Source: an uncultured Clostridia bacterium (lineage in GTDB: Bacteria; Bacillota; Clostridia; Christensenellales; UBA1242). From it: a stretch of DNA of 64,000 nucleotides. The notes under the pieces were generated by a model that saw nothing but the letters and a program-made list of their open reading frames with translations, did no database searches and was not told the DNA's origin. Each line of letters starts with the position of its first letter. Within the stretch, counting starts at the first letter, position 1. The stretch is taken from the NCBI GenBank assembly GCA_947632645.1, contig CANRQB010000001.1:70813-134812 (forward strand), read 5' to 3'. This document shows positions 1 through 64,000 of the stretch, piece by piece. A program made the translations under genes and the position numbers.

Positions 1-2
1 TA

Positions 3-92
3 GATGCATTTATGAATGGCGATTTGGACGAGATGATAGATGCACTTACCCTTGCCGATCAGCAAGCCAAACTTGCCGCTCAGGAGGATTAG
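3..92 (+). CDS. 3' end of an unidentified CDS running off the left edge (...DAFMNGDLDEMIDALTLADQQAKLAAQED*)
   Basis: Frame is open from the window edge to TAG at 90-92. Its last codons carry the AGGAGG used as RBS by the next gene. Not in the ORF track because it is truncated. Confidence 0.35.
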   Translation, partial: DAFMNGDLDEMIDALTLADQQAKLAAQED

Positions 93-93
93 T

Positions 94-546
94 TTGTTAG
101 AAAAAGATGTATTAATAAAAAGCCTAAAAAAGTTGGGCTTTGTGCCAGAAAAATCTAAAACCACAAATGGCAGCCATTTTAATTTTACGCATGTAAATTA
201 TCCACTTATTAAAGTTTGCGTGGTAGACCATAAGGACAGAACTAGCATGAGCCGAAATGTAGAGCAAGATATTATTTCGGGCATTGCATTTGCTTGCGTG
301 CTAGATTGCCTAAACCAAAACCAAGCCATAGATGATAAATTTGTTTCCAAATATTTGGCGGTGGCGGATAGTAGCATTGCCACTCAGGTTAGGCGAAAGA
401 TAAACAATTTAAAATTGGCAGATAATCATAGCCTAATTTCGCTTATGCCAACAAAATTGCAGCGCGAGATTTATAAATTTATAAAAAACCCAACCAACGA
501 TAACATCATCACGTATTTTAAGGAAAGAAAAATTGTATCAATTTAA
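94..546 (+). CDS. Hypothetical protein with a HicA/YcfA-like N-terminal region and an ~80-aa C-terminal extension
   Basis: TTG at 94 lies 5 nt after AGGAGG (83-88). The track start at 40 lies inside the upstream CDS. LIKSLKKLGFVPEKSKTTNGSHFNFTH resembles the HicA core (K-L-x-K-x-GF...GSH). A hairpin plus T-run follows. Confidence 0.5.
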   Translation: MLEKDVLIKSLKKLGFVPEKSKTTNGSHFNFTHVNYPLIKVCVVDHKDRTSMSRNVEQDIISGIAFACVLDCLNQNQAIDDKFVSKYLAVADSSIATQVRRKINNLKLADNHSLISLMPTKLQREIYKFIKNPTNDNIITYFKERKIVSI

Positions 547-571
547 GCACATAAAAGGTGCTTATTTTTTT
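545..571 (+). terminator. Rho-independent terminator
   Basis: AAGCAC-ataaaag-GTGCTT followed by ATTTTTTTT. Confidence 0.7.
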
Positions 572-656
572 GAATTTTTTGTAGTATTTTGTTTGATTTT
601 TTTGCGCTTTGTGTTATAATTATGTTATAGGGGAACATTTTTTAGTAGGAGAAAGT

Positions 657-2372
657 ATGGCAAAATATCTAAAACCGGGTGCAGAGGAACAATTCACTGA
701 AGATATAACAGAAATTCAGTATCTAAAATTTAACATGGCAAGGCATGTTGCACTTGGTTATATGCTTGGCGATTTTGATGAGCGCGGCGAGTATAATATC
801 GACCCAGAAATTGTGCGCGAACTTATATTTATGCCAAAACATTTTGTGGAAAGCATGGAAAATATAGATATCTGCCACAGCCAACTAACCTTAAACGCGC
901 CGCTTACATTTTTGGTTACATTCGAGCAGGATACCGCCACCCTTTCGCTTATAGAAAAAATTAGTTACGAAGGCAACTTTAAATTTAATTCGGGCAGTTA
1001 TAGCAACATTAACGAATACATTTTGGATGTGGTTGCTACAAACGGAAATATCAATAAAGAGGCGATATATAGGCGCTGGAATATCGGCCAGTTTGGCGGC
1101 GAGGCGTTGGATATACGCAATTTGGATGAGGAACAACTAGAGGCTTTTTATGGCCTTGCAACAAGGTTTAAATATTTAACTTATGTTAATGCCATGTTTG
1201 CCGAAAAGGAGGCCGAACTGGAAGCCGCCGAAACCCAATACTCTAACGATATGCTGCATTTGTTGGAGCAGTATCCCGAACTTAGAGATGCCGTTAACGA
1301 ACAGCTTAAAGATGCGCTAGATAAAACCGAAATTTTGCGCTTAGATAAGCCAAACTTTGCAAAAACACTAAATGAAGTTATAGACACGGCAATAGATTTT
1401 AATATCCAACAGCTGTCGCCAGAAAAGCAAAAAGAGTTTGCCACCCTGCGCGGCAACATTCAACAGGCAAGAAATGTTAAAGTAGAGCAAACCATTCCAA
1501 TAGAAATTAGCCACGTGGATTTAAATAATAAAGAAACTGCAATTGGCACACCAAAAGTGCAAACCTTTAATGCAGAGGCAACGCTATCTTTATATGCGCT
1601 GGATGAACTAGTTAAAGCTAAGCAAGCGACCGCCGAGCAGCAAGCGCAAGCTAGGGCAGTGGATGTTGCCTTAAACAACAAAAAATCAAATGCCACAAAA
1701 CTGCCACTAATGCTTGGCTTAACTACCCTTGCTAACATACTGGGTGGCTCGGTTGGGCGTAACATTTTAGAAAATGTTGATGAAAAATTAAAGGCGCAAA
1801 TAGAAGCCTTAAAGAAAACCACCACGCCAAAAAGCATGCTTGGCAAAGCCGCAGCACAAGAGCAGAAAGCAGATAGCCAAGTTAATAAGCAAGCGGGGGC
1901 AACAACTCCAAAAACAACTGTGGCAAATAAAAATTCAAAAGCAAACAAATCCGCCAAACCAGCTGCCACCAATAAAGCACAAAAGAAAGGCAGCACAACA
2001 AAAACAAGCGGCAGCACAACTGCTGCAACAAATAAAAACAAAACATCCTCCCCATACATTTATAATAAAGATAAGGGAGAGCGACCAAAAGCCAAATCAG
2101 AAGAAAAAACGAAAGATCCAAATCCAAATAAAAATCTAAGGAACGAAATTGAGGAAAGGCTTGCGAAGTTAAGGGGAGAAAATGGCGAAACTGCCATAGG
2201 TACAAATAGACAACCCCTTATAAAAAAAGAAGTTGGCAAAGTATCGCAAAATGATAATGCCCCTATACGCAAGCAAGATTCAGAAAAACAACTTGGAAGA
2301 ACATCACCAAGTCAACCTAAAATTGGCGGCGATGTTGAAATAACCACTACTGAAATTGGTTTAACAAAATAA
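657..2372 (+). CDS. Hypothetical 571-aa protein with a K/T/N/S/A-rich low-complexity C-terminal third
   Basis: ATG at 657 follows GGAGAAAG. The track start at 609 overlaps an extended -10 (TGtTATAAT, 612-620). I recognise no family. Coiled-coil-like middle; the tail is ...KNSKANKSAKPAATNKAQKKGSTTKTSGSTTAATNKNK... Confidence 0.7.
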   Translation: MAKYLKPGAEEQFTEDITEIQYLKFNMARHVALGYMLGDFDERGEYNIDPEIVRELIFMPKHFVESMENIDICHSQLTLNAPLTFLVTFEQDTATLSLIEKISYEGNFKFNSGSYSNINEYILDVVATNGNINKEAIYRRWNIGQFGGEALDIRNLDEEQLEAFYGLATRFKYLTYVNAMFAEKEAELEAAETQYSNDMLHLLEQYPELRDAVNEQLKDALDKTEILRLDKPNFAKTLNEVIDTAIDFNIQQLSPEKQKEFATLRGNIQQARNVKVEQTIPIEISHVDLNNKETAIGTPKVQTFNAEATLSLYALDELVKAKQATAEQQAQARAVDVALNNKKSNATKLPLMLGLTTLANILGGSVGRNILENVDEKLKAQIEALKKTTTPKSMLGKAAAQEQKADSQVNKQAGATTPKTTVANKNSKANKSAKPAATNKAQKKGSTTKTSGSTTAATNKNKTSSPYIYNKDKGERPKAKSEEKTKDPNPNKNLRNEIEERLAKLRGENGETAIGTNRQPLIKKEVGKVSQNDNAPIRKQDSEKQLGRTSPSQPKIGGDVEITTTEIGLTK

Positions 2373-2398
2373 AAAAACTGAACTAGTTCAGTTTTTTT
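2371..2398. terminator. Bidirectional terminator between convergent genes
   Basis: AAAAAAA-CTGAAC-ta-GTTCAG-TTTTTTT; overlaps the stop of the minus-strand ORF. Confidence 0.65.
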
Positions 2399-2868
2399 GT
2401 TACTTGATCTTCATTATTTATTGCACGTCTTGCAATTAAATCGATTGTGAATCTATCTACGATCTTCATAAGTGGCTCTAATTCTTCATTTTTAGATTTG
2501 TAACTCAATTTACGAAATTCTGTGTTGAAATCTTCACAAAATAATAATCTATCTAAATCTTCACAAACGTTATCCAAATTTAACTCCACACCCTCAATAG
2601 TTTTTAACGGGATTACAATGTTATCCCACAATGCAGTTATAACATTAGGATAGCATGGATAACGCGTTAAACTTGATAGGCGTTCATACATAAATGCACC
2701 ATTTTTTTCTTCTTTAAGCATATTTTCAAGAAATTTTATTTCAAACTCTTTTGGTGTAGGGTTGTATGGTTTTTTAGATTCTTTTACATAACGATTGTAA
2801 AGCCATTCATTAGTATGATCTTCTAACTCTTTAAAACAATCTTCGACAGTTTTATAAATCTTTGCCAT
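2383..2868 (-). CDS. Hypothetical 161-aa protein
   Basis: Clean ORF with GGAG-type RBS (aaggagattaat-ATG on the minus strand). No recognisable family. Confidence 0.6.
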   Translation of the reverse strand: MAKIYKTVEDCFKELEDHTNEWLYNRYVKESKKPYNPTPKEFEIKFLENMLKEEKNGAFMYERLSSLTRYPCYPNVITALWDNIVIPLKTIEGVELNLDNVCEDLDRLLFCEDFNTEFRKLSYKSKNEELEPLMKIVDRFTIDLIARRAINNEDQVTKKLN

Positions 2869-3121
2869 ATTAATCTCCTTATCTAAATGTATTGTAGCAC
2901 ATTATTTTTTATTTGTAAATACCTTTTTTAAAAATTTTTTTAATTTTTTTAATGTGCATATAATTTTATCAATTAATATTATCACACTTTTTATTATTTG
3001 TAAATACTTTTTTTAAAAATTCTTAAAAAATTTTATTTTGTAGTGTGTTTATAGCGGTTTATTTAAATTTTATATAACCTTAATAAATATAAAAATATTT
3101 TAAAAAAGTTGTAAAAAAGGG

Positions 3122-3150
3122 TTGACAAACATTTTTAGGTTTGGTATAAT
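3122..3150 (+). promoter_or_regulatory. Sigma-A-type promoter of the S10 operon
   Basis: TTGACA (3122-3127), 17-nt spacer, TGgTATAAT (3142-3150). Confidence 0.7.
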
Positions 3151-3155
3151 ACACT

Positions 3156-3391
3156 TGCTAATCATGTTTTAAGCCCATTTTTTATGTGGCTTAAGCGGGG
3201 CGATGTTTAAGGTTGCATCCGCCAGCAGATGGCAGGGTGGTAATTTAAACTGACCGCAAGACAAGTTTGTCGCCAGAGGGGTGTAAGCCCAATTTTATTT
3301 GCAGATTAGCACTTAACACTCGGGCAGGGTGCTGCGCGTACGCGTTAAGGGGCTCTGGTAATTTGTAGCAAAAAGTTAAAAGGAGAAATTT
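3156..3391 (+). promoter_or_regulatory. Long (~235 nt) structured 5' leader of the S10 operon, or an embedded small RNA
   Basis: No ORF. 8-bp long-range helix TGCTAATC (3156-3163) / GATTAGCA (3304-3311). Inner hairpins pair 3169-3175 with 3188-3194 and CTTAAC (3312-3317) with GTTAAG (3344-3349). Palindrome CGCGTACGCG at 3335-3344. Noticeably more GC-rich than neighbouring intergenic DNA. Confidence 0.4.
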
Positions 3392-3700
3392 ATGGCAACT
3401 ACAAAATTAAGGATTAAGCTTGCTAGTTATGATGCAGGGTTAATCGACAATGTGGCATCAAGAATTGTTGATACCGCAATTAAGTCCGGATGCAAAGTTT
3501 CCGGGCCAATCCCACTGCCTACTAAAAAGGAAGTGGTTACAGTTATTCGTGCAACGTACAGATATAAAGATTCACGCGAACAGTTTGAATCTTGCACACA
3601 TTTTAGGCTTATCGACATATTTGCACCAAATCCTAAGGCACGCGACACTATCTTAAAGGTGGACGTTCCTAGTGGTGTGGATATTAAGGTGGAAGTATAG
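3392..3700 (+). CDS. rpsJ: 30S ribosomal protein S10
   Basis: 102 aa, MATTKLRIKLASYD...; first gene of the conserved S10 cluster; GGAG RBS. Confidence 0.97.
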   Translation: MATTKLRIKLASYDAGLIDNVASRIVDTAIKSGCKVSGPIPLPTKKEVVTVIRATYRYKDSREQFESCTHFRLIDIFAPNPKARDTILKVDVPSGVDIKVEV

Positions 3701-3709
3701 GAGGGAACT

Positions 3710-4342
3710 GTGGAAAAAGCAATTATTGGTACCAAAATTGGTATGACTCAAGTTTTTGATGAAGACGGCAGGGTAGAACCAGTTACAGTTGTTATGGCAG
3801 GCCCTTGCTATGTAACTCAAATTAAAACAAGCGAAAAGGATGGCTACAACGCAGTGCAAGTTGGTTATGGCGAAATTAAAGCAAAAAATGTTAACAAATG
3901 CCTAACCGGCGCTTACAAAAAAGCTGGTGTAGAGCCAAAGCGCGTTTTAAAAGAGTTTAAATATGATGATGTATCCAAATATTCTGTTGGCCAAGTTATA
4001 AAGGCAGATATGTTTGCTGAGGGCGACATTGTGGATGTTGCTGGTGTAACAAAAGGTCATGGCTTCACTGGTGTTATTAAACGTTGGAATCAACAACGCC
4101 TTAAAATGACTCACGGTGTTGGCCCAGTTCACAGAGAGGTAGGTTCTATGGGTTCTCGTACCACTCCAGGTAAGGTTTACAAAAACAAAAAGATGCCTGG
4201 TCACTATGGTCACGAAGCAGTAACCGTACAAAACCTTAAAATAATTCGTGTTGATGCGGAAAGGAATTTGATTTTAATTAAGGGAAGTATCCCTGGCCCT
4301 AAAAAGAGCATAGTTACAATCAAATCCGCAGCAAAAGCGTAA
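3710..4342 (+). CDS. rplC: 50S ribosomal protein L3
   Basis: 210 aa, GTG start after GGAGGG; ...[16 protein letters not shown]...; cluster order. Confidence 0.96.
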
Positions 4343-4353
4343 AGGAGTAAACT

Positions 4354-4977
4354 ATGGCAAAACTTAAAGTTTATAATATCAAAAAAGAAGAGGTTGGCAA
4401 CATAACTCTTAACGATCAAGTGTTTGCAGTTGAATATAAAGAGAGTTTAATTCACCAAGTGGTGGTAGCACTTCACAACAACGCACGTCAAGGCACAAAA
4501 TCTACCTTAACCAGAAGTGAAGTTAATGCCAGCAAGAAAAAGATCTACAGGCAAAAAGGCACAGGCAATGCTCGTCACGACGAAAAGAGCGCGCCTCAAT
4601 TTGATGGTGGCGGCGTGGTGTTTGCACCTAAGCCAAGGGATTTTAGGCAAAAAATCAACAAAAAGATGCGCGATATTGCGTTTATATCCGCATTAAGTGA
4701 AAAAATTAGGCAAAACGAAGTTTACATTGTGGATGAACTTAAGTTTAAAGATGCAAAAACTAAAGAGGCAGCCGCTTTCTTAAAAGCATTTGAACTAACT
4801 AAGCGCACCATGATTTTAACCAATGGCAAAGATGAAGAAGTGCTACGCGCAACCAACAACATCCAAAAGGTTAAATGCGAAAATGTAGATTTATTAAACG
4901 TTGCCGACATTGTAGAAAATAAATACCTTGTATTTACAAAGGACGCAATCAAAAAGATTGAGGAGGCATACGTATAA
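4354..4977 (+). CDS. rplD: 50S ribosomal protein L4
   Basis: 207 aa; ...RQGTKSTLTRSEV...KIYRQKGTGNAR...; cluster order. Confidence 0.96.
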   Translation: MAKLKVYNIKKEEVGNITLNDQVFAVEYKESLIHQVVVALHNNARQGTKSTLTRSEVNASKKKIYRQKGTGNARHDEKSAPQFDGGGVVFAPKPRDFRQKINKKMRDIAFISALSEKIRQNEVYIVDELKFKDAKTKEAAAFLKAFELTKRTMILTNGKDEEVLRATNNIQKVKCENVDLLNVADIVENKYLVFTKDAIKKIEEAYV

Positions 4978-5279
4978 TGGAAGCACAAGAAATTATAATT
5001 AAGCCAATTTTAACAGAAAAATCTTATGCTGGCATCCCAAACAAAGTGTACACCTTCGAGGTTAACAAAAATGCCAATAAGGTAGAAATTAAAAAAGCAG
5101 TAGAAAAACTGTTTGAAGTGCAAGTTGCTCGCGTTAACACAGTTAGCGTTAAGGGCAAACAAAAAGTTAGAAGAACCAAAAATGGTCGCCAAGTAGGTTC
5201 CACAAGCGATTACAAAAAGGCAATCGTTTTCTTAAAACCAGATTCTAAGGCCATTGCTTTCTTCGAGAGTATTAAATAG
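4977..5279 (+). CDS. rplW: 50S ribosomal protein L23
   Basis: 100 aa; ...IIKPILTEKSY...; ATGA overlap with rplD. Confidence 0.95.
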   Translation: MEAQEIIIKPILTEKSYAGIPNKVYTFEVNKNANKVEIKKAVEKLFEVQVARVNTVSVKGKQKVRRTKNGRQVGSTSDYKKAIVFLKPDSKAIAFFESIK

Positions 5280-5288
5280 GAGTGAATT

Positions 5289-6122
5289 ATGGCTATAAGA
5301 AAATTAAAACCCACTTCGGCTGGTAGCAGATTTCAAGAGTATAAAGTTCACACTACCACCAAAAAAGCGGTTGCGCCTAGGGCATTGTTAGATAACGATA
5401 ACGGCAAATCTGGTGGTCGTAACAGTCAAGGTAAAATAACTGTTAGGCACATCGGTGGCGGCAACAAACGCAAATATCGTATAATCGATTTTAAACGCAA
5501 TAAAGATGGCGTACCTGCAAAGGTAGATAGCATCCAGTACGATCCAAACCGTACCGCTTACATTGCACTTTTGGTTTATGCAGATGGCGAAAAACGTTTC
5601 ATCCTTGCACCAAAGGGCCTTAATGTTGGCGACACTGTTTTGTCGGGCGAGGGTGCCGAAATTAAACCAGGCAACGCGCTAGAACTTAAGGACATCCCAC
5701 TAGGTGCAAAAATTCATAATATCGAATTGCAACCAAAGCGCGGAGGCCAATTGGTGCGCTCTGCAGGTTTAAGCGCGCAACTTATGGCAAAAGAGGGGGC
5801 ATATGCAACCATCCGCTTGCCAAGTGGCGAAATGAGAAAAGTGCTTGCTAACTGCCGTGCAACCATTGGTGAAGTTGGCAACGAAGAAAACGAAATTGTA
5901 TCGCTAGGTAAAGCTGGCCGCACTAGGCATCTTGGCATCCGTCCAACCGTGCGTGGTAGCGCAATGAACCCTATCGATCACCCACATGGTGGTGCAAATG
6001 GTAAAGCGCCAGTTGGTCATGCTGGTCCACTTACCCCATGGGGCAAACCTGCTATTGGTTACAAAACTAGAAAACATAAAAAAGCTTCTGACAAACTTAT
6101 TGTTAAGAGGGCTAATGGTTAG
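5289..6122 (+). CDS. rplB: 50S ribosomal protein L2
   Basis: 277 aa; [15 protein letters not shown]...[13 protein letters not shown]... Confidence 0.97.
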
Positions 6123-6130
6123 GAGAGGTT

Positions 6131-6409
6131 ATGAGTAGAAGTTTAAAGAAACAACCTTATGTAGAAGCAAAACTTATGGCTCGCATTCAAGAGATGAATA
6201 GTAAAAACGAAAAAAAGGCAATAAAAACTTGGAGCCGCGCATCAACTATTTATCCTGATTTTGTTGGCCACACTATTGCTGTACATAATGGCAGAAAACA
6301 TATCCCTGTTTACTGCACTGTAGATATGGTTGGGCACAAACTTGGTGAGTTTGCACCTACCCGCACTTTTAAAGGGCATAAACAGAAAGAAGCCAAGGAT
6401 AAGAAATAG
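6131..6409 (+). CDS. rpsS: 30S ribosomal protein S19
   Basis: 92 aa; [11 protein letters not shown]...[16 protein letters not shown]... Confidence 0.97.
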
Positions 6410-6418
6410 GAGTGAATT

Positions 6419-6808
6419 ATGGCAAGAAGAATTAAAGAAAAATCACAAAAAATCAACCAAAATAAAGACACTCGCCCATACGCAATTGTGCGTTATGTTA
6501 GGGTTGCTCCTACCAAGGCAAAAATTGTTGCAGATGTAGTTAAAGGCAAAACTGTAAGCGATGCAGTTGCCCTTTTAAGCAATATGCCACAAGATGCAGC
6601 AGAAATAATTTTAAAAGTTGTAAATTCAGCTGCAGCTAATGCCACAAACAACAAAGGACTTAATGCAAGCGATTTGTTTGTTGCAGACATTATTGTTAAC
6701 GCTGCTCATAACAGCCAAAACAAGGTTTATGCGCGTGGCAAAGGCGGCATGGACAGAATTACAACCAAAACTAGCCACATTAAAGTTGTGCTAGATGTAA
6801 AGGAGTAG
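6419..6808 (+). CDS. rplV: 50S ribosomal protein L22
   Basis: 129 aa; ...RYVRVAPTKAKIVADVVKGK...; cluster order. Confidence 0.95.
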   Translation: MARRIKEKSQKINQNKDTRPYAIVRYVRVAPTKAKIVADVVKGKTVSDAVALLSNMPQDAAEIILKVVNSAAANATNNKGLNASDLFVADIIVNAAHNSQNKVYARGKGGMDRITTKTSHIKVVLDVKE

Positions 6809-6811
6809 AGT

Positions 6812-7492
6812 ATGGGACAAAAAGTTAATCCATTAGGTTTAAGGTTAGGCACAATTAGAACTTGGAACTCTTTTTGGTACGCCGACAAAAAAGATATTGC
6901 AAAAAACATTAAGGAAGATAATGTTATCCGTAACTACATCTTTAAAGAGTATAAAAATTGCGCTATCGCTAACGTTACAATCGAACGCACCGAAAACGCA
7001 GTTACAGTAAGTGTTTTCACTGGCAAACCTGGTGTGCTTATTGGCCAAAAGGGTGCTGGCGTAGAAGCATTAAAGAAAAATATAGAAAAACTTACCATTG
7101 CAAAACGCGTTAACGTTAATGTAGTGGAGGTTAAAGAGCAAGATTTAAATGCAAAATTGGTGGCAGAGTCTATTGCCGCGCAACTGGAAAAACGTGCACA
7201 ATTCAGGCGCGTTATGAAAAGTGCAATCCAACGCGTTATGCGTGCGGGTGCAATCGGTTGCAAGGTTATGATATCTGGCCGACTAGACGGGGCAGAAATT
7301 GCGCGTAGTGAACAAGACCACGATGGTACACTTCCGCTGCAAACCATCCGCGCCAATATAGATTATGCACAGGTAGATGCACACACCACTTTTGGTGTTT
7401 TGGGCGTTAAAGTGTGGATAAATAAAGGCGAAATTTTGGGTAAGGTTAGTCAACTTTCTGCACAACAATCCCGCAAAAAAGGAGATAACTAA
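6812..7492 (+). CDS. rpsC: 30S ribosomal protein S3
   Basis: 226 aa; [13 protein letters not shown]... Confidence 0.97.
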
Positions 7493-7494
7493 TT

Positions 7495-7926
7495 ATGTTA
7501 ATACCTAAAAGAGAAAAAAGAAGAAAAGTTCATCGCGGTAGAATGACTGGCCGTGCTATTCGTGGTAGCAAAGTTACCTATGGCGATTATGGTTTACAAG
7601 CAACCGAACCATGTTGGATAACTCCAAACCAAATAGAAGCAGCCCGTGTTGCAATTAACAGATATATGAAACGTGGCGGCAAGGTTTGGATTAAAATCTT
7701 CCCACACAAACCTATCACCAAAAAACCAGCCGACACTCGTATGGGTAGCGGTAAAGGTGCACAGGTTGGTCACGTTGCTGTTGTAAAAACAGATAGAGTG
7801 CTTATCGAGGTTAGTGGTCCAAGCGAAGAAGCGTGCTTGGAAGCGCTTCGCCTTGCAAGCCACAAACTTCCTTGCAAAACTAGAGTAGTTCGTAAGGAAA
7901 AGGCAGGTGATAACAATGAAGAATAA
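7495..7926 (+). CDS. rplP: 50S ribosomal protein L16
   Basis: 143 aa; [17 protein letters not shown]... Confidence 0.97.
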
Positions 7927-8116
7927 TTATAACAATTTATCTATTAAAGAACTTACTGCAGAAGAGGGCAAATTAAGAAGTGAACTACTTAATTTAACCT
8001 TCCAAAACAAAGTAGGTCAACTGCAAGACACTTCGCGTATTAGGGTTGTTAGAAAAAACATCGCACGTGTTAAAACCGCCCTTAAGTTAAAAGAAATTGC
8101 TGGAGCAAAGGAGTAA
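7916..8116 (+). CDS. rpmC: 50S ribosomal protein L29
   Basis: ATG at 7916, 5 nt after AGGTGA (the track GTG at 7907 is an alternative). ...[20 protein letters not shown]... Confidence 0.9.
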
Positions 8117-8120
8117 GAGT

Positions 8121-8381
8121 ATGGAAGAAATTAAGTCAAACCACAAATCTATTCAGGGTGTTGTTGTTTCGGACAAAATGGACAAAACCATTACTGTTTT
8201 GGTAACCAGCAGAAAAAAACATCCAATATACAAAAAGTATGTTACATCTAGTAAAAAATATAAAGCACACGACGAAAAGAACGAAGCTCATGTTGGCGAC
8301 ACCGTTGTTATAGTGGAAACCCGTCCACTTAGCCGCGACAAGCATTTTAGGCTTCTATCTATCGTAGAACGTGCTAAGTAG
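8121..8381 (+). CDS. rpsQ: 30S ribosomal protein S17
   Basis: ATG at 8121 after AAGGAG. ...[18 protein letters not shown]...[22 protein letters not shown]... Confidence 0.94.
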
Positions 8382-8390
8382 GAGGCAGAT

Positions 8391-8759
8391 ATGATTCAAC
8401 CATTATCAACATTAAATGTGGCAGATAACACTGGCGCAAAACGTTTAAGATGTATCCGCTGCAAAGGTGGCTCGTTTAGGCGCAGTGCAACCCTAGGTGA
8501 TATCATCGTTGCCTCGGTTATAAAAGCAGACCCAGACGGCAAGGTTAAAAAAGGCGATGTTGTTACTGCAGTTATTGTGCGCTCTAAAAAGGGTGTGCAA
8601 CGCGCAGACGGCACATACATCCGCTTTGACGACAACGCTGCAGTGCTTATCGATAAGCAAAATGCACCAAGAGGCACTCGTGTGTTTGGGCCAATTGCAA
8701 GAGAATTGCGTGCTAAGGGCTTTACCCAAATTTTGTCGTTAGCACCAGAGGTTTTGTAG
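8391..8759 (+). CDS. rplN: 50S ribosomal protein L14
   Basis: 122 aa; [17 protein letters not shown]... Confidence 0.97.
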
Positions 8760-8768
8760 GAGGAGAGT

Positions 8769-9125
8769 ATGAAGTTAAGTGTAAAAAAAGGCGACAATGT
8801 TTTGGTTTTAGCTGGCAAAGACGCTGGCAAAACCGGTGAAGTTTTGTCGGTTAACAAAGACGATAGCCGTGTTGTTGTAACAGGTGTTAACATTCAATCT
8901 CACCACAAAAAACCAAGAAATAAAGACGATAAAGGCGGCATTAAAAAGTACGAAGGCACAATAGATATTAGCAATGTGCAAGTGGTTTGCCCAGCTTGTA
9001 AAAAAGCAACTCGTGTTGCAAGAAAAGTTGAAGAAGGCAAAACTGTGCGCGTTTGCAAAAAATGTGGCGCGGTATTAGATGCTGCAAAAGCAAAAAAACC
9101 TGCAAAAAGCAGTAAAAAAGCATAA
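8769..9125 (+). CDS. rplX: 50S ribosomal protein L24 (C-terminal CxxC...CxxC variant)
   Basis: 118 aa; KOW motif VKKGDNVLVLAGKDAGKTGEV; C-terminal CPACKKATRV...CKKCG. Confidence 0.95.
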   Translation: MKLSVKKGDNVLVLAGKDAGKTGEVLSVNKDDSRVVVTGVNIQSHHKKPRNKDDKGGIKKYEGTIDISNVQVVCPACKKATRVARKVEEGKTVRVCKKCGAVLDAAKAKKPAKSSKKA

Positions 9126-9138
9126 AGGAGTATGACAG

Positions 9139-9696
9139 ATGGAAAAAGAAATAAATAGGCGTCATGCATACTATAATGAAAAAGTAAAAAAGGCGTTACA
9201 AGAAAAATTTGGATACAAAAACGTTATGGAAATTCCTAAGATGGAAAAAATTGTGCTTTCCCTTCGCTTGGGTAAAGAAAAGGAAAACGCAAAAACCTTT
9301 AATAACGCTATAGACGAGTTAACTTTAATTGCTGGCCAAAAGGCAGTGGTTACTTATGCTAAAAAATCTGTAGCAAACTTTAAAGTGCGTAAAGGGCAAA
9401 AGATTGGTGCAAAAGTTACCCTTCGTGGCGAACGTATGTACGAATTCTTTGATCGACTTGTGTCGGTTGCTCTACCAAGGGTTAGGGACTTCCAAGGTTT
9501 AAGCACCACCTCGTTTGACGGGCGTGGCAACTACAGTTTTGGCGTTAAGGAACAAATTATCTTCCCAGAAATTGTGTACGATAAAATCGATGCAGTGCGC
9601 GGGTTTGATATTATAATTGTAACCAGCGCAAAAACTGACGCGGAAGCCAAAGAGTTGTTAGCGCTTATGGGCGTACCATTTAAGAAGGGTAAATAG
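9139..9696 (+). CDS. rplE: 50S ribosomal protein L5
   Basis: 185 aa; ...[19 protein letters not shown]... Confidence 0.96.
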
Positions 9697-9704
9697 GAGT
9701 TATT

Positions 9705-9890
9705 ATGGCAAGAAAAGCAATGATATTAAAACAACAGCGTAAACAAAAGTTTTCAACTCGCGAATACACGAGGTGTTCTATTTGTGGTCGCCCACACGCA
9801 GTACTAAGAAAATATGGTATTTGCAGAATTTGTTTTAGGAACTTAGCACTTAAAGGGGAAATCCCTGGCGTTAAGAAGTCCAGTTGGTAA
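9705..9890 (+). CDS. rpsN: 30S ribosomal protein S14, type Z (zinc-ribbon form)
   Basis: 61 aa; [22 protein letters not shown]. Confidence 0.95.
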
Positions 9891-9900
9891 AGGAGGAAAT

Positions 9901-10299
9901 ATGTTAATTTCAGATCCAATAGCAGATATGCTTACTCGCATCCGCAATGCAAACGCAAACAAACACGAAACTGTGCTTGTTCCAGTTAGCAAAACCAAAC
10001 TTGCAATTGCAAACATCCTTAAAGAAGAGGGTTATATTGTAGATTATAAGCAAGTGGAAAACGAGGGCATTAAATTTATTGAAATAGCTTTAAAATATGG
10101 CCCTAAAGGCGAAAAAGTTATTCAAGGCCTTAAAAGAATTAGCAAACCTGGCCTTCGCATTTATGCCGAGGCAGAAAAATTACCTAAGGTTCTTAACGGT
10201 TTAGGCATTGCAATCATTTCCACAAACAAGGGCATTGTAACAGATAAAAACGCAAGAAAATTAAACGTAGGCGGCGAAGTGCTTGCCTATGTGTGGTAG
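9901..10299 (+). CDS. rpsH: 30S ribosomal protein S8
   Basis: 132 aa; [17 protein letters not shown]... Confidence 0.97.
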
Positions 10300-10308
10300 A
10301 GGTGGATT

Positions 10309-10854
10309 ATGTCAAGAATAGGTAAACATCCAATACATATCCCTGCAGGTGTAACTGTAGAATTTAAAGACGGCGTGGTAACCGTAAAAGGTGAAAAAGC
10401 CACTTTAACTCAACCAGTTTCTAGCAATGTAGATGTCAAAATAGAAGCAGGCGTGGTAAACGTTGTTCGCAAGGACGAAACCAGCGATAGCAATGCAAAA
10501 CAAGGGCTATATCGTCAACTTATAAATAATATGGTGGTTGGCGTAACCGAGGGCTACACAAAAACCCTTATAGTTAAGGGCGTAGGTTTTAGGGTGGCAA
10601 AACAAGGCAACAAATTGGTTTTAAATCTTGGATTTAGCCATCCAGTAGAGTTTGTTGAACCAGCTGGCATCACTTTAGAAGCACCAGACCAAAACACAAT
10701 AAATGTTAAGGGCGCAAGCAAAGAGTATGTTGGCGAAGTTGCAGCAAAAATAAGAGATATTAAAAAATGTGACCATTACCATGGCTATGGCATTCGCTAC
10801 AATTATGAAGTGTTGGCATTAAAACCTGGTAAGGCAGCAGGCAAAAAGAAGTAG
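10309..10854 (+). CDS. rplF: 50S ribosomal protein L6
   Basis: 181 aa; MSRIGKHPIHIPAGV... Confidence 0.96.
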   Translation: MSRIGKHPIHIPAGVTVEFKDGVVTVKGEKATLTQPVSSNVDVKIEAGVVNVVRKDETSDSNAKQGLYRQLINNMVVGVTEGYTKTLIVKGVGFRVAKQGNKLVLNLGFSHPVEFVEPAGITLEAPDQNTINVKGASKEYVGEVAAKIRDIKKCDHYHGYGIRYNYEVLALKPGKAAGKKK

Positions 10855-10865
10855 GAGGTTAACGT

Positions 10866-11234
10866 ATGATTAAAAAAGAGAACAAAAATGCAAAACGTAC
10901 CATTCGTCATGTGCGTCTTAGAAAAGACCTCAAAGGTACTTCAACTTGCCCAAGGCTTTGTGTTTACAGAAGCTTAAAAAACATCTATGCACAAATTATA
11001 GATGATACAAAAGGTGTTACACTAGTTAGCTGCAGCACCGAAAATAAAGATATTAAGGCAGCGTGCGCAGGCAAACCTAATAAAGAGCAAGCCCGCATTG
11101 TTGGCGAACAACTTGCAAAACTAGCAAAAGCTAAAAAGATTTCTACCGTAGTGTTCGACCGTGGCGGATATCTATACACTGGCAGAGTTAAAGAGTTGGC
11201 AGACGGCGCAAGAGCCGGCGGCTTAAAGTTTTAA
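10866..11234 (+). CDS. rplR: 50S ribosomal protein L18
   Basis: 122 aa; ...[19 protein letters not shown]...[26 protein letters not shown]. Confidence 0.96.
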
Positions 11235-11243
11235 GGAGAGATT

Positions 11244-11765
11244 ATGGCACAAGAACAACAAAAATTTAGAAAACCAAGAAGAGTGGAAGAAAAAGACGAA
11301 TTTGACAAAAAAATGCTTGGCATCCGTCGTGTTGCTAAGGTTGTTAAAGGCGGCAGAACGCTTCGCTTTTCGGCACTTGTGGTTGTTGGCGACCATAAAG
11401 GACGCGTTGGCATGGGCATTGGTAAAGCCAAAGAAGTGCCTATGGCAATAGAAAAAGCTACAAAACAAGCCAAAAAAACTTTAATTACTGTTCCAGTTTT
11501 AGATGGTACTATCCCACACGAAACTGTGGGTAAGTTTACCAGAACTAGTGTTAAAATGCTACCTAGTAAACAGGGTGCTGGTTTAATTTGCGGTGGTGCA
11601 GCGCGTACTGTATTTGAACTTGCTGGCTACACCGACGTAACTGCAAAAATTTATGGCTCTACCGATAAAATTAATGTGGTTAAAGCAACTTTAAATGGCC
11701 TTAAAGGGTTAAGAACTAAAGAACAAGTTGCAGCACTTCGCGGTAAAGCAGTGGAAGAAATTTAG
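11244..11765 (+). CDS. rpsE: 30S ribosomal protein S5
   Basis: 173 aa; ...IRRVAKVVKGGRTLRFSALVVVGD... Confidence 0.96.
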   Translation: MAQEQQKFRKPRRVEEKDEFDKKMLGIRRVAKVVKGGRTLRFSALVVVGDHKGRVGMGIGKAKEVPMAIEKATKQAKKTLITVPVLDGTIPHETVGKFTRTSVKMLPSKQGAGLICGGAARTVFELAGYTDVTAKIYGSTDKINVVKATLNGLKGLRTKEQVAALRGKAVEEI

Positions 11766-11773
11766 GAGGGGTT

Positions 11774-11965
11774 ATGAAAAAGCAAGAAAAAACTATAAAA
11801 GTTACCTTAGTTAGAAGCCCTATTGGATACAACAAAGAACAAGCCAAAATTGTAGAGGCATTGGGGCTTAAAAAACTTAACCAAACAAAAGTTCTTCCAG
11901 ACAACAACTGCATTCGTGGCAGCATTTTCAAGGTTAAACACTTGGTTAAAGTGGAGGAGGAATAA
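11774..11965 (+). CDS. rpmD: 50S ribosomal protein L30
   Basis: 63 aa; ...IKVTLVRSPIGYNKEQAKIVEALGL... Confidence 0.93.
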   Translation: MKKQEKTIKVTLVRSPIGYNKEQAKIVEALGLKKLNQTKVLPDNNCIRGSIFKVKHLVKVEEE

Positions 11966-12411
11966 TGTATATTCACGATTTAAAAAATGCCGAGGGTGAA
12001 AAACAAGCAAAAAAACGCTTAGGCCGTGGCTTAGGCAGTGGCTTGGGCAAAACCTCGGGCAAAGGGCATAAAGGTCAAAACGCACGTTCTGGCGGTGGTG
12101 TCCGTCCAGGATTTGAGGGTGGCCAAAATCCACTTTACAGGCGTTTACCTGCAAAAGGTTTTAGCAATGCTAAATTTAAAAAGGTGTACAGCATTGTTAA
12201 TGTAAGCCAATTAAACAACTTTAAAAAGGATGCAACTGTGGATGCAGAAGCACTACTTAATGCCGGCATTCTATCCAAAATAGAAAAGGATGGCGTAAAG
12301 GTTTTGGGTAACGGCGAACTTACTGTTGCACTAAAAGTTGTTGCAAATAAATTCACCGCATCAGCAAAGGAGAAGATAACCGCGATTGGTGGCAGTGTAG
12401 AGGAGGTATAA
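11965..12411 (+). CDS. rplO: 50S ribosomal protein L15
   Basis: 148 aa; ...RLGRGLGSGLGKTSGKGHKGQNARSG... Confidence 0.96.
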   Translation: MYIHDLKNAEGEKQAKKRLGRGLGSGLGKTSGKGHKGQNARSGGGVRPGFEGGQNPLYRRLPAKGFSNAKFKKVYSIVNVSQLNNFKKDATVDAEALLNAGILSKIEKDGVKVLGNGELTVALKVVANKFTASAKEKITAIGGSVEEV

Positions 12412-13715
12412 TGTTTAAAACATTAGCTGGCGCTTTTAAAATTAAAGAAGTTAGAAACAAATTATTACTAACCCTACTTCTGCTGTTTATATATCGCATT
12501 GGCTGTTGGCTTCCTATCCCAGGTGTAAACCCAGACACTTTTAAAAACGGTGTAGAGGGTAACGAATTTTTGGGTTTGTTAAGTTCCATCAATGGTGGGG
12601 CCCTAAGCCAAGGTTCGTTTTTAGCACTTGGTGTGTCGCCATATATAACCGCATCGATTATAGTTCAACTTTTGTCAGCAATAATTCCCAGTTGGCAAAA
12701 ACTGGTTAAAGAAGGCGGCTCAGATGGACGCAGAAAAATCAGTCAGTACACTAAAATTGTAGCGCTAGTTTTGGCTATTGCTCAAGCAATCGGTATCGCT
12801 GTTGGCTTTGGCACAGCAGACGGCACCTCACTTCAAGTGTTTGGTGGCAACAAAGTGCTTTGCTATGGCTTTATTGTGCTTATGCTTGTTACTGGCGCAA
12901 TGTTTACCGTTTGGCTTGGTGAAAAAATCACCGAAATCGGCATCGGCAACGGCGTAAGCTTGCTTATCTTTGTTGGTATTTTGTCTACCGCATCCAATTC
13001 GGTGCTAAATAACTTTAAAGATATAGCAGCAGGTGGCGAGGCAGCACAAACTGCAATATGGCAACTTGTTTTGTTTGTGGTTTGCTTAATTGCTATCTTT
13101 GCACTGGTTGTGTTTGTAGATGGTGGCGAGCGCCGCGTTGGCGTGCAATACGCAAAACAAATGAAGGGCAGAAAAATGTATGGTGGCCAATCTACCTACA
13201 TCCCAGTTCGCGTTAATGCAAACGGGGTTATGCCAATAATCTATGCCAGCACAATTTTAACTTTCCCTCAACTTATTATGAGCGTGTTTAATGCAAACAA
13301 TGGCTTTGTAAGATGGTGGGCTAAATATTTGGGTGCGGGCAGCTGGGCGTATGCAGTTGTTATGGCACTGCTTATCTTGGCGTTTGCATATTTCTCTACT
13401 ATGATAAATTTCGATACCGAACAAATAAGCAGGCAAATTCAACAGCAAGGCGGGTTTATTCCGGGCATAAGGCCGGGCAAACCAACCGCACAATATCTTG
13501 GCAGCATAAACAAGCGCATAACCTTGTTTGGCGCAATATTCTTGGCATTTATGGCACTTATTCCAACACTTGCAATCAAAGCGATTGTTGGTCCGGGCAT
13601 AACTGCTGCGTTTACTGCAACTGGTATACTTATTATCGTGTCGGTTGCACTGGAATTTGATAAGCAACTAGAAGCACAGATGATGATGCGCAACTATCGT
13701 GGCTTTTTAAAGTAG
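12411..13715 (+). CDS. secY: Preprotein translocase subunit SecY
   Basis: 434 aa polytopic protein at the conserved position after rplO. ...GVNPD...ALGVSPYITASIIVQLL... Confidence 0.96.
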   Translation: MFKTLAGAFKIKEVRNKLLLTLLLLFIYRIGCWLPIPGVNPDTFKNGVEGNEFLGLLSSINGGALSQGSFLALGVSPYITASIIVQLLSAIIPSWQKLVKEGGSDGRRKISQYTKIVALVLAIAQAIGIAVGFGTADGTSLQVFGGNKVLCYGFIVLMLVTGAMFTVWLGEKITEIGIGNGVSLLIFVGILSTASNSVLNNFKDIAAGGEAAQTAIWQLVLFVVCLIAIFALVVFVDGGERRVGVQYAKQMKGRKMYGGQSTYIPVRVNANGVMPIIYASTILTFPQLIMSVFNANNGFVRWWAKYLGAGSWAYAVVMALLILAFAYFSTMINFDTEQISRQIQQQGGFIPGIRPGKPTAQYLGSINKRITLFGAIFLAFMALIPTLAIKAIVGPGITAAFTATGILIIVSVALEFDKQLEAQMMMRNYRGFLK

Positions 13716-13721
13716 GTGCAA

Positions 13722-14327
13722 ATGAACATTGTGTTTGTTGGGCCGCAGGGGGCGGGCAAGGGTGCAGTTATAAAAGAGGTTGTAAAAATAAAACCCTTTG
13801 ATGTAATTGCAACCGGCGAACTGTTTAGAAAAGAGATTGCAACCGGCTCTGCCCTGGGCAAAAAACTTAAAGCAACAATGGATAAAGGCATTTTGGTGGA
13901 CCTAAACACCACGCTAAATGTGGTTAAAGGTGCGCTTAAAAACAAAAAAAACATCATATTCGATGCATTTCCGCGCAATGTGGAGCAAGCCGAAGCATTT
14001 AGCAAAATTTCAAAAGTAGATAAGGTTATCTATTTAAATTTAGATAAACAAACCGCATACAAACGGCTTACAAACCGCTTAACTTGCGCTAGTTGCAATT
14101 ATGTAACAAGCAAGTTGGTGGTTAAAAACGATGTCTGCCCAGTTTGTGGTGGAAAATTATTCACCCGCACGGACGACACGCGCGAAGGCATTAACAAACG
14201 CTTTCAAGAATTTGAAACACGCACATTGCCCATGCTAGAATACTATAAAGCGCAGGGTATTGTGTACGAAATAGATGCAAATCAACCGCTAGAAAAAGTG
14301 GTTAGTGATGTGTTAAAGGTGTTATAA
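13722..14327 (+). CDS. adk: Adenylate kinase (zinc-lid type)
   Basis: P-loop MNIVFVGPQGAGKG; lid CASCNY...CPVCGG. Start is uncertain between ATG 13722 and the in-frame GTG 13716. Confidence 0.93.
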   Translation: MNIVFVGPQGAGKGAVIKEVVKIKPFDVIATGELFRKEIATGSALGKKLKATMDKGILVDLNTTLNVVKGALKNKKNIIFDAFPRNVEQAEAFSKISKVDKVIYLNLDKQTAYKRLTNRLTCASCNYVTSKLVVKNDVCPVCGGKLFTRTDDTREGINKRFQEFETRTLPMLEYYKAQGIVYEIDANQPLEKVVSDVLKVL

Positions 14328-15073
14328 TGAACATAACAATTAAAAGCGAACAAGAGATTGAAAAGATGCGCATAGCGGGCAAAATTTTAAAAGACACGCT
14401 TGCGCTAATCGAACAATCTATCTATCCCGGTCAAACCAGTTTGCGCCTTAACGATTTGGCCTATAACTATATTATAAAACAAGGCGCAACTCCTTCCTTT
14501 TTACACTATGAGGGGTTTCCTTACACAATCTGTGCCAGCGTGAATGATCAGGTTGTTCACGGGTTTTGTACGGACATTCCACTTAAAGAAGGCGACATAA
14601 TCAGCATAGATTGTGGCGTTATATGGCAGGGGTATCATTCGGACGCGGCACGCACTTTTGCAGTGGGCAATGTGTCGATAGAAAAATCTAACCTAATAGA
14701 TGCCACCAAGCAAAGTTTCTTTGCCGGCATTGAAGGGATAAAGGCAGGCGATCGCTTAGGCCACATCAGCCACCGCATCCAACAATATTTGGAAGAGCGT
14801 GGCTATGGCGTGGTGCGCGAGCTTACCGGGCACGGAGTGGGCACAAAACTACACGAAGATCCACTTGTGCCAAACTATGGCAACTACAACAGTGGCATTG
14901 TGCTTCAAGCAGGTATGACCTTGGCAATAGAACCTATGTCTACCTTGGGCAAACGCTATGTGTATTTGGAGGATAACGATTGGACGGTTTCTACCGACGA
15001 TGGCCTTCCAAGTGCGCACTACGAAAACACCATCCTTATAAAAGACGATGGGGTGGAAATTTTAACCTTATAG
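14327..15073 (+). CDS. map: Type I methionine aminopeptidase
   Basis: 248 aa; ...VVHGF...DCGVIWQGYHSDAARTF...GHGVG...HEDP...EPM... Confidence 0.95.
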   Translation: MNITIKSEQEIEKMRIAGKILKDTLALIEQSIYPGQTSLRLNDLAYNYIIKQGATPSFLHYEGFPYTICASVNDQVVHGFCTDIPLKEGDIISIDCGVIWQGYHSDAARTFAVGNVSIEKSNLIDATKQSFFAGIEGIKAGDRLGHISHRIQQYLEERGYGVVRELTGHGVGTKLHEDPLVPNYGNYNSGIVLQAGMTLAIEPMSTLGKRYVYLEDNDWTVSTDDGLPSAHYENTILIKDDGVEILTL

Positions 15074-15081
15074 GAGTTTAT

Positions 15082-15339
15082 GTGTTATTTAAAGCGGGAG
15101 ATGTTGTAAAATCTATATCTGGGCACGATAAAAACCGATTATTTGTTGTTATATCTATTGACAAAAACGGAAAAATTGTTATAATAGATGGTAGATATCG
15201 GGTTAAAGATAAACCCAAACTTAAAAACGCAAAACACCTAGTTAAGGTGGCACATGATGATGCAATTTTGGATAGGTTGCAACAAAAATCATCAACCAAT
15301 GCAGAAATTTTTAAGCTTATCAAAAATTATAAGGAGTGA
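15082..15339 (+). CDS. Small KOW-domain RNA-binding protein, commonly found between map and infA in Clostridia-type clusters
   Basis: GTG at 15082, 5 nt after TAGGAG. The track ORF 14980.. overlaps map. [23 protein letters not shown] is a KOW-like motif. Confidence 0.75.
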
Positions 15340-15340
15340 T

Positions 15341-15562
15341 ATGTCAAAGGAAGATGTAATTGAAACCGAAGGTGAAGTTGTAGAAGTGTTAGGCAACGCA
15401 AACTTTAAGGTTAAAATTATGAACAATCACATTATAACCGCGTATGTATCCGGCAAATTGCGTTTTAACTTTATACGCATTTTGGTGGGCGACAAGGTTA
15501 AGGTGGAAATGAGCCCGTACGATTTAACCAAAGGCAGAATTGTATGGCGCGACAAAAACTAG
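15341..15562 (+). CDS. infA: Translation initiation factor IF-1
   Basis: ATG at 15341 after [30 protein letters not shown]...[13 protein letters not shown]. The track start at 15254 is an upstream extension. Confidence 0.96.
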
Positions 15563-15619
15563 CGGGCGCTAGCAAAATGCTTAAGGCATTAAAATTTTAT
15601 TAAATTCAGGAGGCAAAAG

Positions 15620-15736
15620 TTGAAAGTAAGACCATCAGTTAAACCTATGTGCGACAAATGCAAAGTTATTAAACGTAACGGTAGGGTTATGGTTATTTGC
15701 TCTAAAAGTCCAAAGCACAAACAACGTCAAGGTTAA
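15620..15736 (+). CDS. rpmJ: 50S ribosomal protein L36
   Basis: Hand-translated and below the ORF-track size cutoff. TTG start after AGGAGG. (M)[37 protein letters not shown], 38 aa, TAA at 15734-15736. Confidence 0.93.
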
Positions 15737-15814
15737 TAAATTTGAAAACAAGCACACACTCTCGCGGCAATTTGGGTGTGTGAGTATATAAATTTTTTTA
15801 GGAGGATATATTAT

Positions 15815-16183
15815 ATGGCTCGTATTGCGGGTGTAGATTTACCTAATGAAAAAAGGGTAGAAATTGGGCTAACTTACATCTACGGCATTGGCCGAGTTAG
15901 TTCTAACAAAATTCTGGCTGCAACTGGCATTAACCCAGACACCAGAGTTAAAGACCTTACCGAAAATGAAATCGCTTCTATTCGTAAATATATAGAGGCT
16001 AATTTTGTTGTGGAAGGCGAAAGAAGAAAAAATGTAGCGCTAGATATTAAGCGCCTTAAAGAAATAAGATGCTATCGTGGGCTTAGGCATATTGCTAACC
16101 TTCCTGTGCGTGGGCAAAGTTCTAAACAGAATGCGCGCACAAGAAAAGGCCCTAAAAAAACTATAGCAAATAAGAAGAAGTAA
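15815..16183 (+). CDS. rpsM: 30S ribosomal protein S13
   Basis: ATG at 15815 after AGGAGG; [15 protein letters not shown]... Confidence 0.96.
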
Positions 16184-16193
16184 GGAGTGAAAA

Positions 16194-16583
16194 ATGGCTG
16201 TTAAAAAAGAAACTAAGAAAAAGAAAATTTTGGTTGCTAATGGCGAAGGTCATGTACATATTCAAGCAACCGCAAATAACACCTTGGTTACCTTAACCGA
16301 TAGCAACGGCAACCGTCTAGATCAAAGCAGTGCCGGCGCACTTGGCAACCGTGGTGCTAAAAAAAGCACGCCATTTGTTGCTCAACAAGTGGTGGAAACT
16401 GCGCTTAAAAATGTTAATAACTTTGGCATAAACAAACTTGGCATTTTTATTAAAGGTGCAGGCAATGGTCGAGAGGCTGCAATTCGTGCAGTGGGCGCAG
16501 CAGGGTTACCTATCTTATTTATTAAAGATGTTTCCCCAATCCCACACAACGGTTGCCGTCCACCTAAGGCTAGAAGGTTATAG
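16194..16583 (+). CDS. rpsK: 30S ribosomal protein S11
   Basis: 129 aa; ...[15 protein letters not shown]...[16 protein letters not shown]... Confidence 0.96.
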
Positions 16584-16591
16584 GAGGAATT

Positions 16592-17215
16592 ATGGCAAGA
16601 AATATTGTTCCAGATTGTAGACAATGCCGCCGTGAAGGGTGCAAATTGTACCTTAAAGGCGAAAAATGTTTAAAGAATTGCCCATTTGACAAGCGTCCAG
16701 TTATCCCTGGCCAGCACGGTGCAAGTGGTGCAAGAAAGAAAATCTCCGAATATGGTATGCAGTTGCGTGAAAAACAAAAACTTCGCAGAGCATATTGCTT
16801 ACTAGAAAAACAATTTAGGTTGTGCTTCGAAAAGGCAGCAAAAAGCAAGGGTAACACTGGTTTCAACCTGCTTAAACTGCTAGAAATGCGCCTAGATAAC
16901 GTAGTTTATCGTTTAGGTTTGGGTGCATCCAGAACACAAGCAAGGCAGATAGTTAATCATGGCCACATAACAGTTAACGGCAAAAAGGTTAACATTCCAT
17001 CTTACGAAGTTAAGGTTGGCGATGTTATAGCTGTTAAAGAGTCTAAACTTGGGCTAGAGATGTTTAAATCATTAAAGGACAACAAGCCAGTAACTCCAAA
17101 ATGGTTGGAGTACGACGCAAAAACCATGTCGGGCAAAGTTGTTGCTGAGCCAGTGCGTGAAGATATCGACTTAAATGTTAAAGAGCATATGATTGTTGAA
17201 TACTATTCAAGATAA
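16592..17215 (+). CDS. rpsD: 30S ribosomal protein S4
   Basis: 207 aa; [16 protein letters not shown]...[13 protein letters not shown]... Confidence 0.96.
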
Positions 17216-17229
17216 TAGGAGATAGAATT

Positions 17230-18186
17230 ATGATGGAAATAGAAAAACCAAAAATTCAGTTAGAAGAGCAAGACAATGGCGCACATGCAATTATCACTGT
17301 GGAGCCATTGGAAAAAGGATTTGGCATAACTATTGGCAATATGCTAAGGCGTACTCTTTTAAGTTCGCTTCCTGGTGCCGCTATTGTTGGTGTTAAAATT
17401 GCGGGCGTGTTGCACGAATTTTCCACCATTAAAGGCGTAACCGAAGATGTGCCAGATATTGTACTAAACCTTAAGGCAGTTGCTGTTAAAACTGATAGCC
17501 AAGCGGAAGATTTTAAAGGGTATATGACCATTAATAAAAAAGGTCCTGCTGTGGTTTATGCAAAAGATATTATTTGCCCAGATGGCATAACTGTTGTTAA
17601 CCCAGAACAATATATCTGCACGCTTGATGACGATGGTGTGCTAGATGCCACTTTGTATGTTGGCCGCGGCAGAGGGTACTCGCCAGCCAGCATGAATAAA
17701 GAGTTTTCAGATGAAGTGGACTACATTGCAATCGATAGTTTGTTCACACCAGTTAAGCGCGTTAATTTCGAGGTTCAATCTAGCCGCGTTGGCCGCAGTT
17801 TGGATTTTGATAAACTTGTGCTTGATGTGCAAACACGTGGCACTGTATCTGCAAAAGAAGTGGTTGCTCTTTCCGCAAAACTACTTAATGACTATGCAAC
17901 TATGTTTGTAGAGCTTGTAGAAGGCATGGATGGCGTAAACATTTTGGTTGCAAGAAAAGAAGACGAAAGAACCAAATTATTTGAAAAACCTATTGAGGAA
18001 ATGGAATTAAGCGTTCGTTCTTACAATTGCTTAAAGCGTGCAGGCATAGACACCATTGGCGAGCTTGCTAAGAAAACCCGTGGCGAAATGCTTAAAGTGC
18101 GCAACATGGGCGCTAAATCTATGGAGGAAGTTATTAACAAATTGGAATCCTACGGCATTATCCTTGAAGGTAGCGATAAATATTAA
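17230..18186 (+). CDS. rpoA: DNA-directed RNA polymerase alpha subunit
   Basis: 318 aa; ...GNMLRRTLLSSLPGAA...; C-terminal domain ...ELSVRSYNCLKRAGI... Confidence 0.96.
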   Translation: MMEIEKPKIQLEEQDNGAHAIITVEPLEKGFGITIGNMLRRTLLSSLPGAAIVGVKIAGVLHEFSTIKGVTEDVPDIVLNLKAVAVKTDSQAEDFKGYMTINKKGPAVVYAKDIICPDGITVVNPEQYICTLDDDGVLDATLYVGRGRGYSPASMNKEFSDEVDYIAIDSLFTPVKRVNFEVQSSRVGRSLDFDKLVLDVQTRGTVSAKEVVALSAKLLNDYATMFVELVEGMDGVNILVARKEDERTKLFEKPIEEMELSVRSYNCLKRAGIDTIGELAKKTRGEMLKVRNMGAKSMEEVINKLESYGIILEGSDKY

Positions 18187-18299
18187 AAAGGTTAATTGAT
18201 ATCAAGCAATCCTACGAAGCGTAGAAGATATAATTACCCTTACATTTCACACTGCAAATTAAATAAATTTATTTGCAGCGTTCATTAAAAGGAGAAATT

Positions 18300-18809
18300 A
18301 TGCGTATAATGAAGTTAAATCGCCCAACTAAAGAAAGGGTGGCAATAATGCGTAATCAGGCAACCGATTTACTTTGGTATGGCAAAATAACAACCACTGC
18401 TGCACGAGCTAAATCGTTAAGATCATACACCGAAAAGATTTTAACCCTTGCCATCAATTCGTACGAAGATGTGGTTACAGTTAGTAAAGAAACTGTAAAC
18501 AAAAAAGGCGAAAAGGTAACCAAACAAGTTATAAACGATGGCCCTAAAAAACTTGCTGCAAGGCGTGCAATTATGGCTAAACTTTATTCGGTTAAAGAGC
18601 AACGCAAGCCAGGCGAAAAGAAAGCAGATTATATGGCGCGTATAGATAACATTAAAAATCCACTTTTGGAAAAAATCTTTAATGTTTATGCACCAAAATA
18701 CGCTGCTCGCATTAAAGAAACTGGCAATGGTGGCGGCTACACCAGAATTTTAAAGGTGGGCAAACGCGCGGGCGATGCAGCCGATATGGCTATTATAGAG
18801 TTAATTTAG
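18300..18809 (+). CDS. rplQ: 50S ribosomal protein L17 (long form with internal insertion)
   Basis: ATG at 18300 after AAGGAG. ...MRNQATDLLWYGKITTTAARAK...GGGYTRILK... Preceded by hairpin CTGCAAAT...ATTTGCAG (18252-18278). Confidence 0.93.
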   Translation: MRIMKLNRPTKERVAIMRNQATDLLWYGKITTTAARAKSLRSYTEKILTLAINSYEDVVTVSKETVNKKGEKVTKQVINDGPKKLAARRAIMAKLYSVKEQRKPGEKKADYMARIDNIKNPLLEKIFNVYAPKYAARIKETGNGGGYTRILKVGKRAGDAADMAIIELI

Positions 18810-18892
18810 TTTGCAATTTTTGCAAACTTTTTTATTTTTAAAATAAAACAAAAAATAAATTAAACAATTTTAAAAAATATCGACAAAACCTA

Positions 18893-18920
18893 TTGACAAA
18901 TTATTTTTTTATGCTAAAAT
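18893..18920 (+). promoter_or_regulatory. Candidate promoter of the orphan gene 18942..19463
   Basis: TTGACA (18893-18898), 16-nt spacer, TGcTAAAAT. Confidence 0.55.
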
Positions 18921-18941
18921 ATAACCACCAAAGGAGAAATT

Positions 18942-19463
18942 ATGTTATACAACAAAAATTTACAAACGGTTTTAAATTTAGCCGAAAGTTGCAGCCCTAG
19001 TTTAAAAAATAGTGTTGAACAAACTTTAAATAAAATTCCTACAGATCTAGCTAACATGAGCAATACCACAACTTATTTTAGCAAAACAAAAACTGGTGCA
19101 GACAGCTATAATTATCTGTACAACGCGCACGGCAAAATCAGCTACAACAACAGTTTTAAAGGCACAGTAATAAGCTACAACGATAGAAAAGCTAGCTACA
19201 ACATCTATTTCTGTGATAGCGCGTATTTAAAAGATATGCAACATAGCACTCGTATAGATTTATTGCCTTTATTAGAGTTAAGCAAAACGGCTGGTGGCCA
19301 AACTAAAAATGTTGCTTTGGTTTTAAAGCACTTTAAGCAAGGTGGCTATGGGCTAAGTGTGTTCCAACTAACCAATGGCGCATATGATAGAGAAATTATG
19401 CGCAGCTATCTAACCGAAGAAGAGTTTGCAGCTATAGTAAACAGCAATTTGGTTAAATTGTAA
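18942..19463 (+). CDS. Hypothetical 173-aa protein inserted between the alpha and str operons
   Basis: AAGGAG RBS and its own promoter. No recognisable family, no signal peptide. Confidence 0.65.
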   Translation: MLYNKNLQTVLNLAESCSPSLKNSVEQTLNKIPTDLANMSNTTTYFSKTKTGADSYNYLYNAHGKISYNNSFKGTVISYNDRKASYNIYFCDSAYLKDMQHSTRIDLLPLLELSKTAGGQTKNVALVLKHFKQGGYGLSVFQLTNGAYDREIMRSYLTEEEFAAIVNSNLVKL

Positions 19464-19691
19464 AATTCTTGGCAAATGCCAAGTTTTTTATTTTAAAAAA
19501 TATGCAAAAATTATTATAAAATATTTAATTATAGTATTTTTTGTTATTTTTTAATTATTTTTATTTATCTAATATTTTATATTAAATTTTTATAATTTTA
19601 TAATATTTTATTTTATTTATCATTAATTTTTTTTATAATTTTTAACTATTAAAAATCTTGCAAAATTATATTTAAAAATTTGTTAAAACTA

Positions 19692-19720
19692 TTGACAATT
19701 TTATTATATTTTTATATAAT
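19692..19720 (+). promoter_or_regulatory. Promoter of the str operon
   Basis: TTGACA (19692-19697), 17-nt spacer, TATAAT (19715-19720). Confidence 0.65.
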
Positions 19721-19808
19721 ATATTTGTTATAGTACAAGATGCTGCTTTGTTCTATAGTTTGGCGTTATGCCAAAAGAGGTTGCAAAAATTTTTTATAAG
19801 GAGGATAT

Positions 19809-20180
19809 ATGCCTACATTTAACCAGTTAGTGCGTAAGGGTAGAAAAAGCGAAGCAGAAAAAAGCAAATCCATTTTGCTAGACGAATGCCCACAAAAGCG
19901 TGGCGTTTGTTTGTCTGTTAGCACAACTACTCCTAAAAAACCTAACTCTGCATTGCGCAAAATTGCAAGGGTACGCCTAAGCAATAAAAAGGAAACCACT
20001 GTATACATCCCAGGTATCGGCCATAATTTGCAAGAACACAACGTGGTTTTGGTGCGTGGTGGTCGTGTGCCAGATCTACCTGGTGTGCGTTATCATGTGG
20101 TGCGTGGTGCATTGGATACTGCTGCTGTTCAAAATCGTAAACAGGGCAGAAGTAGATACGGCGCAAAACGCCCTAAGTAA
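19809..20180 (+). CDS. rpsL: 30S ribosomal protein S12
   Basis: 123 aa; [12 protein letters not shown]...[10 protein letters not shown]... Confidence 0.97.
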
Positions 20181-20240
20181 GCCATTTAAACATGGTTTTG
20201 TTTTAATTTAAATTATAAAATTTTTATAAAGGAGAATAAT

Positions 20241-20711
20241 ATGTCAAGAAGAAATGCAGCGGTTAAACGCCAAGTGCTGCCAGATCCAATGTACAATTCC
20301 ACCTTGGTTACTAAGGTTACAAACCAAGTTATGTACGATGGCAAAAAAGGCATTGCACAATCTATCGTTTATGGCGCTATGAAACAAGCCAGCGAAAAGA
20401 TTAGTGAAGATGCTTTAAATGTGCTTACAGCCGCTATAGAAAACATTAAGCCAAAGCTAGAAACTAAGGCAAGGCGTGTTGGTGGCTCGTCCTACCAAGT
20501 GCCAACCGAAGTTAGTGCAGATAGGCAACAAACTTTGGCAATCCGTTGGCTGGTGCAATGTGCACGCAAGCGCAACGAGCGCGGTATGGAGGCCCGCCTG
20601 GCAGGCGAAATTATTGATGCCTACAATCAAACAGGTGGTGCAGTTCGTAAACGCGATGATATGCACAGGCAGGCAGAAGCTAACAAAGCTTTTGCTCACT
20701 TCCGCTTTTAA
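20241..20711 (+). CDS. rpsG: 30S ribosomal protein S7
   Basis: 156 aa; [20 protein letters not shown]... Confidence 0.97.
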
Positions 20712-20725
20712 TTTAGGGGGATTAT

Positions 20726-22813
20726 ATGGCGAGAACTATTCCGTTAGAGAAAATTAGAAACATCGGTATCATGGCACACATCGATACCGGTAAAACCACA
20801 ACAACCGAGCGTATTTTGTTTTACACCGGCATCAACCACAAAATTGGTGAGGTGCACGATGGTGAAGCAACCATGGACTGGATGGCACAAGAACAAGAGC
20901 GTGGTATAACCATCACATCTGCTTGTACCACTTGCAAATGGCAAGATTGCTCGATTAACATTATCGACACTCCAGGACACGTGGACTTTACTGTAGAGGT
21001 TGAGCGTTCGCTTAAAGTGTTGGACGGCGCGGTTGCACTATTTAGTGCGCGTGCAGGTGTTCAAGCGCAAAGTGAAAACGTTTGGCGTCAAGCAAGCAAA
21101 TTTAACGTTCCTAGGTTGTGCTTTATTAACAAAATGGACATCAACGAGGCAAACTTTTTAAAGGCTGTTCAAAGCATTAAGGATAATTTGGGCGCAAATG
21201 CAGTGCCTATTCAACTTCCTATTGGTGAGGCAGAAACCTTTAAAGGTATTGTAGACCTTGTTAAAATGAAAGCGTACGTTTTCTATGATGATTTAGGCAA
21301 AGATTACAGGGAAGAAGAAATTCCAGCCGATATGTTGGCACAATGCCAAGAATATCGCGCAAAGATGATAGAATCAGTTGCCGAAACAGACGATACCTTG
21401 CTAGAAAAATTCTTTGCAGGGGAAGAGTTGACTGTAGAAGAAATTAAGCGCGGCATTCGTAAAGCAACTTGCACACTAAAAATGTTCCCAGTTTTGTGCG
21501 GCACTGCTGCAAAAAACAAGGGTATTCAAGAGTTACTAGATGCAGTTGTAGACTATATGCCAAGCCCAATCGACGTACCACCAATCACCGGCACACTTGC
21601 CAATGGCGAAAAGGTGGAGCGCAACAATAGTGATAACGAGCCATTTGCAGCACTTGCATTTAAAATTGCAACCGACCCATATGTTGGCCGTATCACCTTT
21701 ATCCGTGTGTATAGCGGCAAACTTGCTGCCGGCAGTTATGTGCTTAACGCAAATAAGGATAAAAAAGAGCGTATTGGCCGTTTGCTTCATATGCATGCAA
21801 ACAATCGTACCGATATTCCAGAAGTTTTAGCAGGTGATATCTGTGCAGTTGTTGGCCTTAAAAACACCGGCACAGGCGACACCTTGTGTGACGAAAACCA
21901 TCCAATTAAACTAGAAGAGATGGAATTTATGAAACCAGTTATCGAGCAAGCCATCGAGCCAAAGGATAAGCAAGCGCAAGAAAAATTGGGTATCGCAATT
22001 TCCAAACTTATGGAAGAAGACCCAACCTTTAAATCTTACACAGACGACCAAACCGGCCAAACCATTATTGCTGGTATGGGCGAGTTGCACCTAGACATTT
22101 TGGTGGATAGGATGAAGCGTGAATTTGGCGTTGAAGTTAACGTTGGTAAGCCACAAGTTGCTTATAAAGAAACCATCCGCCGCACAGTTGAAGCCGAAGG
22201 CAAATACATCAAACAATCGGGTGGTCGTGGTCAGTATGGTCACTGCAAAATTAAGATGGAGCCATTAGAGCGCGACAAGGGCTATGTGTTTGAAAGCCAA
22301 GTTGTTGGTGGCGCAATTCCTAAAGAGTTTATCCCACCAATCGATGCTGGTATTCAAGAGGCTAAAAAATCTGGTGTTGTAGCAGGATACGAAACTATCG
22401 ACTTTAAAGTTACCGTTTTAGATGGCTCTTATCACGAAGTTGATAGTAGCGAAATGGCGTTTAAAATTGCTGGTTCAATAGCATTTAAAGAGGCTATGAA
22501 AAAGGCAGATCCAGTGCTACTAGAGCCTATAATGAAGGTTGAAATCAACACTCCAGATGACTATCTTGGCACGGTTATGGGCGGCATAACTTCACGCCGC
22601 GGTGTGCTAACTGGCACAGAAGCTAAACACGGTGCACAAGTTATTCATGCCGAAGTTCCATTAAGCGAAATGTTTGGTTATTCTACCGACCTTCGCGGCT
22701 CTACCCAAGGGCGCGGTACCTTCCAAATGTTGTTTGACCACTATGCCGAATGCCCTAAAAACGTTGCCGATAAAATTATTGGCGATAGAAAAAAACTAGA
22801 GGGTAACAACTAA
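20726..22813 (+). CDS. fusA: Elongation factor G
   Basis: 695 aa; ...[22 protein letters not shown]...[11 protein letters not shown]... Confidence 0.97.
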
Positions 22814-22902
22814 CATTTTAAAAAAAGCGTATAAATTCGCTTGACTTTATAATTTAAAATATACTAGAATATAATAGTTAATATAAAAAGGAGATTTTAT
22901 TT

Positions 22903-24105
22903 ATGGCAAAAGCTAAATTTGATAGAACCAAACCGCACGTTAACATTGGTACAATTGGCCACGTTGACCACGGTAAAACTACCTTAACCGCTGCAATCAC
23001 TATGGTTTTGGCAGCTGAAGGTAAAGCTCAAAAAATGAGATATGACGAAATCGATAAAGCTCCAGAGGAAAAGGCGCGTGGTATCACAATTAACACCGCG
23101 CACGTAGAGTACGAAACCGATGCTCGTCACTATGCTCACGTAGACTGCCCAGGACACGCAGACTACGTTAAAAACATGATCACTGGTGCAGCTCAAATGG
23201 ATGGTGCAATCCTAGTTGTTGCTGCAACTGATGGTCCAATGCCTCAAACTAAAGAGCACATCTTGCTTGCTCGTCAAGTTGGCGTTCCTTACATTGTTGT
23301 ATTCATCAACAAGGTAGACCAAGTTGACGATCCAGAACTTTTGGAATTGGTTGAAATGGATATCCGTGATTTGTTAAATTCTTACGATTTCCCTGGCGAC
23401 ACAACTCCTATCATTAAAGGTTCTGCATTAAAGGCATTAGAGGCTGCTGCTGCAGGTCACGCTGATGATCCAGCTTGCGATTGCATTCGTGAACTTATGA
23501 AAGCTGTTGACGAATACATCCCAACCCCAACACGCGACACCGACAAACCTTTCTTAATGCCGGTAGAAGACGTGTTCACTATCACTGGCCGTGGTACTGT
23601 TGCTACTGGTAGGGTAGAACGTGGTGTTGTTAAACTTAACGAGGAAGTTGAACTTGTTGGTATCAAACCTACTCGTAAGGTTGTTATCACTGGTATAGAG
23701 ATGTTCAGAAAATCTTTGGACGAAGCTCGTTCAGGTGATAACGCTGGTTTGTTGCTTCGTGGTATCAACAGAACTGATATCGAACGTGGTCAAGTTCTTG
23801 CTAAACCAGGCACAATCACTCCACACACTGTATTTAAAGCAGAAGTGTACGTTTTAAAGAAAGAGGAAGGTGGCCGTCACACTGCATTCTTTAACGGTTA
23901 TCGTCCACAATTCTACGTTAGAACTACCGACATCACTGGTTCAATCAAACTTCCAGCTGGTGTAGAAATGGTTATGCCAGGCGATAACGTTTCTATGGAA
24001 ATTGAACTTATCCACCCAATCGCTATCGAAAAGGGTATGAAGTTCGCTATCCGTGAAGGCGGCAGAACAGTTGGTTCAGGCGTAGTTTCTGAAATCGTTA
24101 AATAA
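22903..24105 (+). CDS. tuf: Elongation factor Tu
   Basis: 400 aa; [32 protein letters not shown]...DCPGHADY... Confidence 0.98.
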
Positions 24106-24110
24106 TACAA

Positions 24111-24136
24111 AAGGTGGCCAACCGCCATCTTTTTTT
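24111..24136 (+). terminator. tuf terminator
   Basis: AGGTGGC-caacc-GCCATCT followed by T6. Confidence 0.6.
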
Positions 24137-24200
24137 ACGCACCTAGCACAACGCAAAATATTTTTTAAAAAAACTTACCAATTGCTGGTAAGTTTTTTAT

Positions 24201-25190
24201 CTATAGCAAGCCCATGTTTTGTTTGGCGCGGAGCAAAGTTTCATGTGCCACTTTTTGGGCTTTGCGCGCGCCGTCCGTGGCAATTTTTATAAGTTCGTCT
24301 TGGTGTGACATATAGTAGTTGTATTTTTCACGGATTGGGGCAATGGTGTTTATTACTGATTGGGTGGCGCGCTGCTTTAATGCACCATAACCCTTGCCTG
24401 TTAGTTCCGCCACCACGTTTTCTATTGGCACGCCTTCGCACGCGGAAATTATGGTGAGCAGATTGCTAACGCCCGGCTGATTTTGCTCGTCAAACGCAAT
24501 GTTATTTAAGCTATCGGTAACCGCGCGCTTAATTTTTTTGGTTATCTCTTCATTCGTATTGTGCAAGAAAATTATGTTATTTGGGTCATCGTCCGATTTG
24601 CCCATTTTGCTGGTTGGATCTAGTAGCCCCTTAATGCGTGCGCCCACAGTAGGAACAACCGCTTTTGGGATAACAAATGTTGGCCCAAATCGGTGATTAA
24701 ATCGGGTGGCAATGTCGCGGCAAAGTTCAACGTGCTGCACCTGATCTTCACCCACAGGCACGATGTTGGTGTTGTATAGTAAAATATCCGCCGCCATAAG
24801 AACAGGGTAGGTAAACAGCGCAGTTGACACACTGGTTATGCCTTTTGCCACTTTGTCCTTATACTGGGTCATGCGGTTGGCTTCACCCATCATCGTGGTG
24901 CAGTTTAACATCCAAGTAAGTTCAGCGTGTTCGGGCACCATACTTTGTACGTAGATAATGGATTTTTTAGGGTCTAATCCGCACGCCAAAAACATGGCAA
25001 GTTGTTCTAGTGTTTTGGTTTTTACAAAATCTGCACTCAGTTCAATCGTGTGCGAATGCAGATTGGCAATGCAAAAATAGCAGTTGTATTCGTTCTGCAA
25101 ACTCAACCAATTTTTAATCGCCCCCAAATAGTTGCCCAGCGTTAAATTGCCGGTTGGCTTGGTTGCGCTATATAAAATTTGTTTTTTCAT
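24201..25190 (-). CDS. trpS: Tryptophan--tRNA ligase
   Basis: 329 aa; ...SATKPTGNLTLGNYLGA... (HIGH-region equivalent) and KMGKS (KMSKS motif). Confidence 0.94.
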   Translation of the reverse strand: MKKQILYSATKPTGNLTLGNYLGAIKNWLSLQNEYNCYFCIANLHSHTIELSADFVKTKTLEQLAMFLACGLDPKKSIIYVQSMVPEHAELTWMLNCTTMMGEANRMTQYKDKVAKGITSVSTALFTYPVLMAADILLYNTNIVPVGEDQVQHVELCRDIATRFNHRFGPTFVIPKAVVPTVGARIKGLLDPTSKMGKSDDDPNNIIFLHNTNEEITKKIKRAVTDSLNNIAFDEQNQPGVSNLLTIISACEGVPIENVVAELTGKGYGALKQRATQSVINTIAPIREKYNYYMSHQDELIKIATDGARKAQKVAHETLLRAKQNMGLL

Positions 25191-25533
25191 TTTTTCTCCT
25201 TATTTTTAAAAATTTATTTGAAATTTTGTTAAATTTTTATAAATTTGCTTTAATTTTTATTAAATTTTATAAATTTTTATCCGTTATTAAAAATCTTAAA
25301 TCAAAAATATTTCCGCATTTTAAGCGGCCCACATGCGATATAATTTGTAAATGTTTACACATACAAAATACTTCATACATATATTATAAAATTTTTTTTA
25401 AAATTTAGCAAATAAAATTTAGTTACAAAAATTAGATTGTAAATTTTTATAAGAGTAGTTAATATCAATTAAACAAAAAAGTAAGTTTTAGTTACGGTTT
25501 TGTTAAAAAATAAAAAAAGGTTGCGATGCAACC

Positions 25534-25719
25534 CTAAATGAAACTGCGCTGTTGGCCATACAGATAGCAATTATTGTTTGTGTTGCCGCTGCCAAACGCA
25601 AACAAAATCAGCAACAGCAGAAGCAGGATAGATGTGTTGTTGGCAAGATTGATGTTGGCGGCTTGTGCAATAACTGCAATCAAAATGATAAATAGCACAT
25701 ACAAAATATTGGTGTTCAT
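25534..25719 (-). CDS. Small (61 aa) hydrophobic two-helix protein
   Basis: AAGGAG RBS; hairpin GGTTGC-ga-tGCAACC plus T-run terminator (25510-25533). Divergent from the ArsR gene. Confidence 0.5.
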   Translation of the reverse strand: MNTNILYVLFIILIAVIAQAANINLANNTSILLLLLLILFAFGSGNTNNNCYLYGQQRSFI

Positions 25720-25821
25720 TTCGCTCTCCTTTACTAAAATATTTGGTTTATTTTATTTATTCGACAATAAAAGTTATTGTTACAATTTGGCGCAATTTAA
25801 TTTTTGCTGTACTATTGTTGT

Positions 25822-26142
25822 ATGAATTTAGATTATAGAGAAGAAATTGCCATACGCGACTATATGCCCAGCAAAACGGATTTAATAAATCTGTCATCAT
25901 TTTTTTATGCCTTTAGCGACCGTACCCGCCTGCGCATAATAATTCTACTTACAATAAAACCACTTTGCGTAACCGATATCTCCACTATATTATCGCTAAA
26001 CCAAACCACGCTAAGCCACCAACTTAAAATACTAAAATCGCTTAATATTGTGGACTGTGACCGCACAGGCAAAACCATTGTTTACTACATAAAAAATAAA
26101 GCGATAACGGAGGTGCTGAACGCGACCGTCGATTGCATTTAA
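25822..26142 (+). CDS. ArsR/SmtB-family winged-helix transcriptional regulator
   Basis: ATG at 25822. ...FFYAFSDRTRLRIIILL...CVTDISTILSLNQTTLSHQLKILKSLNIV... is the typical ArsR HTH. Confidence 0.85.
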   Translation: MNLDYREEIAIRDYMPSKTDLINLSSFFYAFSDRTRLRIIILLTIKPLCVTDISTILSLNQTTLSHQLKILKSLNIVDCDRTGKTIVYYIKNKAITEVLNATVDCI

Positions 26143-26725
26143 ATCAGGCTGCTTATAAACTTCGCGATACGTCGTTTACTGAAAGGCGCGCATCTCAGTC
26201 ATTTAAAATCAGGCGGTATAAGCGGCGCGATGCTGCGTTTCTGGGCTTTGTGTAACTTGGTCATTTAGGGCTACTAAACTCCCGCGTTACCCAAAGCCCG
26301 AGCCTTGCCTCGCTTGCTTCTCCCGCCTGATTTATTGTCTGTGTTTGGCTTAATTATATTGGTAGGAGTGCTATAGAATTTTTTTGTCTTTCGCGAATTT
26401 CGAGCCTAGTCTCGCTTGTTTCTAAGCAGCCTGATTAACAGCTGTTAGAAAGGGTTGACATAATTAGAAGAACTTTGTCTTGCTTGCTTCTATTCAGCCT
26501 AAATATAAGGTGGATTTGATAAAATTTTAAAATATTTATCCTTTGCGAATTTCGAGCCTAGTCTCGCTTGTTTCTAAGCAGCCTGATTAACAGCTGTTAG
26601 AAAAGGGTTGACATAATTAGAAGAACTTTGTCTTGCTTGTTTCTCCCGCCTGATTAACAGGTTAGAAATAAGTTGACATGATGAAAAGAGCCTTGTCTTG
26701 CTTGCTTCTCCCGCCTGATTAACAG
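26137..26725. repeat. Cluster of degenerate ~35-60-nt repeat units in both orientations (at least 3 inverted and 6 direct copies)
   Basis: Core ...GCCTTGTCTTGCTTGCTTCTCCCGCCTGATTAACAG occurs at about 26300, 26402, 26471, 26554, 26623 and 26688. Reverse-complement cores (AAATCAGGC...) lie at 26141 and 26206. An 11-bp perfect inverted repeat, AAATCAGGCGG (26206-26216) / CCGCCTGATTT (26323-26333), is present. Confidence 0.8.
26393..26644 (+). repeat. ~100-nt tandem duplication with 152-bp period inside the repeat cluster
   Basis: 26393-26491 and 26545-26644 are identical except for one A indel and one mismatch (GCGAATTTCGAGCCTAGTCTCGCTTGTTTCTAAGCAGCCTGATTAACAGCTGTTAGAAAGGGTTGACATAATTAGAAGAACTTTGTCTTGCTTG...). 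Confidence 0.85.
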
Positions 26726-26878
26726 CCGTTAAAATTACTTATTTTAAGGCGTAAAATATTTTGCTTTACAATTAATCAAAAGGTGGATTTTTTATGCTTG
26801 TGTATAAAATTAAATAAAAAATGGCAAAATTTTATGTAATTTTATACAAAAAATGTGTATTTGTGATATAATTTAGGC

Positions 26879-28087
26879 ATGAAAAGATTATTGCGGATCG
26901 GCGCAAGCACATTTGTACTTTCAATTGTTCCGATAATTTCGTGGTTTTTGCTTGGATTAACCCTTGACGGCAATTTGGTTAATATTTTTTCGCTTACCTA
27001 TCCGGTGCAGTTTGTTTTTTCTTTATTTATTTGCGTTTTTGCTAGTGGGGCAAATATCAAGCAAGCAAAAGAAGGCAACAAAAATGCAGTGTTAAGTGGC
27101 ATGACGCTTGGGGCTGTTGTGGGTGGAGTATTTTATGCACTGCTGCTAATTTTTAACAAGCAATACATTCAATTTTTAAATATGGACGTTGGCATTTACA
27201 AACATTTTGCAATATATTCGTTTACTTCGCAATATGTGCACTTCTTGTTCTCCATGACGCTAGAAAAAATGTATTTTGAAGATAAGGACAAAATTGCTTA
27301 CCGCCATAGTTTAATTTTTAACATAATGGAATTTGTTGTGCTAATTGGCAGTTCGCTTATTGTTAAGAACGATTTTGTTATAATTGGCACAACCATAACT
27401 TGCATAACAATATACGCGCTTGTGCTGTTTTTTAAACAATTCCACAAATTTAAACTGGATTTTAACATTTTAACCAATTTTAAATACGAATCTACCGATA
27501 TTGTTGCGTATTTGTTGCTAATTGGTACATATTTCTTTGGTTACAGCAACGCGTTTGAGGGTGGCGCGGAATATGTTGCTGCAATCAATTTTGTCGCGCT
27601 TATAACCGATGCGCAGTGGGATTGTTGCAATGCAATGTCCACCGTGGCAAAAATTGATATCGCCAATGGCAAATATAACTATAAACAAACCATGAAGAAT
27701 TGTGTAAAATACACTTTGATTATTATGTCCACATCTATAATAGCATTTTTTGCGCTGTTTAAATTGTATAATGTAGATTTAAAAATAGGATTGATATGCT
27801 TGCTGGTTGAGGTGGTCGACTTTATATACAACCCAATCACCTATGGGTTTGAGCCATATGTGCAACTAGAATACTCTGCCGTAAAAAATACAACAATTTC
27901 AATAATTTCGTATCTAGTTAGGTTTTTAATTTCTAGCTTTGTTCCTATTGCATTATGCACCGTGCTTGGGCAGTTTGTTAGTAGTTTAATTGGCCTAGTT
28001 TGTTTGTTGTTTATTAGATTTAAAGTTTACCGTGTTAAAGATGGAAATTTGGTTAAAAAAGTGCAAAAAAATGCAAATAATAACTGA
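26879..28087 (+). CDS. Polytopic membrane protein (many predicted TM helices), possibly flippase/MOP-like
   Basis: 402 aa, hydrophobic throughout with short loops. The family assignment is a guess from topology only. Confidence 0.6.
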   Translation: MKRLLRIGASTFVLSIVPIISWFLLGLTLDGNLVNIFSLTYPVQFVFSLFICVFASGANIKQAKEGNKNAVLSGMTLGAVVGGVFYALLLIFNKQYIQFLNMDVGIYKHFAIYSFTSQYVHFLFSMTLEKMYFEDKDKIAYRHSLIFNIMEFVVLIGSSLIVKNDFVIIGTTITCITIYALVLFFKQFHKFKLDFNILTNFKYESTDIVAYLLLIGTYFFGYSNAFEGGAEYVAAINFVALITDAQWDCCNAMSTVAKIDIANGKYNYKQTMKNCVKYTLIIMSTSIIAFFALFKLYNVDLKIGLICLLVEVVDFIYNPITYGFEPYVQLEYSAVKNTTISIISYLVRFLISSFVPIALCTVLGQFVSSLIGLVCLLFIRFKVYRVKDGNLVKKVQKNANNN

Positions 28088-28148
28088 TTTTTAACAATTA
28101 TCAAAAAAATTTAAGCCAGCATACTATGTTTTAGATTGTTGGTGCGTT

Positions 28149-28661
28149 GTGAAAATTGTTGTGGTTAGTGGCGGAAACTATAAGAGTTTTTATTTAAATT
28201 GTTTTTTAAAATTGCATAAATGCGATTTGCTTGTTTTTAATTTTGGCATTATTTATGACTACGTTATCGAGGATGAAATTTTGCACAACGCCGTTGTTAC
28301 AAACGAACTTATGATGCTATCTAATAAGCTTAGATGCCCGGTGGTGGCAGGGGTATATGTAGTTGGCAAAATGCGTAGGCAATCCATCATAGTTTGCGAT
28401 GGTGAAAAAATCCATATCAGCAGTATTAATGATGGCGCGATTGTAACAATTAAAAATAAAATTTTTACTATAGGGGTGGAGGGTATATCTGGTTATAAAC
28501 ACAATAAGATAATTTTATCTAAAAAGCGGCTATACCCTTTAATTGAGCACTGCGCAAAAAACAAAGTGTATCTATTTTGCGATGGCTATGGCGTTAGTGT
28601 AATTGAGGATAAAACTTTTAAAAGATTTTTTTCAAAATATGCACAAATTATTTTGAAATAA
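28149..28661 (+). CDS. Hypothetical 170-aa protein
   Basis: GTG start; no recognisable motif. Confidence 0.5.
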   Translation: MKIVVVSGGNYKSFYLNCFLKLHKCDLLVFNFGIIYDYVIEDEILHNAVVTNELMMLSNKLRCPVVAGVYVVGKMRRQSIIVCDGEKIHISSINDGAIVTIKNKIFTIGVEGISGYKHNKIILSKKRLYPLIEHCAKNKVYLFCDGYGVSVIEDKTFKRFFSKYAQIILK

Positions 28662-28736
28662 TAATTTTATATGTTATAATATAACATAATACTGGGAGTA
28701 TTATAATTAAAATTAGATAATTAATTTGGAGTCAAT

Positions 28737-29915
28737 ATGAAAAAAACCATTAGAAATATAGACGTTGCTGGTAAGCGCGTTTTTGTTAGAGTTGACTACA
28801 ATGTACCTATAAATAACGAACTTAAAATTGTGGATGACACACGTATTGTGGCAACTTTACCAACCATAAAATTTTTAATTGAACATAACGCAAAAGTTAT
28901 TTTATGTTCGCATTTGGGCAGGCCAAATGGGCAGGTAGATAACAAACTTTCACTTCGCCCAGTGCTGGCGCGGCTTAGCAATTTGCTAGAAAAACCTATC
29001 TCTTTTGCCGAGGATGTAACCGATAAATCCACCTTGGATATGGTTAACAAAATGAACGATGGCGACGTGCTTATGCTAGAAAATATCCGCTTTTATAAGC
29101 AGGAAGAAGCAAACGACGAGGCATTTGCTAAAAAACTTGCAAAGCTTGCAGACATCTTTGTTTTAGAGGCATTTGGCACCGCACATCGCAAGCACGCATC
29201 CACCTATGGAATTGCAAAACTAATTCCAGCAGTGGCAGGTTTTTTGGTGGAGGACGAGCTTAATCGTTTTGAAAAAATCACCACAAAGCCCGATCGTCCA
29301 TTTGTGGCAATTTTGGGTGGCGCAAAGGTTGCGGATAAGTTGCCTGTTGTAGAAAACTTAATCGATAAGGTGGATACAATCTTACTGGGTGGGGGTATGG
29401 CCCATACCTTTATAAAAGCAATTGGCGGCAGCGTTGGCATGAGTTTGGTAGATAATAGCAAAGTGGAACTTGCCAAACAACTTTTGGATAAGGCTAAAGA
29501 AAAGGGCGTAAAAATTGTGCTGCCTATCGATAACGTTGTAACCACACAATTTAGTGCTGATGCAGAAGCTAAGGTTTGCAATAGCGGGTTTATCCCAGAC
29601 AATATGCAGGCCATGGATATCGGCAAAAAAACCATAAAGCAATTTAAAAAGGTAATTAAAAAAGCGCGCACCATAGTTTGGAATGGGCCACTTGGCGTGT
29701 ACGAGTACGAAAAATTTAGGCGCGGCACAAATAAAATTGCAAAATATGTTTCTAAAAGCAAAGCCAATTCCATTATAGGTGGTGGTGATAGCGTGGCAGC
29801 AGCACAACTTATTGGGCTTGGCAAGCGTGTGCACCTTTCTACTGGTGGTGGCGCATCGCTTATGCTATTGCAGGGCAAAACACTGCCATGTGTGGAACTT
29901 ATTGAGGATATTTAA
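28737..29915 (+). CDS. pgk: Phosphoglycerate kinase
   Basis: 392 aa; ...KRVFVRVDYNVP...SHLGRP...ILGGAKVADKL... Confidence 0.96.
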   Translation: MKKTIRNIDVAGKRVFVRVDYNVPINNELKIVDDTRIVATLPTIKFLIEHNAKVILCSHLGRPNGQVDNKLSLRPVLARLSNLLEKPISFAEDVTDKSTLDMVNKMNDGDVLMLENIRFYKQEEANDEAFAKKLAKLADIFVLEAFGTAHRKHASTYGIAKLIPAVAGFLVEDELNRFEKITTKPDRPFVAILGGAKVADKLPVVENLIDKVDTILLGGGMAHTFIKAIGGSVGMSLVDNSKVELAKQLLDKAKEKGVKIVLPIDNVVTTQFSADAEAKVCNSGFIPDNMQAMDIGKKTIKQFKKVIKKARTIVWNGPLGVYEYEKFRRGTNKIAKYVSKSKANSIIGGGDSVAAAQLIGLGKRVHLSTGGGASLMLLQGKTLPCVELIEDI

Positions 29916-29923
29916 GGGGAATT

Positions 29924-30613
29924 ATGCTGTTAGTTGCAAACTATAAAATGAATGGTGACTTTAAGTTTTATGCAACAACAATACAAAAATTAAACAAGGT
30001 TAAGGACACAAATATAGTGCTGTGTCCGCCTTTTGTTTTTTTGCCTCAATTTAAAAATAATTTAAAATTTCATAATCTTGGTGCACAAAATGTGGATTGC
30101 CCTTTAAACAATAAATCCACTGGCGGAATAAGTGCACAAATGTTAAAAGAGTTTGGTTGCGCTTATACCCTAGTGGGGCATAGCGAGCGTAGGGCTTACG
30201 AAACCGAACAAGACATTGCACAAAAAATTATTGCCGCGCAAAAGCAAAATATAATACCCATTGTTTGCGTTGGCGAAAAGTATAGGGGGCAGGGGTATTT
30301 AAATTTTATAAGCCAAGTTGAATCTGCCCTAAAAGTGGCGGACAAAAATAAACAAATTATTTTTGCTTACGAGCCTGTGTGGAGTATTGGCAGCGGGAAT
30401 TTGCCAAGTCGAGCGCATGTAGAAAATATTATTAAAAAAATAAAAGCCAGTGCTGAAAAATTTGGGTTTAATGTACCTGTTATATATGGCGGCAGCATAA
30501 ATGAGAACAATTTTGGCGATTATATGGGTGTTGTGGACGGCTTTTTAGTGGGCGGACTTGCACTAGATACAGATAGATTTATTTTGTTAATAAGGAGAGT
30601 TTATGGCAAATAA
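29924..30613 (+). CDS. tpiA: Triose-phosphate isomerase
   Basis: 229 aa; ...ANYKMNG...VGHSERR...YEPVWSIGSG... Confidence 0.93.
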   Translation: MLLVANYKMNGDFKFYATTIQKLNKVKDTNIVLCPPFVFLPQFKNNLKFHNLGAQNVDCPLNNKSTGGISAQMLKEFGCAYTLVGHSERRAYETEQDIAQKIIAAQKQNIIPIVCVGEKYRGQGYLNFISQVESALKVADKNKQIIFAYEPVWSIGSGNLPSRAHVENIIKKIKASAEKFGFNVPVIYGGSINENNFGDYMGVVDGFLVGGLALDTDRFILLIRRVYGK

Positions 30614-32081
30614 AGGGATGCTTATAATTTTAGATGGATATGGCGTGGGTGCGCCAAGTGAATATAATGCGGTGGAAAATGCAAACACTCCATTTTTGCA
30701 CTCGCTTAAACAAAAACCATGTTCGCTTCTGAAGGCAGATAGCCAAGCAGTTGGACTGCTATCCCATACCCTAGGGGGTAGCGAAGTTGGCCATTGCACG
30801 ATTGGCGCGGGGCGGGTTATTTTATCCACCCCTTATCATATTGCTAAGGATATTAAATCGGGTGAGTTTAAAAATAATGCGGGGCTAAATAAACTTAAAA
30901 AACAACTAAAAAAAGATAATGGCGATTTGCACCTAGTTGGGCTTATGAGTGATAAAAATGTTCATAGCAACATTGCCCACGCGCTTGCAATTATAGACGA
31001 AACTAAAGATAGCGCAAAAAACATATATATTCACTTTATAACCGACGGGCGCGACACTTCGCCTATTGTAAGTAAAAAATATCTAAATAAACTTAAAAAG
31101 TTTATAAAACCGATTGAAAATTGCCAAATTGCCTCTATCGGCGGCAGATTTTACTATATGGATAGGGAGGATAATTTAGATAGAACGCGTGCGGCCTTTA
31201 ATGCCATGTTTAACCCAACAAAATTTGTTGAGCAAGATGGGGTGGCAGAGTATATTGATAGCGAATATAAAATAAATATTACGGACGAATTTATTGTGCC
31301 AATTAGTGTAAAAACCGATGTGCCAGTTAATCTAAAAAAATCCGATGCAGTTATGTTTTTTGATTTTAGAGAGGATAGGGTGCGCCAACTTGCAAAAATG
31401 GTGGCAGACACTGGTTGCAATATTTACACAATGGCGGATGTTGCCGTGATTAATTCAACCGTGTTTTATCCAACAAAGGATGTAAAAAACACGCTATGCG
31501 AATATTTAAGCAAACTAAATTTTAGGCAAATAAAAATTACCGAGACCACAAAATATGCTCATCTAACATATTTCTTTAATGGTGGGCGTGAAGAACCATT
31601 TAAAAACGAGGACAGGGTGCACATTCCAACCATAAAAACGGATGATTACGCATCCACTCCAAAAATGCGCGCAAAAGAAATTACGGATGAAATTTTGCTG
31701 GCGGTAGATAAAAATTACGATGCCATAATTGTTAACTATTCTAACCCAGATATGATTGGCCACACTGGAAATTACGGGGCAATGGTAAAATCGCTAGAAT
31801 TTTTGGACAAATGCGTTAAAAAAGTTGTAAATTATGCACAAAAACACGGATATTTTGTGTGCATAACTGCCGACCATGGCAATGCAGAAAAGATGCGGGA
31901 TGAAAATGGAAATCCATACACCGCGCACACGTATAATCCGGTTAGGTTTAATGTTTTGGCAAATAAAGAGTACCGACTTAAAAAATCGGGCGGGCTAAAA
32001 GATATAGCGCCAACTTTTTTGGAACTTATGGATGTAAAAAACAACCCTGCATTTGATGGCAAAAGTTTAATTATTAAATAA
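30603..32081 (+). CDS. gpmI: 2,3-bisphosphoglycerate-independent phosphoglycerate mutase
   Basis: 492 aa; ...LIILDGYG...GSEVGHCTIGAGR...ADHGNAE... Confidence 0.94.
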   Translation: MANKGMLIILDGYGVGAPSEYNAVENANTPFLHSLKQKPCSLLKADSQAVGLLSHTLGGSEVGHCTIGAGRVILSTPYHIAKDIKSGEFKNNAGLNKLKKQLKKDNGDLHLVGLMSDKNVHSNIAHALAIIDETKDSAKNIYIHFITDGRDTSPIVSKKYLNKLKKFIKPIENCQIASIGGRFYYMDREDNLDRTRAAFNAMFNPTKFVEQDGVAEYIDSEYKINITDEFIVPISVKTDVPVNLKKSDAVMFFDFREDRVRQLAKMVADTGCNIYTMADVAVINSTVFYPTKDVKNTLCEYLSKLNFRQIKITETTKYAHLTYFFNGGREEPFKNEDRVHIPTIKTDDYASTPKMRAKEITDEILLAVDKNYDAIIVNYSNPDMIGHTGNYGAMVKSLEFLDKCVKKVVNYAQKHGYFVCITADHGNAEKMRDENGNPYTAHTYNPVRFNVLANKEYRLKKSGGLKDIAPTFLELMDVKNNPAFDGKSLIIK

Positions 32082-32178
32082 CTGGCTTACAAAGCGCGAA
32101 TTAAATTTAGAACATAAAAGTTATTTAAAAACCAATAAACTTATTGACAAAACATTTCAATTATGTTAAAATACTATC

Positions 32179-32400
32179 ATGAAATCTTTTTATTATCAAT
32201 TTGTAAATTATGTAAAAGATATTCCTAACATGTGGTTTTGGACCATTTGGATTGTGCTGCTTGCTTGTGCAATGGCGTGTTTTATCAATCTTTTCAATTC
32301 GTTTGATGATAAAGAAAAACGGTATAAAAAAATTAGCAGTTTAGTGTTGGCATTAATCTTAATTGCAATTTTGGTGTACCTAACTTATATTAGAATTTAG
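32179..32400 (+). CDS. Small (73 aa) two-TM membrane protein
   Basis: Promoter-like TTGACA-N17-TAAAAT upstream (32144-32172). Hydrophobic helices. Confidence 0.45.
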   Translation: MKSFYYQFVNYVKDIPNMWFWTIWIVLLACAMACFINLFNSFDDKEKRYKKISSLVLALILIAILVYLTYIRI

Positions 32401-32408
32401 GAGGATTT

Positions 32409-32708
32409 ATGAGTTTGTTTTTAGCCGATACAATTTCTAACACCACAAGCACTGTGCTGCCAATTATCGCGCGCATTTTGCTGGTGATTATTGCACTTTT
32501 ATGCTTGGTTTTGGTGGTGCTTGTGTTTATGCAAATCACTGGCGATAACGAAGCAAATAATGTTATTACTGGCAATCAAGATAGCTACTATGCAAAAAAC
32601 AAATCTGGCTCGCGCGAAGGGCGCATAACTAGGCTTATCTACATTGCGATTGGCATAATTGCTGTGCTGGCTATTGTATACTTTATACTTATAAAAGTGG
32701 TGTACTAA
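32409..32708 (+). CDS. secG: Probable preprotein translocase subunit SecG
   Basis: 99 aa with two TM helices flanking a polar loop (LVFMQITGDNEANNVITG...). Sits directly upstream of rnr-smpB, as in Bacillus (secG-...-rnr-smpB). Confidence 0.55.
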   Translation: MSLFLADTISNTTSTVLPIIARILLVIIALLCLVLVVLVFMQITGDNEANNVITGNQDSYYAKNKSGSREGRITRLIYIAIGIIAVLAIVYFILIKVVY

Positions 32709-32883
32709 CCGCTTTTTTTTATTTGGCTTTTTGGGTGGATGGCCTACGCCAAATTCTTTTCTTTGGGTCGGGAAAATAATTTGGCGTGCTGCTTTTACCC
32801 TAAGTATTATAGCCATAATAAAAAAATTGCTAAAAGCCATTAATTTAGTTTATTATTTTAAAATAAAATGCTAAAATATAGTT

Positions 32884-35157
32884 ATGGATTATGTAAAACT
32901 TATACGCGAACACGCGCTTATATATCTATCTGTGGACGAAATTACTAACAAAATTGCCGCCATTTTAAACGAAAAGGTGGACGATGTTAAAAACAATCTA
33001 CTTGCGCTTATTAAGCAGGGCGTGCTGTTTTTAAAGGACAATAAGGTTTCTATCTCGGCCGACCATGGCTACATTAAGGGCAAACTTAGCTTAAACAGAA
33101 AGGGCTATGGCTTTGTTTCTGTGCCCGATAAGCCCGATTTCTTTATTCCGCAATTTGCAATAAACGGCGCGATGGATGGCGATGATGTGCTGTTTGAAAT
33201 TACACGCGTTAATGGCGATGAACTTATGGAAGGGAAGATTGTGCAGGTATTATCCCGCAACACTACGCACGTGGTGGGCACATACATTGTTGGCAAAAGC
33301 AAAAATGTGGTTTTCCCGGACGACGACAAACTGCAACAAATCCGCATATATAAGGGGGACGAAGGCACCGCCCAGAATAACGAAAAGGTGTGGGTGGAAC
33401 TGGATAGTGCGCTGCTAGATGAGGGTGTGCTGCGCGGCAAGATAATTGAGGTGCTGGGCAAGGCAAACAGCCCAAAAGCCGAGCAACTATCCATTATCCG
33501 CAGTTATAAATTGGTGGATAAATTCGATGCGGCAACGGTTAACGAGGCCAAAAAACTGCCGCAATATGTGGATGTAAAAAAATATAAATCTAGGCAGGAT
33601 TTTACTGCACTTAAAACCATAACTATCGATGGCGAGGATGCGCGCGATTTTGACGATGCTATTTCGGTAGAAACCGATACCGATGGGGGGTATACCCTTT
33701 ATGTGCATATTGCTGATGTAAGCCATTATGTAACCGAGAACTCGGCGCTGGATAAAGAGGCATACAAGCGCGGCACAAGTGTGTATTTCCCTAACCAAGT
33801 TATACCAATGCTGCCGGTTGAATTATCCAACGGAATATGCTCGCTAAACGAGGGCGAAAATAGGCTTACTTTGTCCGTAGTTATAAAACTAGATAAAGAT
33901 GCAAAGGTGCTATCCTCGCGCGTGGTAGAAGGTATAATAAAAAGTGCGCACCGCATGACGTACACCGAAATTACAAATCTGCTAGCTGGTGACCAACTTT
34001 TAAAAGAAAAATACGCGGATGTGTATGAAAATATATTAATTTATCGCGAAATTTCTAAAAAACTTAAAGATATGCGCTTAAAACGCGGCGAAATCCGCTT
34101 TAATATACCCGAGCCATTTATATTAGAAAACGAGCAGGGCGAAATCGTTAGCATAACAAAGCGCATGCAGGACGAAGCGCATGAAATTATAGAAAGTTTA
34201 ATGATTTGTGCCAACGAAGCGGTTGCCCTATGGGGGTATAAAACAAAACTGCCAATTATGTATCGCGTGCACGAAAAACCGGATGAAGAAAAGGTTGCGC
34301 GACTAAGTAAAATTTTATCTAACATGGGGGTATCCAATAACCTAGAGATAGAAGGGGATAAGCCAGCCGCCTATCAAAAAATTATGGATAAAATTGCAAA
34401 AAGCCCTAAAGAGCAGACGCTTGCAGTACTAACCCTTCGCACCATGATGAAAGCGCGATACTCTCCAACCTGCATAGGCCATTTTGGCTTGGCAAGCGAA
34501 TATTATTGTCATTTTACCAGTCCAATTAGGCGATATCCCGACCTTATAACCCATCGCGTTATAAAATGCTATCTAAATGGCATGCCAGCAAGCGAGATTC
34601 GTGAAAAGTTTTCTGATTTTATTATGCGCGCCAGCGAACGCTGCAGTGAAAACGAAAAGACAGCAGACGAAGCCGAACGCGCGGTGGATGACTACAAAAA
34701 AGCCGTGTATATGAAAAACTTTTTGGGGCAGGAGTTTGATGCGGTTATCTCGGGTGTGCAAGAGTTTGGCATTTTTGCCGAGCTTGATAACGGCATAGAA
34801 GGCATGATTAAGGCGGACAATCTGCCATTTGATAACTACGAGTATGATGATATGAGCTTGACACTAAAGGGCAAGCAGCACAGTTTTACCATCGGCGATA
34901 AGGTGCGCATTGTTGTGTCTAATGTCAACACACAACTAAGGCAGATAGATTTTGATTTGGCGGGTGTGGAGCATCAGGTTAAGGATTTTATCAACAACAA
35001 AACATTTAATCGCGGTGAAAATTTAAAACATAACAAAAAAGCGGCCAAAACTGAAAAATTTGGCAAAAAATCGAGCAAAAACAATGCAAAAAACGCAAAA
35101 TCCAATAAATTTTCCGCAAAAGATTACTATAAACTAAAATCCAAACACAAAAAATAA
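32884..35157 (+). CDS. rnr: Ribonuclease R
   Basis: 757 aa; RNB motifs ...TIDGEDARDFDDAISVE... and ...HFGLASEYYCHFTSPIRRYPDLITHR...; S1 domain; basic K-rich tail. Confidence 0.95.
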   Translation: MDYVKLIREHALIYLSVDEITNKIAAILNEKVDDVKNNLLALIKQGVLFLKDNKVSISADHGYIKGKLSLNRKGYGFVSVPDKPDFFIPQFAINGAMDGDDVLFEITRVNGDELMEGKIVQVLSRNTTHVVGTYIVGKSKNVVFPDDDKLQQIRIYKGDEGTAQNNEKVWVELDSALLDEGVLRGKIIEVLGKANSPKAEQLSIIRSYKLVDKFDAATVNEAKKLPQYVDVKKYKSRQDFTALKTITIDGEDARDFDDAISVETDTDGGYTLYVHIADVSHYVTENSALDKEAYKRGTSVYFPNQVIPMLPVELSNGICSLNEGENRLTLSVVIKLDKDAKVLSSRVVEGIIKSAHRMTYTEITNLLAGDQLLKEKYADVYENILIYREISKKLKDMRLKRGEIRFNIPEPFILENEQGEIVSITKRMQDEAHEIIESLMICANEAVALWGYKTKLPIMYRVHEKPDEEKVARLSKILSNMGVSNNLEIEGDKPAAYQKIMDKIAKSPKEQTLAVLTLRTMMKARYSPTCIGHFGLASEYYCHFTSPIRRYPDLITHRVIKCYLNGMPASEIREKFSDFIMRASERCSENEKTADEAERAVDDYKKAVYMKNFLGQEFDAVISGVQEFGIFAELDNGIEGMIKADNLPFDNYEYDDMSLTLKGKQHSFTIGDKVRIVVSNVNTQLRQIDFDLAGVEHQVKDFINNKTFNRGENLKHNKKAAKTEKFGKKSSKNNAKNAKSNKFSAKDYYKLKSKHKK

Positions 35158-35353
35158 GGGGCACTTGCCTCTTTTTCTGTTTTGCAAAATTTTTAAAAAA
35201 TTGTAACTTGTGTTAACAAATTTTCCAATTTTCCCCGATAATTGAAATGGATTGCTTTTAATAAGGAATTATAATGTAAAATAAATTCAATTTTTTTAAT
35301 AAAGTTATGCAATTTCTATTTAAAAATTTTTTGTTTTGTGCTAAAATTATAGT

Positions 35354-35794
35354 ATGGAAAAATTGGTGGCGGAAAACAGGCGCGCCCGTTTTGAATATGA
35401 ATTGCTAGAAAAATTAGAGGCGGGCATTGTGCTTACAGGTGACGAAATTAAGTCGGTTAGGCTTGGACATTTTTCCATTGCCGATTGCTATGGCTACATT
35501 AAGGCGGGCGAATGCTTTTTACGCAACAGCTACATTAAAGAGTATGCCAATTCGTTTAACGCATCCCGCGGGGGAGATACTACGCGCCGTGACCGCAAAC
35601 TTCTGCTACACAAAAAAGAGATTGAAAAGTGGCACAAGCGCATAGAGACCGAGCACCTAACCTTAGTGCCAACCCGCGCCTATTTTGTGGATAGCCAACT
35701 AAAAGTAGAAATTGCCCTTGCTCGCGGTAAAAAATTGTGGGACAAGCGCGCTACCATAAAGGAAAGAGAACTTAATAAAAAATTAAAAATATAG
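35354..35794 (+). CDS. smpB: SsrA-binding protein SmpB
   Basis: 146 aa; ...ENRRARFEYELLEKLEAGIVLTGDEIKS... Confidence 0.95.
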   Translation: MEKLVAENRRARFEYELLEKLEAGIVLTGDEIKSVRLGHFSIADCYGYIKAGECFLRNSYIKEYANSFNASRGGDTTRRDRKLLLHKKEIEKWHKRIETEHLTLVPTRAYFVDSQLKVEIALARGKKLWDKRATIKERELNKKLKI

Positions 35795-35837
35795 AATTGC
35801 GCTTGTTGCATTTTTTCATGCAATTTTTTATAAAATA

Positions 35838-35866
35838 TTGACAAATTGAATAAGTTTTGCTACAAT
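35838..35866 (+). promoter_or_regulatory. Promoter of the lipoprotein gene
   Basis: TTGACA (35838-35843), 17-nt spacer, TGcTACAAT. Confidence 0.6.
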
Positions 35867-35883
35867 TTAATTGGAGATAAAAC

Positions 35884-36639
35884 ATGGGAAAGAGCATAGT
35901 TCAAAATATGATAAAAACAAAATCTAAGATATTTACAATTTTACTAAGTTTAATTTTATTGCCTTTGGTGGTGGTATTGTTTTCTGCCTGTGGGGGCAAG
36001 GGAAATTCAAAAGGCAGTCAACTGTCCGCCCAAGAAGCATTTAATAAGTACACTGAAACATTAAACAAAATGATTGCGCTTAACACTCTTACTGTAAATG
36101 TTGACGGTACTAGTGTGGAGGGTTCTCAACAATGTTTGTATTTTTTTACAAATGAAAACTCATACTGCCTGGCAACAACCGGCGGCAAAACAGTGGAAAC
36201 TTGGTACGAAACCTCCAGCGATAATATGTGCCTAGAATATCAACACATAAGGGAAACATATAAAAGGTATCGCTTCGATTTGGAAGGGAGAAGCCTAGTA
36301 GACCTCAACAAAGATTATCTATATTTAAACACGGCAGACATTGTCTTTTCTATTGCCAGCGATCCAGTTATGATAAAACAATCAAATGGTAAATATGTGT
36401 TTACTTATACCATTGCTCTTAACGGGCAGAAAGAACAAAGAACACTGACCATTTCGGCAGATGGCTTAGTGGAAAGAATTGAAGTGGCTGGAGAGGTTGC
36501 GGATCTGGCAACCGGCAATGTAGCAACTACATACTCATTAAACATCGCATTCACCTGCAATCAAACAGTAGCAATTCCAACCCGCCCAACCGAGGACGAT
36601 GGAATCCATTGGGAAACCGATGATCTTGTTATAGGATAA
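35884..36639 (+). CDS. Putative lipoprotein
   Basis: 251 aa; signal peptide with lipobox ...LVVVLFSAC-GGKG... Confidence 0.75.
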   Translation: MGKSIVQNMIKTKSKIFTILLSLILLPLVVVLFSACGGKGNSKGSQLSAQEAFNKYTETLNKMIALNTLTVNVDGTSVEGSQQCLYFFTNENSYCLATTGGKTVETWYETSSDNMCLEYQHIRETYKRYRFDLEGRSLVDLNKDYLYLNTADIVFSIASDPVMIKQSNGKYVFTYTIALNGQKEQRTLTISADGLVERIEVAGEVADLATGNVATTYSLNIAFTCNQTVAIPTRPTEDDGIHWETDDLVIG

Positions 36640-36644
36640 TAAAC

Positions 36645-36675
36645 TAAAAAAATCACCAATTTGGTGATTTTTTTA
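36645..36675. terminator. Bidirectional terminator
   Basis: A7-ATCACC-aattt-GGTGAT-T7. A near-identical motif recurs at 63971-63998. Confidence 0.7.
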
Positions 36676-37220
36676 CAAATACTTTACAATTTCGGGGAAG
36701 GTTTTGCCGTAGCCGGTGGCGGCAGTGAAATGGCCGGCGGCTGGGATTATTTCTTTTTTGGCATCAATCGTTTCGGCAAAGCGGTTTAGGATGTTAAAAT
36801 CGTAGATGTCGGTTGGGCTGTAAAAGCATATGCGTTCGCGTGCAAAATTTTTAAAATCAGCAAGGTTTGGCACAAAAAATGTTTTGTTAATTTCTTCCCA
36901 ATCTGGGTGTGGGCTGTTTGTGTTGGGCTCGTTAAATGGAACAACTCCAATAAATTTTGCAATTTTCAACTTGTTTTGCATTAAAAATTTCACAGTAAAA
37001 ATGCAGCCAGTAGAGTGCCCAATAAACACACTATCTTTGTTGATGTATTTTTTGAATGGCTCAAACGCCTTTGCCCAACTAGAATAACTCATCTTTTCTA
37101 ATGGTGGCAGGGTGGGTATGTAGCAAGTGTACCCCCCCCCGCAACGGTTTGCTTAATAAAGTTATACCAATAATCGTCCGCCGTGTTGCCCAGCGCATGA
37201 ATTACAAAATAATTTTTCAT
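36673..37220 (-). pseudogene. YdeN/RBBP9-type alpha/beta serine hydrolase split by a frameshift in a homopolymeric tract (phase-variable, or an assembly error)
   Basis: ATG at 37220 (GGAGAG RBS) gives MKNYFVIHALGNTADDYWYNFIKQTVAGGG, then a stop at 37098-37100. One extra G in the G9 run (C9 on plus, 37132-37140) joins it in frame to ORF 36673..37092 (MSYSSWAKAF...GHSTGC...). The joined product aligns along its length with the 183-aa paralogue at 37257..37808. Confidence 0.75.
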
Positions 37221-37256
37221 TTTCTCTCCAAAAGGTAAATTTTGATATAGATTTTC

Positions 37257-37808
37257 TTAAATTTTTTCTATTTTTGTTAAAAGTTCGGGGAAGGTGGCAT
37301 AGCCAGTTTCGGTGTTAAAGTGGCCAGCATCTGCCTTTAAAATGGTTTTTGCCTTTATGTTTTTTGTGAACATATCTAGTAAATAATATGGTACATAAGG
37401 GTCATTTTTGCTTATATAGCATACCCGTAGCGGGCATAGGTATTCAAACCCTTTAATTTCATCCAAGAAAAATGTTTTGTTAACCGCATCGTAATCCGGC
37501 ACATTAATAAAGCAGTTAAACCCGCTTATGCTAAACAGCGCCTTAATTTTAAGTTTGTGTTCTAGCAGATATTTAACAATGAAAATTGGACCAATGCTTC
37601 TGCCAACAAAAATTGTGTCGCCATTAATTTTGTTCGCATATTTGTTTAGCACCTTTGCCCAAGCCGCATAACTTTGCTTGCCTATGCCGATAGGGAAGTT
37701 GGGTGCTATAACTTCAAAACCATTTTTCTCCAAATTTTGTTTTAGCCAGGGGATGTAGTGTTCGCGGCTATCCCCAAAACTTCCATGAACAATAAAAACT
37801 GTACTCAT
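37257..37808 (-). CDS. YdeN/RBBP9-type alpha/beta serine hydrolase
   Basis: 183 aa; MSTVFIVHGSFGDSREHYIPWLK...VGRSIGP...GHFN... matches the pattern of the small esterase family. Confidence 0.75.
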   Translation of the reverse strand: MSTVFIVHGSFGDSREHYIPWLKQNLEKNGFEVIAPNFPIGIGKQSYAAWAKVLNKYANKINGDTIFVGRSIGPIFIVKYLLEHKLKIKALFSISGFNCFINVPDYDAVNKTFFLDEIKGFEYLCPLRVCYISKNDPYVPYYLLDMFTKNIKAKTILKADAGHFNTETGYATFPELLTKIEKI

Positions 37809-37913
37809 AACTCCTCCAATATAATCATATCACAAAAATACAAATTGTGTTGCGTTTTTTATCATTTATTTGACTTGTATGCGCAAAAGTGATAGCAATT
37901 GTATATAAATTTG

Positions 37914-37942
37914 TAAAAAAACGCTAGCTTAGCTAGCATTTT
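37914..37942 (-). terminator. Terminator downstream of the T4CP gene
   Basis: On the minus strand: GCTAGC-taa-GCTAGC followed by a T-run. Confidence 0.6.
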
Positions 37943-39955
37943 TTAAAATAGATCGTCGTCGTCATCGTCGTCGCCATTTTGCCTTGCCATTAATTTGTTG
38001 CGCTCTTTAATGTCGTAGAACACCTTTTCTTCATCCAGTGCGCGGCGTTGCATATACACTGGCGCTGCCTTACTTGTATCGTACAAATTGGTTGCTTTAA
38101 AGTATGGGGTGATTTTGGTTTTAAGTGCGGCTTCTGGCTCGAAGGTCTTAATAATAATTTGCTCTTTATCCCTAAACGACATAAGTTCGTGCGGGTAGGC
38201 GATAGGGATGGATTGGTTTTGTTTAGAATACGATTTTGTGGTTTTGCCGTCCGGCCCTTCGCTTTCGTTTACGCTTTGTACGCTGATGGTTTTGTTGCCA
38301 AGTAGTTCGCTAAACTCTTTGTTTGTAACCGTGTCTTCAGATGCGATATACACTTGAATAGGGCAGTTATCTTTAATAATTTTACCCTCATCCTGCCCGT
38401 ATACCTGATACAACTGGCTGTAGCTTTGCACAATCAGTTCAAAGAAAATGCCACGGCTGCGGCCAACCGCCATATAGTTACCAAATTGTGGGAACTTAGG
38501 CATGTTACCGAACTCATCTAGCATAAAGTACACATTGCGCTTTAGTTTGCCACCAATTTGGTTTGCCTTTTCTACAAGCCGTTTATACAGTTGGTTAACA
38601 AACAAAATTGCAAGTGGGTAACGCGTGCGAATTTCATCTGGAATAATAAGGAACACTGCAGTAGGTTTTTCGTCTATCTTGGTAAAATCCAATTCGCTGT
38701 TGCTGGTTAAAAATGCAATACCAGAGTCGTTAAACATACTTACGCCGGCGGTTGCAAATCCCACGTAGTTTTTAGAAGTACTATCCGCATTGTTAAGCGC
38801 GGTGTTGCAAAGTTGTGCCACCTGGCCAAATTTATCGCGATAGCTAAATAGATATTGTTTCATAGTGGCGTAAGTGTCGCGTCCGCTATCCTGTGTGTTA
38901 ACAATTTTTGCCACGTTGTAAAAGTTAAATTTATCTCGTGTAAGGCCAAGTTCTGGAATACGCGTATCCTCTAGCATCGCCAAAATTATACCTTGCAGCA
39001 GTTTTTGCGCGGTTTGCTCCCAACTTGGGTCTTTTTCGTTTTGGATTGGCACAATCGCTTGGCAGATATCGGTTAGGGCATTATATGTTGTGTCTTGCAA
39101 CTCTTTTGCCACAACGCGCATATCATTTTCTAGCAGATGCTTGTCTGCATAAGCGGTGTTGCCAAATTCAAACCAAGTGGTGGTGTTGTAATCAAAATTG
39201 GTTTGTTTTATAAGCTTATATCTGTCCGGATTATCGCCCGGCTGATGCACTTTAACTTCTTTTGCCAAATTAAAACTGCGGGTGTATAAATCGTATGGGT
39301 AAAAAAGTGGATTCCATTGCACGCTTTGGAATGGGTTGCGTAGGTTTAAAACGTGCACATCATACCCTTCCTTTCTAAACTTGTTGGCGTTAATTTCGTA
39401 CAGCTCGCCCTTAGGGTCGGTTATAACAAAGCTTGGCTTTGCAGCAGTGGTAGACATAAGTTGCAAGCTAGGCACAACAAAACGTGTGGTTTTACCCGAT
39501 GATGTGGTACCAACAACTAGGGTGTGGATTGGCTTTACAAAATTTATTTCCATGCCTAAGCCCTTTGCCTCGGCGCGCACCAAAATGCCGTCTTTGTTGC
39601 ACGAGCGTATGCTAGATAGGGTGTTGTAGTTAAAGCCCTTTTCTTTTTTAAGCACGTCGTCGGTTACAAAATCTTTATCATAAAATTGCTGAACTTTTTT
39701 GCCCTTGGTGTCGGTAACGCTATCCTCTGCCTTGCCGCCCTTTTTAGAACCGCTGCTGCCATCTAACGATTTAAGCACCTTAATAACAAAGTATACCGCC
39801 ATAGAAAAGCCAGTTATAAACAAACTAACGCCAATATATTTGCGGTTAAAAGCAAAAGCGCTGGTGCTAAAATAGGTTGCAACAATGTTGCTAACAACAA
39901 ATATCAAAATTGCGGTTATAACAGCAAAGATAATTTTTTTACCGATTTTTTTCAT
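37943..39955 (-). CDS. Type IV secretion coupling protein (VirD4/TraG/TraD family ATPase) with a poly-Asp C-terminus
   Basis: 670 aa. Two N-terminal TM helices; Walker A VVGTTSSGKTT; DPKGELY; Walker B YFMLDEFGNMP; GRSRGIFFELIVQSYSQL; tail ...QNGDDDDDDDLF. Confidence 0.88.
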   Translation of the reverse strand: MKKIGKKIIFAVITAILIFVVSNIVATYFSTSAFAFNRKYIGVSLFITGFSMAVYFVIKVLKSLDGSSGSKKGGKAEDSVTDTKGKKVQQFYDKDFVTDDVLKKEKGFNYNTLSSIRSCNKDGILVRAEAKGLGMEINFVKPIHTLVVGTTSSGKTTRFVVPSLQLMSTTAAKPSFVITDPKGELYEINANKFRKEGYDVHVLNLRNPFQSVQWNPLFYPYDLYTRSFNLAKEVKVHQPGDNPDRYKLIKQTNFDYNTTTWFEFGNTAYADKHLLENDMRVVAKELQDTTYNALTDICQAIVPIQNEKDPSWEQTAQKLLQGIILAMLEDTRIPELGLTRDKFNFYNVAKIVNTQDSGRDTYATMKQYLFSYRDKFGQVAQLCNTALNNADSTSKNYVGFATAGVSMFNDSGIAFLTSNSELDFTKIDEKPTAVFLIIPDEIRTRYPLAILFVNQLYKRLVEKANQIGGKLKRNVYFMLDEFGNMPKFPQFGNYMAVGRSRGIFFELIVQSYSQLYQVYGQDEGKIIKDNCPIQVYIASEDTVTNKEFSELLGNKTISVQSVNESEGPDGKTTKSYSKQNQSIPIAYPHELMSFRDKEQIIIKTFEPEAALKTKITPYFKATNLYDTSKAAPVYMQRRALDEEKVFYDIKERNKLMARQNGDDDDDDDLF

Positions 39956-40076
39956 AATTATATAATTTCTCCTTAAATAAAAGCCGTGAGTAAATTTATT
40001 TACAGCATGCTAAGTGCAAGGGTGATTGCTAAGTGCCAACAGGGATATGATATTCCTATAATATTAATTATAATAA

Positions 40077-40108
40077 TTAAACAAATTGTTGTCAATCAAA
40101 TTGTTTAA
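40077..40108. promoter_or_regulatory. Inverted repeat (candidate operator) in the divergent T4CP / pilin-like promoter region
   Basis: TTAAACAAATTG-ttgtcaat-CAAATTGTTTAA (11 of 12 arm positions complementary). Confidence 0.35.
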
Positions 40109-40302
40109 TTTTAAAAATTTTATCCAAATTCGCCTATAAATTATACAGTTTGGATTTAAAAACATATTTTGGGCAATATATTAATAAATTTAGATTTTTA
40201 AAAAATTTTAAAAAATTTTACAAAAAATATACAAAATCGTTTGCATTTAAATTAAATAGATGCTAAAATTTAGTTATAAACTAATAAAAAAGGGGAAAAA
40301 CT

Positions 40303-40692
40303 ATGAAATTCTTTTCTATGTTATTAGATACTGAAACAACCAAACAAACACTTACCGAAAAATACGAGTGGCTTGGCGATTTAACAAGTGCTGTTAAAAA
40401 TGTGCTTAACCCAATTTTAATTGTTGCATGTTTGGTGGGCATTATATATGCAATTTGGGTTGGTGTGCAATTTGCTAAGGCAGATAGTTCCGATCAACGT
40501 AAAGAGGCTAAAAACAAACTTATAACCGTTATCGTTGGCGTTGTTGCGGCGGGTGCGTTGGTTGCTTTGTTCTACTGGCTAACTTGGATGATAAACAACG
40601 ACAAAATTCATTTTGATATCAAAGGCCAAGTTGGCACATCATTTGGTGGCTTTGTTCAACAACAACTAATGTGGATACATTCATTCTTTTAA
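40303..40692 (+). CDS. VirB2/TrbC-like small membrane protein (pilin-like conjugal transfer protein)
   Basis: 129 aa. Two TM helices flank a short charged loop (...VGVQFAKADSSDQRKEAKNKLITVIVGVVAAG...). Strong terminator at 40698-40719. Position is next to the T4SS ATPases. Confidence 0.55.
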   Translation: MKFFSMLLDTETTKQTLTEKYEWLGDLTSAVKNVLNPILIVACLVGIIYAIWVGVQFAKADSSDQRKEAKNKLITVIVGVVAAGALVALFYWLTWMINNDKIHFDIKGQVGTSFGGFVQQQLMWIHSFF

Positions 40693-40697
40693 AATTT

Positions 40698-40719
40698 AGG
40701 GCGGTAAGCCCTTTTTTTA
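40698..40719 (+). terminator. Terminator after the pilin-like gene
   Basis: AGGGC-ggtaa-GCCCT followed by T7. Confidence 0.7.
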
Positions 40720-40841
40720 TTTGGTGTTGTGTTTTTTATTTTTATATAGTAAATAGATAATTTCGCTTAATTTTTTTGTTTTGCGGCAATTTTGTTTGTT
40801 AAAATTAATTTTTTTGCTATAATAAACTAAAAGGAGGGGCT

Positions 40842-42320
40842 ATGGCGGACGACGACGAATTTGAAGATGATGAGCAATTAGATGAAGAAGATTTGGGCGA
40901 CGAAGAAACCGATAATGGAGACGAAATCGCGGACGACGATGACAACGACGAAGAAGATGACGAAGAAGAACAAGATAGCCAGCAAATGGCTAATGCCGAT
41001 AAAACTGCCATAACCAACCGATTAAAAAAATTAGAAAAATCATTAAAGAAAAGGCCAGTTCCAATTTTGTCGCCAAAAGAAAAACGACTTATAAAACAGG
41101 GAAAAGCAGTAAATCCAAAATTGGCATATAGAATAGAACTTTTATCATTAAGGCGTAAAGCAAGCGCTGCGCGTAAAACGATTATTGGTGGCGGTGTGCT
41201 TGTGTCGCTTTTGCCAGTAATTTTGGTTGTGCTAGTATTGGTAATGATTGGCTCGATAATCTCGTCAATATTTGGCTCGCGCTATAACGACGATGGCACG
41301 CCTGCGCCAAGTGAACTTGCACTTAACGGGAATCAAATATATGCCGCCCGCGCATTTTACACAGACGATGCGGCAGCAAACAAAAAAATTATTAATGACT
41401 ATTGTGGATATATCGCCTCGGCAATTGAGGGATACAACAGCACAAGCAGCGAATTTACACTTAACATAACACTACCTGCAAATGCCTTTGATTATAGCGA
41501 ATTTTTAACCATGTATACCGATACCCAGTATGGGTATTATAGGCTTGCTAGGTTAAGCTATATTTTTGCGCAAAATGTTAATTTGCAATATGGATTAAAT
41601 AAAACCGAAACCGATTTTGCGGGCATAATTAATGATATACAATATTTTGGGTTAGAGCAATCGCAGTTTGAAGAGGCAATGGGTGCAGTGGCCAACGAAA
41701 TTGTTAAAAATGGCGAGGACGATTGGTACACGCCAAAAGAGGGCAACAATCAGCCAAATATGTCTAACGATGCGCTTAGCCAAAGTTTAATTGAGGCGTC
41801 CAACTTTTCTGCAAGTGAACTTACACAAAAGGTATTTGTTGTAGATAGTGTGGTGGAAGGCGATAACACTCTTGCTTGGTTTAATGCCGGCGCAACCGCA
41901 AATGAAAAAACAAAAAAATACCTTGCAATAATGTATTTTCCGCACGCAAATTTTAGCATAGGAAGTTTATCTTATGCGTTTATAAAAACAGGCGAAGGTG
42001 AGGTTGTTGTTCACTATGGCGAAAATAGTTATAAGCTGCAAGCCGTGTCGGTGGAGGACGATAACTACACCTACGAAAGCGAAGAAATAAATTTAAATGT
42101 GTCGGCAAGCGAAAAGCCAGCTGTGCTGCTATCTAGCGATGCAACACTTAGCGAACTTTTCTCGCAAATAAAATCGCAGGACGAACAAAACCTTGACACA
42201 TATTTTGATGTGCAAGAGGTTGACGGCAAAAATGTTTATACCTACAAATTGTTTAACCTTTACGCCGAATTTAACTTTGATGACTATTTCAGCTTTGCCG
42301 ACCAAAACAATTCATATTAG
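40842..42320 (+). CDS. Bitopic membrane protein with an extremely acidic N-terminus; T4SS-associated, function unknown
   Basis: 492 aa; MADDDEFEDDEQLDEEDLGDEETDNGDEIADDDDNDEEDDEEEQD; single TM (GGGVLVSLLPVILVVLVLVMIGSIISSIF); ~350-aa extracytoplasmic domain with no recognisable motif. Confidence 0.7.
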   Translation: MADDDEFEDDEQLDEEDLGDEETDNGDEIADDDDNDEEDDEEEQDSQQMANADKTAITNRLKKLEKSLKKRPVPILSPKEKRLIKQGKAVNPKLAYRIELLSLRRKASAARKTIIGGGVLVSLLPVILVVLVLVMIGSIISSIFGSRYNDDGTPAPSELALNGNQIYAARAFYTDDAAANKKIINDYCGYIASAIEGYNSTSSEFTLNITLPANAFDYSEFLTMYTDTQYGYYRLARLSYIFAQNVNLQYGLNKTETDFAGIINDIQYFGLEQSQFEEAMGAVANEIVKNGEDDWYTPKEGNNQPNMSNDALSQSLIEASNFSASELTQKVFVVDSVVEGDNTLAWFNAGATANEKTKKYLAIMYFPHANFSIGSLSYAFIKTGEGEVVVHYGENSYKLQAVSVEDDNYTYESEEINLNVSASEKPAVLLSSDATLSELFSQIKSQDEQNLDTYFDVQEVDGKNVYTYKLFNLYAEFNFDDYFSFADQNNSY

Positions 42321-42360
42321 GCGCAAACTGTACTTTTGCTAAATTAATTTGGCAAGCAAA

Positions 42361-42700
42361 TTAATTGTAAGCATGTCGCAACAACCCTTTATTAATCGTT
42401 TTGCATACGCAAAACTTCATTTTTAGGGATGTTGTTCCTTTCCCCAAAAAATTACGATTTTTTCGGGGGCCCCAAATTTTTGCGCCTTTGCTATTAAGGG
42501 ACACCCGCTGGTTTCCCTTAATAAATCCTTTCCTGAAATGTGTCTGCCTACGCAAGGGAACTGCAGCGGGGAAAGTTTTAAAATTTTGCATACCTACGCA
42601 TGGGAATATTTACTTTTCTATGCTAGAAAAGTTACAAAAGACCTGGGGCGTTCCGATTCGCCCCAGACCCCACAAACGGCTTACTTTAAAAATAAGCAAA
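42361..42700. other. Hairpin-dense, relatively GC-rich non-coding island inside the T4SS-like module (candidate ncRNA, oriT-like site or decayed gene)
   Basis: Stems: 42398-42415; 42442-42468; TTAAGGGA/TCCCTTAA 42494-42521; CTTTTCTA/TAGAAAAG 42613-42631; CTGGGGCG/CGCCCCAG 42643-42666; GCTTA/TAAGC 42679-42697. Direct repeat CCTACGCAWGGGAA at 42546 and 42592. No credible ORF. Confidence 0.45.
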
Positions 42701-42732
42701 AAGTAGATTTTTAATTAATATAAAATGCAATT

Positions 42733-42897
42733 ATTACAATAGTAATAAAAACGAATAACGTAATATTACAATAGTAATTAAATTAATTTTCAACATATCA
42801 TTATAACTTTAGTTATCAAAATTTTAACTAAGGTTTTTTATTTATCTAATTTTATAATTAATTTAGATATTGTGGCTGTCTTTATTACAATAGTAAT
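42733..42897. repeat. Three copies of ATTACAATAGTAAT (ATTAC-N4-GTAAT) upstream of the VirB6-like gene
   Basis: Exact 14-mers at 42733-42746, 42765-42778 and 42884-42897, each within TATTACAATAGTAAT. Confidence 0.8.
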
Positions 42898-42955
42898 AAT
42901 CATTTATAAAAAAATAAAATAAAATGTAAAAAAATAATAGATTTGTTTGTTTTTT

Positions 42956-42984
42956 TTGTTTATTTAGTGTATACTATGTATAAT
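42956..42984 (+). promoter_or_regulatory. Candidate promoter of the VirB6-like / VirB4-like genes
   Basis: TTGTTT (42956-42961), 17-nt spacer, TATAAT (42979-42984). Confidence 0.4.
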
Positions 42985-43029
42985 TAAAATAGCGTTTATA
43001 GTTAATTCGCAAATAGATATGGGGGAAAT

Positions 43030-45471
43030 ATGGTTGGAGGTTTTAGCATCGGTCAAGCAATAGAGGGCGCACTAGGTAACTTTTTATATCCACTTTTTAG
43101 CATTCTTATGGTTTTAATTGACGGGATACAACAATTGTTTTACGCTTTTGCTGGCGTCGGAGAAGTGTTTATTAATGGTCAAAAAATAACTTCTGGCAAC
43201 ACTGGTAATTTAACCGACACTGGCATAATATTTTATCTATTAAATTCAAATTTTGTAAGAAATATATTCATCTCGTTATTGGCACTTGCCGTAGTTTTGC
43301 TAGTGCTGTTTGCGGCAATCGCTTTTGTTAAAAATATGTATTCAGAAAAGCCAAAAACTTGGCAAGATATAATTGGTAATGCAGTTAAAGGGTTGGCAGG
43401 TTTTATTGTAACTCCGTTGATATGCATATTTGGCGCTTGGGGTGGCAATATATTGTTAAAAGCAATAAATCAGGCAACAAACGCTGGTGACACTGCAAAC
43501 ATGGCGGGGCAATTGTTTGTTGTGTCATCATATAATGCAAACAAAGTAAGAACAGGTGATATGAGTATAGAGCAAGCTAGATCATTCTTAACCGGACATC
43601 AAGGTGGCAATTATAGTGCCGATTGGTCAGCGGAAGATTACGCTAAAGAGATTGATAATTTTTACTCCAAAAATCCAGATTATTATTATGAAATTGCTAA
43701 AGTAGGCGATTGTTATAAAACATTCAAAATCAACTATTTATTGCTTGGAATTGGTGGCGTATTTATGTTATATGCGCTGGGATCTATCACTTTTGGAGCA
43801 ATCAAACGAATGTTCCTTTTGGTTTTCTATTTTGTTATAAGCCCAGTTGCGCATTCGCTTGCTCCTATCGATGATGGTAAGGCTGGTGGAGATGTAAGAA
43901 GCAACTTTTATAAGCAATTTATAAGTGTTTATGGGGCTGTTGCCGGCTTAAATTTATTCTTTAGCGTCGTGCCTTTGTTCCAAAGTATGAAATTTGTTTT
44001 AGGATCAAGTACGCAAGATTTCTTATTTGGTGGGCTGGTTAACCTAATAATAATCATAGTTGGTTTATTAACCGTTAATGAACTTATCAGTTTTGTGTCT
44101 GGTTTTGCCGGCGGAGAAGATCTTTATGGTAAAGGAAAAGGTGTTATGAGTGGCGTACGTGGGCAAACTAAAAAATATGGCAAATATGTTCAAAAAGCTG
44201 GCGGAGCCTTTATTGGTGGTACAATTCGTGGTGTTGGTAGAGCAAGAGAATCCTGGGCTAGAAATTCAGCTGAAAACCGTGCAATAGATGAAAGGAACGC
44301 ACAACGATTAGCACAATATAATCAAGGTAGAGCAGAAGCAGATCAAAAAGAACTTAGCCAACTAACCAATGAAGAAAGAAAACAATTAGGCATAGAAAGC
44401 CATAAACTTACAGGTGTGCGCGCAGGTGCTAGTTTTTTAGCTGGAACTGGAACCTCATGGCTAAAATCTGCCGGCGGCGCAATTAACAAGGGTGTTGGAA
44501 CTGCCATTCAAGAAACAACAGGACTTGATGTTGGTGGTAGTGCTAGTGAAATGGGGAAAAAATTTGCAGGATTTGTATCTGAAAATTATGGCACGGGTTA
44601 TGACACAAGAAAGGATAAAACTAAAAAAGCTGACACTAAAGCGTTGCAAGAGGCAATGAAAAGTGATAAAGATACTCGATATGTGGTAAATAAGGATGGA
44701 TTGACAATAGAAGGTAACAGCACGGTGCAGCACGCAGCCGAAGAAGCAGCGGTTGAATTATTAAAATCTATTAAGAAAAAAGCCAAAGATGATAAAGAAG
44801 CGGATAAAATGTTGGAAGAGTACACTGCAAAAGGCACTCAATTTAGCCAAATTTTAAAGGCATTGGGTATTGATGGCAAAAAGATGGAAGATCTCTATCC
44901 TGTGTTAGATAGTTCGGTTAAAACAAGGCAGAGTGCCGAGCGTGGCATTGCAAGATTGGATGACAGGACGAGATATGCCGAAAATGAAGAGGCAAAAGTT
45001 ACAGCTGCACAATCGTTTATAGATGCATATCATATTGAACGAGATGGCGAAGGCAGAATTGTTGGCGACGCCGCTAGATATGGCATTACAGATGATGCAG
45101 ATAAAACAAATTTTGCTAATATACAAACTGCATCTATCAATGCCTCAGGTGCAAGAGAAATTGCAAGAGAAATTGCTGGCAGCATAAAAGAAACACTCAA
45201 AAATGCTAACGACACTTATAAATCTAGTCGTACCTTTGCAGAATTTTCGGATGAGAGCATGGCAAAATTAAATCAAGCTATGAGTAAACTTGGCAGCAAG
45301 CTTGGTGACAAAGAGGATAAATTAATCGAAGCTATTAGAGGCATGACAGACAAAACTGTTAGAGAATTAAAAGAAGTTAAAAAAGCAGTTACAGACTCAG
45401 CAAAGGGTAGAAGAGGCAGCCGTGGCTCTAGCGGAGGTTCTGAGGATAGTGGGACAGGCAGCAGTACATAG
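43030..45471 (+). CDS. VirB6/TrbL-like polytopic T4SS membrane protein with a long charged C-terminal domain
   Basis: 813 aa. The N-terminal ~360 aa hold multiple TM helices; the C-terminal ~450 aa are charged and coiled-coil-like, ending in a G/S/R-rich tail. Immediately precedes the VirB4-like ATPase. Confidence 0.6.
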   Translation: MVGGFSIGQAIEGALGNFLYPLFSILMVLIDGIQQLFYAFAGVGEVFINGQKITSGNTGNLTDTGIIFYLLNSNFVRNIFISLLALAVVLLVLFAAIAFVKNMYSEKPKTWQDIIGNAVKGLAGFIVTPLICIFGAWGGNILLKAINQATNAGDTANMAGQLFVVSSYNANKVRTGDMSIEQARSFLTGHQGGNYSADWSAEDYAKEIDNFYSKNPDYYYEIAKVGDCYKTFKINYLLLGIGGVFMLYALGSITFGAIKRMFLLVFYFVISPVAHSLAPIDDGKAGGDVRSNFYKQFISVYGAVAGLNLFFSVVPLFQSMKFVLGSSTQDFLFGGLVNLIIIIVGLLTVNELISFVSGFAGGEDLYGKGKGVMSGVRGQTKKYGKYVQKAGGAFIGGTIRGVGRARESWARNSAENRAIDERNAQRLAQYNQGRAEADQKELSQLTNEERKQLGIESHKLTGVRAGASFLAGTGTSWLKSAGGAINKGVGTAIQETTGLDVGGSASEMGKKFAGFVSENYGTGYDTRKDKTKKADTKALQEAMKSDKDTRYVVNKDGLTIEGNSTVQHAAEEAAVELLKSIKKKAKDDKEADKMLEEYTAKGTQFSQILKALGIDGKKMEDLYPVLDSSVKTRQSAERGIARLDDRTRYAENEEAKVTAAQSFIDAYHIERDGEGRIVGDAARYGITDDADKTNFANIQTASINASGAREIAREIAGSIKETLKNANDTYKSSRTFAEFSDESMAKLNQAMSKLGSKLGDKEDKLIEAIRGMTDKTVRELKEVKKAVTDSAKGRRGSRGSSGGSEDSGTGSST

Positions 45472-45508
45472 TTAAAATCTTATTATAGTGATTTTTCACG
45501 GAGGGGTT

Positions 45509-48295
45509 ATGATAAGGTATATTCCCGGTAAAACGAGGATTAAAACTGAATTTTTTAGAAACTTTGGGCTAATGGATATTCTATTAGCCATTGTTTTGGC
45601 TGTGTTTGCAATTGTTATTGCATCCAGCCAACGCTTGTTTGTGTTTGGCGGAACGGACTATCGCTGGTGGTTTGTGTTGGGCTGGATTGCAATATCTATT
45701 TCTATGTTTTTGCCAATTGATGATGGCCTTAAAATGTGGAATAGTATTGGGTTGGTTATAAGGTTTGCCGCTTTCCCACGCAAATATATTAACGATAAAA
45801 ATGCAAAAATTGTAAAAACCAAAAATGGCAAAACCAAAACTGTTGTTAAAGGCGGAAAGCCTATGAGCAGGCTTACACCTTTCTTTAACATAGAAGTGGG
45901 CAAGTATATAAACATGGGCAGTTATTCGGGCATCGCCATCGAAATTATGCCAGTTGCAATGGACCTTATGCAAGAAGAGGCGCAGGATGGCTTAATAAAC
46001 ACCTTTTCCCGTGCACTTAAACGTATAACGCGTTATCAGCGTGCGCAACTTATAAAAACCATAAAACCAATGCGTTTTGATGGCTTTTTGGATAGTGACG
46101 ATAAGAAATACGATTTGCTTAACACCTTGTACGAGCAGGGGCAGTATAGCGATGCCGAGATGGAAAGCCGCAGTTTAATTTTCCGCGAACGTGTGGACAT
46201 TTTAAACAATGCAATAAACAGCGAGCCAATACTGCAAAATCACTACTATTTTGTGCTGTATGGCGACGATAGGCAAAGTTTGGACGATACCAGTGTGGGC
46301 TTTGTTAACGACCTTGCCAGTGGGCAGTATTCTATCGCCAGCAAAATTCTTATGGAAGAAGAGCTTATAAGTTTTTTAAAATCTAACTACGATGATGTGT
46401 ATTCCGAGCAGGATATTAAAAACCTTGCGCCAAGCCAGGTTAACAACTGGGTTATGCCGGGCAAAATCAACTTTAAAGTGGCGCGCTTGGAAATGGATAA
46501 AAGAAGTTATCGCCAACTTGCAATTTCCGATTATCCTATGGAGGTTGGTAATGGTTGGGCGTACCAAATATTTAACCAACCAGGCACGCGTGTGGTTATG
46601 AACATTATGCCGGTGGATAGGGAGAAGGGCGAAAAGGCCATTGACCGCGCCGTTATGGAGAAAGAGTTAAAACTGGAGCGCACCTATAGAAGCAGCCAGA
46701 TTATAGAAAAGGAAGCAGATATTGATAGTTTGCGCACCCTTTTAACCGATATTAAAACCAATAACGAACAGATTTACGATATCAGCATCCATTTGCGTGT
46801 GGAAGAGCAAAGCAGAAAAGAAGTGCGCAACGTGCTTAAACAATATGGCTTTAAACAGAGCGAATTATTTGGGCGCCAGGTGGACGCGTTTGTATCCAGC
46901 AGCTTAAATAGGATAGACACTCTAACCAACTTCTACCGCACTATGCCATCTACCACTATCGCTGCATCCTTCCCAATGGTGGATAGTTTGATGCAGGATA
47001 AAAATGGGTTCTGCCTTGGGCGCTCGTCGTCTAGCGGATACCCAGTGTTTATCGATTTCTTTGTGCGTGATAGCCGCGCCGGGCGTATTAACAGTAACCT
47101 TATGGTTATTGGTAAATCGGGCTCGGGCAAATCGTTTGCGGTTAAGGATATTTTGGCAAACCTTGCCGCCGACCGCACTAAGATATTCCTACTAGACCCA
47201 GAGGACGAATACGGCCCGCTTACACACAACTTGGGCGGCAAACTTATCGACGTTGGCACAAATAGTTCGGGTATTATAAATCCTTTCCACATTATGGCAG
47301 CGCTTGAGGACTTGGAAACCGGTGTGGGCGAGGAAGATGATGATGAAGATAAGAGCATAGATGAACTTGTGGCGCGCGGCAATAACAAAACTTTCTTTAC
47401 TCATTTGCAGTTTTTGGAGCAGTTCTTCCGCGCAATTTTGGAGGGCATAAGTTCGGACGCATTTGAAACACTTAACACTTTGGTGGTAGAACTCTATCAC
47501 AGCAAGGGGATAGACGAAAAAACCGATATCGGCAAACTTACTGCCAACGATTATCCAATTTTTGATGACTTATTTAAACTTATTAAAGATAAACTAAAAA
47601 CGGTTAAGGACGAATTTTACCGCAACAATCTGCTTGTGCTGGAAACCTATATTCAAAAATTTGCAACTGGCGGGCGCAACTCGGATTTGTGGAACGGCCC
47701 AACCAGCATTTTAACTGACGAAAACCTTATTACATTTAACTTCCAAACACTGTTTGCCAGCAAGAACAACAAGTTGGCAAACGCGCAGATGCTGCTTGTA
47801 TTTAAATATTTGAACAACGAAATTATCAACAACAAACGCTTTAACGAACAATATTATGCGCGCACGGGCAACGACATTAAACGCCAAGTTGTTATTGCGG
47901 TGGACGAAGCGCACATGTTTATCGACCCAGACAGCCCGGTTGCGCTTAACTTTATGGCGGAGATGGCAAAACGTATACGTAAATATCAGGGTATGCAAAT
48001 TGTTATTACGCAAAATATTAAGGACTTTTTGGGCACGCCAGAAATTCAGCGCAGATCGGCGGCAATTATTAATGCCTGCCAATACAGCTTGATACTGCAA
48101 CTTGCGCCAAACGATATGGCGGATTTGTTGGAACTTTATAAGAGCGCGGGCGGCATAAACAAACGCGAACAAGAGGGCATTTTAACCGCACCTCAGGGCA
48201 GGGCATTCTTTATCACCAGCCCAATGAACCGCTCGTTTATCGACATTATTGCTCAGCCAATTGCGAGGGAGATTATGGGCGAAGGGCGAAGATAA
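45509..48295 (+). CDS. VirB4/TraE/TrbE-family T4SS ATPase with an N-terminal VirB3-like membrane segment
   Basis: ATG at 45509 after GGAGGGG. Two N-terminal TM helices; Walker A VIGKSGSGKSF; LLDPEDEY; Walker B VIAVDEAHMF; ...IVITQNIKDF... Confidence 0.88.
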   Translation: MIRYIPGKTRIKTEFFRNFGLMDILLAIVLAVFAIVIASSQRLFVFGGTDYRWWFVLGWIAISISMFLPIDDGLKMWNSIGLVIRFAAFPRKYINDKNAKIVKTKNGKTKTVVKGGKPMSRLTPFFNIEVGKYINMGSYSGIAIEIMPVAMDLMQEEAQDGLINTFSRALKRITRYQRAQLIKTIKPMRFDGFLDSDDKKYDLLNTLYEQGQYSDAEMESRSLIFRERVDILNNAINSEPILQNHYYFVLYGDDRQSLDDTSVGFVNDLASGQYSIASKILMEEELISFLKSNYDDVYSEQDIKNLAPSQVNNWVMPGKINFKVARLEMDKRSYRQLAISDYPMEVGNGWAYQIFNQPGTRVVMNIMPVDREKGEKAIDRAVMEKELKLERTYRSSQIIEKEADIDSLRTLLTDIKTNNEQIYDISIHLRVEEQSRKEVRNVLKQYGFKQSELFGRQVDAFVSSSLNRIDTLTNFYRTMPSTTIAASFPMVDSLMQDKNGFCLGRSSSSGYPVFIDFFVRDSRAGRINSNLMVIGKSGSGKSFAVKDILANLAADRTKIFLLDPEDEYGPLTHNLGGKLIDVGTNSSGIINPFHIMAALEDLETGVGEEDDDEDKSIDELVARGNNKTFFTHLQFLEQFFRAILEGISSDAFETLNTLVVELYHSKGIDEKTDIGKLTANDYPIFDDLFKLIKDKLKTVKDEFYRNNLLVLETYIQKFATGGRNSDLWNGPTSILTDENLITFNFQTLFASKNNKLANAQMLLVFKYLNNEIINNKRFNEQYYARTGNDIKRQVVIAVDEAHMFIDPDSPVALNFMAEMAKRIRKYQGMQIVITQNIKDFLGTPEIQRRSAAIINACQYSLILQLAPNDMADLLELYKSAGGINKREQEGILTAPQGRAFFITSPMNRSFIDIIAQPIAREIMGEGRR

Positions 48296-48310
48296 TCCGC
48301 CTCTATTATT

Positions 48311-48341
48311 GGGCGCACAAGTGTGTGTGCCCTTCTTTTTT
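48311..48341 (+). terminator. Terminator after the VirB4-like gene
   Basis: GGGCGCACA-agtg-TGTGTGCCC followed by TTCTTTTTT. Confidence 0.7.
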
Positions 48342-48495
48342 GGCGGTTATCTTCGCCTATTATGAAGGGGGACCTGCTTCCCCCTTCATGACTTCCCTCT
48401 TGAATAGGTTGAATTTTTAAGAAATATATAGATGATATGTATAAATCTTACGTTTTTTTGTTGATTTTTGCTTAAATTTTGGTTAAAATAACTAT

Positions 48496-49416
48496 ATGTT
48501 AAATGACGATTTAAATAAGGTGGTTATTGTTGGGTGCGGCAATGTGGGCATGAGCTATGCCTTTAGTTTGGTTATCGATAGCAAGGTTAACGAGTTGGTG
48601 CTTATCGACATCAATCAGCAAAAGGCAGAAGGCGAGGCGCTGGATTTATTGCACGCATCAAGCGTGAGCGAGCACAAAATTAAAATTAAGGTGGGGGATT
48701 ATTCTGATTGCGACAATGCGGACATTATTTGCATCGCAGCGGGCAGAAATCAAGAAAAGGGTGAGGATAGAAATGCACTTATAGATAAAAATATTGGCGT
48801 GTTTAATTCGATAATTAGCGAAGTTAACAAAACCAAATTTAACGGCATCTATCTTATTGCTACCAATCCGCTTGATGTTATGACGTATGTTACGCTAAAG
48901 CTATCTGGTTTCCCTGCAAATAGGGTTATAGGCAGCGGCACCACACTGGATACCGCGCGGCTTAAATACATTGTTAGCGAGCAAGTGGGGGTTAACCCAA
49001 AAAATATTCACGGCTATGTTATTGGCGAGCATGGTGATAGCGAGCTTGTGCCATGGAGTACGGTGCGCGTTGGAGTAAATGCGGCTGAAAAATACCTAAG
49101 CAAACCAAAACAAAATAAGATAGTTGCAAATGTGCGCAACAGTGCATATGAAATTATAAACAAAAAGGGCAACACGGCATATGGCATTGGCATCTGCCTA
49201 AGAAACATTACCGATGCAATTTTTAACGACTCCAATTATATATTCACCACATCCAGCTACATTAAAAAATATGGATGCTGTGTGGGGTATCCAACAATAA
49301 TAAATCGCGCGGGGATAAAAGACATTTTGCCAATATCTTTAACCCAAAGCGAGCAAGTCGAATTTAATGACAGTGTAAAGGCAATTAAGAGTAATATCAA
49401 AAATTTAAAACTTTAA
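48496..49416 (+). CDS. ldh: L-lactate dehydrogenase
   Basis: 306 aa; ...VVIVGCGNVGMSYAF...LIDINQQKAEGEALDL...GEHGDSE... Confidence 0.9.
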   Translation: MLNDDLNKVVIVGCGNVGMSYAFSLVIDSKVNELVLIDINQQKAEGEALDLLHASSVSEHKIKIKVGDYSDCDNADIICIAAGRNQEKGEDRNALIDKNIGVFNSIISEVNKTKFNGIYLIATNPLDVMTYVTLKLSGFPANRVIGSGTTLDTARLKYIVSEQVGVNPKNIHGYVIGEHGDSELVPWSTVRVGVNAAEKYLSKPKQNKIVANVRNSAYEIINKKGNTAYGIGICLRNITDAIFNDSNYIFTTSSYIKKYGCCVGYPTIINRAGIKDILPISLTQSEQVEFNDSVKAIKSNIKNLKL

Positions 49417-49594
49417 GTTAAAAAATTTGCCAAAAAATTTAACAATAGGCATATAAAAATTAAACTAAAAAAATTAAAAATTTTAAAAAAACCAACCAAA
49501 ATTTAAAAAAATTGCGCATTTTTGTGCAATTTTTCATGTTTTTTATAGAAATTTTTAAAATTTTAAGCAAATTTTATATTTTGCTTTTTTAAAT

Positions 49595-50131
49595 TTACAT
49601 TATCTGCTCGGTTAAAAATTTTGCAAAGGCGCGGCACACTTTAACGCTGCTATCATCAAAGCATTTGTTTTCGTTTGCCAAAATTATAATTGAGCCAATT
49701 GCATCGCCATCTTTAACAATTGGCACAATAAGTTGGCAACAGCTGGTGTTTGTTTCGTCCGCAAAAATATCTAACATTTGGCTGCCATCTTGCTGGCGTT
49801 TAATAATTAACTCTTTATTGTAAATTAAATCCTGCACGGCATTAGAAAGTGTCTTATTTGCATATCGCTTTTTGTTGGTTGCCACCACCACTTCTAGGTC
49901 GGTTATTATAATGTCGTGCTCTATGCTTTCCGCAATAGCTGTCACAGCAGATTGGCTATACAAATTTAGTGTGCCAATCGGGCTATATTTGCTAAGCAAA
50001 AATTTGCATCCGTCCACAATGCTTATTTCTAGTTGGGTGCCCTCGCGTACATTTAGCGTGCGCCTCATCTCGCGCGGCAGCACAATGCGGCCTAATTCGT
50101 CAACTCGTCTAACAACCCCTTTAACTTCCAT
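49595..50131 (-). CDS. spoVT: SpoVT/AbrB-family regulator (stage V sporulation protein T-like)
   Basis: 178 aa. N-terminal swapped-hairpin domain GVVRRVDELGRIVLPREMRRTLNVREGTQLEI plus a GAF-like C-terminal domain, the same length and architecture as SpoVT. Confidence 0.8.
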   Translation of the reverse strand: MEVKGVVRRVDELGRIVLPREMRRTLNVREGTQLEISIVDGCKFLLSKYSPIGTLNLYSQSAVTAIAESIEHDIIITDLEVVVATNKKRYANKTLSNAVQDLIYNKELIIKRQQDGSQMLDIFADETNTSCCQLIVPIVKDGDAIGSIIILANENKCFDDSSVKVCRAFAKFLTEQIM

Positions 50132-50274
50132 ATAAACTCCTAGTTTTAGTATGTTGCAATAAATTTTTATTATGCAGTTAAAACGGGCAAAATATTTGTA
50201 TTATTTTAACAAATTGCTTTTTTACTATTGATTTTTATTAAAAATTATGTTATAATTTTTTTAAGAGGTATAAA

Positions 50275-53200
50275 ATGGTTAATATTATTAATCCATCTGA
50301 TGTAAAAAATACAACATTTGAAGAGTTAAGCCGTTTGGATGGCAGCATTTTGCAAAATTTTAAAAATGTGCGGTTTTTAATGGATGGCAGTTCAACTTGG
50401 TTTAGTCTTGGCGAGTTGGAAATTGTAGATGGCAAAACAAGAAGAGTTCCAACCTCACTTAAAGAGGTGGTGGATGCCTACAAAAATAGGCAACTGCGCA
50501 GAAGTGGCTTTTCCTACATTTGGGGCAGTGATGTTCACGATGCTACAAATATAACAATAGACCCATATAGTTTAACAGACACATATGTTTCGGATAGCAT
50601 AATTCCGGATGGCGCGGATGCAGCCGACTATATGTATGGCTTAAGAAGATTATTAAAAGTGCAACCATCTAGCGACGCTAATTTTAAAGAAAATAGATTT
50701 ATGTATGTTTGTGTTGACGGCATATGGAATTTTTATGATAAAAACGATATAGGCTACTATCAGGATGGCAAATTTACACCGATAAAAGATTTATCTAGGG
50801 ATGAGGTTGCAGAAATTGCAGATAAAGATTTGTATCTTTCGGATAGCTATGGTAACGCCCACATCACTGGTGTAATAAATCAGTCCTACTCTTTAACCCA
50901 AGTGGAGCATTCGGGCATGCCGGTTGTGGAAAGAATTTCTGACGATGGCTCAGCAATAACCTCGTATGTTTTAACAGATGATGGAACAAATTTCAGGTCG
51001 TATGTGTCAGGAAATTACGTAACAACTAACACTAGCAGCACAAGCGAATTTAACGAGCAATCTTTTTCGCTTAACAACAATGATGCACGCATGCAAACAA
51101 CCATTTATCAAACAAGCCAAAATGGCAACTATCTGCGCTTAAAGTTGCAAGGGCAATCCGAGCCGATAGCAGTGCGAGTAACTGGTGAGCAAAGCCAGCT
51201 ATACTATGCCGACAAATCCGGCAATCATGGCGAACAAGTAAGGTTGGATACCGAAGATCGCGCGCAAGTGTTACGCAGGATAATTGGTCAAGAATTATTT
51301 GTAAAAATAACCAGTGGGGCAGAAGAAAAATGGGAGCGAACCCAAGCAATAACTGCTCAGCAAGCACTATTTGCCTATAACACTGAAAAATTTATGCAGT
51401 CCACCAAACAGCATGATAATTACATGGCGGATAACGCTTATTTGCGCCTAAGCGATGGGCGTTATGTTAAAGAAAGCGAGTTTGTTCGCCCAATAGCGTA
51501 CAATTTTGTGTTTGACGAAAAGGCAGAATATGACGCTTATCTTTGCTATGTAACCAATGCCGAGGGCAAAACCGAAACCATTATTGCACCAAAAGATTTC
51601 ACTGGCGGCCGTATTGCTGGCTTTAATGTGCGCTCAGAGGATATGCTTCGCATCAAAAAAACCACAAGTCCGCTAAAGGAAAGCAACGTAATTCAAACCA
51701 CCAATAATGGCGAAAAATTAAACAGGTGCGTAACCTTAAACGAGCGTCCAGAAAAAGGTGCAATCACCGCAGCCAAAAAAGAAAAGGCAGATGAATTGTT
51801 GCAAAATGCGCTACAGCAGTTTAAAAACGAATATCAACAGGGCAGATATGCAATCGACGGCAATAAAGTGCTGGTTAAGCAAGAAGATGGCAGCTATAAA
51901 GAAATGGGCTTAGATTGCTCGGGCGAACTGCCAAAGCGCTTTATTTACTCGGACGAAATTTACACAGAGGACACAACTCACAGCGATAGCAAGTATAAAT
52001 ATCTATTAAACAACCCAGAATTTGTGGATGAAGCTACAGGAAAATTAAAAAATGGGCCTAAATTTAACACCAAAGCAGCAATTAAAGATTTCTACAAAAA
52101 ATTTGGTGCGTTTGGCTTAAAAGTAGGCGCAACATTCTTCCTTGGTGGCGGATTGTTGGCGTTGCTTGGCGCTCCTGTGCTTGTGGCTGGTGCGGCTGCA
52201 GCATATGTTGCAACCGGAGTTCTTGCGCCATTCTATTATTTGGCAAAAGGTATTCGTCTAAAATTTAAATCTTTTGCAGATAAGGTGGTTGCCAACCGCA
52301 ACAACATAAAAAAGAACTTAGATAATCAGTTGCAAAGTTTATATGAAAAAATTATGTCGCGCGCCGATACTATCAGTAAGGAAAAACAAAGGCTAGAGGG
52401 GTTGCAATCCACTCTCGATAGCGACCTTAATAGTGACCATTATGCCGATCTTCCTGGGGTGAAGGAACAAGATAATATTATAGAAAAATTGCGTGAAAGT
52501 TTGCCTAAAGATAGATGGGCAATCCTAGAAGAAGATTACGAAACTTATCTAGAAAAACAAACCTATATTAACAAAAATATTTTGGAAAAAATAATTTTTG
52601 TTGATGGCAAAAAAGTTTCTTCTAAAAAGAATTTAACCAAAGAAGATTTTGAAAAACTTGCAACCTGCTTAGATATTTCGGTAGACGAACTAAAATTTAA
52701 TTATTTAACTTCTAAGGGCAATTTAAAAACCAGTGAAATATTTAAAAAATTGCAAAAATTAACTACGGCATCTAAAGAAGTTAAAAAATACCAAGCAACC
52801 TTGCAACAAATTGTGGATGCTAAATCTATGCGCAGGCAAATTGTTGTCGACCACCTAAATAATGCACTGCAAAATTGCAATGGCGAGTTGGAAGCCCTTA
52901 AAAATAATTTAGAGGCAGCGCTAAATGGCGATATCGCTGCTGGCATCCACAGTTTAAGCGAAACCAGATATTTGGCTTTGTTTGAAATTAAAAATGGCTA
53001 TGCGGATGTAACCGAAGCGAATGCAGCACTATATAGCAAATTTAATTCGGACATTAAAAAAGTGGCGGGCAAACTAACCAAAATAAACAGTAAAGTAAGC
53101 AAAAATCCGGCTGACGCATCCCTAATTGCCGAGCAAAAACAATTGCAGGCCAATTTGTATGCGCTAATCAATTCGCCAAAAGCGGGCGCAATATACGACG

Positions 53201-54087
53201 AACTTAACGAGCGCCGCGAATACGAGCAGAAGATAGAAACTTTAAAAACCTATCTTGGCGTTAAATACTTTGATGGCACAACAACCATTTCTATGGTGGA
53301 CGAGCAACTTAAATCGGGTGCATACACACTGGACGCTACTACCATGCAGTACAAATTGTCTAGGCATTCTAGGAACAAAAAGCAAGACAAAATAGACGAG
53401 CAAAAATTTAACAGCCACATTTCTAGGTTTAATGGGCAAGTTTACAAGGCCGATCAAACTGTGGAGGTTGATGGGTTTGAATATCGTTGCATTAAAATTG
53501 GCGATAATCTATATGCTAAAAACAGCAGTGGCGAATTTAAACAAGTGGTTAAAGATAAGGATAAAACCTATACATTTAAAGATATTGCTGATAATGTAGA
53601 TTTAGAGGCACACAAAATGCTATCGTCTACAAAAATTACAGTGATAGAAGAAAGTGGCCATTACGAAAAACCTGTGGTTGAAGAAGTTGCCCCTGCGCCT
53701 AAGCCAGACGAGGTTAATCCAGCCAACGAGGAAGAAAAACGCAAAAAGGCAGAAAAAAATGCAGAAAGAAAGGCAGAGTACAGCAAGCCAATTTCCGAAA
53801 GCACAGTGCAACAAAACGATCTTTGGAAGGGCATCGTTGCCGCGCGTCAAATTGATTTGGCGGGCGAAAATGCTGCAGAAGAGGTGGCAGAATTTAGCAA
53901 AAAACTTAAATTTATAACCAGCAAAAAATACGCTGCTTTGCTAGAAAAAGCGGCAAAAAGTGCACCAATCGAAATTGAAGTTAAAGGCAAAAAACAGATA
54001 GTAGATATTGGTTTGTTAAGCGACACAAGCGAGCATATAACAAACATTCAAAATTTGGTGGAAAAACTAAAAGGCAAAACAAAATAA
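50275..54087 (+). CDS. Giant (1270 aa) hypothetical protein with a central two-helix membrane anchor and a coiled-coil C-terminal half
   Basis: No signal peptide. Hydrophobic pair ...FGLKVGATFFLGGGLLALLGAPVLVAGAAAAYVATGVLAPFYYLAKG... near residue 640. The C-terminal half is heptad-like and K/E-rich. Extended -10 TGTTATAAT upstream. Confidence 0.75.
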   Translation: MVNIINPSDVKNTTFEELSRLDGSILQNFKNVRFLMDGSSTWFSLGELEIVDGKTRRVPTSLKEVVDAYKNRQLRRSGFSYIWGSDVHDATNITIDPYSLTDTYVSDSIIPDGADAADYMYGLRRLLKVQPSSDANFKENRFMYVCVDGIWNFYDKNDIGYYQDGKFTPIKDLSRDEVAEIADKDLYLSDSYGNAHITGVINQSYSLTQVEHSGMPVVERISDDGSAITSYVLTDDGTNFRSYVSGNYVTTNTSSTSEFNEQSFSLNNNDARMQTTIYQTSQNGNYLRLKLQGQSEPIAVRVTGEQSQLYYADKSGNHGEQVRLDTEDRAQVLRRIIGQELFVKITSGAEEKWERTQAITAQQALFAYNTEKFMQSTKQHDNYMADNAYLRLSDGRYVKESEFVRPIAYNFVFDEKAEYDAYLCYVTNAEGKTETIIAPKDFTGGRIAGFNVRSEDMLRIKKTTSPLKESNVIQTTNNGEKLNRCVTLNERPEKGAITAAKKEKADELLQNALQQFKNEYQQGRYAIDGNKVLVKQEDGSYKEMGLDCSGELPKRFIYSDEIYTEDTTHSDSKYKYLLNNPEFVDEATGKLKNGPKFNTKAAIKDFYKKFGAFGLKVGATFFLGGGLLALLGAPVLVAGAAAAYVATGVLAPFYYLAKGIRLKFKSFADKVVANRNNIKKNLDNQLQSLYEKIMSRADTISKEKQRLEGLQSTLDSDLNSDHYADLPGVKEQDNIIEKLRESLPKDRWAILEEDYETYLEKQTYINKNILEKIIFVDGKKVSSKKNLTKEDFEKLATCLDISVDELKFNYLTSKGNLKTSEIFKKLQKLTTASKEVKKYQATLQQIVDAKSMRRQIVVDHLNNALQNCNGELEALKNNLEAALNGDIAAGIHSLSETRYLALFEIKNGYADVTEANAALYSKFNSDIKKVAGKLTKINSKVSKNPADASLIAEQKQLQANLYALINSPKAGAIYDELNERREYEQKIETLKTYLGVKYFDGTTTISMVDEQLKSGAYTLDATTMQYKLSRHSRNKKQDKIDEQKFNSHISRFNGQVYKADQTVEVDGFEYRCIKIGDNLYAKNSSGEFKQVVKDKDKTYTFKDIADNVDLEAHKMLSSTKITVIEESGHYEKPVVEEVAPAPKPDEVNPANEEEKRKKAEKNAERKAEYSKPISESTVQQNDLWKGIVAARQIDLAGENAAEEVAEFSKKLKFITSKKYAALLEKAAKSAPIEIEVKGKKQIVDIGLLSDTSEHITNIQNLVEKLKGKTK

Positions 54088-54132
54088 AAAGGTGGCAACG
54101 TGCCATCTTTTTTAAAAATTTTAAAAAGGGTA

Positions 54133-54160
54133 TTGACAAATAAAAAATTTATGGTAAAAT
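54133..54160 (+). promoter_or_regulatory. Promoter of the 31-aa-repeat protein gene
   Basis: TTGACA (54133-54138), 16-nt spacer, TGgTAAAAT (54152-54160). Confidence 0.6.
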
Positions 54161-54180
54161 TGTGTTAGTTGGAGGAAATT

Positions 54181-56364
54181 ATGGATAACACGCAAGATGA
54201 AAAAATGATAATAAATTTAACAATAAAAAAATTAGTACGTTTTTTACATGAACGAGCTTGGTATTGGGATGATAAATTTAGTTGTATCTTTGAAGAAATA
54301 GCTAATAAAGTAAATTCATTTGCTGCCATAGTTAAAGGTTTGGCAAAAAAGCTATTCTTAAAAGATACAGCAGCAGATCATAAAAAACTTGCCGAATATT
54401 TAGTATATTTATCCCATGATGACCTTTTAGATGTTTTAGATACAGTTATTAAAACTAATGATGGAAATCTTATTTATAGATTTGCTTGCGATGCAGATTG
54501 CTTAACTTATGAAGACAAAGTAAAATTAATGGACAAACTTATTAAGATAAACGACTATTCTCGGTTGCCTTATTTTGCAAAGGATGTTAGAGGCATAACT
54601 CACGAGGACATAGTAAAATTAGCAGACGCAACTATTAAAACTAACAATGCGGAATATATTTATAAATTTGCTATAATTGTAAAATATTTATTAAACCACG
54701 AGGACATAGTAAAATTACTAGATGCAGTTATTACAACTAAAGATGCGGGATATATTTTTGACTTTCTTCAAAATGTAAGAGGCTTAAACAATGATGACAA
54801 AGTAAAATTATTAGATGTAGTTATTAAAACTAAAGATGCGTATCTCATTTTTGGTTTTGCTACAAAAGTAAAAGGCTTAAGCCCTGAAGACAAAGTAAAA
54901 CTATTAAAAGCAGAAATTGCAACAGGTAGTGCGAAATATATTTATGAATTTGCTAAAAATGTAGAAGGCTTAGAGCGTGAAGACAAATTAAAATTATTAG
55001 ATGCAGTAATTGCAACTGGTAGTGCGGAATATATTTATAAATTTGCTAAAAATGTAGAAGGCTTAAACCCTGAAGACAAAGTAAAACTATTAGACGCAGT
55101 TATTGCAACTGGCAATGCTGAATATATTTACGAATTTGCTAAAAATATACGAGACTTAACCACTGAAGACAAAGTAAAACTATTAGATGCAGAAATTGCA
55201 ACTGGTAGTGCGAAATATATTTATGAATTTGCTATAATTGTAAAATATTTATTAAACCACGAGGACATAGTAAAATTATTAGATTTAGTTATTAAAACTA
55301 AAGATGCGTATTATATTTATAAATTTGCTAAATATGTAGAAGGCTTAACCCCTAAGGATAAAGTAAAACTATTAAATGCTTTAATTGCAACTGGCAATGC
55401 TGAATATATTTACGAATTTGCTAAAAATATACGAGACTTAACCACTGAAGACAAAGTAAAACTATTAGATGCAGAAATTGCAACTCGCAATGCGGTGTAT
55501 ATTTATTATTTTGCTATACTAATGTGGCGGGACTTAGCACGCAAGGACCAAGTAAAATTATTAAATGCAGAAATTGCAACTGGCGATGCGTATTATATTT
55601 ATATATTTGCTGCAGAAGTAAAAGGCTTAACCCCCGATGACAAAGCAAAACTATTAAAAGCAGAAATTGCAATTGGCGATGCGTATTATATTAATGTATT
55701 TGCTTTAGGAGTAAAAGGCTTAACCCCCGATGACAAAGTAAAACTATTAGAAGTAGAAATTGCAACTGGCAATGCGGAATATATTTATCAATTTGCTACA
55801 GAAGTAGAAGGCTTAACCCCCGATGACAAAGTAAAACTATTAGAAGCAGAAATTGCAACTGGCGATGCGGAATATATTTATCAATTTGCTACAGAAGTAG
55901 AAGGCTTAACCCCCGATGACAAAGTAAAACTATTAGAAGGAATTATTGCAACTGGCGATGCGTATTATATTAATGAATTTGCTTTAGGAGTAGAAGGCTT
56001 AACCCACGATGACAAAGTAAAATTATTAGATTTAGTTATTAAAACTAAATATGCGGGTAGGATTTTTGATTTTGCTACAAAAGTAGAAGGCTTAAGCTAT
56101 GAAGACAAATTAAAATTATTAAATGCTTTAATTGCAACTGGCGATGCGTATCATATTTATCGATTTGTTACAGAAGTAGAAGGCTTAAAAATTGATGATT
56201 TTTATACAATATACGATGCATTCATGCATGACAAATTTGATGATAAAAGATATTTTAACAGATTTCTTAAATTATTTAAAGAAACGTTTGGGTTAACAAA
56301 ACAAGAAATAGAGGAAAATCGAGAATTTTTACTATTTAAATTCACAAAAATTTCACCTGTGTAG
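54181..56364 (+). CDS. Tandem-repeat (about 19 x 31 aa) predicted alpha-solenoid protein
   Basis: ATG at 54181 after GGAGGA. Repeat consensus L-[TNS]-P-[ED]-DKVKLL-x-A-x-IATG-x-AEYIY-x-FA-x-x-VEG. 93-nt DNA period. No signal peptide. Confidence 0.8.
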   Translation: MDNTQDEKMIINLTIKKLVRFLHERAWYWDDKFSCIFEEIANKVNSFAAIVKGLAKKLFLKDTAADHKKLAEYLVYLSHDDLLDVLDTVIKTNDGNLIYRFACDADCLTYEDKVKLMDKLIKINDYSRLPYFAKDVRGITHEDIVKLADATIKTNNAEYIYKFAIIVKYLLNHEDIVKLLDAVITTKDAGYIFDFLQNVRGLNNDDKVKLLDVVIKTKDAYLIFGFATKVKGLSPEDKVKLLKAEIATGSAKYIYEFAKNVEGLEREDKLKLLDAVIATGSAEYIYKFAKNVEGLNPEDKVKLLDAVIATGNAEYIYEFAKNIRDLTTEDKVKLLDAEIATGSAKYIYEFAIIVKYLLNHEDIVKLLDLVIKTKDAYYIYKFAKYVEGLTPKDKVKLLNALIATGNAEYIYEFAKNIRDLTTEDKVKLLDAEIATRNAVYIYYFAILMWRDLARKDQVKLLNAEIATGDAYYIYIFAAEVKGLTPDDKAKLLKAEIAIGDAYYINVFALGVKGLTPDDKVKLLEVEIATGNAEYIYQFATEVEGLTPDDKVKLLEAEIATGDAEYIYQFATEVEGLTPDDKVKLLEGIIATGDAYYINEFALGVEGLTHDDKVKLLDLVIKTKYAGRIFDFATKVEGLSYEDKLKLLNALIATGDAYHIYRFVTEVEGLKIDDFYTIYDAFMHDKFDDKRYFNRFLKLFKETFGLTKQEIEENREFLLFKFTKISPV

Positions 56365-56473
56365 CGCAGGTGGTTTTTATTTAAGGAAATTGTATTTTTC
56401 AATTCATTTAGATTGCACAATTCATTTGACATTTTGCGGGGTTTCTATTAAAATATAATAGTTAGGAGTTATT

Positions 56474-57838
56474 ATGCAGAATTTTGATAAGATTGTAAAC
56501 CTTTGCAAGGCGCGCGGAATAATTTTCCCGGGCAGCGATATCTACGACGGGCTTGCCAACACCTGGGATTATGGCCCGGTTGGGGTGGAGTTAAAAAACA
56601 ACATCAAGCGCGCGTGGTGGAAAAGGTTTGTGCAGCAATCCACAAATAGTTTTGGTGTGGATGCAGATATTTTTATGAACAGCAAGGTGTGGGAGGCAAG
56701 CGGGCACACTGCCAGTTTTTCCGACCCTAAAATGGATTGTAAAAGTTGCAAAACACGCCACAGAGCAGACAATTTAATAGAAGCGCACAGCAAAGGCACA
56801 GTTAATGCAGACAAGATGACTAATGAAGAAATGGAGCAATATATCGCCGAGCACAAGGTTGCTTGCCCAAAATGTGGTAAGTGTGATTGGACACCAATCC
56901 GCAACTTTAACCTTATGTTTTCAACTTCGCGTGGGGTGACGGACGAAAGCCAAAACCTAATATATCTGCGCCCAGAAACCGCGCAGGGTGAGTTTGTAAA
57001 CTTTTTAAATGTTCAGCGCAGCATGCGTGCAAAAGTGCCATTTGGCATTGCGCAAATTGGCAAAGCATTCCGCAACGAAGTTACCCCTGGCAACTTCACT
57101 TTCCGCACAATTGAATTTGAACAAATGGAGCATCAATGGTTTTGTAAGGCGGAAGATAGCATGAATTACTACAACGAATTTAAGCAAAAAGCATGGGATT
57201 TCTTGCTTTCTATCGGCTTTAAGGCAGAAAATTTGCGCTTTCACGACCATGACAAACTTGCGCACTATGCTAAGGCGGCTTGCGACATCCAGTACAAATA
57301 TCCAATCGGTTGGGAGGAGTTGAACGGCATACACCACCGCGGCGATTGGGATTTATCTCGTCACCAAGAATTTAGCGGCAAATCCATGCTGTACACCGAC
57401 CCTTTCACCAACGAAAAATATATACCGAATGTAATTGAATATTCAATCGGTGCGGATAGGCTAACACTGGCTGCCATGTGCGAGGCATACGACGAAGAAA
57501 AATTGCCGGACGGCGACACGCGTGTGGTTATGCATTTTCATCCAGCCATTGCGCCATATAAAGTGGCAGTGTTGCCGTTGCAAAAAAACATGGGGGATAA
57601 GGCACGCGAAATTTATAGCGACCTTACCAAATATTTTATGTGCAGTTACGATGAGGCTGGCAGCATAGGCAAGCGTTACCGCCGCCAGGACGAAATTGGC
57701 ACCCCAATGTGCATAACTATCGATTTTGACACGTTAGAGGACAACACAGTAACCGTTCGCGACCGCGACACTATGCAGCAAATCCGCCTAAATGTAAGCG
57801 AACTTAAAGATTATATTGCAAAGAAAATTACTTATTAA
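56474..57838 (+). CDS. glyQS: Glycine--tRNA ligase (homodimeric class II type)
   Basis: 454 aa; ...GIIFPGSDIYDGLANTWDYGPVGVELKNNIK...FRNE(V)TPGNFTFRTIEFEQME... Confidence 0.94.
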   Translation: MQNFDKIVNLCKARGIIFPGSDIYDGLANTWDYGPVGVELKNNIKRAWWKRFVQQSTNSFGVDADIFMNSKVWEASGHTASFSDPKMDCKSCKTRHRADNLIEAHSKGTVNADKMTNEEMEQYIAEHKVACPKCGKCDWTPIRNFNLMFSTSRGVTDESQNLIYLRPETAQGEFVNFLNVQRSMRAKVPFGIAQIGKAFRNEVTPGNFTFRTIEFEQMEHQWFCKAEDSMNYYNEFKQKAWDFLLSIGFKAENLRFHDHDKLAHYAKAACDIQYKYPIGWEELNGIHHRGDWDLSRHQEFSGKSMLYTDPFTNEKYIPNVIEYSIGADRLTLAAMCEAYDEEKLPDGDTRVVMHFHPAIAPYKVAVLPLQKNMGDKAREIYSDLTKYFMCSYDEAGSIGKRYRRQDEIGTPMCITIDFDTLEDNTVTVRDRDTMQQIRLNVSELKDYIAKKITY

Positions 57839-57842
57839 TTTA

Positions 57843-57876
57843 TTTTCTCTTTTTTAAAAAAGAAAAACAGAAAAAC
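57843..57876. repeat. Left 34-bp inverted repeat of the accessory cassette
   Basis: TTTTCTCTTTTTTAAAAAAGAAAAACAGAAAAAC. Its reverse complement matches 60191-60224 at 33 of 34 positions. Confidence 0.8.
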
Positions 57877-57897
57877 AAGTAAACCACTTGTTTTTTT
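57876..57897 (+). terminator. glyQS terminator
   Basis: CAAGT-aaacc-ACTTG followed by T7. Confidence 0.65.
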
Positions 57898-57952
57898 GTT
57901 GCTTTTTAATAAAAAAATAGAGATAAAAAACAAAAAAACGAGCAAATGCTCG

Positions 57953-58075
57953 TTAATTCGTTTTATTTTTATTTGACTTTTTACTTAACTTTTTATTTTT
58001 TTCTTTTGGGCAAATTCTGTTTACAAGTTCGTCAAACTTTTTATCCATATAAACATTAAATTCTGCTTGTGTCAT
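57953..58075 (-). CDS. Small (40 aa) basic ORF translationally coupled to the 26-aa-repeat protein gene
   Basis: Hand-translated and below the track cutoff: MTQAEFNVYMDKKFDELVNRICPKEKNKKLSKKSNKNKTN. The ATG lies 1 nt after the upstream stop, with GGAGTGG just upstream. A terminator (ACGAGC-attt-GCTCGT plus T-run on minus) follows. Confidence 0.4.
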   Translation of the reverse strand: MTQAEFNVYMDKKFDELVNRICPKEKNKKLSKKSNKNKTN

Positions 58076-58076
58076 A

Positions 58077-59399
58077 TTACCACTCCAATTTATTTATTTC
58101 GCTTATAACTGCGTCTTGATGTTTTTGTTCTTCAGTAAGTTGTTTTATGGCCGCAGCCCTTTTACTGTCAATTTCATTGTCCAACTTATCTAATTGTTTG
58201 TCAAATTCTTTAACTACTTTATCTGGAACTTCATCAGTGTAGCCGTTTTCTTCACAAATTTGATTAAATTTTTGTTTAAATTTATTTTTAATTATAGCGC
58301 ACAACACAAATACTGCCTCATTGTTGGCAAAAATTTCAATTGGTAATTGATCGAATTTTATTTTGCCTGCGCCATAAAGGATAAGGGCTTTTTGTGCCCT
58401 GTAAGTTGGCTCAAAAATTGCTGCAGGAATAGAATTTTTTGTTTTTTCATCAACAAGATTTGCTGTATTATGACGCCAAGAAGCACCCATATTTATAATT
58501 TCTTGCGGAATTTTCTGAATTTGTTTTTGTGACAAGCGTTTTAAATATCCGCCATTTAATGCGCGTCTATTAATGCTTTTTTGCGAAATTGATTTTATCA
58601 TGTCTTCTGTAATACAATCCAGATCCAAATCACCGCCATTTTCAACATATAAGTCAAAATCCTTTTTAGAGATAGCAGCAATCTGTTTTGCTGTTAAATT
58701 CTCTAGCGAATAACCATTTTGTGCACGTTTGTTTACAATTTCTTGTGGGATTGCTGCAATTTTTTCGCTTGGAAGATAACTTAAGCTCCAGCCATTTAGC
58801 GCACGTTGATTAATTATATCATTTGGTATGTATAGGTCTAATCTCATCAATTTAAATTTAGTTAAGTCGTCTAAATCTCCACCATTAGCAATATATTGAA
58901 ATAAAATGTGCTCAGGAATTGAAGATAATTGCATTTTAGTAAGATAATTTAAATCTCCGCCATTTGCGATATATTTAATAATGATTCTAGAAGGAATATT
59001 TTCAATTTGTTCTCGCGTAAAACAGTCAAGATACTTACCATCTATTGCGTATTGATTAACAATTTCTTGCGGAACTGCTTTTATTTGCTTGTTTGTAAAG
59101 TAACTAGGATCTTTGCCTAATTGCAAATATTTGTTTACTATTTCTTGCGGAACGGCTTCTATTTTAGGTAGAAGTCCCAAATCATAGCCTTTTGCCACGC
59201 GCTGATTAATAATATCTTGAGGAATAGCACTATTTTTTATTTGAAAGTTTTCAAGATAAAGCAAATTTCCACCATTGGCAATATATTTCAATATAACTTC
59301 TTGCGGAATCGCAGAAATTTGTGCTTTAGATAAGAAATCTAGATCTCCGCCATTTGCGACATATTGATTTATGTCGTCTTGTGTTAACTCATATTTCAT
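58077..59399 (-). CDS. Tandem-repeat (about 12 x ~26 aa) protein with a coiled-coil C-terminus
   Basis: 440 aa. Repeat consensus IPQEI(V/I)N-x-Y-(I/A)-ANGGDL-x-(Y/F)LT-x-x-QI-x-A. No signal peptide. AGGGAGG RBS. Confidence 0.8.
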   Translation of the reverse strand: MKYELTQDDINQYVANGGDLDFLSKAQISAIPQEVILKYIANGGNLLYLENFQIKNSAIPQDIINQRVAKGYDLGLLPKIEAVPQEIVNKYLQLGKDPSYFTNKQIKAVPQEIVNQYAIDGKYLDCFTREQIENIPSRIIIKYIANGGDLNYLTKMQLSSIPEHILFQYIANGGDLDDLTKFKLMRLDLYIPNDIINQRALNGWSLSYLPSEKIAAIPQEIVNKRAQNGYSLENLTAKQIAAISKKDFDLYVENGGDLDLDCITEDMIKSISQKSINRRALNGGYLKRLSQKQIQKIPQEIINMGASWRHNTANLVDEKTKNSIPAAIFEPTYRAQKALILYGAGKIKFDQLPIEIFANNEAVFVLCAIIKNKFKQKFNQICEENGYTDEVPDKVVKEFDKQLDKLDNEIDSKRAAAIKQLTEEQKHQDAVISEINKLEW

Positions 59400-59420
59400 A
59401 ATAATCCTCCCTTATAAATA

Positions 59421-59452
59421 AGTATACCATAGGGGGGGGGGGTCTCTGTCAA
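59421..59452 (-). promoter_or_regulatory. Promoter with a homopolymeric tract (C11 on the coding strand) as the -35/-10 spacer; candidate phase-variation switch
   Basis: The minus strand reads TTGACA-gaga-C11-ta-TGgTATACT. -35 at 59447-59452, tract at 59432-59442, extended -10 at 59421-59429. The spacer is 20 nt as sequenced. Confidence 0.6.
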
Positions 59453-59560
59453 GTGAGTTTGGCAAAAAAATTTAAAAAATATGAAAATTTTGTCAAAAAT
59501 TTTTTTGAACGGGTTGTTCTGCTTCTTTTTATAAAAAAGAGAAAAAATAAAAAAACTCCA

Positions 59561-60136
59561 CTATACTGTGGAATTTTTAATTTCTTGTTCGCAATCTTCA
59601 AGCCATTGTGGAAATTTTTGTTTGCAGAATTTATAGGTGTTGCTGTCGGTGTTATTTAGAACTCCAAAACGGATAATTCTATCTTTTATGTGGCGTTCCA
59701 TTTGCTCAACATACTCGGGCGCGGTTGAGAATTTATGAAAATCAATTTTGCCTTGTTTTATAAGTTTATTAATCACTTTATATAAATCATCCACCTTTGT
59801 GCACTTTAAAACTTTGGCGGGCTGACTACTGACAACCTCTGGGCTAAAACTGGTTTTGCCCTCTTCAAAATTGGCTGGGTTAACCTCATAAATATAGCAA
59901 CTTTCGTCTTGAAAAACCCGCTCCAGCGCGCCAGGATACGCCTCAAAAAAGCATGGCTTGCCATTGTTTAGCCCCAAAATTCCGTCAAAATCACCAAAAC
60001 TTTTTTTGCTTCCAAACATAAGCGCAAGGCACAAGTCGGACGTGGCGTAAACATAACTTACACCATGAGTTGAAACGGGCGGCTCAAGCACTGTTATGCC
60101 CGGTGTTGCCGAAACATGATATAATTTCTTTTTCAT
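59561..60136 (-). CDS. Hypothetical 191-aa protein
   Basis: Clean ORF; no recognisable family. Confidence 0.6.
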   Translation of the reverse strand: MKKKLYHVSATPGITVLEPPVSTHGVSYVYATSDLCLALMFGSKKSFGDFDGILGLNNGKPCFFEAYPGALERVFQDESCYIYEVNPANFEEGKTSFSPEVVSSQPAKVLKCTKVDDLYKVINKLIKQGKIDFHKFSTAPEYVEQMERHIKDRIIRFGVLNNTDSNTYKFCKQKFPQWLEDCEQEIKNSTV

Positions 60137-60190
60137 ATAAAAATTATATCACAAATTGCACAAAAAGTCAAATTTTTTATATTAATGCGG

Positions 60191-60224
60191 GTTTTTCTGT
60201 TTCTCTTTTTTAAAAAAGAGAAAA
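60191..60224. repeat. Right 34-bp inverted repeat of the accessory cassette
   Basis: GTTTTTCTGTTTCTCTTTTTTAAAAAAGAGAAAA. Contains the perfect 20-nt palindrome TCTCTTTTTTAAAAAAGAGA. Confidence 0.8.
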
Positions 60225-60261
60225 ATAAAAAAGTATAAAAACAAAAAAGTCCACAATGGGA

Positions 60262-60705
60262 CTATTTTATTGTTACTGATATGTTTAGGTCAAACGCAAC
60301 TTCTTTTATAAGTTGAATTTTAACTTTGTAGCCGCCAACCGATTTTATTGGTGGAAAATCTTTAACCATATTCTTTTCTATTTTGTAGCCGTCGTTATTA
60401 AGGGCCGACACAATGTCTTGTTTGGTTACGCTGCCAAATGCTTTGCCGTTTGCGCCAACCGATAGGGTAAAGCTGTAGGTTTTGTTTTTAATTTTATCCG
60501 CCATAGCCTGATACTCTTTAACCAGTTCACCATAGTGAAAGGCTTTTGCATCCATCTGCCCCTTGTGGTCATTTAAATTGCTTTTGGTGGCCTCTTTTGC
60601 TATGCCCTGTTTAATAAGCACATTTGTGGCATAGTTTGGGTTGACGTCAATAACATCGCCCGCCTTGCCTTTGCCCTTTAAATCCTTAACTAAAATAACT
60701 TTCAT
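60262..60705 (-). CDS. rplI: 50S ribosomal protein L9
   Basis: ATG at 60705 after AGGTGA; MKVILVKDLKGKGKAGDVIDV... The track ORF adds a spurious 31-aa hydrophobic extension. Confidence 0.92.
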   Translation of the reverse strand: MKVILVKDLKGKGKAGDVIDVNPNYATNVLIKQGIAKEATKSNLNDHKGQMDAKAFHYGELVKEYQAMADKIKNKTYSFTLSVGANGKAFGSVTKQDIVSALNNDGYKIEKNMVKDFPPIKSVGGYKVKIQLIKEVAFDLNISVTIK

Positions 60706-60930
60706 ATTATCACCTATAATAATTATAACACAAACCGCAAAAAATGTCAAAATAATTATCAAATAATATGAAATTATTAAAAATTTAAAATTTTGCAATT
60801 TAGCCTAAAAATCTGCTAGATATTTTGTAGATTATTTGGATTAAAAATTAAGGCAAATAAAATTTAAATTCTAATTAAATATTTATTTGCTAAACAAAAT
60901 TTTAAATGAAAAATTTTTTAGGCTTAAATT

Positions 60931-61251
60931 TTATCTTGGTGCATACGAATTGCAAGGCGCGCTGTCCTTTTCACTGCCCACAAAAATGCCATTGGAAAAA
61001 CACTCGCCCTGCTTATTAAAAATGCACTTGTTGTTGGCGCACATTATGTTCATGTTGCGGCAGTGGTGATAGGGTGCAACATCCGGCTCATGGGCAAACA
61101 TATCTAGCGAAACATCTTCTACCACCTTATCTTTGTCCACTTGCAAATCGCTGCAATCTGCCTGTTTATTTACACTTAAATTTTTGCGCGTGCATTTTGC
61201 CTTTTCATTGTACACGCAACTATATTTTCTACAAACAATATCCATGCCCAT
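60931..61251 (-). CDS. DUF1540-type cysteine-rich protein (two repeats)
   Basis: 106 aa; C...C-x-YN...KC...C patterns (VCRKYSCVYNEKAKCTRK...; MCANNKCIFNKQGECFSN...). Confidence 0.7.
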   Translation of the reverse strand: MGMDIVCRKYSCVYNEKAKCTRKNLSVNKQADCSDLQVDKDKVVEDVSLDMFAHEPDVAPYHHCRNMNIMCANNKCIFNKQGECFSNGIFVGSEKDSAPCNSYAPR

Positions 61252-61418
61252 ATTTTTGCCTAAAACGTATTTTTTATATCTAAAAATTTAAAAAATTCAA
61301 TAAAAAAGTTTAAATTTTATTTTAAAATTGCAAAAAAATTAAAAAATAAGGCGGATATTTTTCATAAAAAATATCAAATTTTATAATTTAACAATATGCC
61401 AAATAAAAACTTATTTAG

Positions 61419-61447
61419 TTGACAATTTTTTATAATTATACTAAAAT
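61419..61447 (+). promoter_or_regulatory. Candidate leuS promoter
   Basis: TTGACA (61419-61424), 17-nt spacer, TAAAAT (61442-61447). Confidence 0.5.
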
Positions 61448-61466
61448 ATTTTTATTGTGAGGAGTT

Positions 61467-63875
61467 ATGAAAAACTATAATCATATTGAAATTGAAGAGA
61501 AGTGGAAAAAGTATTGGGACGAGCATGACACGTTTAAAACCGATGTGTGGGATTTTTCTAGGCCAAAATTTTATGCGCTGGATATGTTCCCATATCCGTC
61601 TGGCGCGGGGCTGCACGTTGGACACCCCGAGGGGTATACTGCAACCGATGTTGTCTGCAGGATGAAACGCATGCAGGGGTATAATGTTTTGCATCCAATG
61701 GGGTTTGACTCGTTTGGCCTGCCAGCTGAGCAATATGCAATAGATACTGGCAATCATCCCGCTGGATTCACTGAAAAGAACATTAACTATTTCCGCGGGC
61801 AACTTAAAAATATTGGCTTCTCGTTTGATTGGGATAGGGAGATTTCTACCAGTGATCCGGCCTATTATAAATGGACGCAATGGATATTTAAACAACTGTA
61901 TCAAGACGGGCTTGCAAAGTGCGTAGAAATGCCAGTAAACTGGTGCGAGGGCTTAGGATGTGTGCTTGCCAACGACGAGATTGTGGACGGAAAAAGCGAG
62001 CGCGGCGGCTATCCTGTGATTAAAAAGAATATGCGCCAGTGGGTTATAGATATGCCGGCTTATGCAGAAAAATTGCTAAACGGGCTAGACAAGTTGGATT
62101 GGCCAGAAAGCACCAAGGCAATGCAGCGCAACTGGATAGGCAAATCCACCGGTGTTGAAGTTGATTTTAACATAGTGGGTGGGGGTATGTTCTCTATATA
62201 CACCACTTGCATAGAAACCATATACGGCATAACCTTTATGGTGGTTGCGCCCGAGAGCAAGTTGGTGGACGAGTTAAAACCGCGCATACAAAACTGGGAT
62301 GAAGTGGAAAAATATCGCGAGGCAACGCTAAAAAAATCCGATATGGAGCGCACCGAACTAAATAAGGGCAAATCGGGCTGCCAACTTAAAGGGATTTATG
62401 CAATCAATCCGGCAAACAACAAGCAAGTGCCAGTGTTTATTGGCGATTTTGTGTTGGCAAGTTATGGCACGGGCGCAGTTATGGCAGTGCCAAGCCACGA
62501 TCAGCGCGATTTCGAGTATGCAATTGCCCACAAAATACCTATGATTCAGGTGATTTCGGGTGCGGATGTGTCTAAATGCGCGTTTGAAAAGCAAGATTAT
62601 TTGGGCAAGGGTTGCACCCTTATTAATAGTGAAGAATTTTCTGGCCTAACGGTTGAACAAGCCAAAGAAGCCATCACACAAAAACTAGAAAAAATGGGGG
62701 TGGCACGCCGCAAAACCAACTATCGCATACGCGAGTGGATTTTTGCCCGCCAGCGCTATTGGGGCGAGCCTATCCCAATTTTGCATTTTGAAGACGGCAG
62801 CACAAAAGCACTTGCTGATAGCGAACTTCCGCTTGTTTTGCCCGAACTTAACGACTACAAACCAGCCAAAGACGGCAGCAGTCCGCTTGCCAAAAATGAA
62901 GCGTGGGTTAATGTTAAAGTGGATGGCAAATCTGCTAAGCGCGAGACCAGCACAATGCCGGGCAGTGCGGGCTCTAGTTGGTACTTTTTAAGGTATATCG
63001 ACCCTAAAAACGATAAACAATTTGCAAACTATGAGCTCTTAAAACACTGGATGCCGGTTGACCTTTATGTTGGCGGCAGTGAGCACGCGGTGGGGCATCT
63101 GTTGTACAGCAGAATGTGGAATAACTACCTATTTGATAAGGGTTTGGTGCCAGTTAGCGAGCCATTTACAAAACTGGTTCATCCGGGCACAATTTTGGGT
63201 GCAAATGGCATAAAAATGGGCAAACGCTTCCCAGAATTTGTGGTTGACCCTAACGATGTGGTTAAAAAATATGGCGCGGATACATTAAGATTATACGAAA
63301 TGTTTATGGGACCGCTAGAAGAGAGCAAACCGTGGGATAACAATGGGCTTAATGGCGCGCGCAAATTTTTGGATAGAGTGTATAAACTATATCAAGAAAA
63401 AGAGATTGCGGATAAGCCAAACGCCAACTTAGATTTGGTGTACAATCAAACGGTTAAAAAGGTGACCGAGGATTATAGTTCGCTTAACATAAACACAGCC
63501 ATTTCCCAAATGATGATTTTTGTAAACGCGGTTGGCAAAGAAACCATTTTCCCACGCGAATATGCACTCGGGTTTTTAAAACTACTTAACCCAGTTTGCC
63601 CATTTATAACCGAGGAATTGTGGCAACAATTGGGCGGCAAAACAACCATTGCGTATGAAACCTGGCCAACTTGTGACGAAAGCAAACTTGTATTAGACAC
63701 AGTTGAAATTCCAATTCAAGTTAATGGCAAACTTCGTGCAAAAATTACAGTCAGCCGCACAGCCAGTGAAGAAGAAATTAAGCAAGCCGCACTAAAAGCA
63801 GTAGAAACCCATGTTGCTGGTGGCTACAAAAAAATTGTCTACATTCCAAACCGCATCTTCAACATTGTGGTGTAG
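61467..63875 (+). CDS. leuS: Leucine--tRNA ligase
   Basis: 802 aa; ...FPYPSGAGLHVGHPEGY... (HIGH) and ...KMGKRF... (KMSKS equivalent). Confidence 0.96.
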   Translation: MKNYNHIEIEEKWKKYWDEHDTFKTDVWDFSRPKFYALDMFPYPSGAGLHVGHPEGYTATDVVCRMKRMQGYNVLHPMGFDSFGLPAEQYAIDTGNHPAGFTEKNINYFRGQLKNIGFSFDWDREISTSDPAYYKWTQWIFKQLYQDGLAKCVEMPVNWCEGLGCVLANDEIVDGKSERGGYPVIKKNMRQWVIDMPAYAEKLLNGLDKLDWPESTKAMQRNWIGKSTGVEVDFNIVGGGMFSIYTTCIETIYGITFMVVAPESKLVDELKPRIQNWDEVEKYREATLKKSDMERTELNKGKSGCQLKGIYAINPANNKQVPVFIGDFVLASYGTGAVMAVPSHDQRDFEYAIAHKIPMIQVISGADVSKCAFEKQDYLGKGCTLINSEEFSGLTVEQAKEAITQKLEKMGVARRKTNYRIREWIFARQRYWGEPIPILHFEDGSTKALADSELPLVLPELNDYKPAKDGSSPLAKNEAWVNVKVDGKSAKRETSTMPGSAGSSWYFLRYIDPKNDKQFANYELLKHWMPVDLYVGGSEHAVGHLLYSRMWNNYLFDKGLVPVSEPFTKLVHPGTILGANGIKMGKRFPEFVVDPNDVVKKYGADTLRLYEMFMGPLEESKPWDNNGLNGARKFLDRVYKLYQEKEIADKPNANLDLVYNQTVKKVTEDYSSLNINTAISQMMIFVNAVGKETIFPREYALGFLKLLNPVCPFITEELWQQLGGKTTIAYETWPTCDESKLVLDTVEIPIQVNGKLRAKITVSRTASEEEIKQAALKAVETHVAGGYKKIVYIPNRIFNIVV

Positions 63876-63970
63876 GGGGCATTGCCATTTCTGTTTAGAT
63901 GAATAATTAGCAGATGCGATTAAATTAACTGAAAATTTATAAAATTTTATTAAAAAATCTTAAAAAAAGC

Positions 63971-63998
63971 AAAAAAATCACCGATGTGGTGATTTTTT
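63971..63998. terminator. Hairpin plus T-run near the right edge
   Basis: A7-ATCACC-gatgt-GGTGAT-T6. Sibling of the 36645-36675 terminator motif. Confidence 0.55.
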
Positions 63999-64000
63999 AG

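Follow-up and report, generated by a model that had tools for sequence, protein, structure and literature searches.

The minimal type IV secretion system (T4SS) of mycoplasmas has been described (PMC6030558, PMC12857230), and the counterpart there of the pilin-like protein considered below, CDS15, has been named VirB3-like (PMC12857230). Integrative conjugative elements (ICEs) of M. hominis carry, together with the same type of T4SS, genes for helical 32-aa TALE-like repeat proteins (PMC6813540). A Spiroplasma plasmid presents the pilin, TM protein and VirB4 genes in the relative order of the locus analysed here, with VirD4 placed after VirB4. In Patescibacteria, the T4SS is chromosomal, mostly relaxase-less and MPF-FATA-derived, features shared by our locus, and Southlakia requires it to grow as an epibiont (PMC12102498, PMC12857230).

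The DNA analysed here, a single stretch of 64 kb called the window, comes from a lineage of gut Clostridia with a genome below 1 Mb (GTDB family UBA1242, near Candidatus Onthoplasma). Genomes of this family are mostly smaller than 1 Mb and lack biosynthetic pathways and standard transporters; dependence on a partner organism has been predicted from this family's genomes and a partner-dependent lifestyle proposed (PMC12306168). The window was compared with 66 species-representative virB4 loci and their 10-kb flanks (67 sources in total), all from Candidatus Onthoplasma or uncultured Clostridia gut MAGs. They include contig L079, from a close relative whose VirB4 is 93% identical to that of the window; a sister MAG (GCA_947630745.1) was also considered.

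Composition of the Secretion Module

Five genes, encoding VirD4, a pilin/VirB3-like protein, the bitopic p492, a VirB6-like protein and VirB4, make up a minimal type IV secretion module of the monoderm MPF-FATA type, which has its nearest counterpart in the ICE conjugation module of Mycoplasma/Spiroplasma, to which it is homologous (Table 1). T4SS genes had been placed here by the initial annotation, and they were recognised at those places by Pfam (VirD4, pilin-like protein, VirB4) or NCBIfam (VirB6-like protein). VirD4 matched Pfam T4SS-DNA_transf (1.4e-53), TraG-D_C and TrwB_AAD_bind, as well as NCBIfam conju_CD1115, with 299 bits above a cutoff of 250. The pilin-like protein exceeded the cutoff of Pfam T4SS_pilin PF18895 (32.4 vs 26.6 bits) and fell below that of the NCBIfam Mbov_0395 pilin-like ICE protein (35 vs 40 bits). 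The VirB6-like protein, with about six TM helices within aa 1–370 followed by a variable coiled-coil-like tail, matched NCBIfam families MMCAP2_0566 (121 bits, cutoff 90) and Mbov_0396 ICE TM protein (87.7 bits, cutoff 70). VirB4 carries a Walker A motif (GKSGSGKS), a Walker B-like motif (VVIAVDE) and the Pfam domains P-loop_TraG and DUF87; it scored 557.5 bits against NCBIfam VirB4_plasma (Mbov_0397 ICE ATPase), slightly below the cutoff of 590, and its best plasmid relatives are from Spiroplasma, at 29% identity. Finally, p492 consists of an acidic N-terminal tail, a single TM segment (aa 111–148) and an outside domain of about 340 aa, and gave no match in Pfam, NCBIfam or PDB-profile searches.

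The imperfect palindrome ATTACAATAGTAAT occurs in three exact copies 5' of the VirB6-like/virB4 operon, a number matched in none of 100 shuffles. No further exact copy exists in the window, and none in any related locus, and from the sequence these copies are candidate lineage-specific operator sites.

Table 1. Features of the region, with positions in the window.
Feature	Position	Strand	Description
Second Ser_hydrolase paralog	36673–37220	-	Frameshift-split; Pfam PF06821 on 139-aa ORF
VirD4-type coupling protein (T4CP)	37943–39955	-	670 aa; N-terminal TM helices; Walker A GTTSSGKT
Pilin-like/VirB3-like protein	40303–40692	+	129 aa; small; two TM
Bitopic membrane protein p492	40842–42320	+	492 aa; conserved module member
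Candidate operator sites	42733–42897		ATTACAATAGTAAT, three exact copies
VirB6-like polytopic channel protein	43030–45471	+	813 aa
VirB4 ATPase	45488–48295	+	935 aa; N-terminal TM segment
L-lactate/malate dehydrogenase (ldh)	48496–49416	+	Pfam Ldh_1_N, Ldh_1_C; core metabolism, outside system
SpoVT/AbrB-family regulator	49595–50131	-	Pfam SpoVT_C, MazE_antitoxin; NCBIfam spore_V_T 2.1e-40
p1270	50275–54087	+	1270 aa; no signal peptide; own promoter 50228–50256
rep31	54181–56364	+	727-aa alpha-solenoid, ~19 two-helix 31-aa repeats; no signal peptide/TM; own promoter 54133–54160, terminator 56353–56373
Glycyl-tRNA synthetase (glyQS)	56474–57838	+	Pfam HGTP_anticodon, tRNA-synt_2b; core
rep26	58077–59399	-	440-aa alpha-solenoid, ~11 repeats of ~26 aa; no signal peptide
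rep26 promoter with homopolymer	59400–59457	-	TTGACA-GAGA-C11-TATGG-TATACT; TGn extended -10; RBS GGGAGG
p191	59561–60136	-	191-aa soluble protein; own promoter 60171–60143

Conservation and Age of the Module

The order of the module genes is fixed, adjoining spoVT, in most of the 66 related species, and their orientation is likewise kept in most of those sampled. VirB4 was present in all 67 sources, the VirB6-like gene in 57, immediately 5' of virB4, the pilin-like gene in 47, p492 in 41, invariably between the pilin-like and VirB6-like genes, and VirD4 in 38, nearly always divergent to the remaining genes. VirD4 went undetected in the flanks of about 28 loci, of which some are short and others truly rearranged. 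The core sporulation gene spoVT, found in 44 sources and located just 3' of virB4 on either strand, is the marker of the module's conserved chromosomal site; ldh adjoins virB4 in only 12 loci. The other neighbours in these species are housekeeping genes (Dus, MurJ-like, TadA, RlmH, S9/L13, PFOR, VanW, RmuC, HflX). In the relatives, virB4 is also often flanked by genes for large surface proteins of the Sec type and for an M60 peptidase, and in locus L002 an M60-peptidase gene occupies the place of p492.

The identity of VirB4 between species co-varies with that of its chromosomal neighbours SpoVT, Dus, MurJ-like, TadA and LDH (rho 0.76–0.89) and with that of an M14 peptidase (rho 0.42), and VirB4 is better conserved than each of them (mean pairwise identity 0.73 vs 0.67 for Dus and 0.62 for TadA; 0.86 vs 0.76 for LDH). 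Every full-length VirB4 (63/63) and VirD4 (38/38) protein retains an intact Walker A motif. Between the window and L079, p492 (51.5%), the VirB6-like and the pilin-like proteins share only 51–53% identity, against 93% for VirB4. No match to relaxase families was obtained for any scanned ORF of the window, and neither relaxase nor integrase nor transposase (including DDE) was detected among the window ORFs or in the virB4 flanks. The term relaxase-less thus covers the window and these 10-kb flanks; since whole genomes lay outside the scan, a relaxase, like further copies of the repeat families, may sit elsewhere in the genome. Synteny, co-divergence with the neighbours and the lack of mobility genes nearby, together with the conservation of VirB4 and its intact Walker A, therefore support the earlier view that this T4SS-like system lacks a relaxase, is long resident and has possibly been domesticated.

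Orphan Genes and Homopolymer Tracts

Downstream of the module lie four orphan genes, p1270, rep31, rep26 and p191, each with its own promoter and terminator, separately transcribed and with its own phylogenetic distribution. In p1270, the N-terminal half is conserved and the C-terminal half is a variable coiled coil; between them lies a single hydrophobic hairpin of about 41 aa (aa 613–653). As this hairpin has basic residues (K/R) on both flanks, both large domains are suggested to be cytoplasmic, and the prediction for p1270 is a cytoplasmic protein anchored in the membrane. Only three homologs were found by word-sharing, whereas HMMER recovered 71 cluster representatives; in 58/58 long family members the central hairpin is kept and an N-terminal signal is absent. 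Among the 66 loci, p1270 lies near virB4 only in L079, following VirB4-ldh-spoVT as in the window. In the sister MAG, its homolog is unlinked to the T4SS (contigs 9 and 4, respectively). Because two of the three genomes having p1270 place it beside spoVT and the T4SS, a lineage-specific functional link is possible.

The two periodicities that had been proposed for the repeat proteins proved real. For rep31, Tandem Repeats Finder detected 16 copies of a 93-nt unit at 54691–56188, in line with a motif spacing of 31–32 aa; its AlphaFold2 model (pLDDT 84) consists of helical hairpins and matched only generic TPR, HEAT or designed-repeat structures with low TM-scores. This protein has 50 uncharacterised homologs. 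In L079, glyQS is directly 3' of the p1270 homolog and no rep31 is found at this site; glyQS itself is 92–94% identical in L079 and L081. For rep26, the repeat escaped Tandem Repeats Finder in the DNA and is real at the protein level, with motifs spaced by 24–30 aa, mostly 26, and an AlphaFold2 solenoid (pLDDT 91.8, pTM 0.82), beyond which a conserved C-terminal helical domain extends. Searches with it against PDB and BFVD yielded nothing at E<0.001, and 27 homologs were found. In the sister MAG, a 68% identical rep26 ortholog lies between L9 and glyQS; p191 is absent from the L9–rep26 interval there, and its one homolog at the related loci (36%) is near virD4 in locus L061. Distant bacteria also have proteins similar to rep26 and rep31, encoded among ordinary core genes.

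The rep26 promoter had been suggested to act as a homopolymer switch. A tract of 11 G on the forward strand (59432–59442), C11 on the coding strand of rep26, indeed lies between its hexamers, where G/C runs of such length would be expected by chance about 0.002 times per 64 kb; the resulting 20-nt spacing is outside the 16–18 nt range of our promoter scan. The sister species L081 has the same architecture, including C11, the distant homolog in L083 has an ordinary promoter without the tract, and six of eight independent assemblies break at or within it. No variation in tract length was seen, C11 being present in the three complete copies. Judging from the promoter sequence, phase variation of rep26 is plausible. 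A second tract, G9 at 37132–37140, coincides with the frameshift in the second Ser_hydrolase paralog, where, from three-frame translation, one additional G would restore a protein of about 180 aa. Both tracts would most likely switch or tune expression via slipped-strand mispairing.

Interleaving of core genes (ldh, spoVT, glyQS, L9, leuS) with the T4SS genes was confirmed. The division of all non-housekeeping genes into secretion machinery, large or repetitive proteins and tiny accessory ORFs was too tidy: the tiny ORFs are conserved in no relative and are probably not genes, and just beyond the 22-kb region or elsewhere in the window there are two Ser_hydrolase genes, a lipoprotein and further unknown proteins. 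Orphan genes among core genes are a trait of the whole window rather than of a 22-kb island, and no compositional break, tRNA or integrase was found that would mark an island boundary.

Discussion

With a probability of roughly 0.7, the 22-kb region represents a chance neighbourhood of a T4SS module, orphan genes and homopolymer sites in a small and much-rearranged genome. The module would have become fixed beside spoVT in an ancestor and have been inherited vertically since then under strong purifying selection. A membrane channel whose outer surface evolves rapidly would be built from the VirB6-like protein, p492 and the small protein with two TM segments; VirB4 would be its power source, and VirD4 would select a cytoplasmic substrate. 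This substrate would most likely be DNA, as in the transfer of mycoplasma chromosomes or in DNA import; the choice is purely inferred, and the precedent of Patescibacteria points to something other than DNA transfer.

That precedent underlies an alternative which concerns the function of the module only, namely, a Patescibacteria-like host-interaction organ, needed by a cell that grows as an epibiont or parasite of another bacterium. Instead of exchanging DNA, it would deliver proteins or import nutrients or nucleotides. The similarities of the T4SSs described above, the small genomes with their missing functions, the conservation of VirB4 above its housekeeping neighbours, the quick divergence of the outer components, as expected at an interface with a partner cell, and the surface proteins and M60 peptidase beside virB4 in the relatives all speak for it. 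However, for UBA1242 neither a partner cell nor a physical association nor an experiment is on record, the closest homologs, the mycoplasma ICEs, move DNA, and VirD4 keeps DNA-binding-type domains (TrwB_AAD_bind, TraG-D_C), so we hold this role to be possible but rather unlikely.

The initial annotation regarded the whole region as a single lifestyle island: p1270 would anchor or scaffold the T4SS, and rep31 and rep26 would be translocated substrates, the latter phase-variable. The proximity of these genes within 22 kb, the retention of VirD4, the position of p1270 in the window and L079, the confidently modelled alpha-solenoids, a fold common in effectors, and the TALE-like proteins of M. hominis ICEs would fit it. 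All the large and repeat proteins do lack N-terminal hydrophobic signals, as had been claimed, which is equally explained by a cytoplasmic location, and the four orphans are predicted to be cytoplasmic or attached to the membrane on its cytoplasmic side. Known T4SSs also differ in their effectors from strain to strain, so that a patchy distribution would by itself leave room for a cargo role. Nevertheless, apart from p1270 in L079 and the weak p191 homolog in L061, the four genes are absent from the virB4 flanks of the 66 loci; the machine thus occurs without them, and the link fails at locus level. In addition, they are separate transcription units, the sister MAG has T4SS, p1270 and rep26 homologs on three contigs (4, 9 and 2), rep31 is missing in L079, the basic flanks of the p1270 hairpin and the distant homologs of the repeat proteins argue against such roles, and reading the sequences by eye revealed no evident common C-terminal domain or motif. 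A review regards protein export or translocation by Gram-positive T4SSs as itself largely open (PMC12857230). A single functional island is therefore very improbable, and the orphans are lineage-specific genes not demonstrably tied to the T4SS.

A functionless, decaying ICE remnant would agree with the missing mobility genes and with loci lacking VirD4 or p492 in their flanks, such as L002, but the intact Walker A motifs, the conservation of VirB4 and the maintained order and orientation, in genomes below 1 Mb with a coding density above 90%, where some 9 kb of dead genes would not be kept, make it barely credible.

Returning to the chance neighbourhood of module and orphans, the module would no longer be a mobile element, as its surroundings yielded no relaxase, integrase or transposase, and would instead work for the cell, moving macromolecules between it and other cells upon contact. 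Dependence on partner cells, in bacteria with many auxotrophies and genomes below 1 Mb, may be the reason for its retention.

Gene Content of the Window and Its Relatives

The T4SS-like genes that the initial annotation had placed between 37.9 and 60.2 kb, together with the interleaved ldh, spoVT, glyQS and repeat genes, were all found there, and its 31-aa and ~26-aa repeats proved to be real, as a tandem array of sixteen 93-nt units and a clear ~26-aa periodicity, respectively. No tRNA, Rfam family or compositional boundary in the GC profile was detected in the window. A VirB4 scan with one genome per species provided 66 loci of relatives, analysed with 10-kb flanks, nearly all of them from gut MAGs assigned to Candidatus Onthoplasma, uncultured Clostridia or Christensenella. 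Genomes of UBA1242, including Onthoplasma, are about 0.7-1 Mb in size and are missing most biosynthetic pathways, the standard transporters and parts of glycolysis, and an obligately symbiotic or parasitic lifestyle has been proposed for the group (PMC12306168); secretion and conjugation systems go unmentioned in the main papers on it (PMC12306168, PMC13155120).

Features of the window, and large surface proteins next to virB4 in loci of relatives (the latter in positions of each locus)
Feature	Position	Strand
Ribosomal-protein, EF-G/EF-Tu, glycolysis, RNase R and SmpB genes	first 35 kb
VirD4	37943-39955	minus
Pilin-like protein, 129 aa, two TM segments	40303-40692
p492, bitopic, 492 aa	40842-42320
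Gap of 709 nt	between p492 and VirB6-like gene
VirB6-like polytopic protein, 813 aa	43030-45471
VirB4	45488-48295
ldh, then spoVT	between VirB4 and p1270
p1270, 1270 aa	50275-54087
rep31, 727 aa of 31-aa repeats	54181-56364
glyQS	between rep31 and rep26
rep26, 440 aa of ~26-aa repeats	58077-59399	minus
rep26 promoter, TTGACA-GAGA-C11-TATGG-TATACT (TGn extended -10), then RBS GGGAGG	tract 59432-59442	minus
p191, then L9 and leuS	after rep26
Large Sec-type surface protein, L031	4031-8443
Large Sec-type surface protein, L039	12834-17309
Large Sec-type surface protein, L054	10092-13226
Large Sec-type surface protein, L055	12699-22706
Large Sec-type surface proteins, L028, L034 and L064

Components of the T4SS Module

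VirB4 was assigned to the VirB4 family of ATPases by its matches to Pfam P-loop_TraG and DUF87, matched NCBIfam VirB4_plasma (Mbov_0397) with 557.5 bits, just under the cutoff of 590, as well as the CD1110 family (1.8e-39), and presents Walker A and Walker B-like motifs. VirD4 was recognised as a coupling protein by Pfam T4SS-DNA_transf (1.4e-53) and NCBIfam conju_CD1115 (299 bits, exceeding the cutoff of 250). The VirB6-like protein, with about six TM segments and encoded next to virB4, matched NCBIfam NF045848 (MMCAP2_0566; 121 bits, cutoff 90) and NF045889 (Mbov_0396; 87.7 bits, cutoff 70), with no match to Pfam VirB6/TrbL. The pilin-like protein, a small membrane protein of the VirB3/VirB2-like type, passed the cutoff of Pfam T4SS_pilin (32.4 bits over 26.6) and fell short of that of NCBIfam Mbov_0395 (35 bits against 40). 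No VirB8-like or VirB1-like (cell-wall hydrolase) component was recognised in the module; p492 is bitopic, as VirB8/TcpC-type proteins are, and had no Pfam, NCBIfam or PDB-profile match. PDB sequence and profile searches with p492, the VirB6-like protein, p1270, rep31 and rep26 returned nothing credible.

The best plasmid relatives of VirB4 were found on Spiroplasma plasmids (29% identity), one of which carries, in this order, genes for an adhesin, Mbov_0395, Mbov_0396, a small ORF, Mbov_0397 and VirD4. On the evidence of these Pfam and NCBIfam families and of the Spiroplasma relatives and their gene order, the module and the minimal channel with which mycoplasma ICEs conjugate (CDS5, 15, 16 and 17) are homologous; the mycoplasma channel lacks VirB1 and VirB8 and mediates both ICE and chromosomal transfer (PMC6030558; PMC12857230). 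Both the protein families (M. agalactiae ICEA CDS5/15/16/17; NCBIfam Mbov_0395-0397, MMCAP2_0565/0566) and the order of small two-TM protein, polytopic TM protein and VirB4 are shared with the conjugation modules of Mycoplasma/Spiroplasma ICEs and plasmids. VirB1-like and VirB8-like proteins are likewise unrecognisable in the mycoplasma elements, and an outside protein accompanies the channel genes in both cases, the CDS14 lipoprotein or an adhesin there and p492 here, although p492 has no detectable homology to CDS14. In contrast to the mycoplasma ICEs, the module of the window is non-mobile, without DDE recombinase (CDS22), CDS1 or terminal inverted repeats, is fixed at one site and vertically inherited in a Clostridia family, and belongs to a UBA1242 host that retains sporulation and cell-wall-related genes; the identity of its VirB4 to Spiroplasma, moreover, is just ~29%.

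Conservation and Chromosomal Site of the Module

Conservation was analysed by tblastn and ORF clustering in 67 sources, namely the window and the 66 loci. The arrangement is fixed, with the VirB6-like gene directly upstream of virB4 (57 loci), SpoVT just downstream of VirB4, and VirD4 divergent from the rest of the module. VirB4 was present in all 67 sources, followed by the VirB6-like protein (57), the pilin-like protein (47), SpoVT (44), p492 (41) and VirD4 (38). Most related loci have the module at the same chromosomal site, where all other neighbours are housekeeping genes, including those for Dus, a MurJ/SpoVB-like flippase, TadA, an M14 peptidase, a CAAX protease and RlmH, and further S9/L13/TruA, PFOR, VanW, RmuC, HflX and PPDK. 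In Bacillus, a MurJ-like gene (yabM) presumably adjoins spoVT; if so, the module would lie at an ancestral sporulation-gene locus.

The Walker A motif was kept in 63 of 63 full-length VirB4 and 38 of 38 full-length VirD4 proteins. Pairwise identities of VirB4 correlated with those of SpoVT (rho 0.89), the MurJ-like flippase (0.88), LDH (0.87), TadA (0.81) and Dus (0.76), and more weakly with those of the M14 peptidase (0.42), VirB4 being more conserved than every one of these neighbours (average of 0.73 versus 0.67 for Dus and 0.62 for TadA). As the initial annotation had stated, no relaxase accompanies the T4SS genes: none was matched among the ORFs scanned in the window, the neighbour families that recur in related loci and a sample of the remaining neighbours there. 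An integrase or transposase was not found either among the window ORFs, the neighbour families and a sample of the others in the flanks, so that in the window and the flanks scanned the module has neither the relaxase or other DNA-processing enzyme nor the integration/excision enzyme of a conjugative element. Because its arrangement is fixed, its Walker A motifs are intact, and VirB4 is highly conserved and diverges in step with core genes, we infer that the module is chromosomal and old, has been inherited vertically under strong selection, and is neither a mobile element nor a remnant of one. The long residence proposed previously was thus corroborated by the shared site, the co-divergence and the intact motifs.

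Comparison of the window with L079, the locus of a close relative, showed VirB4 (93%), GlyRS and SpoVT to be 93-95% identical, and the pilin-like protein, p492 and the VirB6-like protein just 51-53%. The fast divergence of the latter three suggests that the outer face of the machine is under diversifying pressure.

Sec-type surface proteins of 1000-3300 aa, with a signal peptide and often a C-terminal TM anchor, adjoin virB4 in many relatives; in the related locus L002 (2216-6817) one of them is an enhancin-like peptidase of the M60 type that contains F5/8-type-C and DUF285 domains. These T4SS-side surface proteins are of the ordinary Sec type, with signal peptide and C-terminal anchor, unlike p1270.

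Upstream of the VirB6-like/virB4 operon, the imperfect palindrome ATTACAATAGTAAT is present in three exact copies (42733-42746, 42765-42778 and 42884-42897), with no further exact copy in the window, a count reached by none of 100 shuffles. The motif was found in none of the related loci, and a conserved operator was rejected for this reason; the triple palindrome may serve a lineage-specific regulator as its operator. In addition, a GC-richer stretch (42380-42700) inside the 709-nt gap, which is unusually long and corresponds to a gap of ~150 nt in L079, folds far more stably than shuffles (z = -4.25). An RNA gene was rejected, as there was no Rfam match although the stretch folds stably, and the ORFs crossing it (76 and 101 aa) are not conserved.

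p1270 and the Repeat Proteins

The 22-kb lifestyle island of the initial annotation was not supported as a single, horizontally acquired genomic island, as its parts are distributed differently among relatives, core genes are interleaved with it and no GC boundary marks it. Orphan genes among core genes are a trait of the whole window, because they also occur outside the proposed island. One, of 587 aa with a long K/T/S/A-rich low-complexity tail, adjoins the ribosomal operon (609-2372), and another, a lipoprotein of 251 aa (lipobox FSAC), adjoins smpB (35884-36639). A 65-nt tandem repeat (26557-26731; 2.6 copies, 81% match) with a TTGACA-like hexamer lies upstream of a 402-aa polytopic membrane protein not assigned to a family (26879-28087). 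Each of the genes for the proposed anchor and cargo (p1270, rep31, rep26 and p191) has its own sigma-70-like promoter, and terminators were found after VirB4, after rep31 and after the convergent glyQS/rep26 pair.

The proposed anchor p1270 has no signal peptide. Its single ~41-aa central hydrophobic segment is flanked by basic residues on either side and contains one conserved Gly and one conserved Pro, which suggests a hairpin of helices that leaves both ~600-aa halves on the cytoplasmic side. An exhaustive HMMER search identified a previously unnamed family of proteins of 1000-1850 aa, with 71 cluster representatives at 50% identity, in which all 58 long members have one central hydrophobic hairpin of ~44 aa, none has an N-terminal signal, and two motifs of the N-terminal half, YLRL.DG.YVKESEFVRP and IQTTN, show high conservation. 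In the 66 loci, the 10-kb flanks of virB4 contain no gene of this family. An analogy to CDS19 of mycoplasma ICEs (1400-1500 aa) was dismissed, given that p1270 matched no NCBIfam or Pfam family and that its family is not found near virB4 in these loci.

For the repeat proteins, which the initial annotation had proposed as T4SS substrates, and likewise for p1270 and p191, no locus-level association with the machine was detected, since with the exception of one p191 homolog none of them is encoded within 10 kb of virB4 in any of the 66 species, and the machine occurs without linked repeat genes. Close homologs of p1270 were found only in L079 and in the sister MAG GCA_947630745.1. The order VirB4-ldh-spoVT-p1312-glyQS of L079 is that of the window apart from rep31, which is missing between the p1270 homolog and the conserved glyQS promoter. 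In the sister MAG, the genes are on separate contigs: the T4SS on contig 4 (VirB4 90% identical), the p1270 homolog on contig 9 beside Mrr and thrS, and a 68% ortholog of rep26 on contig 2 between L9 and glyQS, without p191 and with no T4SS gene nearby. Fifty uncharacterised homologs of rep31 were found, in core-gene neighbourhoods without T4SS genes where the context was read, and genes resembling rep26 and rep31 more distantly are found in bacteria with PGK, TIM and TyrRS just 35-44% identical to those of the window. Finally, the sole homolog of p191 among the 66 loci (36% identity) is encoded at ~637-1200 of L061, a related locus, about 1.5 kb from virD4, and this single case may be a coincidence. 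On L068, a Hadza-gut contig, a rep31-like gene belongs to four adjacent ORFs (4213-11314) of 643, 650, 497 and 437 aa. Two or more of these are rep31-like, and the run indicates a tandem paralog expansion of the rep31 repeat family.

AlphaFold2 modelled both rep26 (pLDDT 91.8) and rep31 (pLDDT 84) confidently as alpha-solenoids, and fold searches with the models gave generic ARM/TPR/HEAT/ankyrin-like similarity only; the description of these proteins as solenoids was therefore right, but that of eukaryote-like effectors is without support. They share with the Dot/Icm repeat effectors of Legionella and Coxiella (ankyrin, Sel1) the condition of signal-less alpha-solenoid proteins in a T4SS-bearing genome. 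However, the T4SS is of another class and the host is monoderm, and rep31 and rep26 have no identified translocation signal or shared C-terminal module, no significant match to ankyrin, TPR or Sel1 families, and no genomic or phylogenetic association with the machine in the 66 loci, L079 and the sister MAG. To our knowledge, there is no established signal for protein substrates of monoderm T4SSs. The units of both proteins begin with an LTPE/LTxEQ motif, as TAL effector repeats do, and M. hominis ICEs encode TALE-like proteins; a TALE-like reading was discarded, as the top Foldseek PDB matches included only generic ARM/TPR/HEAT/designed-repeat proteins with low TM-scores. Weak Pfam matches on both proteins (WHIM1, NikR_C, DUF3173 and others) were considered repeat-composition artefacts because no matched stretch passes alone, and a defence-system or phage origin of the orphan genes was set aside, as neither PADLOC nor PHROGs returned a meaningful match. 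It seems best to regard the orphan proteins as unrelated and rapidly evolving, and as either cytoplasmic or membrane-anchored.

Homopolymeric Tracts

The rep26 promoter has a long homopolymer inside its core, as promoter phase-variation loci do. In each of the three complete copies the hexamers are spaced non-optimally, at 20 nt (15 nt if an alternative -10 is used), and the promoter scan made no call at rep26 because 20 nt exceeds the normal range. In L081, the locus of a sister species, the C11 design is kept despite 68% protein identity and diverged flanks, and the promoter of a distant rep26 homolog is plain, with no such tract. Of eight independent assemblies, six break off at the tract or within it: the contigs of six loci with identical or orthologous rep26 (L073-L077 and L082) stop exactly at or inside the poly-C, and only L072 and L081 read through it, both with C11. 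These breaks fit length heterogeneity and, equally, an Illumina or assembler failure at poly-G/C.

Phase variation through homopolymers in promoter spacers is known from Neisseria meningitidis opc (poly-C) and porA (poly-G), Bordetella fim (poly-C) and Mycoplasma vlp (poly-A). As in these, a G/C homopolymer lies between -35-like and -10-like hexamers of the gene for a variable protein, and the tract is conserved across species with diverged flanks. Unlike them, the rep26 product has no signal peptide and is no obvious surface antigen, the spacing is non-optimal, and all three complete copies have C11. By this analogy, the tract fits a contingency locus of the Neisseria opc/porA type, and rep26 is probably phase-variable. 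The homopolymer promoter of the initial annotation was confirmed as regards the C11 in the spacer, and no variation in tract length was seen.

A second Ser_hydrolase paralog beside virD4 (36673-37220, minus strand) contains a frameshift within a G9 run (37132-37140), where G10 would restore the frame and a full-length Ser_hydrolase of ~180 aa. The break reflects either translational phase switching or an assembly error in the homopolymer. G/C runs of at least 9 occur twice in the 64 kb, against ~0.05 expected by chance.

Proposed Function and Significance

In the mechanism that we propose, the VirB6-like protein, the small two-TM protein and p492 would constitute the membrane channel and its outer face, and VirB4 and VirD4 would energise the channel and select cytoplasmic substrates. 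The cargo would most likely be DNA, exchanged or taken up between cells, because of the homology to the mycoplasma channel and the DNA-binding-type domains in VirD4.

A strong alternative would be a role in partner interaction, similar to that of the Patescibacteria (Saccharimonadia) T4SS, which is chromosomal, mostly relaxase-less and essential to the epibiotic growth of Southlakia epibionticum (PMC12102498; PMC12857230). Both systems belong to reduced-genome hosts with many auxotrophies, have a monoderm MPF-FATA ancestry, and are chromosomal and lineage-wide, with a VirB2/pilin-like gene and no relaxase nearby. They differ in phylum and in the VirB4 clade, of Mollicutes-ICE type here and Patescibacteria-specific there; in addition, no VirB1/VirB8-like protein or pilin gene cluster was recognised in the module, and UBA1242 is known from genes alone. 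It is conceivable, at about one chance in four, that UBA1242, as a Clostridia lineage of extreme reduction, has converged with Patescibacteria, having domesticated a Mollicutes-ICE-type machine as an indispensable cell-to-cell organ whose fast-evolving outer parts (the pilin-like protein, p492 and the VirB6-like tail) set the partner range. The boldest version of this convergence, if true, would make phase-variable, signal-less solenoids its variable cargo. Gene proximity in scrambled small genomes is weak evidence of function, and the cargo reading should not be propagated.

In conclusion, gut bacteria with genomes below 1 Mb are abundant in animals and humans, and in UBA1242 the T4SS, which occupies one site across the sampled species and surpasses tRNA-modification and glycolytic genes in conservation, is the foremost candidate for interaction with other cells. 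It offers a concrete gene set for metatranscriptome tracking and a Firmicutes counterpart to the Patescibacteria T4SS and, if the convergence is true, these bacteria would lead a partner-dependent life, epibiotic or parasitic, in the animal gut.

Follow-up and report, generated by a model that had tools for sequence, protein, structure and literature searches.

The BOX elements of Streptococcus pneumoniae are modular intergenic repeats assembled from boxA, boxB and boxC, and the REP/BIME sequences of enterobacteria and pseudomonads can act as stabilisers of mRNA 3' ends or as terminators. Among the small RNAs of Firmicutes, RsaE/RoxS and LhrC1-5 carry a UCCC motif. Here we report a ~120-nt two-domain element, here called R1, and a companion hairpin module, hpC, which lie in a hairpin-dense non-coding island (42361-42700) between genes of a type IV secretion system (T4SS) in the window, i.e., the whole 64-kb stretch of DNA that was analysed.

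Like BOX, R1 is short, non-coding, strongly folding, modular and multicopy, and it lies intergenically beside unrelated genes in either orientation; the two share no sequence similarity and occupy different host lineages, and R1 is unlike BOX in its two-domain fold, freely varying inner hairpin, cross-genus covariation and marked association with tRNA flanks. REP/BIME and R1 are both extragenic palindromic units, often found as mosaic clusters downstream of genes, but R1 has three to four times the length of a REP and no GTAG-type 5' tetranucleotide, and no RAYT-type transposase gene lies beside the copies examined. Correia elements and MITEs (Neisseria CREE, pneumococcal RUP) are, as R1 is, non-autonomous repeats of ~100-150 nt that land at gene ends, and they share with R1 the ability to overlap stop codons and to supply terminators or processing sites; R1 differs from them in having no terminal inverted repeats and, in the flanks read, no target-site duplication. 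With the UCCC-motif sRNAs R1 has in common unpaired C/U-rich tracts between hairpins, a length of ~110-120 nt and possible tandem siblings, whereas it has no Rfam match, its units lack a terminator of their own, its copy number is far higher and it occurs in both orientations. Integron attC sites likewise consist of paired short inverted motifs around a variable structured centre and fold on either strand. An attC identity for the outer stem of R1 (P1) was rejected: ACAAAC/GTTTGT does not fit RYYYAAC/GTTRRRY, integrase and cassette array are both lacking, and the orientations are mixed.

Results

Structure and Coding Potential of the Island

An earlier note on this DNA had described 42361-42700 as a hairpin-dense stretch of at least six stems, clearly richer in GC than the AT-rich spacers around it, and this description was confirmed. 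All six stems were found, and the GC content (0.36-0.435) was close to that of coding DNA and well above the 0.145-0.28 of the spacer at 42600-42999. The island contains 6 perfect stems of ≥7 bp (loop length 3-24 nt), whereas 2000 dinucleotide shuffles averaged 0.97 (P = 0.0035); one of the six, AAAAATT/AATTTTT, is an alternative pairing in the region of hairpin B, which it overlaps. Folding of both strands, which the note had proposed as a check, gave an MFE of -104.1 kcal/mol on the + strand (z = -5.78) and -108.5 kcal/mol on the - strand (z = -3.80), neither of which was matched by any shuffle. When the whole 64 kb was scanned with GC-corrected MFE, windows of the island were among the top structured loci, and only 48251-48425, 26201-26350 and 32676-32825 were more structured. 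The features of the island and its flanks are:

42321-42357, + strand: putative R1-like 5' piece, truncated, immediately following the TAG of the 492-aa gene
42364-42482, + strand: full copy of R1
42378-42388 with 42426-42436, + strand: outer stem P1 of R1, GCAACA.CCCT paired with AGGG.TGTTGT
42398-42415, + strand: inner hairpin P2 of R1, stem GTTTTGC/GCAAAAC
42442-42468: hairpin B of R1, stem CCCC-AAAAAAT/ATTTTTT-(C)-GGGG
42484-42547, + strand: hpC module, hairpin C with loop CACCCGCTGGTT, followed by AAATCCTTTCC
42492-42523: hairpin C, 10-bp stem TATTAAGGGA/TCCCTTAATA
42548-42611, + strand: part with the direct-repeat pair CCTACGCA(A/T)GGGAA at 42547-42560 and 42593-42606 (25-nt units, 76% identity)
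42612-42700, + strand: hairpins E, F and G, lineage-specific, no relative found
42612-42632: hairpin E, stem ACTTTTCTA/TAGAAAAGT
42643-42666: hairpin F, stem CTGGGGCG/CGCCCCAG
42679-42697: hairpin G, stem GCTTA/TAAGC
42701-42918: AT-rich spacer (GC ~0.15), palindrome TATTACAATAGTAATA three times, at 42732, 42764 and 42883
42919-42998, + strand: promoter-like block upstream of the VirB6-like gene, beginning TTGTTTGTTTTTTTTGTTTATTTAGTGTATACT; right-hand limit of the lineage-specific DNA

Some details of the note needed correction. Hairpin C, placed at 42494-42521, is present but had been drawn too short. The direct repeat is real and its spacing of 46 stands, with positions shifted by one to those listed above; at 13/14 matching positions it exceeds chance (~0.01 expected by our own estimate). 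The complementarity partner CTTTCCCC is also present, one position away from where it had been put, at 42438-42445. The 7-mer and 8-mer long-range complementarities are at chance level, with ~3.5 and ~0.9 such pairs expected in 340 nt by the same kind of estimate.

The absence of a credible ORF was likewise borne out. The mechanical ORFs of the island (101 aa from TTG and 58 aa from ATG on the + strand, 76 aa from ATG on the - strand) had codon log-odds of -0.31 to +0.06, compared with 0.45 ± 0.14 for real genes (5th percentile 0.19), and were without Shine-Dalgarno sequence, Pfam match or, in two protein-database searches, protein homologue. Exact look-up in a protein collection showed that they had never been called as genes, six-frame tblastn of the island against 80 related loci gave no match, and scans of genome, metagenome and viral collections with translated patterns of the 101-aa ORF, which were too strict for the R1 family, gave no confirmed match. 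The note had offered a decayed gene as one origin of the island. Such a remnant of a protein-coding gene would fit the coding-like GC content and the scarcity of stops in four of six frames (1, 2, 2 and 5, against ~7 expected), but the codon log-odds are non-coding-like in every frame, the tblastn, protein-database, Pfam and translated pattern searches were all empty, and the left third of the island is a non-coding repeat in which changes of loop length break any reading frame; we consider this origin very improbable. A type I toxin-antitoxin system or mini-ORF on the reverse strands of hpC and R1 was rejected, as the frames differ between copies.

The loop TTCCGATT and tail AGACCCCA of hairpin F resemble a T-arm. 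With smpB 7 kb upstream and an island of ~340 nt, a tmRNA was also considered; a tRNA or tmRNA identity was rejected with ARAGORN and Rfam both negative, and the left third of the island is a multicopy repeat in any case.

The R1 Element

Weak nhmmer and blastn matches of the island gave the lead to R1. A covariance model (R2), constructed from 50 metagenomic copies and including no window sequence, matches 42364-42482 on the + strand over its full length with 59.5 bits (E ~1e-19), the only significant R2 match in the 64 kb with filters off. This independent model establishes 42364-42482 as one full copy of a dispersed two-domain element. Members of the family read, in order, CGTCRCAA and P1, the variable hairpin P2, P1', an unpaired GYTCCTTTTCCCC tract, hairpin B and GGGGNCCCC. 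The window copy has the same helices, with a 9x9 T-rich internal loop between P1 and P2, the unpaired C/U-rich tract TTCCTTTCCCC ahead of hairpin B, and GGGGGCCCC at its end.

The note's view of the island as a structured, non-coding element agrees with the folding z-scores and with the fold of the R1 family. In the family alignment 92.3% of cells were paired, compared with 38-61% (maximum 60.6%) in slid controls, and none of 500 shuffles reached either the observed pairing or the observed covariation score. Covariation in relatives, another check that had been suggested, was present, with double-sided changes in 15 of 23 pairs; among the variants of P1 were ACAAAC/GTTTGT, AAAAGC/GCTTTT, CAACC/GGTTG, GCACAC/GTGTGC and CAACA/TGTTG. 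Since the alignment was fitted to the model, the pair and covariation counts lean towards structure; the slid controls argue that the covariation signal is real.

Raw MFE preferred the reverse complement in 46 of 52 R1 copies, a preference that disappeared after dinucleotide-shuffle normalisation (z of -3.6 versus -3.9 after composition control, p = 0.09), and the lack of a strand preference fits a DNA-level repeat. Because the model is out of register by one base, counts of G·U versus A·C pairs are confounded as a guide to strand. The unpaired GYTCCTTTTCCCC and CGTCRCAA tracts were kept across genera of differing GC content while P2 varied freely, pointing to selection on sequence beyond recent amplification alone.

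Comparison with Rfam 15, whose families include tmRNA, tRNA, RNase P, 6S, OLE, ROOL, raiA, HEARO, EAR and RsaE, had been proposed as a first check, and it returned no family for the island or for canonical R1 copies. The whole window gave no match at gathering threshold, and 42200-43100 in E-value mode gave chance-level matches only (E ≥ 0.7). In 12 loci with canonical R1 copies only tRNA and SSU rRNA were found, and in L109 at 9680-10120 there was nothing at E < 5. R1 is a family for which Rfam 15 has no model, and a literature search by sequence strings returned a chance 12-mer match only.

Distribution of R1

R1 was found in Christensenellales gut bacteria and related gut Clostridia, with ~19 matches at E < 1e-4 in 663 kb around 80 VirB6 loci and 50 matches in 44 metagenomic loci. 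One assembly held at least nine copies on five contigs of 70-82x coverage (one coverage bin). Distances of 36-400 nt separate some copies from the 3' ends of tRNA operons (Gly-Cys-Leu, Met-Met-Glu-Val, Leu, Asn and Met), one copy is ~30-38 nt upstream of a 16S gene (L067/L071), and others are next to genes for EF-G, MatE, HtrA, RlmH, RNase H and phage terminase. Both orientations occur, tandem arrays of two or three copies are present in L100, L109 and L112, and in nine of ten tRNA locus types R1 is on the strand opposite the tRNA. The family is thus an interspersed repeat, multicopy per genome and in unrelated intergenic contexts in both orientations, with one copy in the 64-kb window.

At several junctions the 5' edge of R1 lies next to tRNA gene fragments, and copies abut other short hairpin repeats at the fixed junction ..CAGAATGAC|nnCGTCRC; the homologous gaps in relatives are crowded with other short hairpin repeats. 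The ends of R1 (CGTCRCAA..., ...GGGGNCCCC) are not inverse complements, so that terminal inverted repeats are lacking, and visual inspection of the sequence flanking 55 copies showed no recurrent target-site duplication. A MITE identity for R1 fails on these two points. ORFs beside ten copies were housekeeping or phage genes, with no candidate mobilising gene among the copies examined, and viral contigs scanned with an R1 DNA pattern gave no match.

A multicopy sRNA family, transcribed in the model orientation and, like the UCCC-motif sRNAs, base-pairing to Shine-Dalgarno regions through its C/U-rich tracts (UUCCUUUUCCCC and the 3' CCCC), would be suggested by the nearly invariant, single-stranded GYTCCTTTTCCCC between two conserved helices, which is complementary to the GGGGA/AAGGAG ribosome-binding sites of these genomes. 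At several tRNA loci R1 is located between a divergent gene and a bidirectional terminator, with a conserved TACAAT ~45 nt upstream, and the tandem siblings resemble LhrC1-4. Yet the units of the arrays have neither terminator nor promoter of their own, no U-tract follows hairpin B, the copy number is high for such a family, copies abut tRNA fragments and other types of repeat, and the strand z-scores do not prefer the model strand. In the window there is no + strand promoter-like site upstream of 42364, and the only terminator-like site in R1 is P2, inside the element. Judged from these sequence features, an sRNA family appears improbable.

The hpC Module and Remaining Parts

R1 modules carry either hairpin B or hpC. 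The model R3 scores the hpC module of the island at 57.7 bits, the sequence itself being part of the R3 seed alignment, and relatives of hpC are present in L039 (3427-3494), L047 (3676-3743) and, as two copies, L022. Compensatory changes (ATG..CAT versus ATT..AAT, plus additional G-C pairs) were seen among them. A second copy in the window belongs to a composite after VirB4:

48279-48414, + strand: sister composite, outer stem GGGCGAAGATAATCCGCC/GGCGGTTATCTTCGCC spanning the stop codon of VirB4
48353-48414, + strand: second hpC copy, 56.3 bits with R3, sequence in the seed

Inside the outer stem of the composite are a T-rich 9x9 internal loop and an intrinsic terminator (GGGCGCACA agtg TGTGTGCCC TTCTTTTTT), and the fold of 48290-48415 has z = -7.9. 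All six hpC copies are in sense orientation inside T4SS loci, both window copies following T4SS genes; the lineages sampled for hpC are T4SS loci plus one 64-kb window.

To the left of the full R1 copy, 42321-42357 reads GCGCAAACTGTAC, compared with the 5' motif CGTCRCAAACTGCAC of the R1 family, and the R1-like motif is followed by the AT-rich palindromes TTGCTAAATTA/TAATTTGGCAA and AATTAATTTG/CAAATTAATT. This segment, which has no covariance-model match of its own, is probably a truncated 5' piece of R1. To the right of hpC, 42548-42611 could be what is left of yet another repeat copy: the P2 arm and loop at 42399-42408 recur there as TTTTGCATAC (42585-42594). The segment had no homologue in 1.1 Mb of related loci and no covariance-model match. 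Because 42548-42700 as a whole has no relative anywhere searched, it can be called repeat by analogy only. BLASTN of the island within the window found no further copies, and plasmid and phage collections contained no meaningful match to the island. In the adjoining spacer, TATTACAATAGTAATA accounts for 5 matches, counting both strands of the three sites, against 0.2 expected, and it occurs nowhere else in the window.

The T4SS Context

The flanking genes had been described as T4SS-like. Pfam identified VirD4 (37943-39955, - strand), a T4SS pilin (40303-40692) and VirB4 (45488-48295), in agreement with that description, whereas the acidic 492-aa protein and the 813-aa VirB6-like protein have no Pfam domain, so that the name VirB6-like is based on position and on 62 homologues with the same neighbours. 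Around the T4SS are core genes (RNase R, SmpB, Ldh, SpoVT, aminoacyl-tRNA synthetases), and the linkage of VirB4 with Ldh is conserved in relatives.

In the closest relative (L001; VirB6 51% identical) the site of the island holds 148 nt with a plain terminator, the island and AT-rich spacer together being ~580 nt that are absent there, and an R1-like match is found instead right after the VirB4 stop (7247-7363). Lineage-specific DNA ends at the promoter-like block (42919-42998), which shares 87.5% identity with L001 1912-1991 and 83% with L002 3812-3895, with weaker matches in many other loci. In most lineages the ~490-aa gene is followed by a terminator alone, and the 80 related loci gave no sequence match to the island except the R1 core, which is non-syntenic in most. 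R1 is not syntenically fixed. Contigs of the same strain are interrupted within the island, two ending at 42386 and a third starting at 42510; the repeat modules there would explain the breaks in independent assemblies. An invertible segment was set aside as their source, the only flanking inverted repeat being AACC/GGTT.

An oriT-like site was another of the note's proposals. As a DNA site of the T4SS, whether oriT or single-strand origin for use after transfer, the island would have in its favour the dense hairpins of both strands, its place in a T4SS gene cluster and the adjoining AT-rich tract with repeated palindromes. Against this, Pfam on 19 window ORFs around the T4SS genes found no relaxase, Rep or integrase, the setting is one of core genes with ldh linkage in relatives, L001, L002 and the majority of the 80 related loci have no such island at the site, the repeat at its core also lies beside tRNA, rRNA and housekeeping genes, and the plasmid and phage collections lack it. 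We give this origin hardly any credence.

Nor did the results support the proposal of a regulatory or scaffold RNA of the secretion module: R1 is dispersed, occurs in both orientations and is absent at the site in L001. Since the core of the island is a repeat found beside tRNA, rRNA and ordinary genes, the island is not a dedicated part of the secretion system.

Discussion

We favour, with some confidence, a reading of the island as clustered interspersed repeats, structured and comparable to the REP/BIME, BOX or Correia kind, in the 3' flank of the 492-aa gene. Repeat modules would have accumulated 3' of this gene, between two T4SS transcription units, in the order truncated R1 piece (42321-42357), full R1, hpC and then ~150 nt of lineage-specific hairpins, which may be decayed copies, and the modules probably spread by some form of recombination or transposition. 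Their effect at the site, if any, would be generic: the hairpins could terminate or pause the pilin/492-aa transcript, here by P2 followed by UUCAUUUUU, and might shield the 3' end of the transcript against exonuclease attack, which would insulate it from the conserved VirB6 promoter. The combination of P2 with a U-tract is not general in the R1 family.

Several observations speak against the repeat reading: the 64 kb contain a single R1 copy, the copies examined show neither terminal inverted repeats and target-site duplications nor a candidate mobilising gene, and the unpaired tracts are conserved across genera. In addition, sense R1-like modules occur at the ~490-aa stop in about four lineages, and the all-sense hpC copies in T4SS loci are not what random insertion predicts; these last two observations leave residual support for a local role in cis. 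R1 and hpC would then be functional cis-acting 3'-UTR RNA modules that terminate, process or stabilise transcripts, and the copy following the 492-aa gene would belong to T4SS operon expression by inheritance and selection, not by accidental insertion. In the window (the 42321 fragment), L039, L047, L067, L017 and L031, a sense R1-like P1/P2 domain starts at or across the stop of the ~490-aa orthologue, and other lineages have an intrinsic terminator at exactly the same place, suggesting functional equivalence. Also consistent with such modules are the orientation of all six hpC copies, the placement of both window copies after T4SS genes, the strong terminator enclosed by the sister element (48279-48360) and the fold kept with covariation. 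However, R1 also occurs antisense in the T4SS loci L016, L039 (3843-3966), L044 and L047 (2165-2280), it opposes the tRNA strand at nearly all tRNA locus types, L001 has no R1 at the site, and the hpC sampling covers T4SS loci and a single window only. Read from sequence, inherited cis-acting modules seem unlikely, and we retain the interspersed-repeat cluster as the preferred reading.

For the window, the outcome removes an unsupported story of a dedicated RNA or an oriT in a chromosomal T4SS. What is new is a covariation-supported ~120-nt structured repeat family with a companion hairpin module, for which there is no Rfam model. The two are hosted by reduced-genome Christensenellales (UBA1242/Onthoplasma-like) and related gut Clostridia. 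Genomes of reduced-genome Christensenellales are ~91-93% coding (PMC12306168), which makes the retention of non-coding structure in them notable. The covariance models can be used to mask or annotate R1 and hpC in MAGs, where such repeats fragment assemblies and can be miscalled as genes. The adjacency to tRNA and rRNA genes, the fusion to tRNA fragments and the recurrence at one T4SS stop codon make R1 worth following up by metatranscriptomics.

R1 with hpC may represent, although we hold this rather unlikely, an undescribed functional class of structured nucleic acid of the Christensenellales and no selfish repeat, either a 3'-end RNA module or a family of C/U-rich anti-Shine-Dalgarno sRNAs. 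In the 3'-end version, several lineages may have recruited an RNA module that forms or guards transcript 3' ends at the stop of their T4SS acidic-protein gene. If this is true, the fusions of the R1 5' edge to tRNA fragments would point to a tRNA-linked duplication mechanism that is undescribed for bacterial repeats.

Structure, composition, and coding potential of the island

Every stem that the earlier note listed in the island (window 42361-42700) is present, and hairpin C exists as claimed but is longer than the figure given, with 10 perfect pairs (42492-42523). Two of the other coordinates in the note are off by one. Counting only perfect stems (7 bp or longer, loops of 3-24 nt), the island holds six, against a mean of 0.97 in 2000 dinucleotide shuffles (P = 0.0035), and its RNA folds reach -104.1 kcal/mol on the + strand (z = -5.78) and -108.5 kcal/mol on the - strand (z = -3.80). 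A GC-corrected folding scan of the entire window placed it among four outstanding loci. Its GC content (0.36-0.435) exceeds that of the spacer on its right (~0.15), as had been noticed. By our own estimates, the 13/14 direct repeat is above chance and the 7-nt and 8-nt long-range complementarities are at chance level.

Three ORFs can be called mechanically in the island. Their codon log-odds (-0.31 to +0.06 vs. 0.45 ± 0.14 in real genes), the lack of a ribosome-binding site or Pfam match, and searches of a large protein collection, which held neither homologues nor the ORFs themselves among its called genes, all agree that no credible ORF is present. Together with the stems, folding z and GC content, these checks bear out the description of a hairpin-dense non-coding island. 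The suggestion that it is a decayed gene is unsupported, since the codon statistics are non-coding and Pfam and protein homologue searches were negative.

Genomic context of the island

Pfam identified the following genes around the island:
37943-39955, - strand, VirD4
40303-40692, T4SS pilin
45488-48295, VirB4

The 492-aa and 813-aa proteins that flank the island have no Pfam domain; the latter has 62 homologues of similar size. A scan with one genome per species gave 80 related loci, from Candidatus Onthoplasma, uncultured Clostridia or Christensenella MAGs of animal and human gut. Onthoplasma is classed in Christensenellales. Its MAGs (~0.8-0.9 Mb, coding density 0.90-0.93) represent reduced-genome gut bacteria (PMC12306168).

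Core genes (RNase R, SmpB, Ldh, SpoVT, and aminoacyl-tRNA synthetases) surround the T4SS genes, the VirB4-ldh linkage is seen again in relatives, and the window ORFs scanned with Pfam include neither a relaxase nor an integrase; the context is not that of a plasmid or ICE. Plasmid and phage collections gave no match to the island, nor did translated-pattern scans of three collections. The proposal of an oriT-like site is thus left unsupported. The smpB gene lies at 35354-35794, yet ARAGORN and Rfam detected no tmRNA gene in the 64 kb; ssrA in the source genome is either away from smpB or too divergent for detection.

R1, a dispersed element with a covarying fold

Weak nhmmer and blastn matches pointed to three loci (L048, L050, and L022), each with a ~120-nt stretch laid out like window 42364-42482.

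Layout of the R1 element, 5' to 3'
outer stem (P1)
inner TTGC..GCAA hairpin (P2)
CTCCTTTTCCCC tract
A-run/T-run hairpin closed by CCCC/GGGG (hairpin B)
terminal GGGGACCCC

A covariance model built on these four sequences detected additional significant copies within the VirB6 loci; these differ in place and lie on both strands. A consensus-derived DNA pattern matched no viral contig; in metagenomes it picked out 44 stretches, most of them of human gut origin, and the model found 50 R1 copies in these. In the alignment, which was fitted to the model and is biased towards structure accordingly, standard pairs fill 92.3% of cells, compared to 38-61% with partners slid 1-3 columns; double-sided changes occur in 15 of 23 pairs, and 0 of 500 shuffles equalled the observed pairing or covariation score. 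Because of the slid controls and the visibly differing helix sequences (P1: ACAAAC/GTTTGT, AAAAGC/GCTTTT, CAACC/GGTTG, GCACAC/GTGTGC; hairpin B: CAAAAG/CTTTTG, CACGGG/CCCGCG, CACAAG/CTTGTG), we consider the fold real.

A second model, R2, seeded by the 50 metagenomic copies alone, matched the window at 42364-42482 (59.5 bits, E about 1e-19) and, searched with filters off, no other site in the 64 kb. Since its seed lacks the window sequence, the membership of this stretch in R1 is independently shown. The copies match no Rfam family, and a full-text literature search with conserved R1 strings returned a chance match only. As far as these searches show the family is undescribed, and its kind is already known from REP/BIME, BOX, and Correia elements, which it resembles.

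In 46 of 52 copies the raw folding energy was better for the reverse complement; after dinucleotide-shuffle normalization the strands were alike (mean z -3.6 vs. -3.9, p = 0.09). This equality suits a DNA-level repeat and is also compatible with RNA.

Sites occupied by R1

Many copies lie 36-400 nt past the 3' ends of tRNA operons, on the opposite strand; operons with copies nearby are Gly-Cys-Leu, Met-Met-Glu-Val, Leu-caa, Leu-aag, Asn, and Met. In our tally, 9 of the 10 distinct locus types have R1 and the tRNA on opposite strands. Two copies stand back to back with the 5' end of tRNA-Leu and meet its first base (L101 8439; L108 356). At four loci the R1 5' edge is joined to a 17-31-nt 3'-end fragment of the neighboring tRNA, whose terminator is duplicated.

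tRNA-fragment fusions at the R1 5' edge
L103, 6778-6808
L105, 1286-1316
L115, 7048-7068
L104, 72-88

The R1-tRNA junction frequently reads GNGAC-NNN-GTCNC, and the fused sequences suggest recombination at tRNA genes. Copies also precede the 16S rRNA 5' end by ~30-38 nt, on the rRNA's own strand (L067 8221-8343; L071 3827-3949), and others occur beside EF-G, MatE, HtrA, RlmH, RNase H, and phage terminase genes, and in tandem arrays of two or three (L100, L109, L112). In a single assembly, five contigs with coverage of 70-82x together carry at least nine copies.

Another short hairpin repeat, GTCATTCTGAGCG...CGCTCAGAATGAC, fills homologous gaps in relatives (L026 3400-3750; L038; L039 3500-3650 and 3760-3830; L016; L022 1660-1760). 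Translating it produces two spurious peptide motifs, 'LRMT' and 'VILSE', and R1 often abuts it at ...CAGAATGAC.

Other modules of the island and its surroundings

Straight after the TAG stop of the 492-aa gene the window reads GCGCAAACTGTAC, which is close to the R1 5' motif and is therefore probably a truncated copy ahead of the full one. Hairpin C and its tail AAATCCTTTCC (island 42484-42547) are a member of another small hairpin family, hpC, with the pattern ATGAGGGA..TCCCTCAT, then nACTCCTTTTCC; other members are in L039, L047, L022 (two copies), and at window 48353-48414. A model seeded by the six members found no further copies, neither in the window (filters off) nor across 0.88 Mb of loci. 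In L039 and L047, an R1-type P1/P2 domain is followed by hpC in place of hairpin B; therefore, the modules combine variously. The stretch 42548-42700 has no relatives in 1.1 Mb of related DNA and no covariance-model match; it may consist of decayed repeat copies, because it holds a P2-arm duplicate, TTTTGCATAC, and the direct repeat.

A sister composite follows VirB4. Its first part (48279-48360) matches island hairpin A in architecture, with an outer stem across the VirB4 stop codon, a T-rich internal loop (9x9), and an inner hairpin that is a strong intrinsic terminator; the second hpC hairpin (48353-48414) then follows. The composite (48279-48414) has the top fold stability of the window (z about -7.9). 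In L001, a related locus whose VirB6 is 51% identical, the terminator hairpin is kept (7463-7500) and an R1-like match lies directly 3' of the VirB4 stop.

Two more structured loci were seen. A different repeat family occupies 26140-26760, within the 740-nt gap ahead of the 26879 gene, with at least three units of 65-72 nt (a TTGACAT box, then GTCTTGCTTG(C/T)TTCTCCCGCCTGATTAACAG) and a very stable GC-rich fold at 26201-26350. A strong fold at 32700-32830 (GC-corrected z about -4.6, + strand) lies 3' of a small membrane-protein ORF and contains GGCCTACGCCAAATT...AATTTGGCGTGCTGC.

Comparison with relatives

In L001, the nearest relative, 148 nt with a plain intrinsic terminator lie downstream of the orthologous 480-aa gene, and next comes an ~80-nt block (1912-1991) with 87.5% identity to window 42919-42998; the window therefore has ~580 nt extra, comprising the island and an AT-rich spacer. 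L002 lacks the island as well. This block (TTGTTTGTTTTTTTTGT..TAGTGTATACT), also present at L002 3812-3895, is 83-88% identical where the VirB6 proteins are only 39-51% identical, and is discernible upstream of the VirB6-like gene in many other loci. The block is probably a promoter or leader under strong constraint. The spacer just 5' of it contains three copies of a 16-nt palindrome, TATTACAATAGTAATA (42732-42747, 42764-42779, and 42883-42898; 5 strand matches vs. 0.2 expected), found nowhere else in the 64 kb and missing from L001; these look like candidate operator sites for a dimeric regulator.

Three same-strain contigs from other samples (L083, L084, and L085), low-coverage assemblies, are 99.95-100% identical to the window and all break within the island: L083 and L084 both end exactly at 42386, and L085 begins at 42510. 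Among the contigs compared, only the source contig spans 42387-42509.

Placement at stop codons and the nature of the island

In L047, L067, L039, L017, and L031, which stand for about four independent lineages, an R1-like P1/P2 domain begins at or over the orthologous ~490-aa gene's stop codon, in sense orientation as in the window; all six hpC copies are likewise in sense orientation. In most other lineages, a plain terminator occupies exactly this position. Such placement could mean that a useful 3'-end module has been inherited, that the repeat prefers this site, or that compact genomes tolerate insertion at few sites. A T4SS-specific role is opposed by antisense R1 copies in the same loci (L016, L039 3843-3966, L044, and L047 2165-2280), by the missing element in L001, and by copies at tRNA, 16S, housekeeping, and phage-gene sites. 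Of the proposed structured RNA of the secretion module, the structure stands, with its covarying fold, and the dedication to the T4SS does not.

Our preferred explanation for the island is a cluster of structured interspersed repeat modules, with good evidence for assigning its left 225 nt and, by analogy, with putative modules in its right 150 nt. Located where the pilin/492-aa transcript ends, upstream of the conserved, probable VirB6 promoter, the hairpins would likely have a generic local effect. The most interesting remaining alternatives are the possible readings as a cis-acting 3'-end RNA module and as a family of C/U-rich sRNAs.

Follow-up and report, generated by a model that had tools for sequence, protein, structure and literature searches.

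Our results suggest that the window, i.e. the whole 64,000-nt stretch of DNA analysed here, carries a real, horizontally acquired gene for a recombining alpha-solenoid of an unnamed repeat family, whose predicted fold makes it a likely binding scaffold. We favour this reading with moderate confidence. The open reading frame at positions 54181-56364 of the forward strand encodes 727 aa (hereafter the window protein). Its frame is open from 54169, and the start codon is the ATG at 54181, with a GGAGG at 54171-54175, five nt 5' of the ATG, which together form a Shine-Dalgarno and start element at 54171-54183 (+). The top-scoring site in a promoter scan, TTGACA followed by a 16-nt spacer and an extended -10 (TG-TAAAAT), lies at 54133-54160 (+) and matches 11 of 12 positions, a consensus match that makes it a candidate promoter. 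The upstream 1270-aa gene is closed by a terminator-like hairpin that we read directly in the sequence (GGTGGCA-ACG-TGCCATC, then TTTTTT; 54091-54113, +), the same hairpin being reported by the scan on the - strand. A second terminator-like hairpin with a T-run, found by the scan, overlaps the stop codon (56353-56383, +). Judged by these 5' and 3' signals, 54181-56364 is a real, self-contained gene that would be independently transcribed. In agreement with the initial annotation, which had reported neither a signal peptide nor a transmembrane segment, a Kyte-Doolittle scan detected no TM-like segment in the window protein, and its polar N-terminus does not resemble a signal peptide. The protein (pI 5.18) is therefore most likely cytosolic.

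The array was then dissected. An N-terminal helical region (aa 1-76; 54181-54408, +), modelled by AlphaFold with lower confidence (pLDDT 47-63), is followed in the translation by a degenerate first unit, LSHDDLLDVLDTVIKTNDGNLIYRFACDADC (54409-54501, +). The array proper (54502-56184, +), delimited by Tandem Repeats Finder, manual dissection and the model, contains 18 units, each 31 or 32 aa long, with the consensus LTPEDKVKLLDAEIATGDAEYIYEFAKNVEG. Dissection and model place a degenerate last unit, C-terminal helices and the stop codon at 56185-56364 (+). A dedicated search with the N- or C-terminal regions alone found no homologue, and on this basis both termini are orphan. Tandem Repeats Finder gave a period of 93 nt with 16 copies and 77% matches, together with higher-order periods of 186 and 279 nt. 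Manual dissection recognised 18 clean units, three of them of 32 aa, with one degenerate unit flanking each side, and an HMM built from the window units counted 19 units in the ORF (aa 81-672). The previously proposed figure of about 19 tandem 31-aa repeats with a 93-nt period thus holds. The invariant core proposed with it was only partly correct: D5, K8, L9, I14 and F25 are present in 18 of 18 units, and invariance was overstated for the rest, which range from L1 and I22 (17/18), through L10 and A26 (16/18), V7 (15/18), K6 and Y21 (14/18) and G31 (13/18), down to Y23 (12/18). Fifteen of the 31 positions vary between units (2-4, 11-13, 15, 17-18, 20, 24, 27-28 and 30-31), and the hydrophobic positions that are buried stay constant.

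AlphaFold2 modelled the full-length protein with a mean pLDDT of 83.6 and a fragment of six units with 93.3. Each unit is modelled as two helices, helix A at positions 3-16 (14 residues) and helix B at positions 19-28 (10 residues), in support of the solenoid predicted in the initial annotation. We are confident in the prediction that the window protein is an alpha-solenoid of about 19 two-helix units, forming a long rod or spiral. In this model the units would pack against each other through the conserved hydrophobic positions, giving a rigid rod or superhelix, and the variable residues, on the exposed faces of both helices and on the linkers, would build a long composite binding surface, whose ligand would most probably be a protein. 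Note that binding is the role assigned by default to any alpha-solenoid.

Another possibility could be that the array is a modular, sequence-specific nucleic-acid reader in which each unit would recognise one base, as in TALE, PPR or PUF proteins. The two-helix repeat, the near-identical DNA of the units and the few recurrent variable positions would suit such a protein, and the conserved tyrosines could in principle stack onto bases. However, the array is acidic (93 D/E versus 75 K/R, pI 5.2), the variation spans about 15 of 31 positions instead of a code of one to three residues, neither sequence nor fold matches anything nearer than generic solenoids, and the spread of 27-32 aa in the family, a matter of loop length, is hard to fit with a fixed register. 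We consider this reading very improbable, and a solenoid that binds protein remains the one we prefer. The idea that the protein mimics DNA was also dropped, since its net charge is only modestly negative.

Next, we analysed the repeats at the DNA level. Three identical stretches had been listed in the initial annotation, and all three proved exact and maximal at the coordinates given there. The 102-nt cassette at the junction of units 7 and 8 (55102-55203, +) recurs at the junction of units 10 and 11 (55384-55485, +); the 53-nt cassette at the junction of units 2 and 3 (54665-54717, +) recurs at the junction of units 8 and 9 (55226-55278, +); and two adjacent 75-nt copies (55772-55846 and 55865-55939) occupy 55772-55939 (+). 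At the mean unit identity of 77%, the chance expectation for such runs is 4e-8 (102 nt), 4e-5 (75 nt) and 0.014 (53 nt). Moreover, units 14 and 15 are 98% identical, and unit 8 is a mosaic whose 5' part equals unit 11 and whose 3' part equals unit 2 (segments 55156-55203 and 55226-55278). Since unit 8 combines two other unit types, recombination is indicated. Both the exact cassettes and this mosaic support the recent unit duplication or conversion that had been suspected, and, as far as its sequence tells, the gene has visibly been reshuffled through recombination between its own units. We propose that the near-identical DNA of the units would allow homologous recombination to duplicate, delete and convert them, and that this turnover would alter the length and order of the binding surface. 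Between-unit dN/dS was 1.19 at all positions and 0.58 at core positions, values that are hard to interpret because they come from paralogous units under concerted evolution and because the 'variable' class was picked after the data had been seen.

Could the array be an assembly artefact, or a decaying repeat with no function? The sequence probably stems from a metagenome assembly, repeats collapse easily, and no second copy of the locus was found. Against this, the frame stays intact for 727 codons (2.2 kb) of 30% GC DNA and has proper expression signals, the exact repeats do not exceed 102 nt and are set in diverged sequence, the core positions are kept, and the same architecture recurs in a widespread family. 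An artefact or a relic is thus highly unlikely, and we continue with an intact gene whose units recombine.

Judged by sequence comparison, the window protein belongs to an unnamed repeat family with 27-32-aa units and the core motif YIYxFA...KL.DAII.TG. At E<=1e-3 we recovered relatives in 423 representative clusters (plus 50 word-indexed hits), mostly with 27-30-aa units. The top matches had E values of 1.5e-70 to 1e-30, a profile search recovered the same set, and the best homologue is about 45% identical over the arrays (E down to 1e-70). When the family consensus, YIYxFARDVKGANIEKLEDAIIATGNAE, was compared with that of the window, both shared the pattern [YF]-I-[YF]-x-F-A ... K-L-x-D-A-x-I-x-T-G. 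Positional entropy also correlated between the window units and a set of 264 distinct units drawn from 110 homologues (Spearman rho 0.63, p 0.001). The same positions therefore vary across the family while the buried ones stay constant, as anticipated by the description of a fixed scaffold displaying a variable surface. The repeat had not been recognised as a named family, and this still stands: the window protein had no family match in Pfam, NCBIfam, PHROG, PADLOC or PDB, where the sequence search was likewise empty, and no real Pfam repeat annotation occurred among the family matches. A literature search on the repeat motif, on RF39 plus T4SS and on PcfJ returned nothing informative. Several apparent matches were discarded. 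The WHIM1, RHH_ERCC6L2, NrdI and NikR_C Pfam matches of the window protein, and the OHA and SH3_6 matches of homologues, contained zero individually significant stretches and were rejected as artefacts of summing over repeats; the Cas6b PADLOC matches and the PHROG matches on arrays were rejected as artefacts of the same kind.

The traced family members come from gut metagenomes or from MAGs labelled Tenericutes, Bacilli or Clostridia. Their genes are often arranged as tandem paralog clusters, and they show unit-number alleles. The relatives from gut MAGs (for example P0005, P0006 and P0020, and four adjacent genes in 'uncultured Tenericutes bacterium UMGS1045', L005) share the core motif and the variable positions with the window protein; in most of them the unit lacks about three residues where helix A begins, and their N- and C-terminal domains differ from those of the window protein. 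Perfect adjacent unit duplicates are present in relatives too. In one relative the orthologous gene was seen as one 9-unit and two distinct 7-unit alleles, and the L001/L004 allele pair has 100% identical flanks; these alleles derive from metagenomes assembled from short reads, one with a coverage of about 3x, in which assembly collapse is possible. Scans of genome, metagenome and viral contigs for the window gene found no ortholog, only paralogous members with <=47% identity. The evidence that recombination is ongoing, as the initial annotation implied, thus concerns a relative and not the window gene itself.

The composition of the gene is atypical for its surroundings. Its GC3 is 0.18, compared to 0.35-0.51 in the neighbouring housekeeping and T4SS ATPase genes. 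At the loci of five relatives, the family genes have a GC3 of 0.12-0.20, near that of their own neighbours, and these loci have 25-29% GC; the relatives' genes are compositionally native to the loci measured. As its base composition suggests, the window copy was therefore probably taken up by horizontal transfer from a lineage of low GC to which the family is native. In principle, a low GC3 could also have a cause other than transfer.

A VirB4/TraG-like ATPase gene lies about 6 kb upstream of the window gene, and VirD4 and a T4SS pilin are encoded in the same region. A GlyRS gene is its neighbour. The chromosomal T4SS had suggested a CPR or Saccharibacteria origin, which we rejected: ribosomal protein L30 and a SpoVT/AbrB homologue are both present, and relatives were found in MAGs labelled Bacilli or Tenericutes. 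The initial annotation had advised looking for co-occurrence with the T4SS-like genes, and their proximity raises the possibility that the window protein serves the neighbouring T4SS as a substrate, an effector or a cytoplasmic adaptor, exported by it or recruiting cargo to it. The absence of a Sec signal is in line with this idea, as is the fusion of two homologues to a PcfJ-like domain, whose name comes from a gene on the conjugative plasmid pCF10. However, the gene has its own promoter-like site and terminator-like hairpin, another hairpin divides it from the upstream gene, and the region is broken by LDH and SpoVT genes. Its GC3 is also discordant with that of VirB4 (0.49) and VirD4 (0.45). 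Moreover, no homologue of the window VirB4, VirD4 or any other T4SS-region protein occurs in the related loci L001-L022, the annotated contexts of related loci are housekeeping genes, and one of the PcfJ fusions sits on a phage-like contig and not on a conjugative element. A link to the T4SS is not supported by these comparisons, and we regard a role in it as improbable. For genome annotation, the window gene, a likely horizontal import, is best kept apart from the T4SS genes next to it.

We also considered that the protein could belong to a phage-host conflict module. It would then bind a protein of the phage or of the host and work as a variable sensor, a decoy or an inhibitor, reshuffled cassette by cassette and swapped between gut Firmicutes and their phages. 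The best structural match of the window protein is A0A6J5RY29 (BFVD; TM 0.65, 24% identity, rmsd 3.8 A over 177 columns, E 2.7e-7), a protein of 246 aa with no annotation from an uncultured Caudovirales phage, and it is probably a true relative. One family member, P0124, is encoded on a 212-kb contig of jumbo-phage-like content, its non-repeat parts matching jumbo phage proteins, and one homologue is fused to an AAA_5 ATPase domain. The tandem paralog clusters with their unit-number alleles, a between-unit nonsynonymous divergence at least equal to the synonymous one and the horizontal acquisition suggested by composition point the same way. However, PADLOC gave no match and PHROG no meaningful one, the fusions are single cases, and the window protein has neither an effector domain nor defence genes as neighbours. 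A search of 50,697 deposited phage records and of IMG/VR gave no match to the window protein, tblastn with it against deposited phages and plasmids was equally negative, and a typical homologue with 28-aa units was likewise without a match among deposited phage records. A conflict module is possible, if on the unlikely side. As a broader speculation, and one we hold to be quite unlikely, the family would be a natural cassette-shuffled binder system, a recognition scaffold common to low-GC gut Firmicutes and their large phages, the window copy being a recent import into a genome of 40% GC. It is just as doubtful that recombination in such a system, including exchange between tandem paralogs, would generate new binding surfaces for phage-host or inter-bacterial conflict.

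The reading that we prefer is a horizontally acquired, fast-evolving scaffold with recombining units. The repeat family defined by this work had no name before and comprises about 420 clusters, and its traced members come from uncultured gut bacteria. It is a new family of a familiar architectural kind, in which both the split between scaffold and surface and the footprints of unit turnover are clear. If the variable surface is adaptive, the family proteins would be natural modular binders. If so, the family could also point to interactions among host, phage and bacterium that evolve fast, in a section of the gut microbiota about which little is known.

Finally, we compared the window protein with known repeat proteins. 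Apart from the phage protein, Foldseek returned generic helical repeats only. Designed repeats ranked top because the window units are so regular, and the natural matches that recur were Sel1-like, TPR and VPS35-type repeats. Against solved SLR and TPR proteins the TM scores were 0.38-0.44 (query-normalised), with an rmsd of 8.5-10.7 A and E values of 2e-3 or worse. The Sel1-like repeat proteins (HcpC, 1ouv; LpnE, 6deh; LceB, 8sxq) likewise have paired antiparallel helices in each unit and a superhelical stack, and they are found in host-associated bacteria and giant viruses, where they serve in protein binding. Their units, of 36-44 aa, are longer than the 31 aa of the window protein, and they are frequently secreted, whereas the window protein carries no signal. 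Neither the Sel1 (PF08238) or TPR profiles nor HEAT, HEAT_2 and HEAT_PBS were listed among the Pfam matches of the window protein even at E<=1, and the precomputed annotations of its homologues include no Sel1 or TPR domains. TPR/HEAT-type solenoids (LGN, LapB, VPS35) and designed repeats (5k7v, 8ga7, DHR71) belong to the same generic alpha/alpha solenoid class, but with TM <=0.5 and no sequence relationship, and the unit length and motif of the window protein (YIYxFA, KL.DAII.TG) are distinct. TAL effector repeats are also tandem two-helix units of about 31-34 aa, with near-identical DNA that is reshuffled through recombination. Variation in a TALE is limited to two residues per unit and its array is basic, whereas in the acidic window array, which has no sequence match to TALEs, roughly half of the positions are variable and the unit length is 31 or 32 aa. 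We recognised no T3SS, NLS or activation modules, and the comparison with TALE and PPR proteins is an analogy only.

The repeat gene is a real open reading frame on the + strand (54169/54181..56364). Since a Shine-Dalgarno sequence read on the + strand (GGAGG, 54171-54175) lies five nt upstream of the ATG at 54181, we placed the start there, which gives a protein of 727 aa. A terminator-like hairpin with a T-run (54091-54113, + strand) stands at the end of the upstream 1270-aa gene and is followed by a promoter-like site, TTGACA, 16 nt, TG-TAAAAT (54133-54160, + strand; 11 of 12 matches), which obtained the top score among the promoter-like sites in a scan across 8.8 kb. A second terminator-like hairpin with a T-run (56353-56383, + strand) overlaps the stop codon, and the downstream GlyRS gene has a promoter-like site of its own. 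Thus, with these signals on either side, the repeat gene looks like a monocistronic unit; note that the promoter and terminator assignments are consensus matches, not functional proof. The protein has a polar N-terminus, no TM-like segment was found in it, its pI is 5.18, and the array carries 93 D/E against 75 K/R residues.

The tandem array of about 19 units with a 93-nt period described in the initial annotation was recovered. Tandem Repeats Finder reported a 93-nt period (16 copies, 77% matches), together with longer periodicities at 186 and 279 nt, and an HMM built from the units counted 19. Anchoring on the D-K-V-K-L motif delimited 18 clean units (nt 54502 to 56184), three of which have one extra residue, flanked by one degenerate unit per side. 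The claim that the core positions are invariant was overstated: it stands for D5, K8, L9, I14 and F25, present in all 18 clean units, while the remaining core positions are conserved in 12 to 17 of them. The constant positions (L1, D5, K8, L9, L10, I14, T16, A19, I22, F25, A26 and V29) are hydrophobic or capping, and the variable ones are 2-4, 11-13, 15, 17-18, 20, 24, 27-28 and 30-31. Because the variable positions of the second helix (helix B) are spaced i, i+4, i+7, i+8, they would mark one exposed face, and helical periodicity suggests that variable positions lie at the protein surface.

In support of the predicted solenoid, AlphaFold2, run on the whole protein with a 51-sequence alignment, gave a mean pLDDT of 83.6 (above 85 over most of the array), and a six-unit fragment reached a pLDDT of 93.3 with a pTM of 0.83. 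In the model a unit is made up of two helices, A (positions 3-16) and B (positions 19-28), with a G-D turn between them, and of a five-residue linker, so that the protein is predicted to be a regular alpha/alpha solenoid.

The three long DNA identities reported initially are exact and maximal, and at the 77% mean unit identity the chance expectations are 4e-8 for the 102-nt run, 4e-5 for the 75-nt run and 0.014 for the 53-nt run. Unit 8 has a mosaic make-up. Its initial 48 nt, joined to the 54 nt of unit 7 just before them, are identical to the junction of units 10 and 11, and its final 26 nt, joined to the 27 nt that come after, are identical to the junction of units 2 and 3. Identity between units 14 and 15 reaches 98%. 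At many core codons the units do not differ synonymously, a sign of homogenisation at the DNA level. Between-unit dN/dS was 1.19 over all positions, 0.58 for core and 1.58 for variable positions, the overall value being the only unbiased one because the variable class was chosen after the data had been seen. Taken together, these sequence features show that units were recently duplicated or converted, as initially proposed, and we infer that recombination in this gene is ongoing. That the array is an artefact or junk is scarcely credible.

A word-indexed search found 50 homologues and an exhaustive HMMER search 423 representative clusters (E<=1e-3); searching with a profile led back to this set and to no annotated repeat family. 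The repeat gene has a context new to this analysis, an unnamed family of about 420 clusters with units varying between 27 and 32 aa. In most relatives the unit measures 27-30 aa (mode 28; consensus YIYxFARDVKGANIEKLEDAIIATGNAE); the window protein is a variant with roughly three extra residues where helix A begins. The window variable positions are those variable family-wide (rho 0.63, p 0.001). Named genome matches were metagenome-assembled genomes labelled uncultured Tenericutes (UMGS1045), Bacilli and Clostridia, plus one Muribaculaceae bin, and readable sample names indicated human (Hadza) and rabbit gut. Relatives reached an identity of about 45% at best to the window protein. None of the collections searched yielded an ortholog of the window gene, and the N- and C-terminal regions of its product had no homologue.

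Family members often form tandem paralog clusters surrounded by ordinary chromosomal genes: four adjacent genes in UMGS1045 (17, 19, 12 and 9 units), three family genes in each of loci L007 and L014, and two in L001. Relatives also contain neighbouring units that are perfect duplicates of each other. Like the mosaic unit, the alleles of differing unit number seen in a relative are new here: among near-identical gut strains, one orthologous gene has nine units in L001-L003 (L001 6332-7825) and seven in L004 (3288-4613), through an exact in-register two-unit deletion with neighbouring genes 100% nucleotide-identical, and P0015 is a third allele, in which a different two-unit deletion also leaves seven units. 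The alleles come from metagenome assemblies of short reads (coverage ~3x in one case), in which assembly collapse is possible; the two distinct in-frame deletions favour real polymorphism.

True domain fusions are rare. P0040 and P0124 carry a PcfJ-like domain, and P0214 (L023, 1525-3645) an AAA_5 (dynein/MoxR/McrB-type) ATPase domain; its neighbours are unannotated, and one of them (5533-7677) also has repeat units. P0124 (1497 aa; L025, 10001-14494) combines the PcfJ-like domain with about five family units and lies on a 212-kb contig (JGI 3300037067, Ga0378408_0000078) of jumbo-phage-like content, with many small ORFs and, besides NT5C and dCMP deaminase, a Lar-like gene. Outside the repeats, P0124 matches hypothetical proteins from jumbo phages of Ralstonia, Pseudomonas, Agrobacterium and Dickeya. 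Such phage-borne members, the paralog clusters and the unit turnover would suit a role in phage-host conflict, but neither a defence-model match nor a defence neighbourhood was found, and we regard this role as unlikely.

The window contains the S10-spc-alpha ribosomal operon (placed at about 3.7 to 18 kb from the order of genes; L30, S5, L15 and SecY were read), elongation factors and several aminoacyl-tRNA synthetases. CPR genomes generally lack L30, so its presence argues against a CPR origin. No tRNA gene was found in the 64 kb, nor any Rfam match at the gathering threshold, despite the ribosomal-protein operons, at which leader elements are often detected. Amid the housekeeping genes, ORFs 609-2372 (587 aa), 26879-28087 (402 aa), 28149-28661 (170 aa), 35884-36639 (251 aa) and 59561-60136 (191 aa) had no Pfam match. 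Two adjacent - strand ORFs (36673-37092 and 37257-37808) both match the Ser_hydrolase family; they could be paralogs in tandem, or else one gene that has been split.

The chromosomal T4SS-like set with its following orphan (37943-54087) comprises VirD4 (37943-39955, - strand), a pilin (40303-40692), a VirB4/TraG-like ATPase (45488-48295), orphans of 492 aa (acidic) and 813 aa (a membrane protein by eye) and, after the set, the 1270-aa orphan, which has a hydrophobic hairpin at its centre; the set is interrupted by LDH and SpoVT/AbrB genes. Neither a relaxase nor an integrase was recognised in the scanned ORFs, and the set looks domesticated, not mobile, because its ATPase genes have native GC3. 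GC3 is 0.45-0.51 for VirD4, VirB4, GlyRS and LeuRS, 0.34-0.43 for EF-Tu, EF-G and LDH, and 0.18 for the repeat gene, which is compositionally foreign here. In five measured relatives' loci (25-29% GC) family genes have GC3 of 0.12-0.20, near their neighbours' values; the repeat gene thus bears the mark of a fairly recent horizontal transfer out of a lineage of this type, or out of a phage of that lineage. A co-occurrence with T4SS genes, raised in the initial annotation, was not borne out: the related loci L001-L022 contain no homologue of any T4SS-region protein of the window, so the proximity is best read as coincidental. That the repeat protein is a T4SS substrate or adaptor is accordingly most doubtful; its independent transcription unit is new here, and so is the evidence of horizontal origin, by which the gene is decoupled from the T4SS.

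Another tandem-repeat protein, to all appearances unrelated to the first (440 aa; 58077-59399, - strand), has roughly 11 units of 26-30 aa like IPQEIVNKYIANGGDLDYLTKxQIxA and a coiled C-terminal tail. It belongs to no convincing Pfam, NCBIfam, PHROG or PADLOC family, its few matches being weak or below curated cut-offs. Because its GC3 (0.23) is atypical like that of the main repeat gene, this may be a further orphan beside GlyRS that arrived by horizontal acquisition.

Our results thus uphold the initial observation, and its interpretation was essentially right. The reading we favour, and consider somewhat probable, is a horizontally acquired binding scaffold of the cytosol, built as an alpha-solenoid and drawn from a family that is unnamed and evolves fast, in which recombination between units would remodel the composite surface. 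Since that surface is acidic and chemically mixed, a protein is the most likely ligand, and a TALE- or PPR-like nucleic-acid reader is very improbable. Interest in the scaffold would rise if the cassette shuffling proved to be adaptive diversity generation.

Matches of the array in Pfam, NCBIfam, PHROG and PADLOC were rejected as artefacts of weak scores summed over repeats, with zero individually significant stretches, and a PDB sequence search returned no match, in agreement with the initial annotation, which did not recognise the repeat as a named family. The window protein represents a new repeat family whose type of architecture is well known. Foldseek against the PDB matched only generic helical repeats (TM <=0.5; best E-value 2e-4, for the six-unit fragment), namely designed repeat proteins, the Sel1-like proteins HcpC, LpnE and LceB, TPR proteins and VPS35. 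Among predicted viral structures, an uncharacterised protein of an uncultured Caudovirales phage stood out (TM 0.65, rmsd 3.8 A, 24% identity), the remaining matches being giant-virus Sel1-like proteins at TM ~0.4.

Follow-up and report, generated by a model that had tools for sequence, protein, structure and literature searches.

The window, by which we mean the whole 64-kb stretch of DNA analysed here, has a G+C content of 38.5% and carries a minus-strand two-gene unit, made of a gene for a 440-aa repeat protein and a short downstream ORF (table 1), whose flanking genes are rplI, leuS, a class II tRNA synthetase gene and a large ribosomal-protein cluster. A scan of the whole window, ribosomal-protein cluster included, found no Rfam family above gathering score and no tRNA, and the usual ribosomal leader families were not detected. 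The window also has SpoVT and type IV secretion-like ATPases: among the housekeeping genes, beside a pair of Ser_hydrolase genes, lie a VirD4/TraG-type coupling protein gene (37943-39955, minus) and a gene for a VirB4/TraG-P-loop-like ATPase (45488-48295, plus). The two may be parts of a type IV secretion-like system or of an integrated conjugative element. A tandem array of 16 copies of a 93-nt (31-aa) repeat (TRF score 1168-1458) lies in a 731-aa ORF (54169-56364, plus), whose sequence is unrelated to that of the 440-aa protein and gave no significant match to any family; nor could any family be assigned to the adjoining 1270-aa ORF (50275-54087). Between rplI and the repeat-protein gene lies a 191-aa ORF (59561-60136, minus), again with no family match. 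It is missing from the syntenic locus of another species (L010), where the promoter-proximal intergenic sequence is retained; judged from the sequence comparison, it is a lineage-specific insertion or deletion.

Table 1. Coordinates of the promoter elements, genes and repeat tracts discussed in the text (window positions unless a contig is named).
Feature	Position	Strand	Remarks
-35 hexamer TTGACA	59447-59452	minus	perfect consensus (6/6), read from sequence
GAGA	59443-59446	minus	between -35 and C tract, read from sequence
C11 homopolymer (G11 on plus strand)	59432-59442	minus	inside 20-nt spacer; proposed slippage-prone element
TATG	59428-59431	minus	extended -10 ('-16') element of the TRTG type; a single base separates it from TATACT
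TATGG	59427-59431	minus	between C11 and -10
-10 hexamer TATACT	59421-59426	minus	5/6 match
TATGGT	59426-59431	minus	alternative -10 candidate, proposed from sequence
RBS AGGGAGG	59406-59412	minus	6 nt 5' of ATG; kept in L010
Terminator-like hairpin of upstream 191-aa gene	59551-59578	minus	would insulate the promoter from read-through
Gene for 440-aa repeat protein	58077-59399	minus	about 11 repeats of about 26 aa and a helical C-terminal domain
40-aa ORF, MTQAEFNVYMDKKFDELVNRICP and basic tail	57953-58075	minus	one base after the 440-aa ORF
Terminator-like hairpin and T run	57937-57954	minus	closes the two-gene unit
C9 tract (G9 on coding strand)	37132-37140	plus (coding strand minus)	lies within the second gene of a tandem pair of Ser_hydrolase (PF06821) paralogues
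Ser_hydrolase paralogue ORFs	37257-37808 and 36673-37219	minus	
C9 promoter tracts of tandem paralogues	L024:1439-1465 and L024:2932-2959		
(GCTG)n promoter tract, example	L034:1367-1411		

The repeats of the 440-aa protein follow the consensus IPQEIINQYxANGGDLxxLxxxQIxA, and its conserved C-terminal domain ends in EW. The initial annotation had likened the locus to phase-variable genes for surface or secreted proteins. The premise of such a product is unsupported, because the N-terminus (MKYELTQDDINQYVANGGDL) is hydrophilic and neither a signal peptide nor a transmembrane segment was found by Kyte-Doolittle analysis and sequence inspection; the highest 19-residue window (1.68) includes charged residues and falls within a predicted soluble helix. 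Searches against Pfam, NCBIfam, PADLOC and PHROGs returned nothing above threshold (DUF3173, LigA and FliG_N appeared as sub-threshold noise and were rejected), and a search of IMG/VR for a phage association found no relatives. The AlphaFold model (pLDDT 90.5) is an alpha-solenoid, a superhelix of short helix pairs. Foldseek matched it best to designed armadillo proteins and importin-alpha in the PDB, but weakly so (E at or above 5e-3, TM about 0.15, 10-16% identity). As modelled, the protein would thus resemble armadillo/HEAT alpha-solenoids such as importin-alpha in superhelical architecture only, and it differs from them in its repeat of about 26 rather than about 42 aa and in matching no Pfam family.

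The solenoid family is a previously undescribed and fast-evolving one from uncultured gut Clostridia and Bacilli, with copy numbers that reach five or more in a genome. It is small (about 35-40 clusters among 5.8 billion proteins), and the relatives found come from MAGs that carry the labels uncultured Clostridia, Eubacteriales or Bacilli and derive from the gut of rabbit, ruminant and mouse. A single genome, MAG E27__bin352 ('uncultured Bacilli'; L018, L020, L022, L027, L029), has at least five paralogues, which share the upstream region …catgaatcgccat…ttgatttt…gatatcataat…, whose spacer contains no repeat. The rapid divergence and paralogy of the family suggest a role in conflict or adaptation. 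In the seven loci checked (L001, L012, L015, L034, L042, L045, L046), an ORF of 32-43 aa equivalent to the one in the window (M..EF..YMD.KFDELI.R.CP and a basic tail) lies directly 3' of the family gene. The peptide matches no family, and its recurrence at this position makes it probable, from gene arrangement, that the two genes form an operon.

Rereading of the minus strand agreed with the promoter proposed for this unit in the initial annotation, TTGACA-GAGA-C11-TATGG-TATACT, with a spacer of 20 nt (59427-59446; GAGACCCCCCCCCCCTATGG). The distance of about 20 nt from the -10 to AGGGAGG that had been given with it needed correction: the actual gap is 8 nt, and it is the ATG at 59399 that lies 21 nt past the -10. 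The -35 is separated from TATACT by 20 nt at C11 and by 17 nt at C8, and from the overlapping TATGGT by 15 nt at C11 and by 17 nt at C13. An alternative -35 in better register was considered and rejected, as the hexamers placed 17 and 18 nt before TATACT at C11, ACAGAG and GACAGA, match TTGACA at 0/6 and 2/6 positions.

Because the region contains 15 consensus promoter matches for 10.9 expected, such matches alone are no evidence of function, and this could be taken to mean that the tract is a neutral outcome of slippage or mutation between genes and that the flanking hexamers play no part in driving the gene, which would instead be transcribed by read-through or from a second consensus-like promoter, TTGACA-16-TAAATT, located 44 nt upstream of the tract promoter (59496-59469), which might provide transcription independent of the tract. 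We regard this explanation as quite improbable. The -35 of the upstream candidate is degenerate in L010 (TTGCAA), whereas the core of the tract promoter is identical there at 37 of 38 positions, tract length included, and the hairpin at 59578-59551 precedes the region. Moreover, promoters of the same kind recur upstream of homologues in unrelated genomic contexts, in keeping with the anatomy first proposed: TTGACA is found 5' of the homologues in L010, L012, L017, L019, L021, L024 (twice), L031 and L033-L055, and TTGACA with TATA(A/C)T precedes the RBS across the family, usually with a 17-nt spacer, the spacing at which TATACT itself occurs in L012, L019, L036, L037 and L050. The form TATG-A-TATACT is kept in L010 and also present in L021 and L045. 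The neutral explanation is further disfavoured by the length of the run, expected fewer than 0.01 times per window.

That expectation, for G/C runs of at least 11 in 64 kb, is 0.002 under independent bases and 0.0075 under a first-order Markov model, which bears out the earlier statement that runs of this length are unexpected here. The C9 at 37132-37140 is indeed the only other G/C run of at least 7 in the window; apart from these two, the longest runs are of 6 G and 5 C. We also scanned the whole window for pairs of a perfect -35 and a -10 within TATA[AC]T. In each of the other five TTGACA...TATAAT pairs the spacer is AT-rich and measures 16-17 nt; the C11 promoter is the only pair outside this range and the only one with a GC-rich spacer. 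Runs of G or C are known to be unstable from a length of about 8-9 upwards. Both the length of the tract and its excess over composition (11 nt against 6 for the next G run and 5 for the next C run) fit what is expected of a contingency locus, as does its placement inside the -35/-10 spacer, where porA, vlp and hif carry theirs.

The C9 tract interrupts the second Ser_hydrolase paralogue, as had been noted, with a stop after 40 aa; G10 or G7 on the coding strand would restore a 182- or 181-aa Ser_hydrolase ORF. The tract reads G9 in three other assemblies (L047-L049), one of which is from a different study, and it represents either a pseudogene or a contingency locus within coding sequence that is kept in the OFF state.

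The possibility that the C11 tract, or its length, is a sequencing or assembly artefact was addressed by comparison with other assemblies. The identical 440-aa protein is encoded on seven short contigs from related samples, one of which (L001) crosses the tract and reads C11, as does L009, reached via a neighbouring gene. The fourth assembly that crosses it, along with the window, is L010, a 144-kb contig of MAG GCA_947630745.1 (rabbit, 'Lapin-024 bin88') belonging to a different, sister species, in which the promoter of the ortholog is TTGACAGAGA-C11-TATGATATACT. Between the window and L010, rplI, leuS and the gene for a 454-aa tRNA synthetase are 84-86% identical in nucleotide and 89-92% in amino-acid sequence, and the repeat proteins are only 70% identical. 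Homopolymer lengths are error-prone, and low-coverage SPAdes and Logan contigs break exactly at the tract, as they would if Illumina sequencing failed at poly-G/C. On the other hand, the recurrence of C11 in independent assemblies and in another species, together with the C9 tracts that an unrelated MAG from mouse carries at the corresponding position (see below), makes an artefact most improbable. The tract itself is secure, and the one uncertainty, that of its exact length, amounts to about one base.

The initial annotation had called for a comparison of tract length among strains. The tract itself recurs, but none of the four assemblies crossing it, from two species, shows a length variant. 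Scanning JGI metagenome DNA for tract-length variants with TTGACAGAGACC-N(0-14)-CTATGRTATACT gave 0 matches, and the exact sequence of the window protein is absent from the protein collection, so that no strain variants were gained there. That the length is the same in genomes about 15% divergent in nucleotide sequence could point to selection on it or to its stability.

Nine contigs from several samples (L002-L009 and L011) have one end no more than 10 nt away from the C tract. L002-L007 start with 0, 0, 4, 4, 4 and 7 C's (the start of L003 lies within TATACT), L008 runs as far as TTGACAG, L009 stops 7 nt past the tract, and L011, from the species of L010 but another sample, starts 3 nt past it. 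By contrast, the G9 tract at 37132 is crossed by 3/3 contigs at 2.6-2.8x coverage. Illumina quality falls at long G/C runs, and the coverage was only 2-10x. The contig ends are thus suggestive only: they fit length heterogeneity, and equally Illumina failure combined with low coverage. The other ends of L002-L007 also lie within about 150 nt of each other, at window positions 57450-57650 approximately, with no obvious repeat. This second recurrent break is located inside the gene for the 454-aa tRNA synthetase (56474-57838) and may be due to co-occurring related strains or species.

By reading the promoters and spacers upstream of family homologues, we found that many of them have ordinary AT-rich spacers of 17 nt (L017, L021, L025, L031, L041-L046, L057), which indicates that the family uses canonical TTGACA/TATAAT-type promoters. 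The spacer of L014 is likewise ordinary, so a spacer repeat is not a feature of all members. Three lineages, however, have an SSR or a GC-rich spacer of 4-nt periodicity. The first comprises the window and L010, with C11 and a 20-nt spacer. The second is L024 (mouse-gut MGBC127298; protein 36% identical), in which two tandem paralogues each have their own C9 tract, TTGACA-ATT-C9-GAG-TATAAT (15-nt spacer) and TTGACA-ATTA-C9-GAG-TATAAT (16-nt spacer); the protein behind these poly-C promoters is absent from the protein collection and has no close relatives there. The third is rplA-linked and has spacers of 17 nt made of AG(GCCA)3GGG in L012/L013 and of AGGCTAGCCGGCCGGTG, an interrupted GCTA-GCCG-GCCG, in L019, and spacers of 17-33 nt made of AG(GCTG)nGTG in one species (proteins P0023 and P0014). 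The interrupted repeat of L019 may be a 'locked-ON' derivative.

In that species the repeat number varies. Among 13 distinct contigs from different samples (within L033-L040 and L050-L055, rplK-rplA-linked), the commonest allele is (GCTG)3, found on seven contigs and giving exactly the 17-nt optimum; (GCTG)4 occurs on three (21 nt), (GCTG)6 on two (29 nt) and (GCTG)7 on one (33 nt). The flanks are at least 99.4% identical. In an alignment of L034-L040 over 1,893 shared columns, we counted 11 SNP columns and the GCTG repeat as the sole indel. L034 and L038 have identical flanks with n = 7 and 6, respectively, and L035 and L040 are one SNP apart with n = 4 and 6. Because (GCTG)n differs between such near-identical contigs, a spacer SSR is hypermutable in nature in this gene family. 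The spacer-length switching put forward in the initial annotation is therefore backed by analogy, through the C9, (GCTG)n and (GCCA)3 spacers of homologues, and not by variation at C11 itself.

Taking all this together, we give a probability of roughly 0.6 to the C11 tract being a working spacer switch of variable length on the sigma-A-type promoter of the two-gene unit. Replication slippage would add or remove C residues, each gain or loss would shift the distance and the rotation between TTGACA and the -10 region, and transcription would thereby be altered heritably but reversibly. For a tract of length n, TATACT lies n+9 nt and TATGGT (TATGAT in L010) n+4 nt from the -35. Lengths of 7-9 would align TATACT at 16-18 nt and lengths of 12-14 would align TATGGT or its L010 counterpart at the same distance; 10 and 11 are the sole lengths between 7 and 14 at which neither hexamer falls in this range. 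Because 20 and 15 nt are both outside the 16-18 nt working range, transcription in the C11 state is most likely at a low or basal level, with the TRTG extended -10 as its only possible driver. Some residual transcription from TATG-G-TATACT is likely, because the TRTG extended -10 of Gram-positive sigma-A promoters can partly dispense with the -35. Rather than clean binary switching, a graded, multi-state output like that of porA would be expected, given that C7-C9 would align TATACT and C12-C14 TATGGT; the extended -10 and the second -10 candidate likewise suggest graded output instead of the ON/OFF switch first proposed. We infer, at the C11 locus, variation in tract length, a dependence of transcription on length and the choice of ON state. 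Every observed copy of the tract in the window lineage has the non-optimal 20-nt spacer, and no productive ON state was seen. A suboptimal length shared by both species could mean that the OFF or low state is favoured in these hosts, a plausible situation if the contingency gene is costly, and could just as well denote a fixed element with another role.

Such a fixed element would be kept at 11 residues by selection for a constant role of the 20-nt GC-rich spacer, possibly as part of a weak promoter dependent on the extended -10, in regulator binding or through an A-form-like spacer geometry. The identity of C11 in four assemblies from two species about 15% diverged, the perfectly conserved flanks and the TRTG element, which could make -35 spacing partly irrelevant, are all in agreement with this possibility, as is the equally invariant G9 tract of the hydrolase (four assemblies). 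It is nevertheless unlikely. Homologues carry different repeats (C9, GCTG, GCCA) at the same spot, which fits a role based on length rather than on a specific sequence; the tetranucleotide version varies between near-identical contigs and its commonest allele gives 17 nt; and contig ends accumulate at the tract, nine in all. In addition, a poly-C run has no dyad symmetry and is thus neither a typical operator nor a MerR-type site.

Two other known arrangements were considered and rejected. Promoters of MerR-type activators have a spacer of 19-20 bp with a dyad-symmetric operator, and the spacer examined here shows neither dyad symmetry nor a palindrome. An inverton was rejected because no inverted repeats flank the promoter: those found around 59000-59900 are short, AT-rich and imperfect, and none brackets it. 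No recombinase was found among the neighbouring genes scanned.

Spacer repeats of the type proposed here are known from several bacteria. Poly-C promoter tracts occur in Neisseria opc and fetA, poly-A in the promoter spacers of the Mycoplasma hyorhinis vlp genes for surface lipoproteins, and (TA)n in the overlapping promoter spacers of Haemophilus influenzae hifA/hifB, which encode fimbriae. In vlp and hif, a working spacing is reached at just one repeat number or at a few. The window locus is like vlp and hif in having an SSR within the -35/-10 spacer, and the two tandem L024 paralogues are like the paralogues of those systems that have their own tracts; the repeat units differ, being A and TA there and C and GCTG here. 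To our knowledge, a tetranucleotide repeat inside a promoter spacer is unusual. The closest parallel is porA of N. meningitidis, in which an 11G tract lies between -35 and -10 and in which expression is high with 11G, 2-fold lower with 10G and 13-fold lower with 9G (PMC3639595). The two loci have in common a G/C homopolymer of 11 at this position, and, as in porA, tract length at the window locus may set the spacer and hence transcription in a graded rather than binary way. They differ in that porA 11G has the optimal spacer and high expression whereas C11 has a 20-nt spacer and predicted low expression, in host (a Gram-negative pathogen as opposed to an uncultured gut Clostridia-class Firmicute), and in product (an outer-membrane antigen as opposed to a cytoplasmic-looking solenoid). 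In Helicobacter pylori sabA, a promoter-proximal T-tract acts as a 'rheostat' whose length gives multiphasic output by slipped-strand mispairing (PMC4081817). The window tract is also a promoter-proximal homopolymer, but that of sabA lies 5' of the -35 and acts via UP-element phasing and DNA structure, whereas the window tract is in the core spacer. The window locus is thus probably a porA-type mechanism in an unusual host and gene family. That a single family uses two unrelated repeat types at one promoter position would, as far as the compared promoters tell, set the locus apart from porA/opc/fetA, vlp and hif, as do its host among uncultured gut Firmicutes and its cargo, an unannotated, intracellular-looking solenoid with a micro-peptide.

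The literature searched contained no SSR-spacer system in gut Firmicutes, which is no proof of novelty; accounts of phase variation in gut commensals deal nearly always with invertible promoters and epigenetic switches, and it is these that the searches returned. If the switch is real, public metagenomes would already hold clear porA-style spacer-length switching in uncultured Clostridia. The interest of the locus comes mostly from the family-wide pattern and the observed (GCTG)n alleles, and the proposal is testable from public reads. Repeat-number alleles can be read straight from assemblies, and the locus would give a handle for finding contingency loci in uncultured gut bacteria and for giving the solenoid family a selective context. 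As a practical caution, tracts of this kind fragment metagenome assemblies right at the regulatory site. More tentatively, and with somewhat more doubt than confidence, the family of solenoids with repeats of about 26 aa may be a dedicated contingency-gene family, which would make it the first SSR-based promoter phase variation described in commensal gut Firmicutes. Its promoters would have gained poly-C or GCTG/GCCA spacer repeats independently and more than once, and its intracellular product would act possibly in conflict with phages or mobile elements rather than as a surface antigen.
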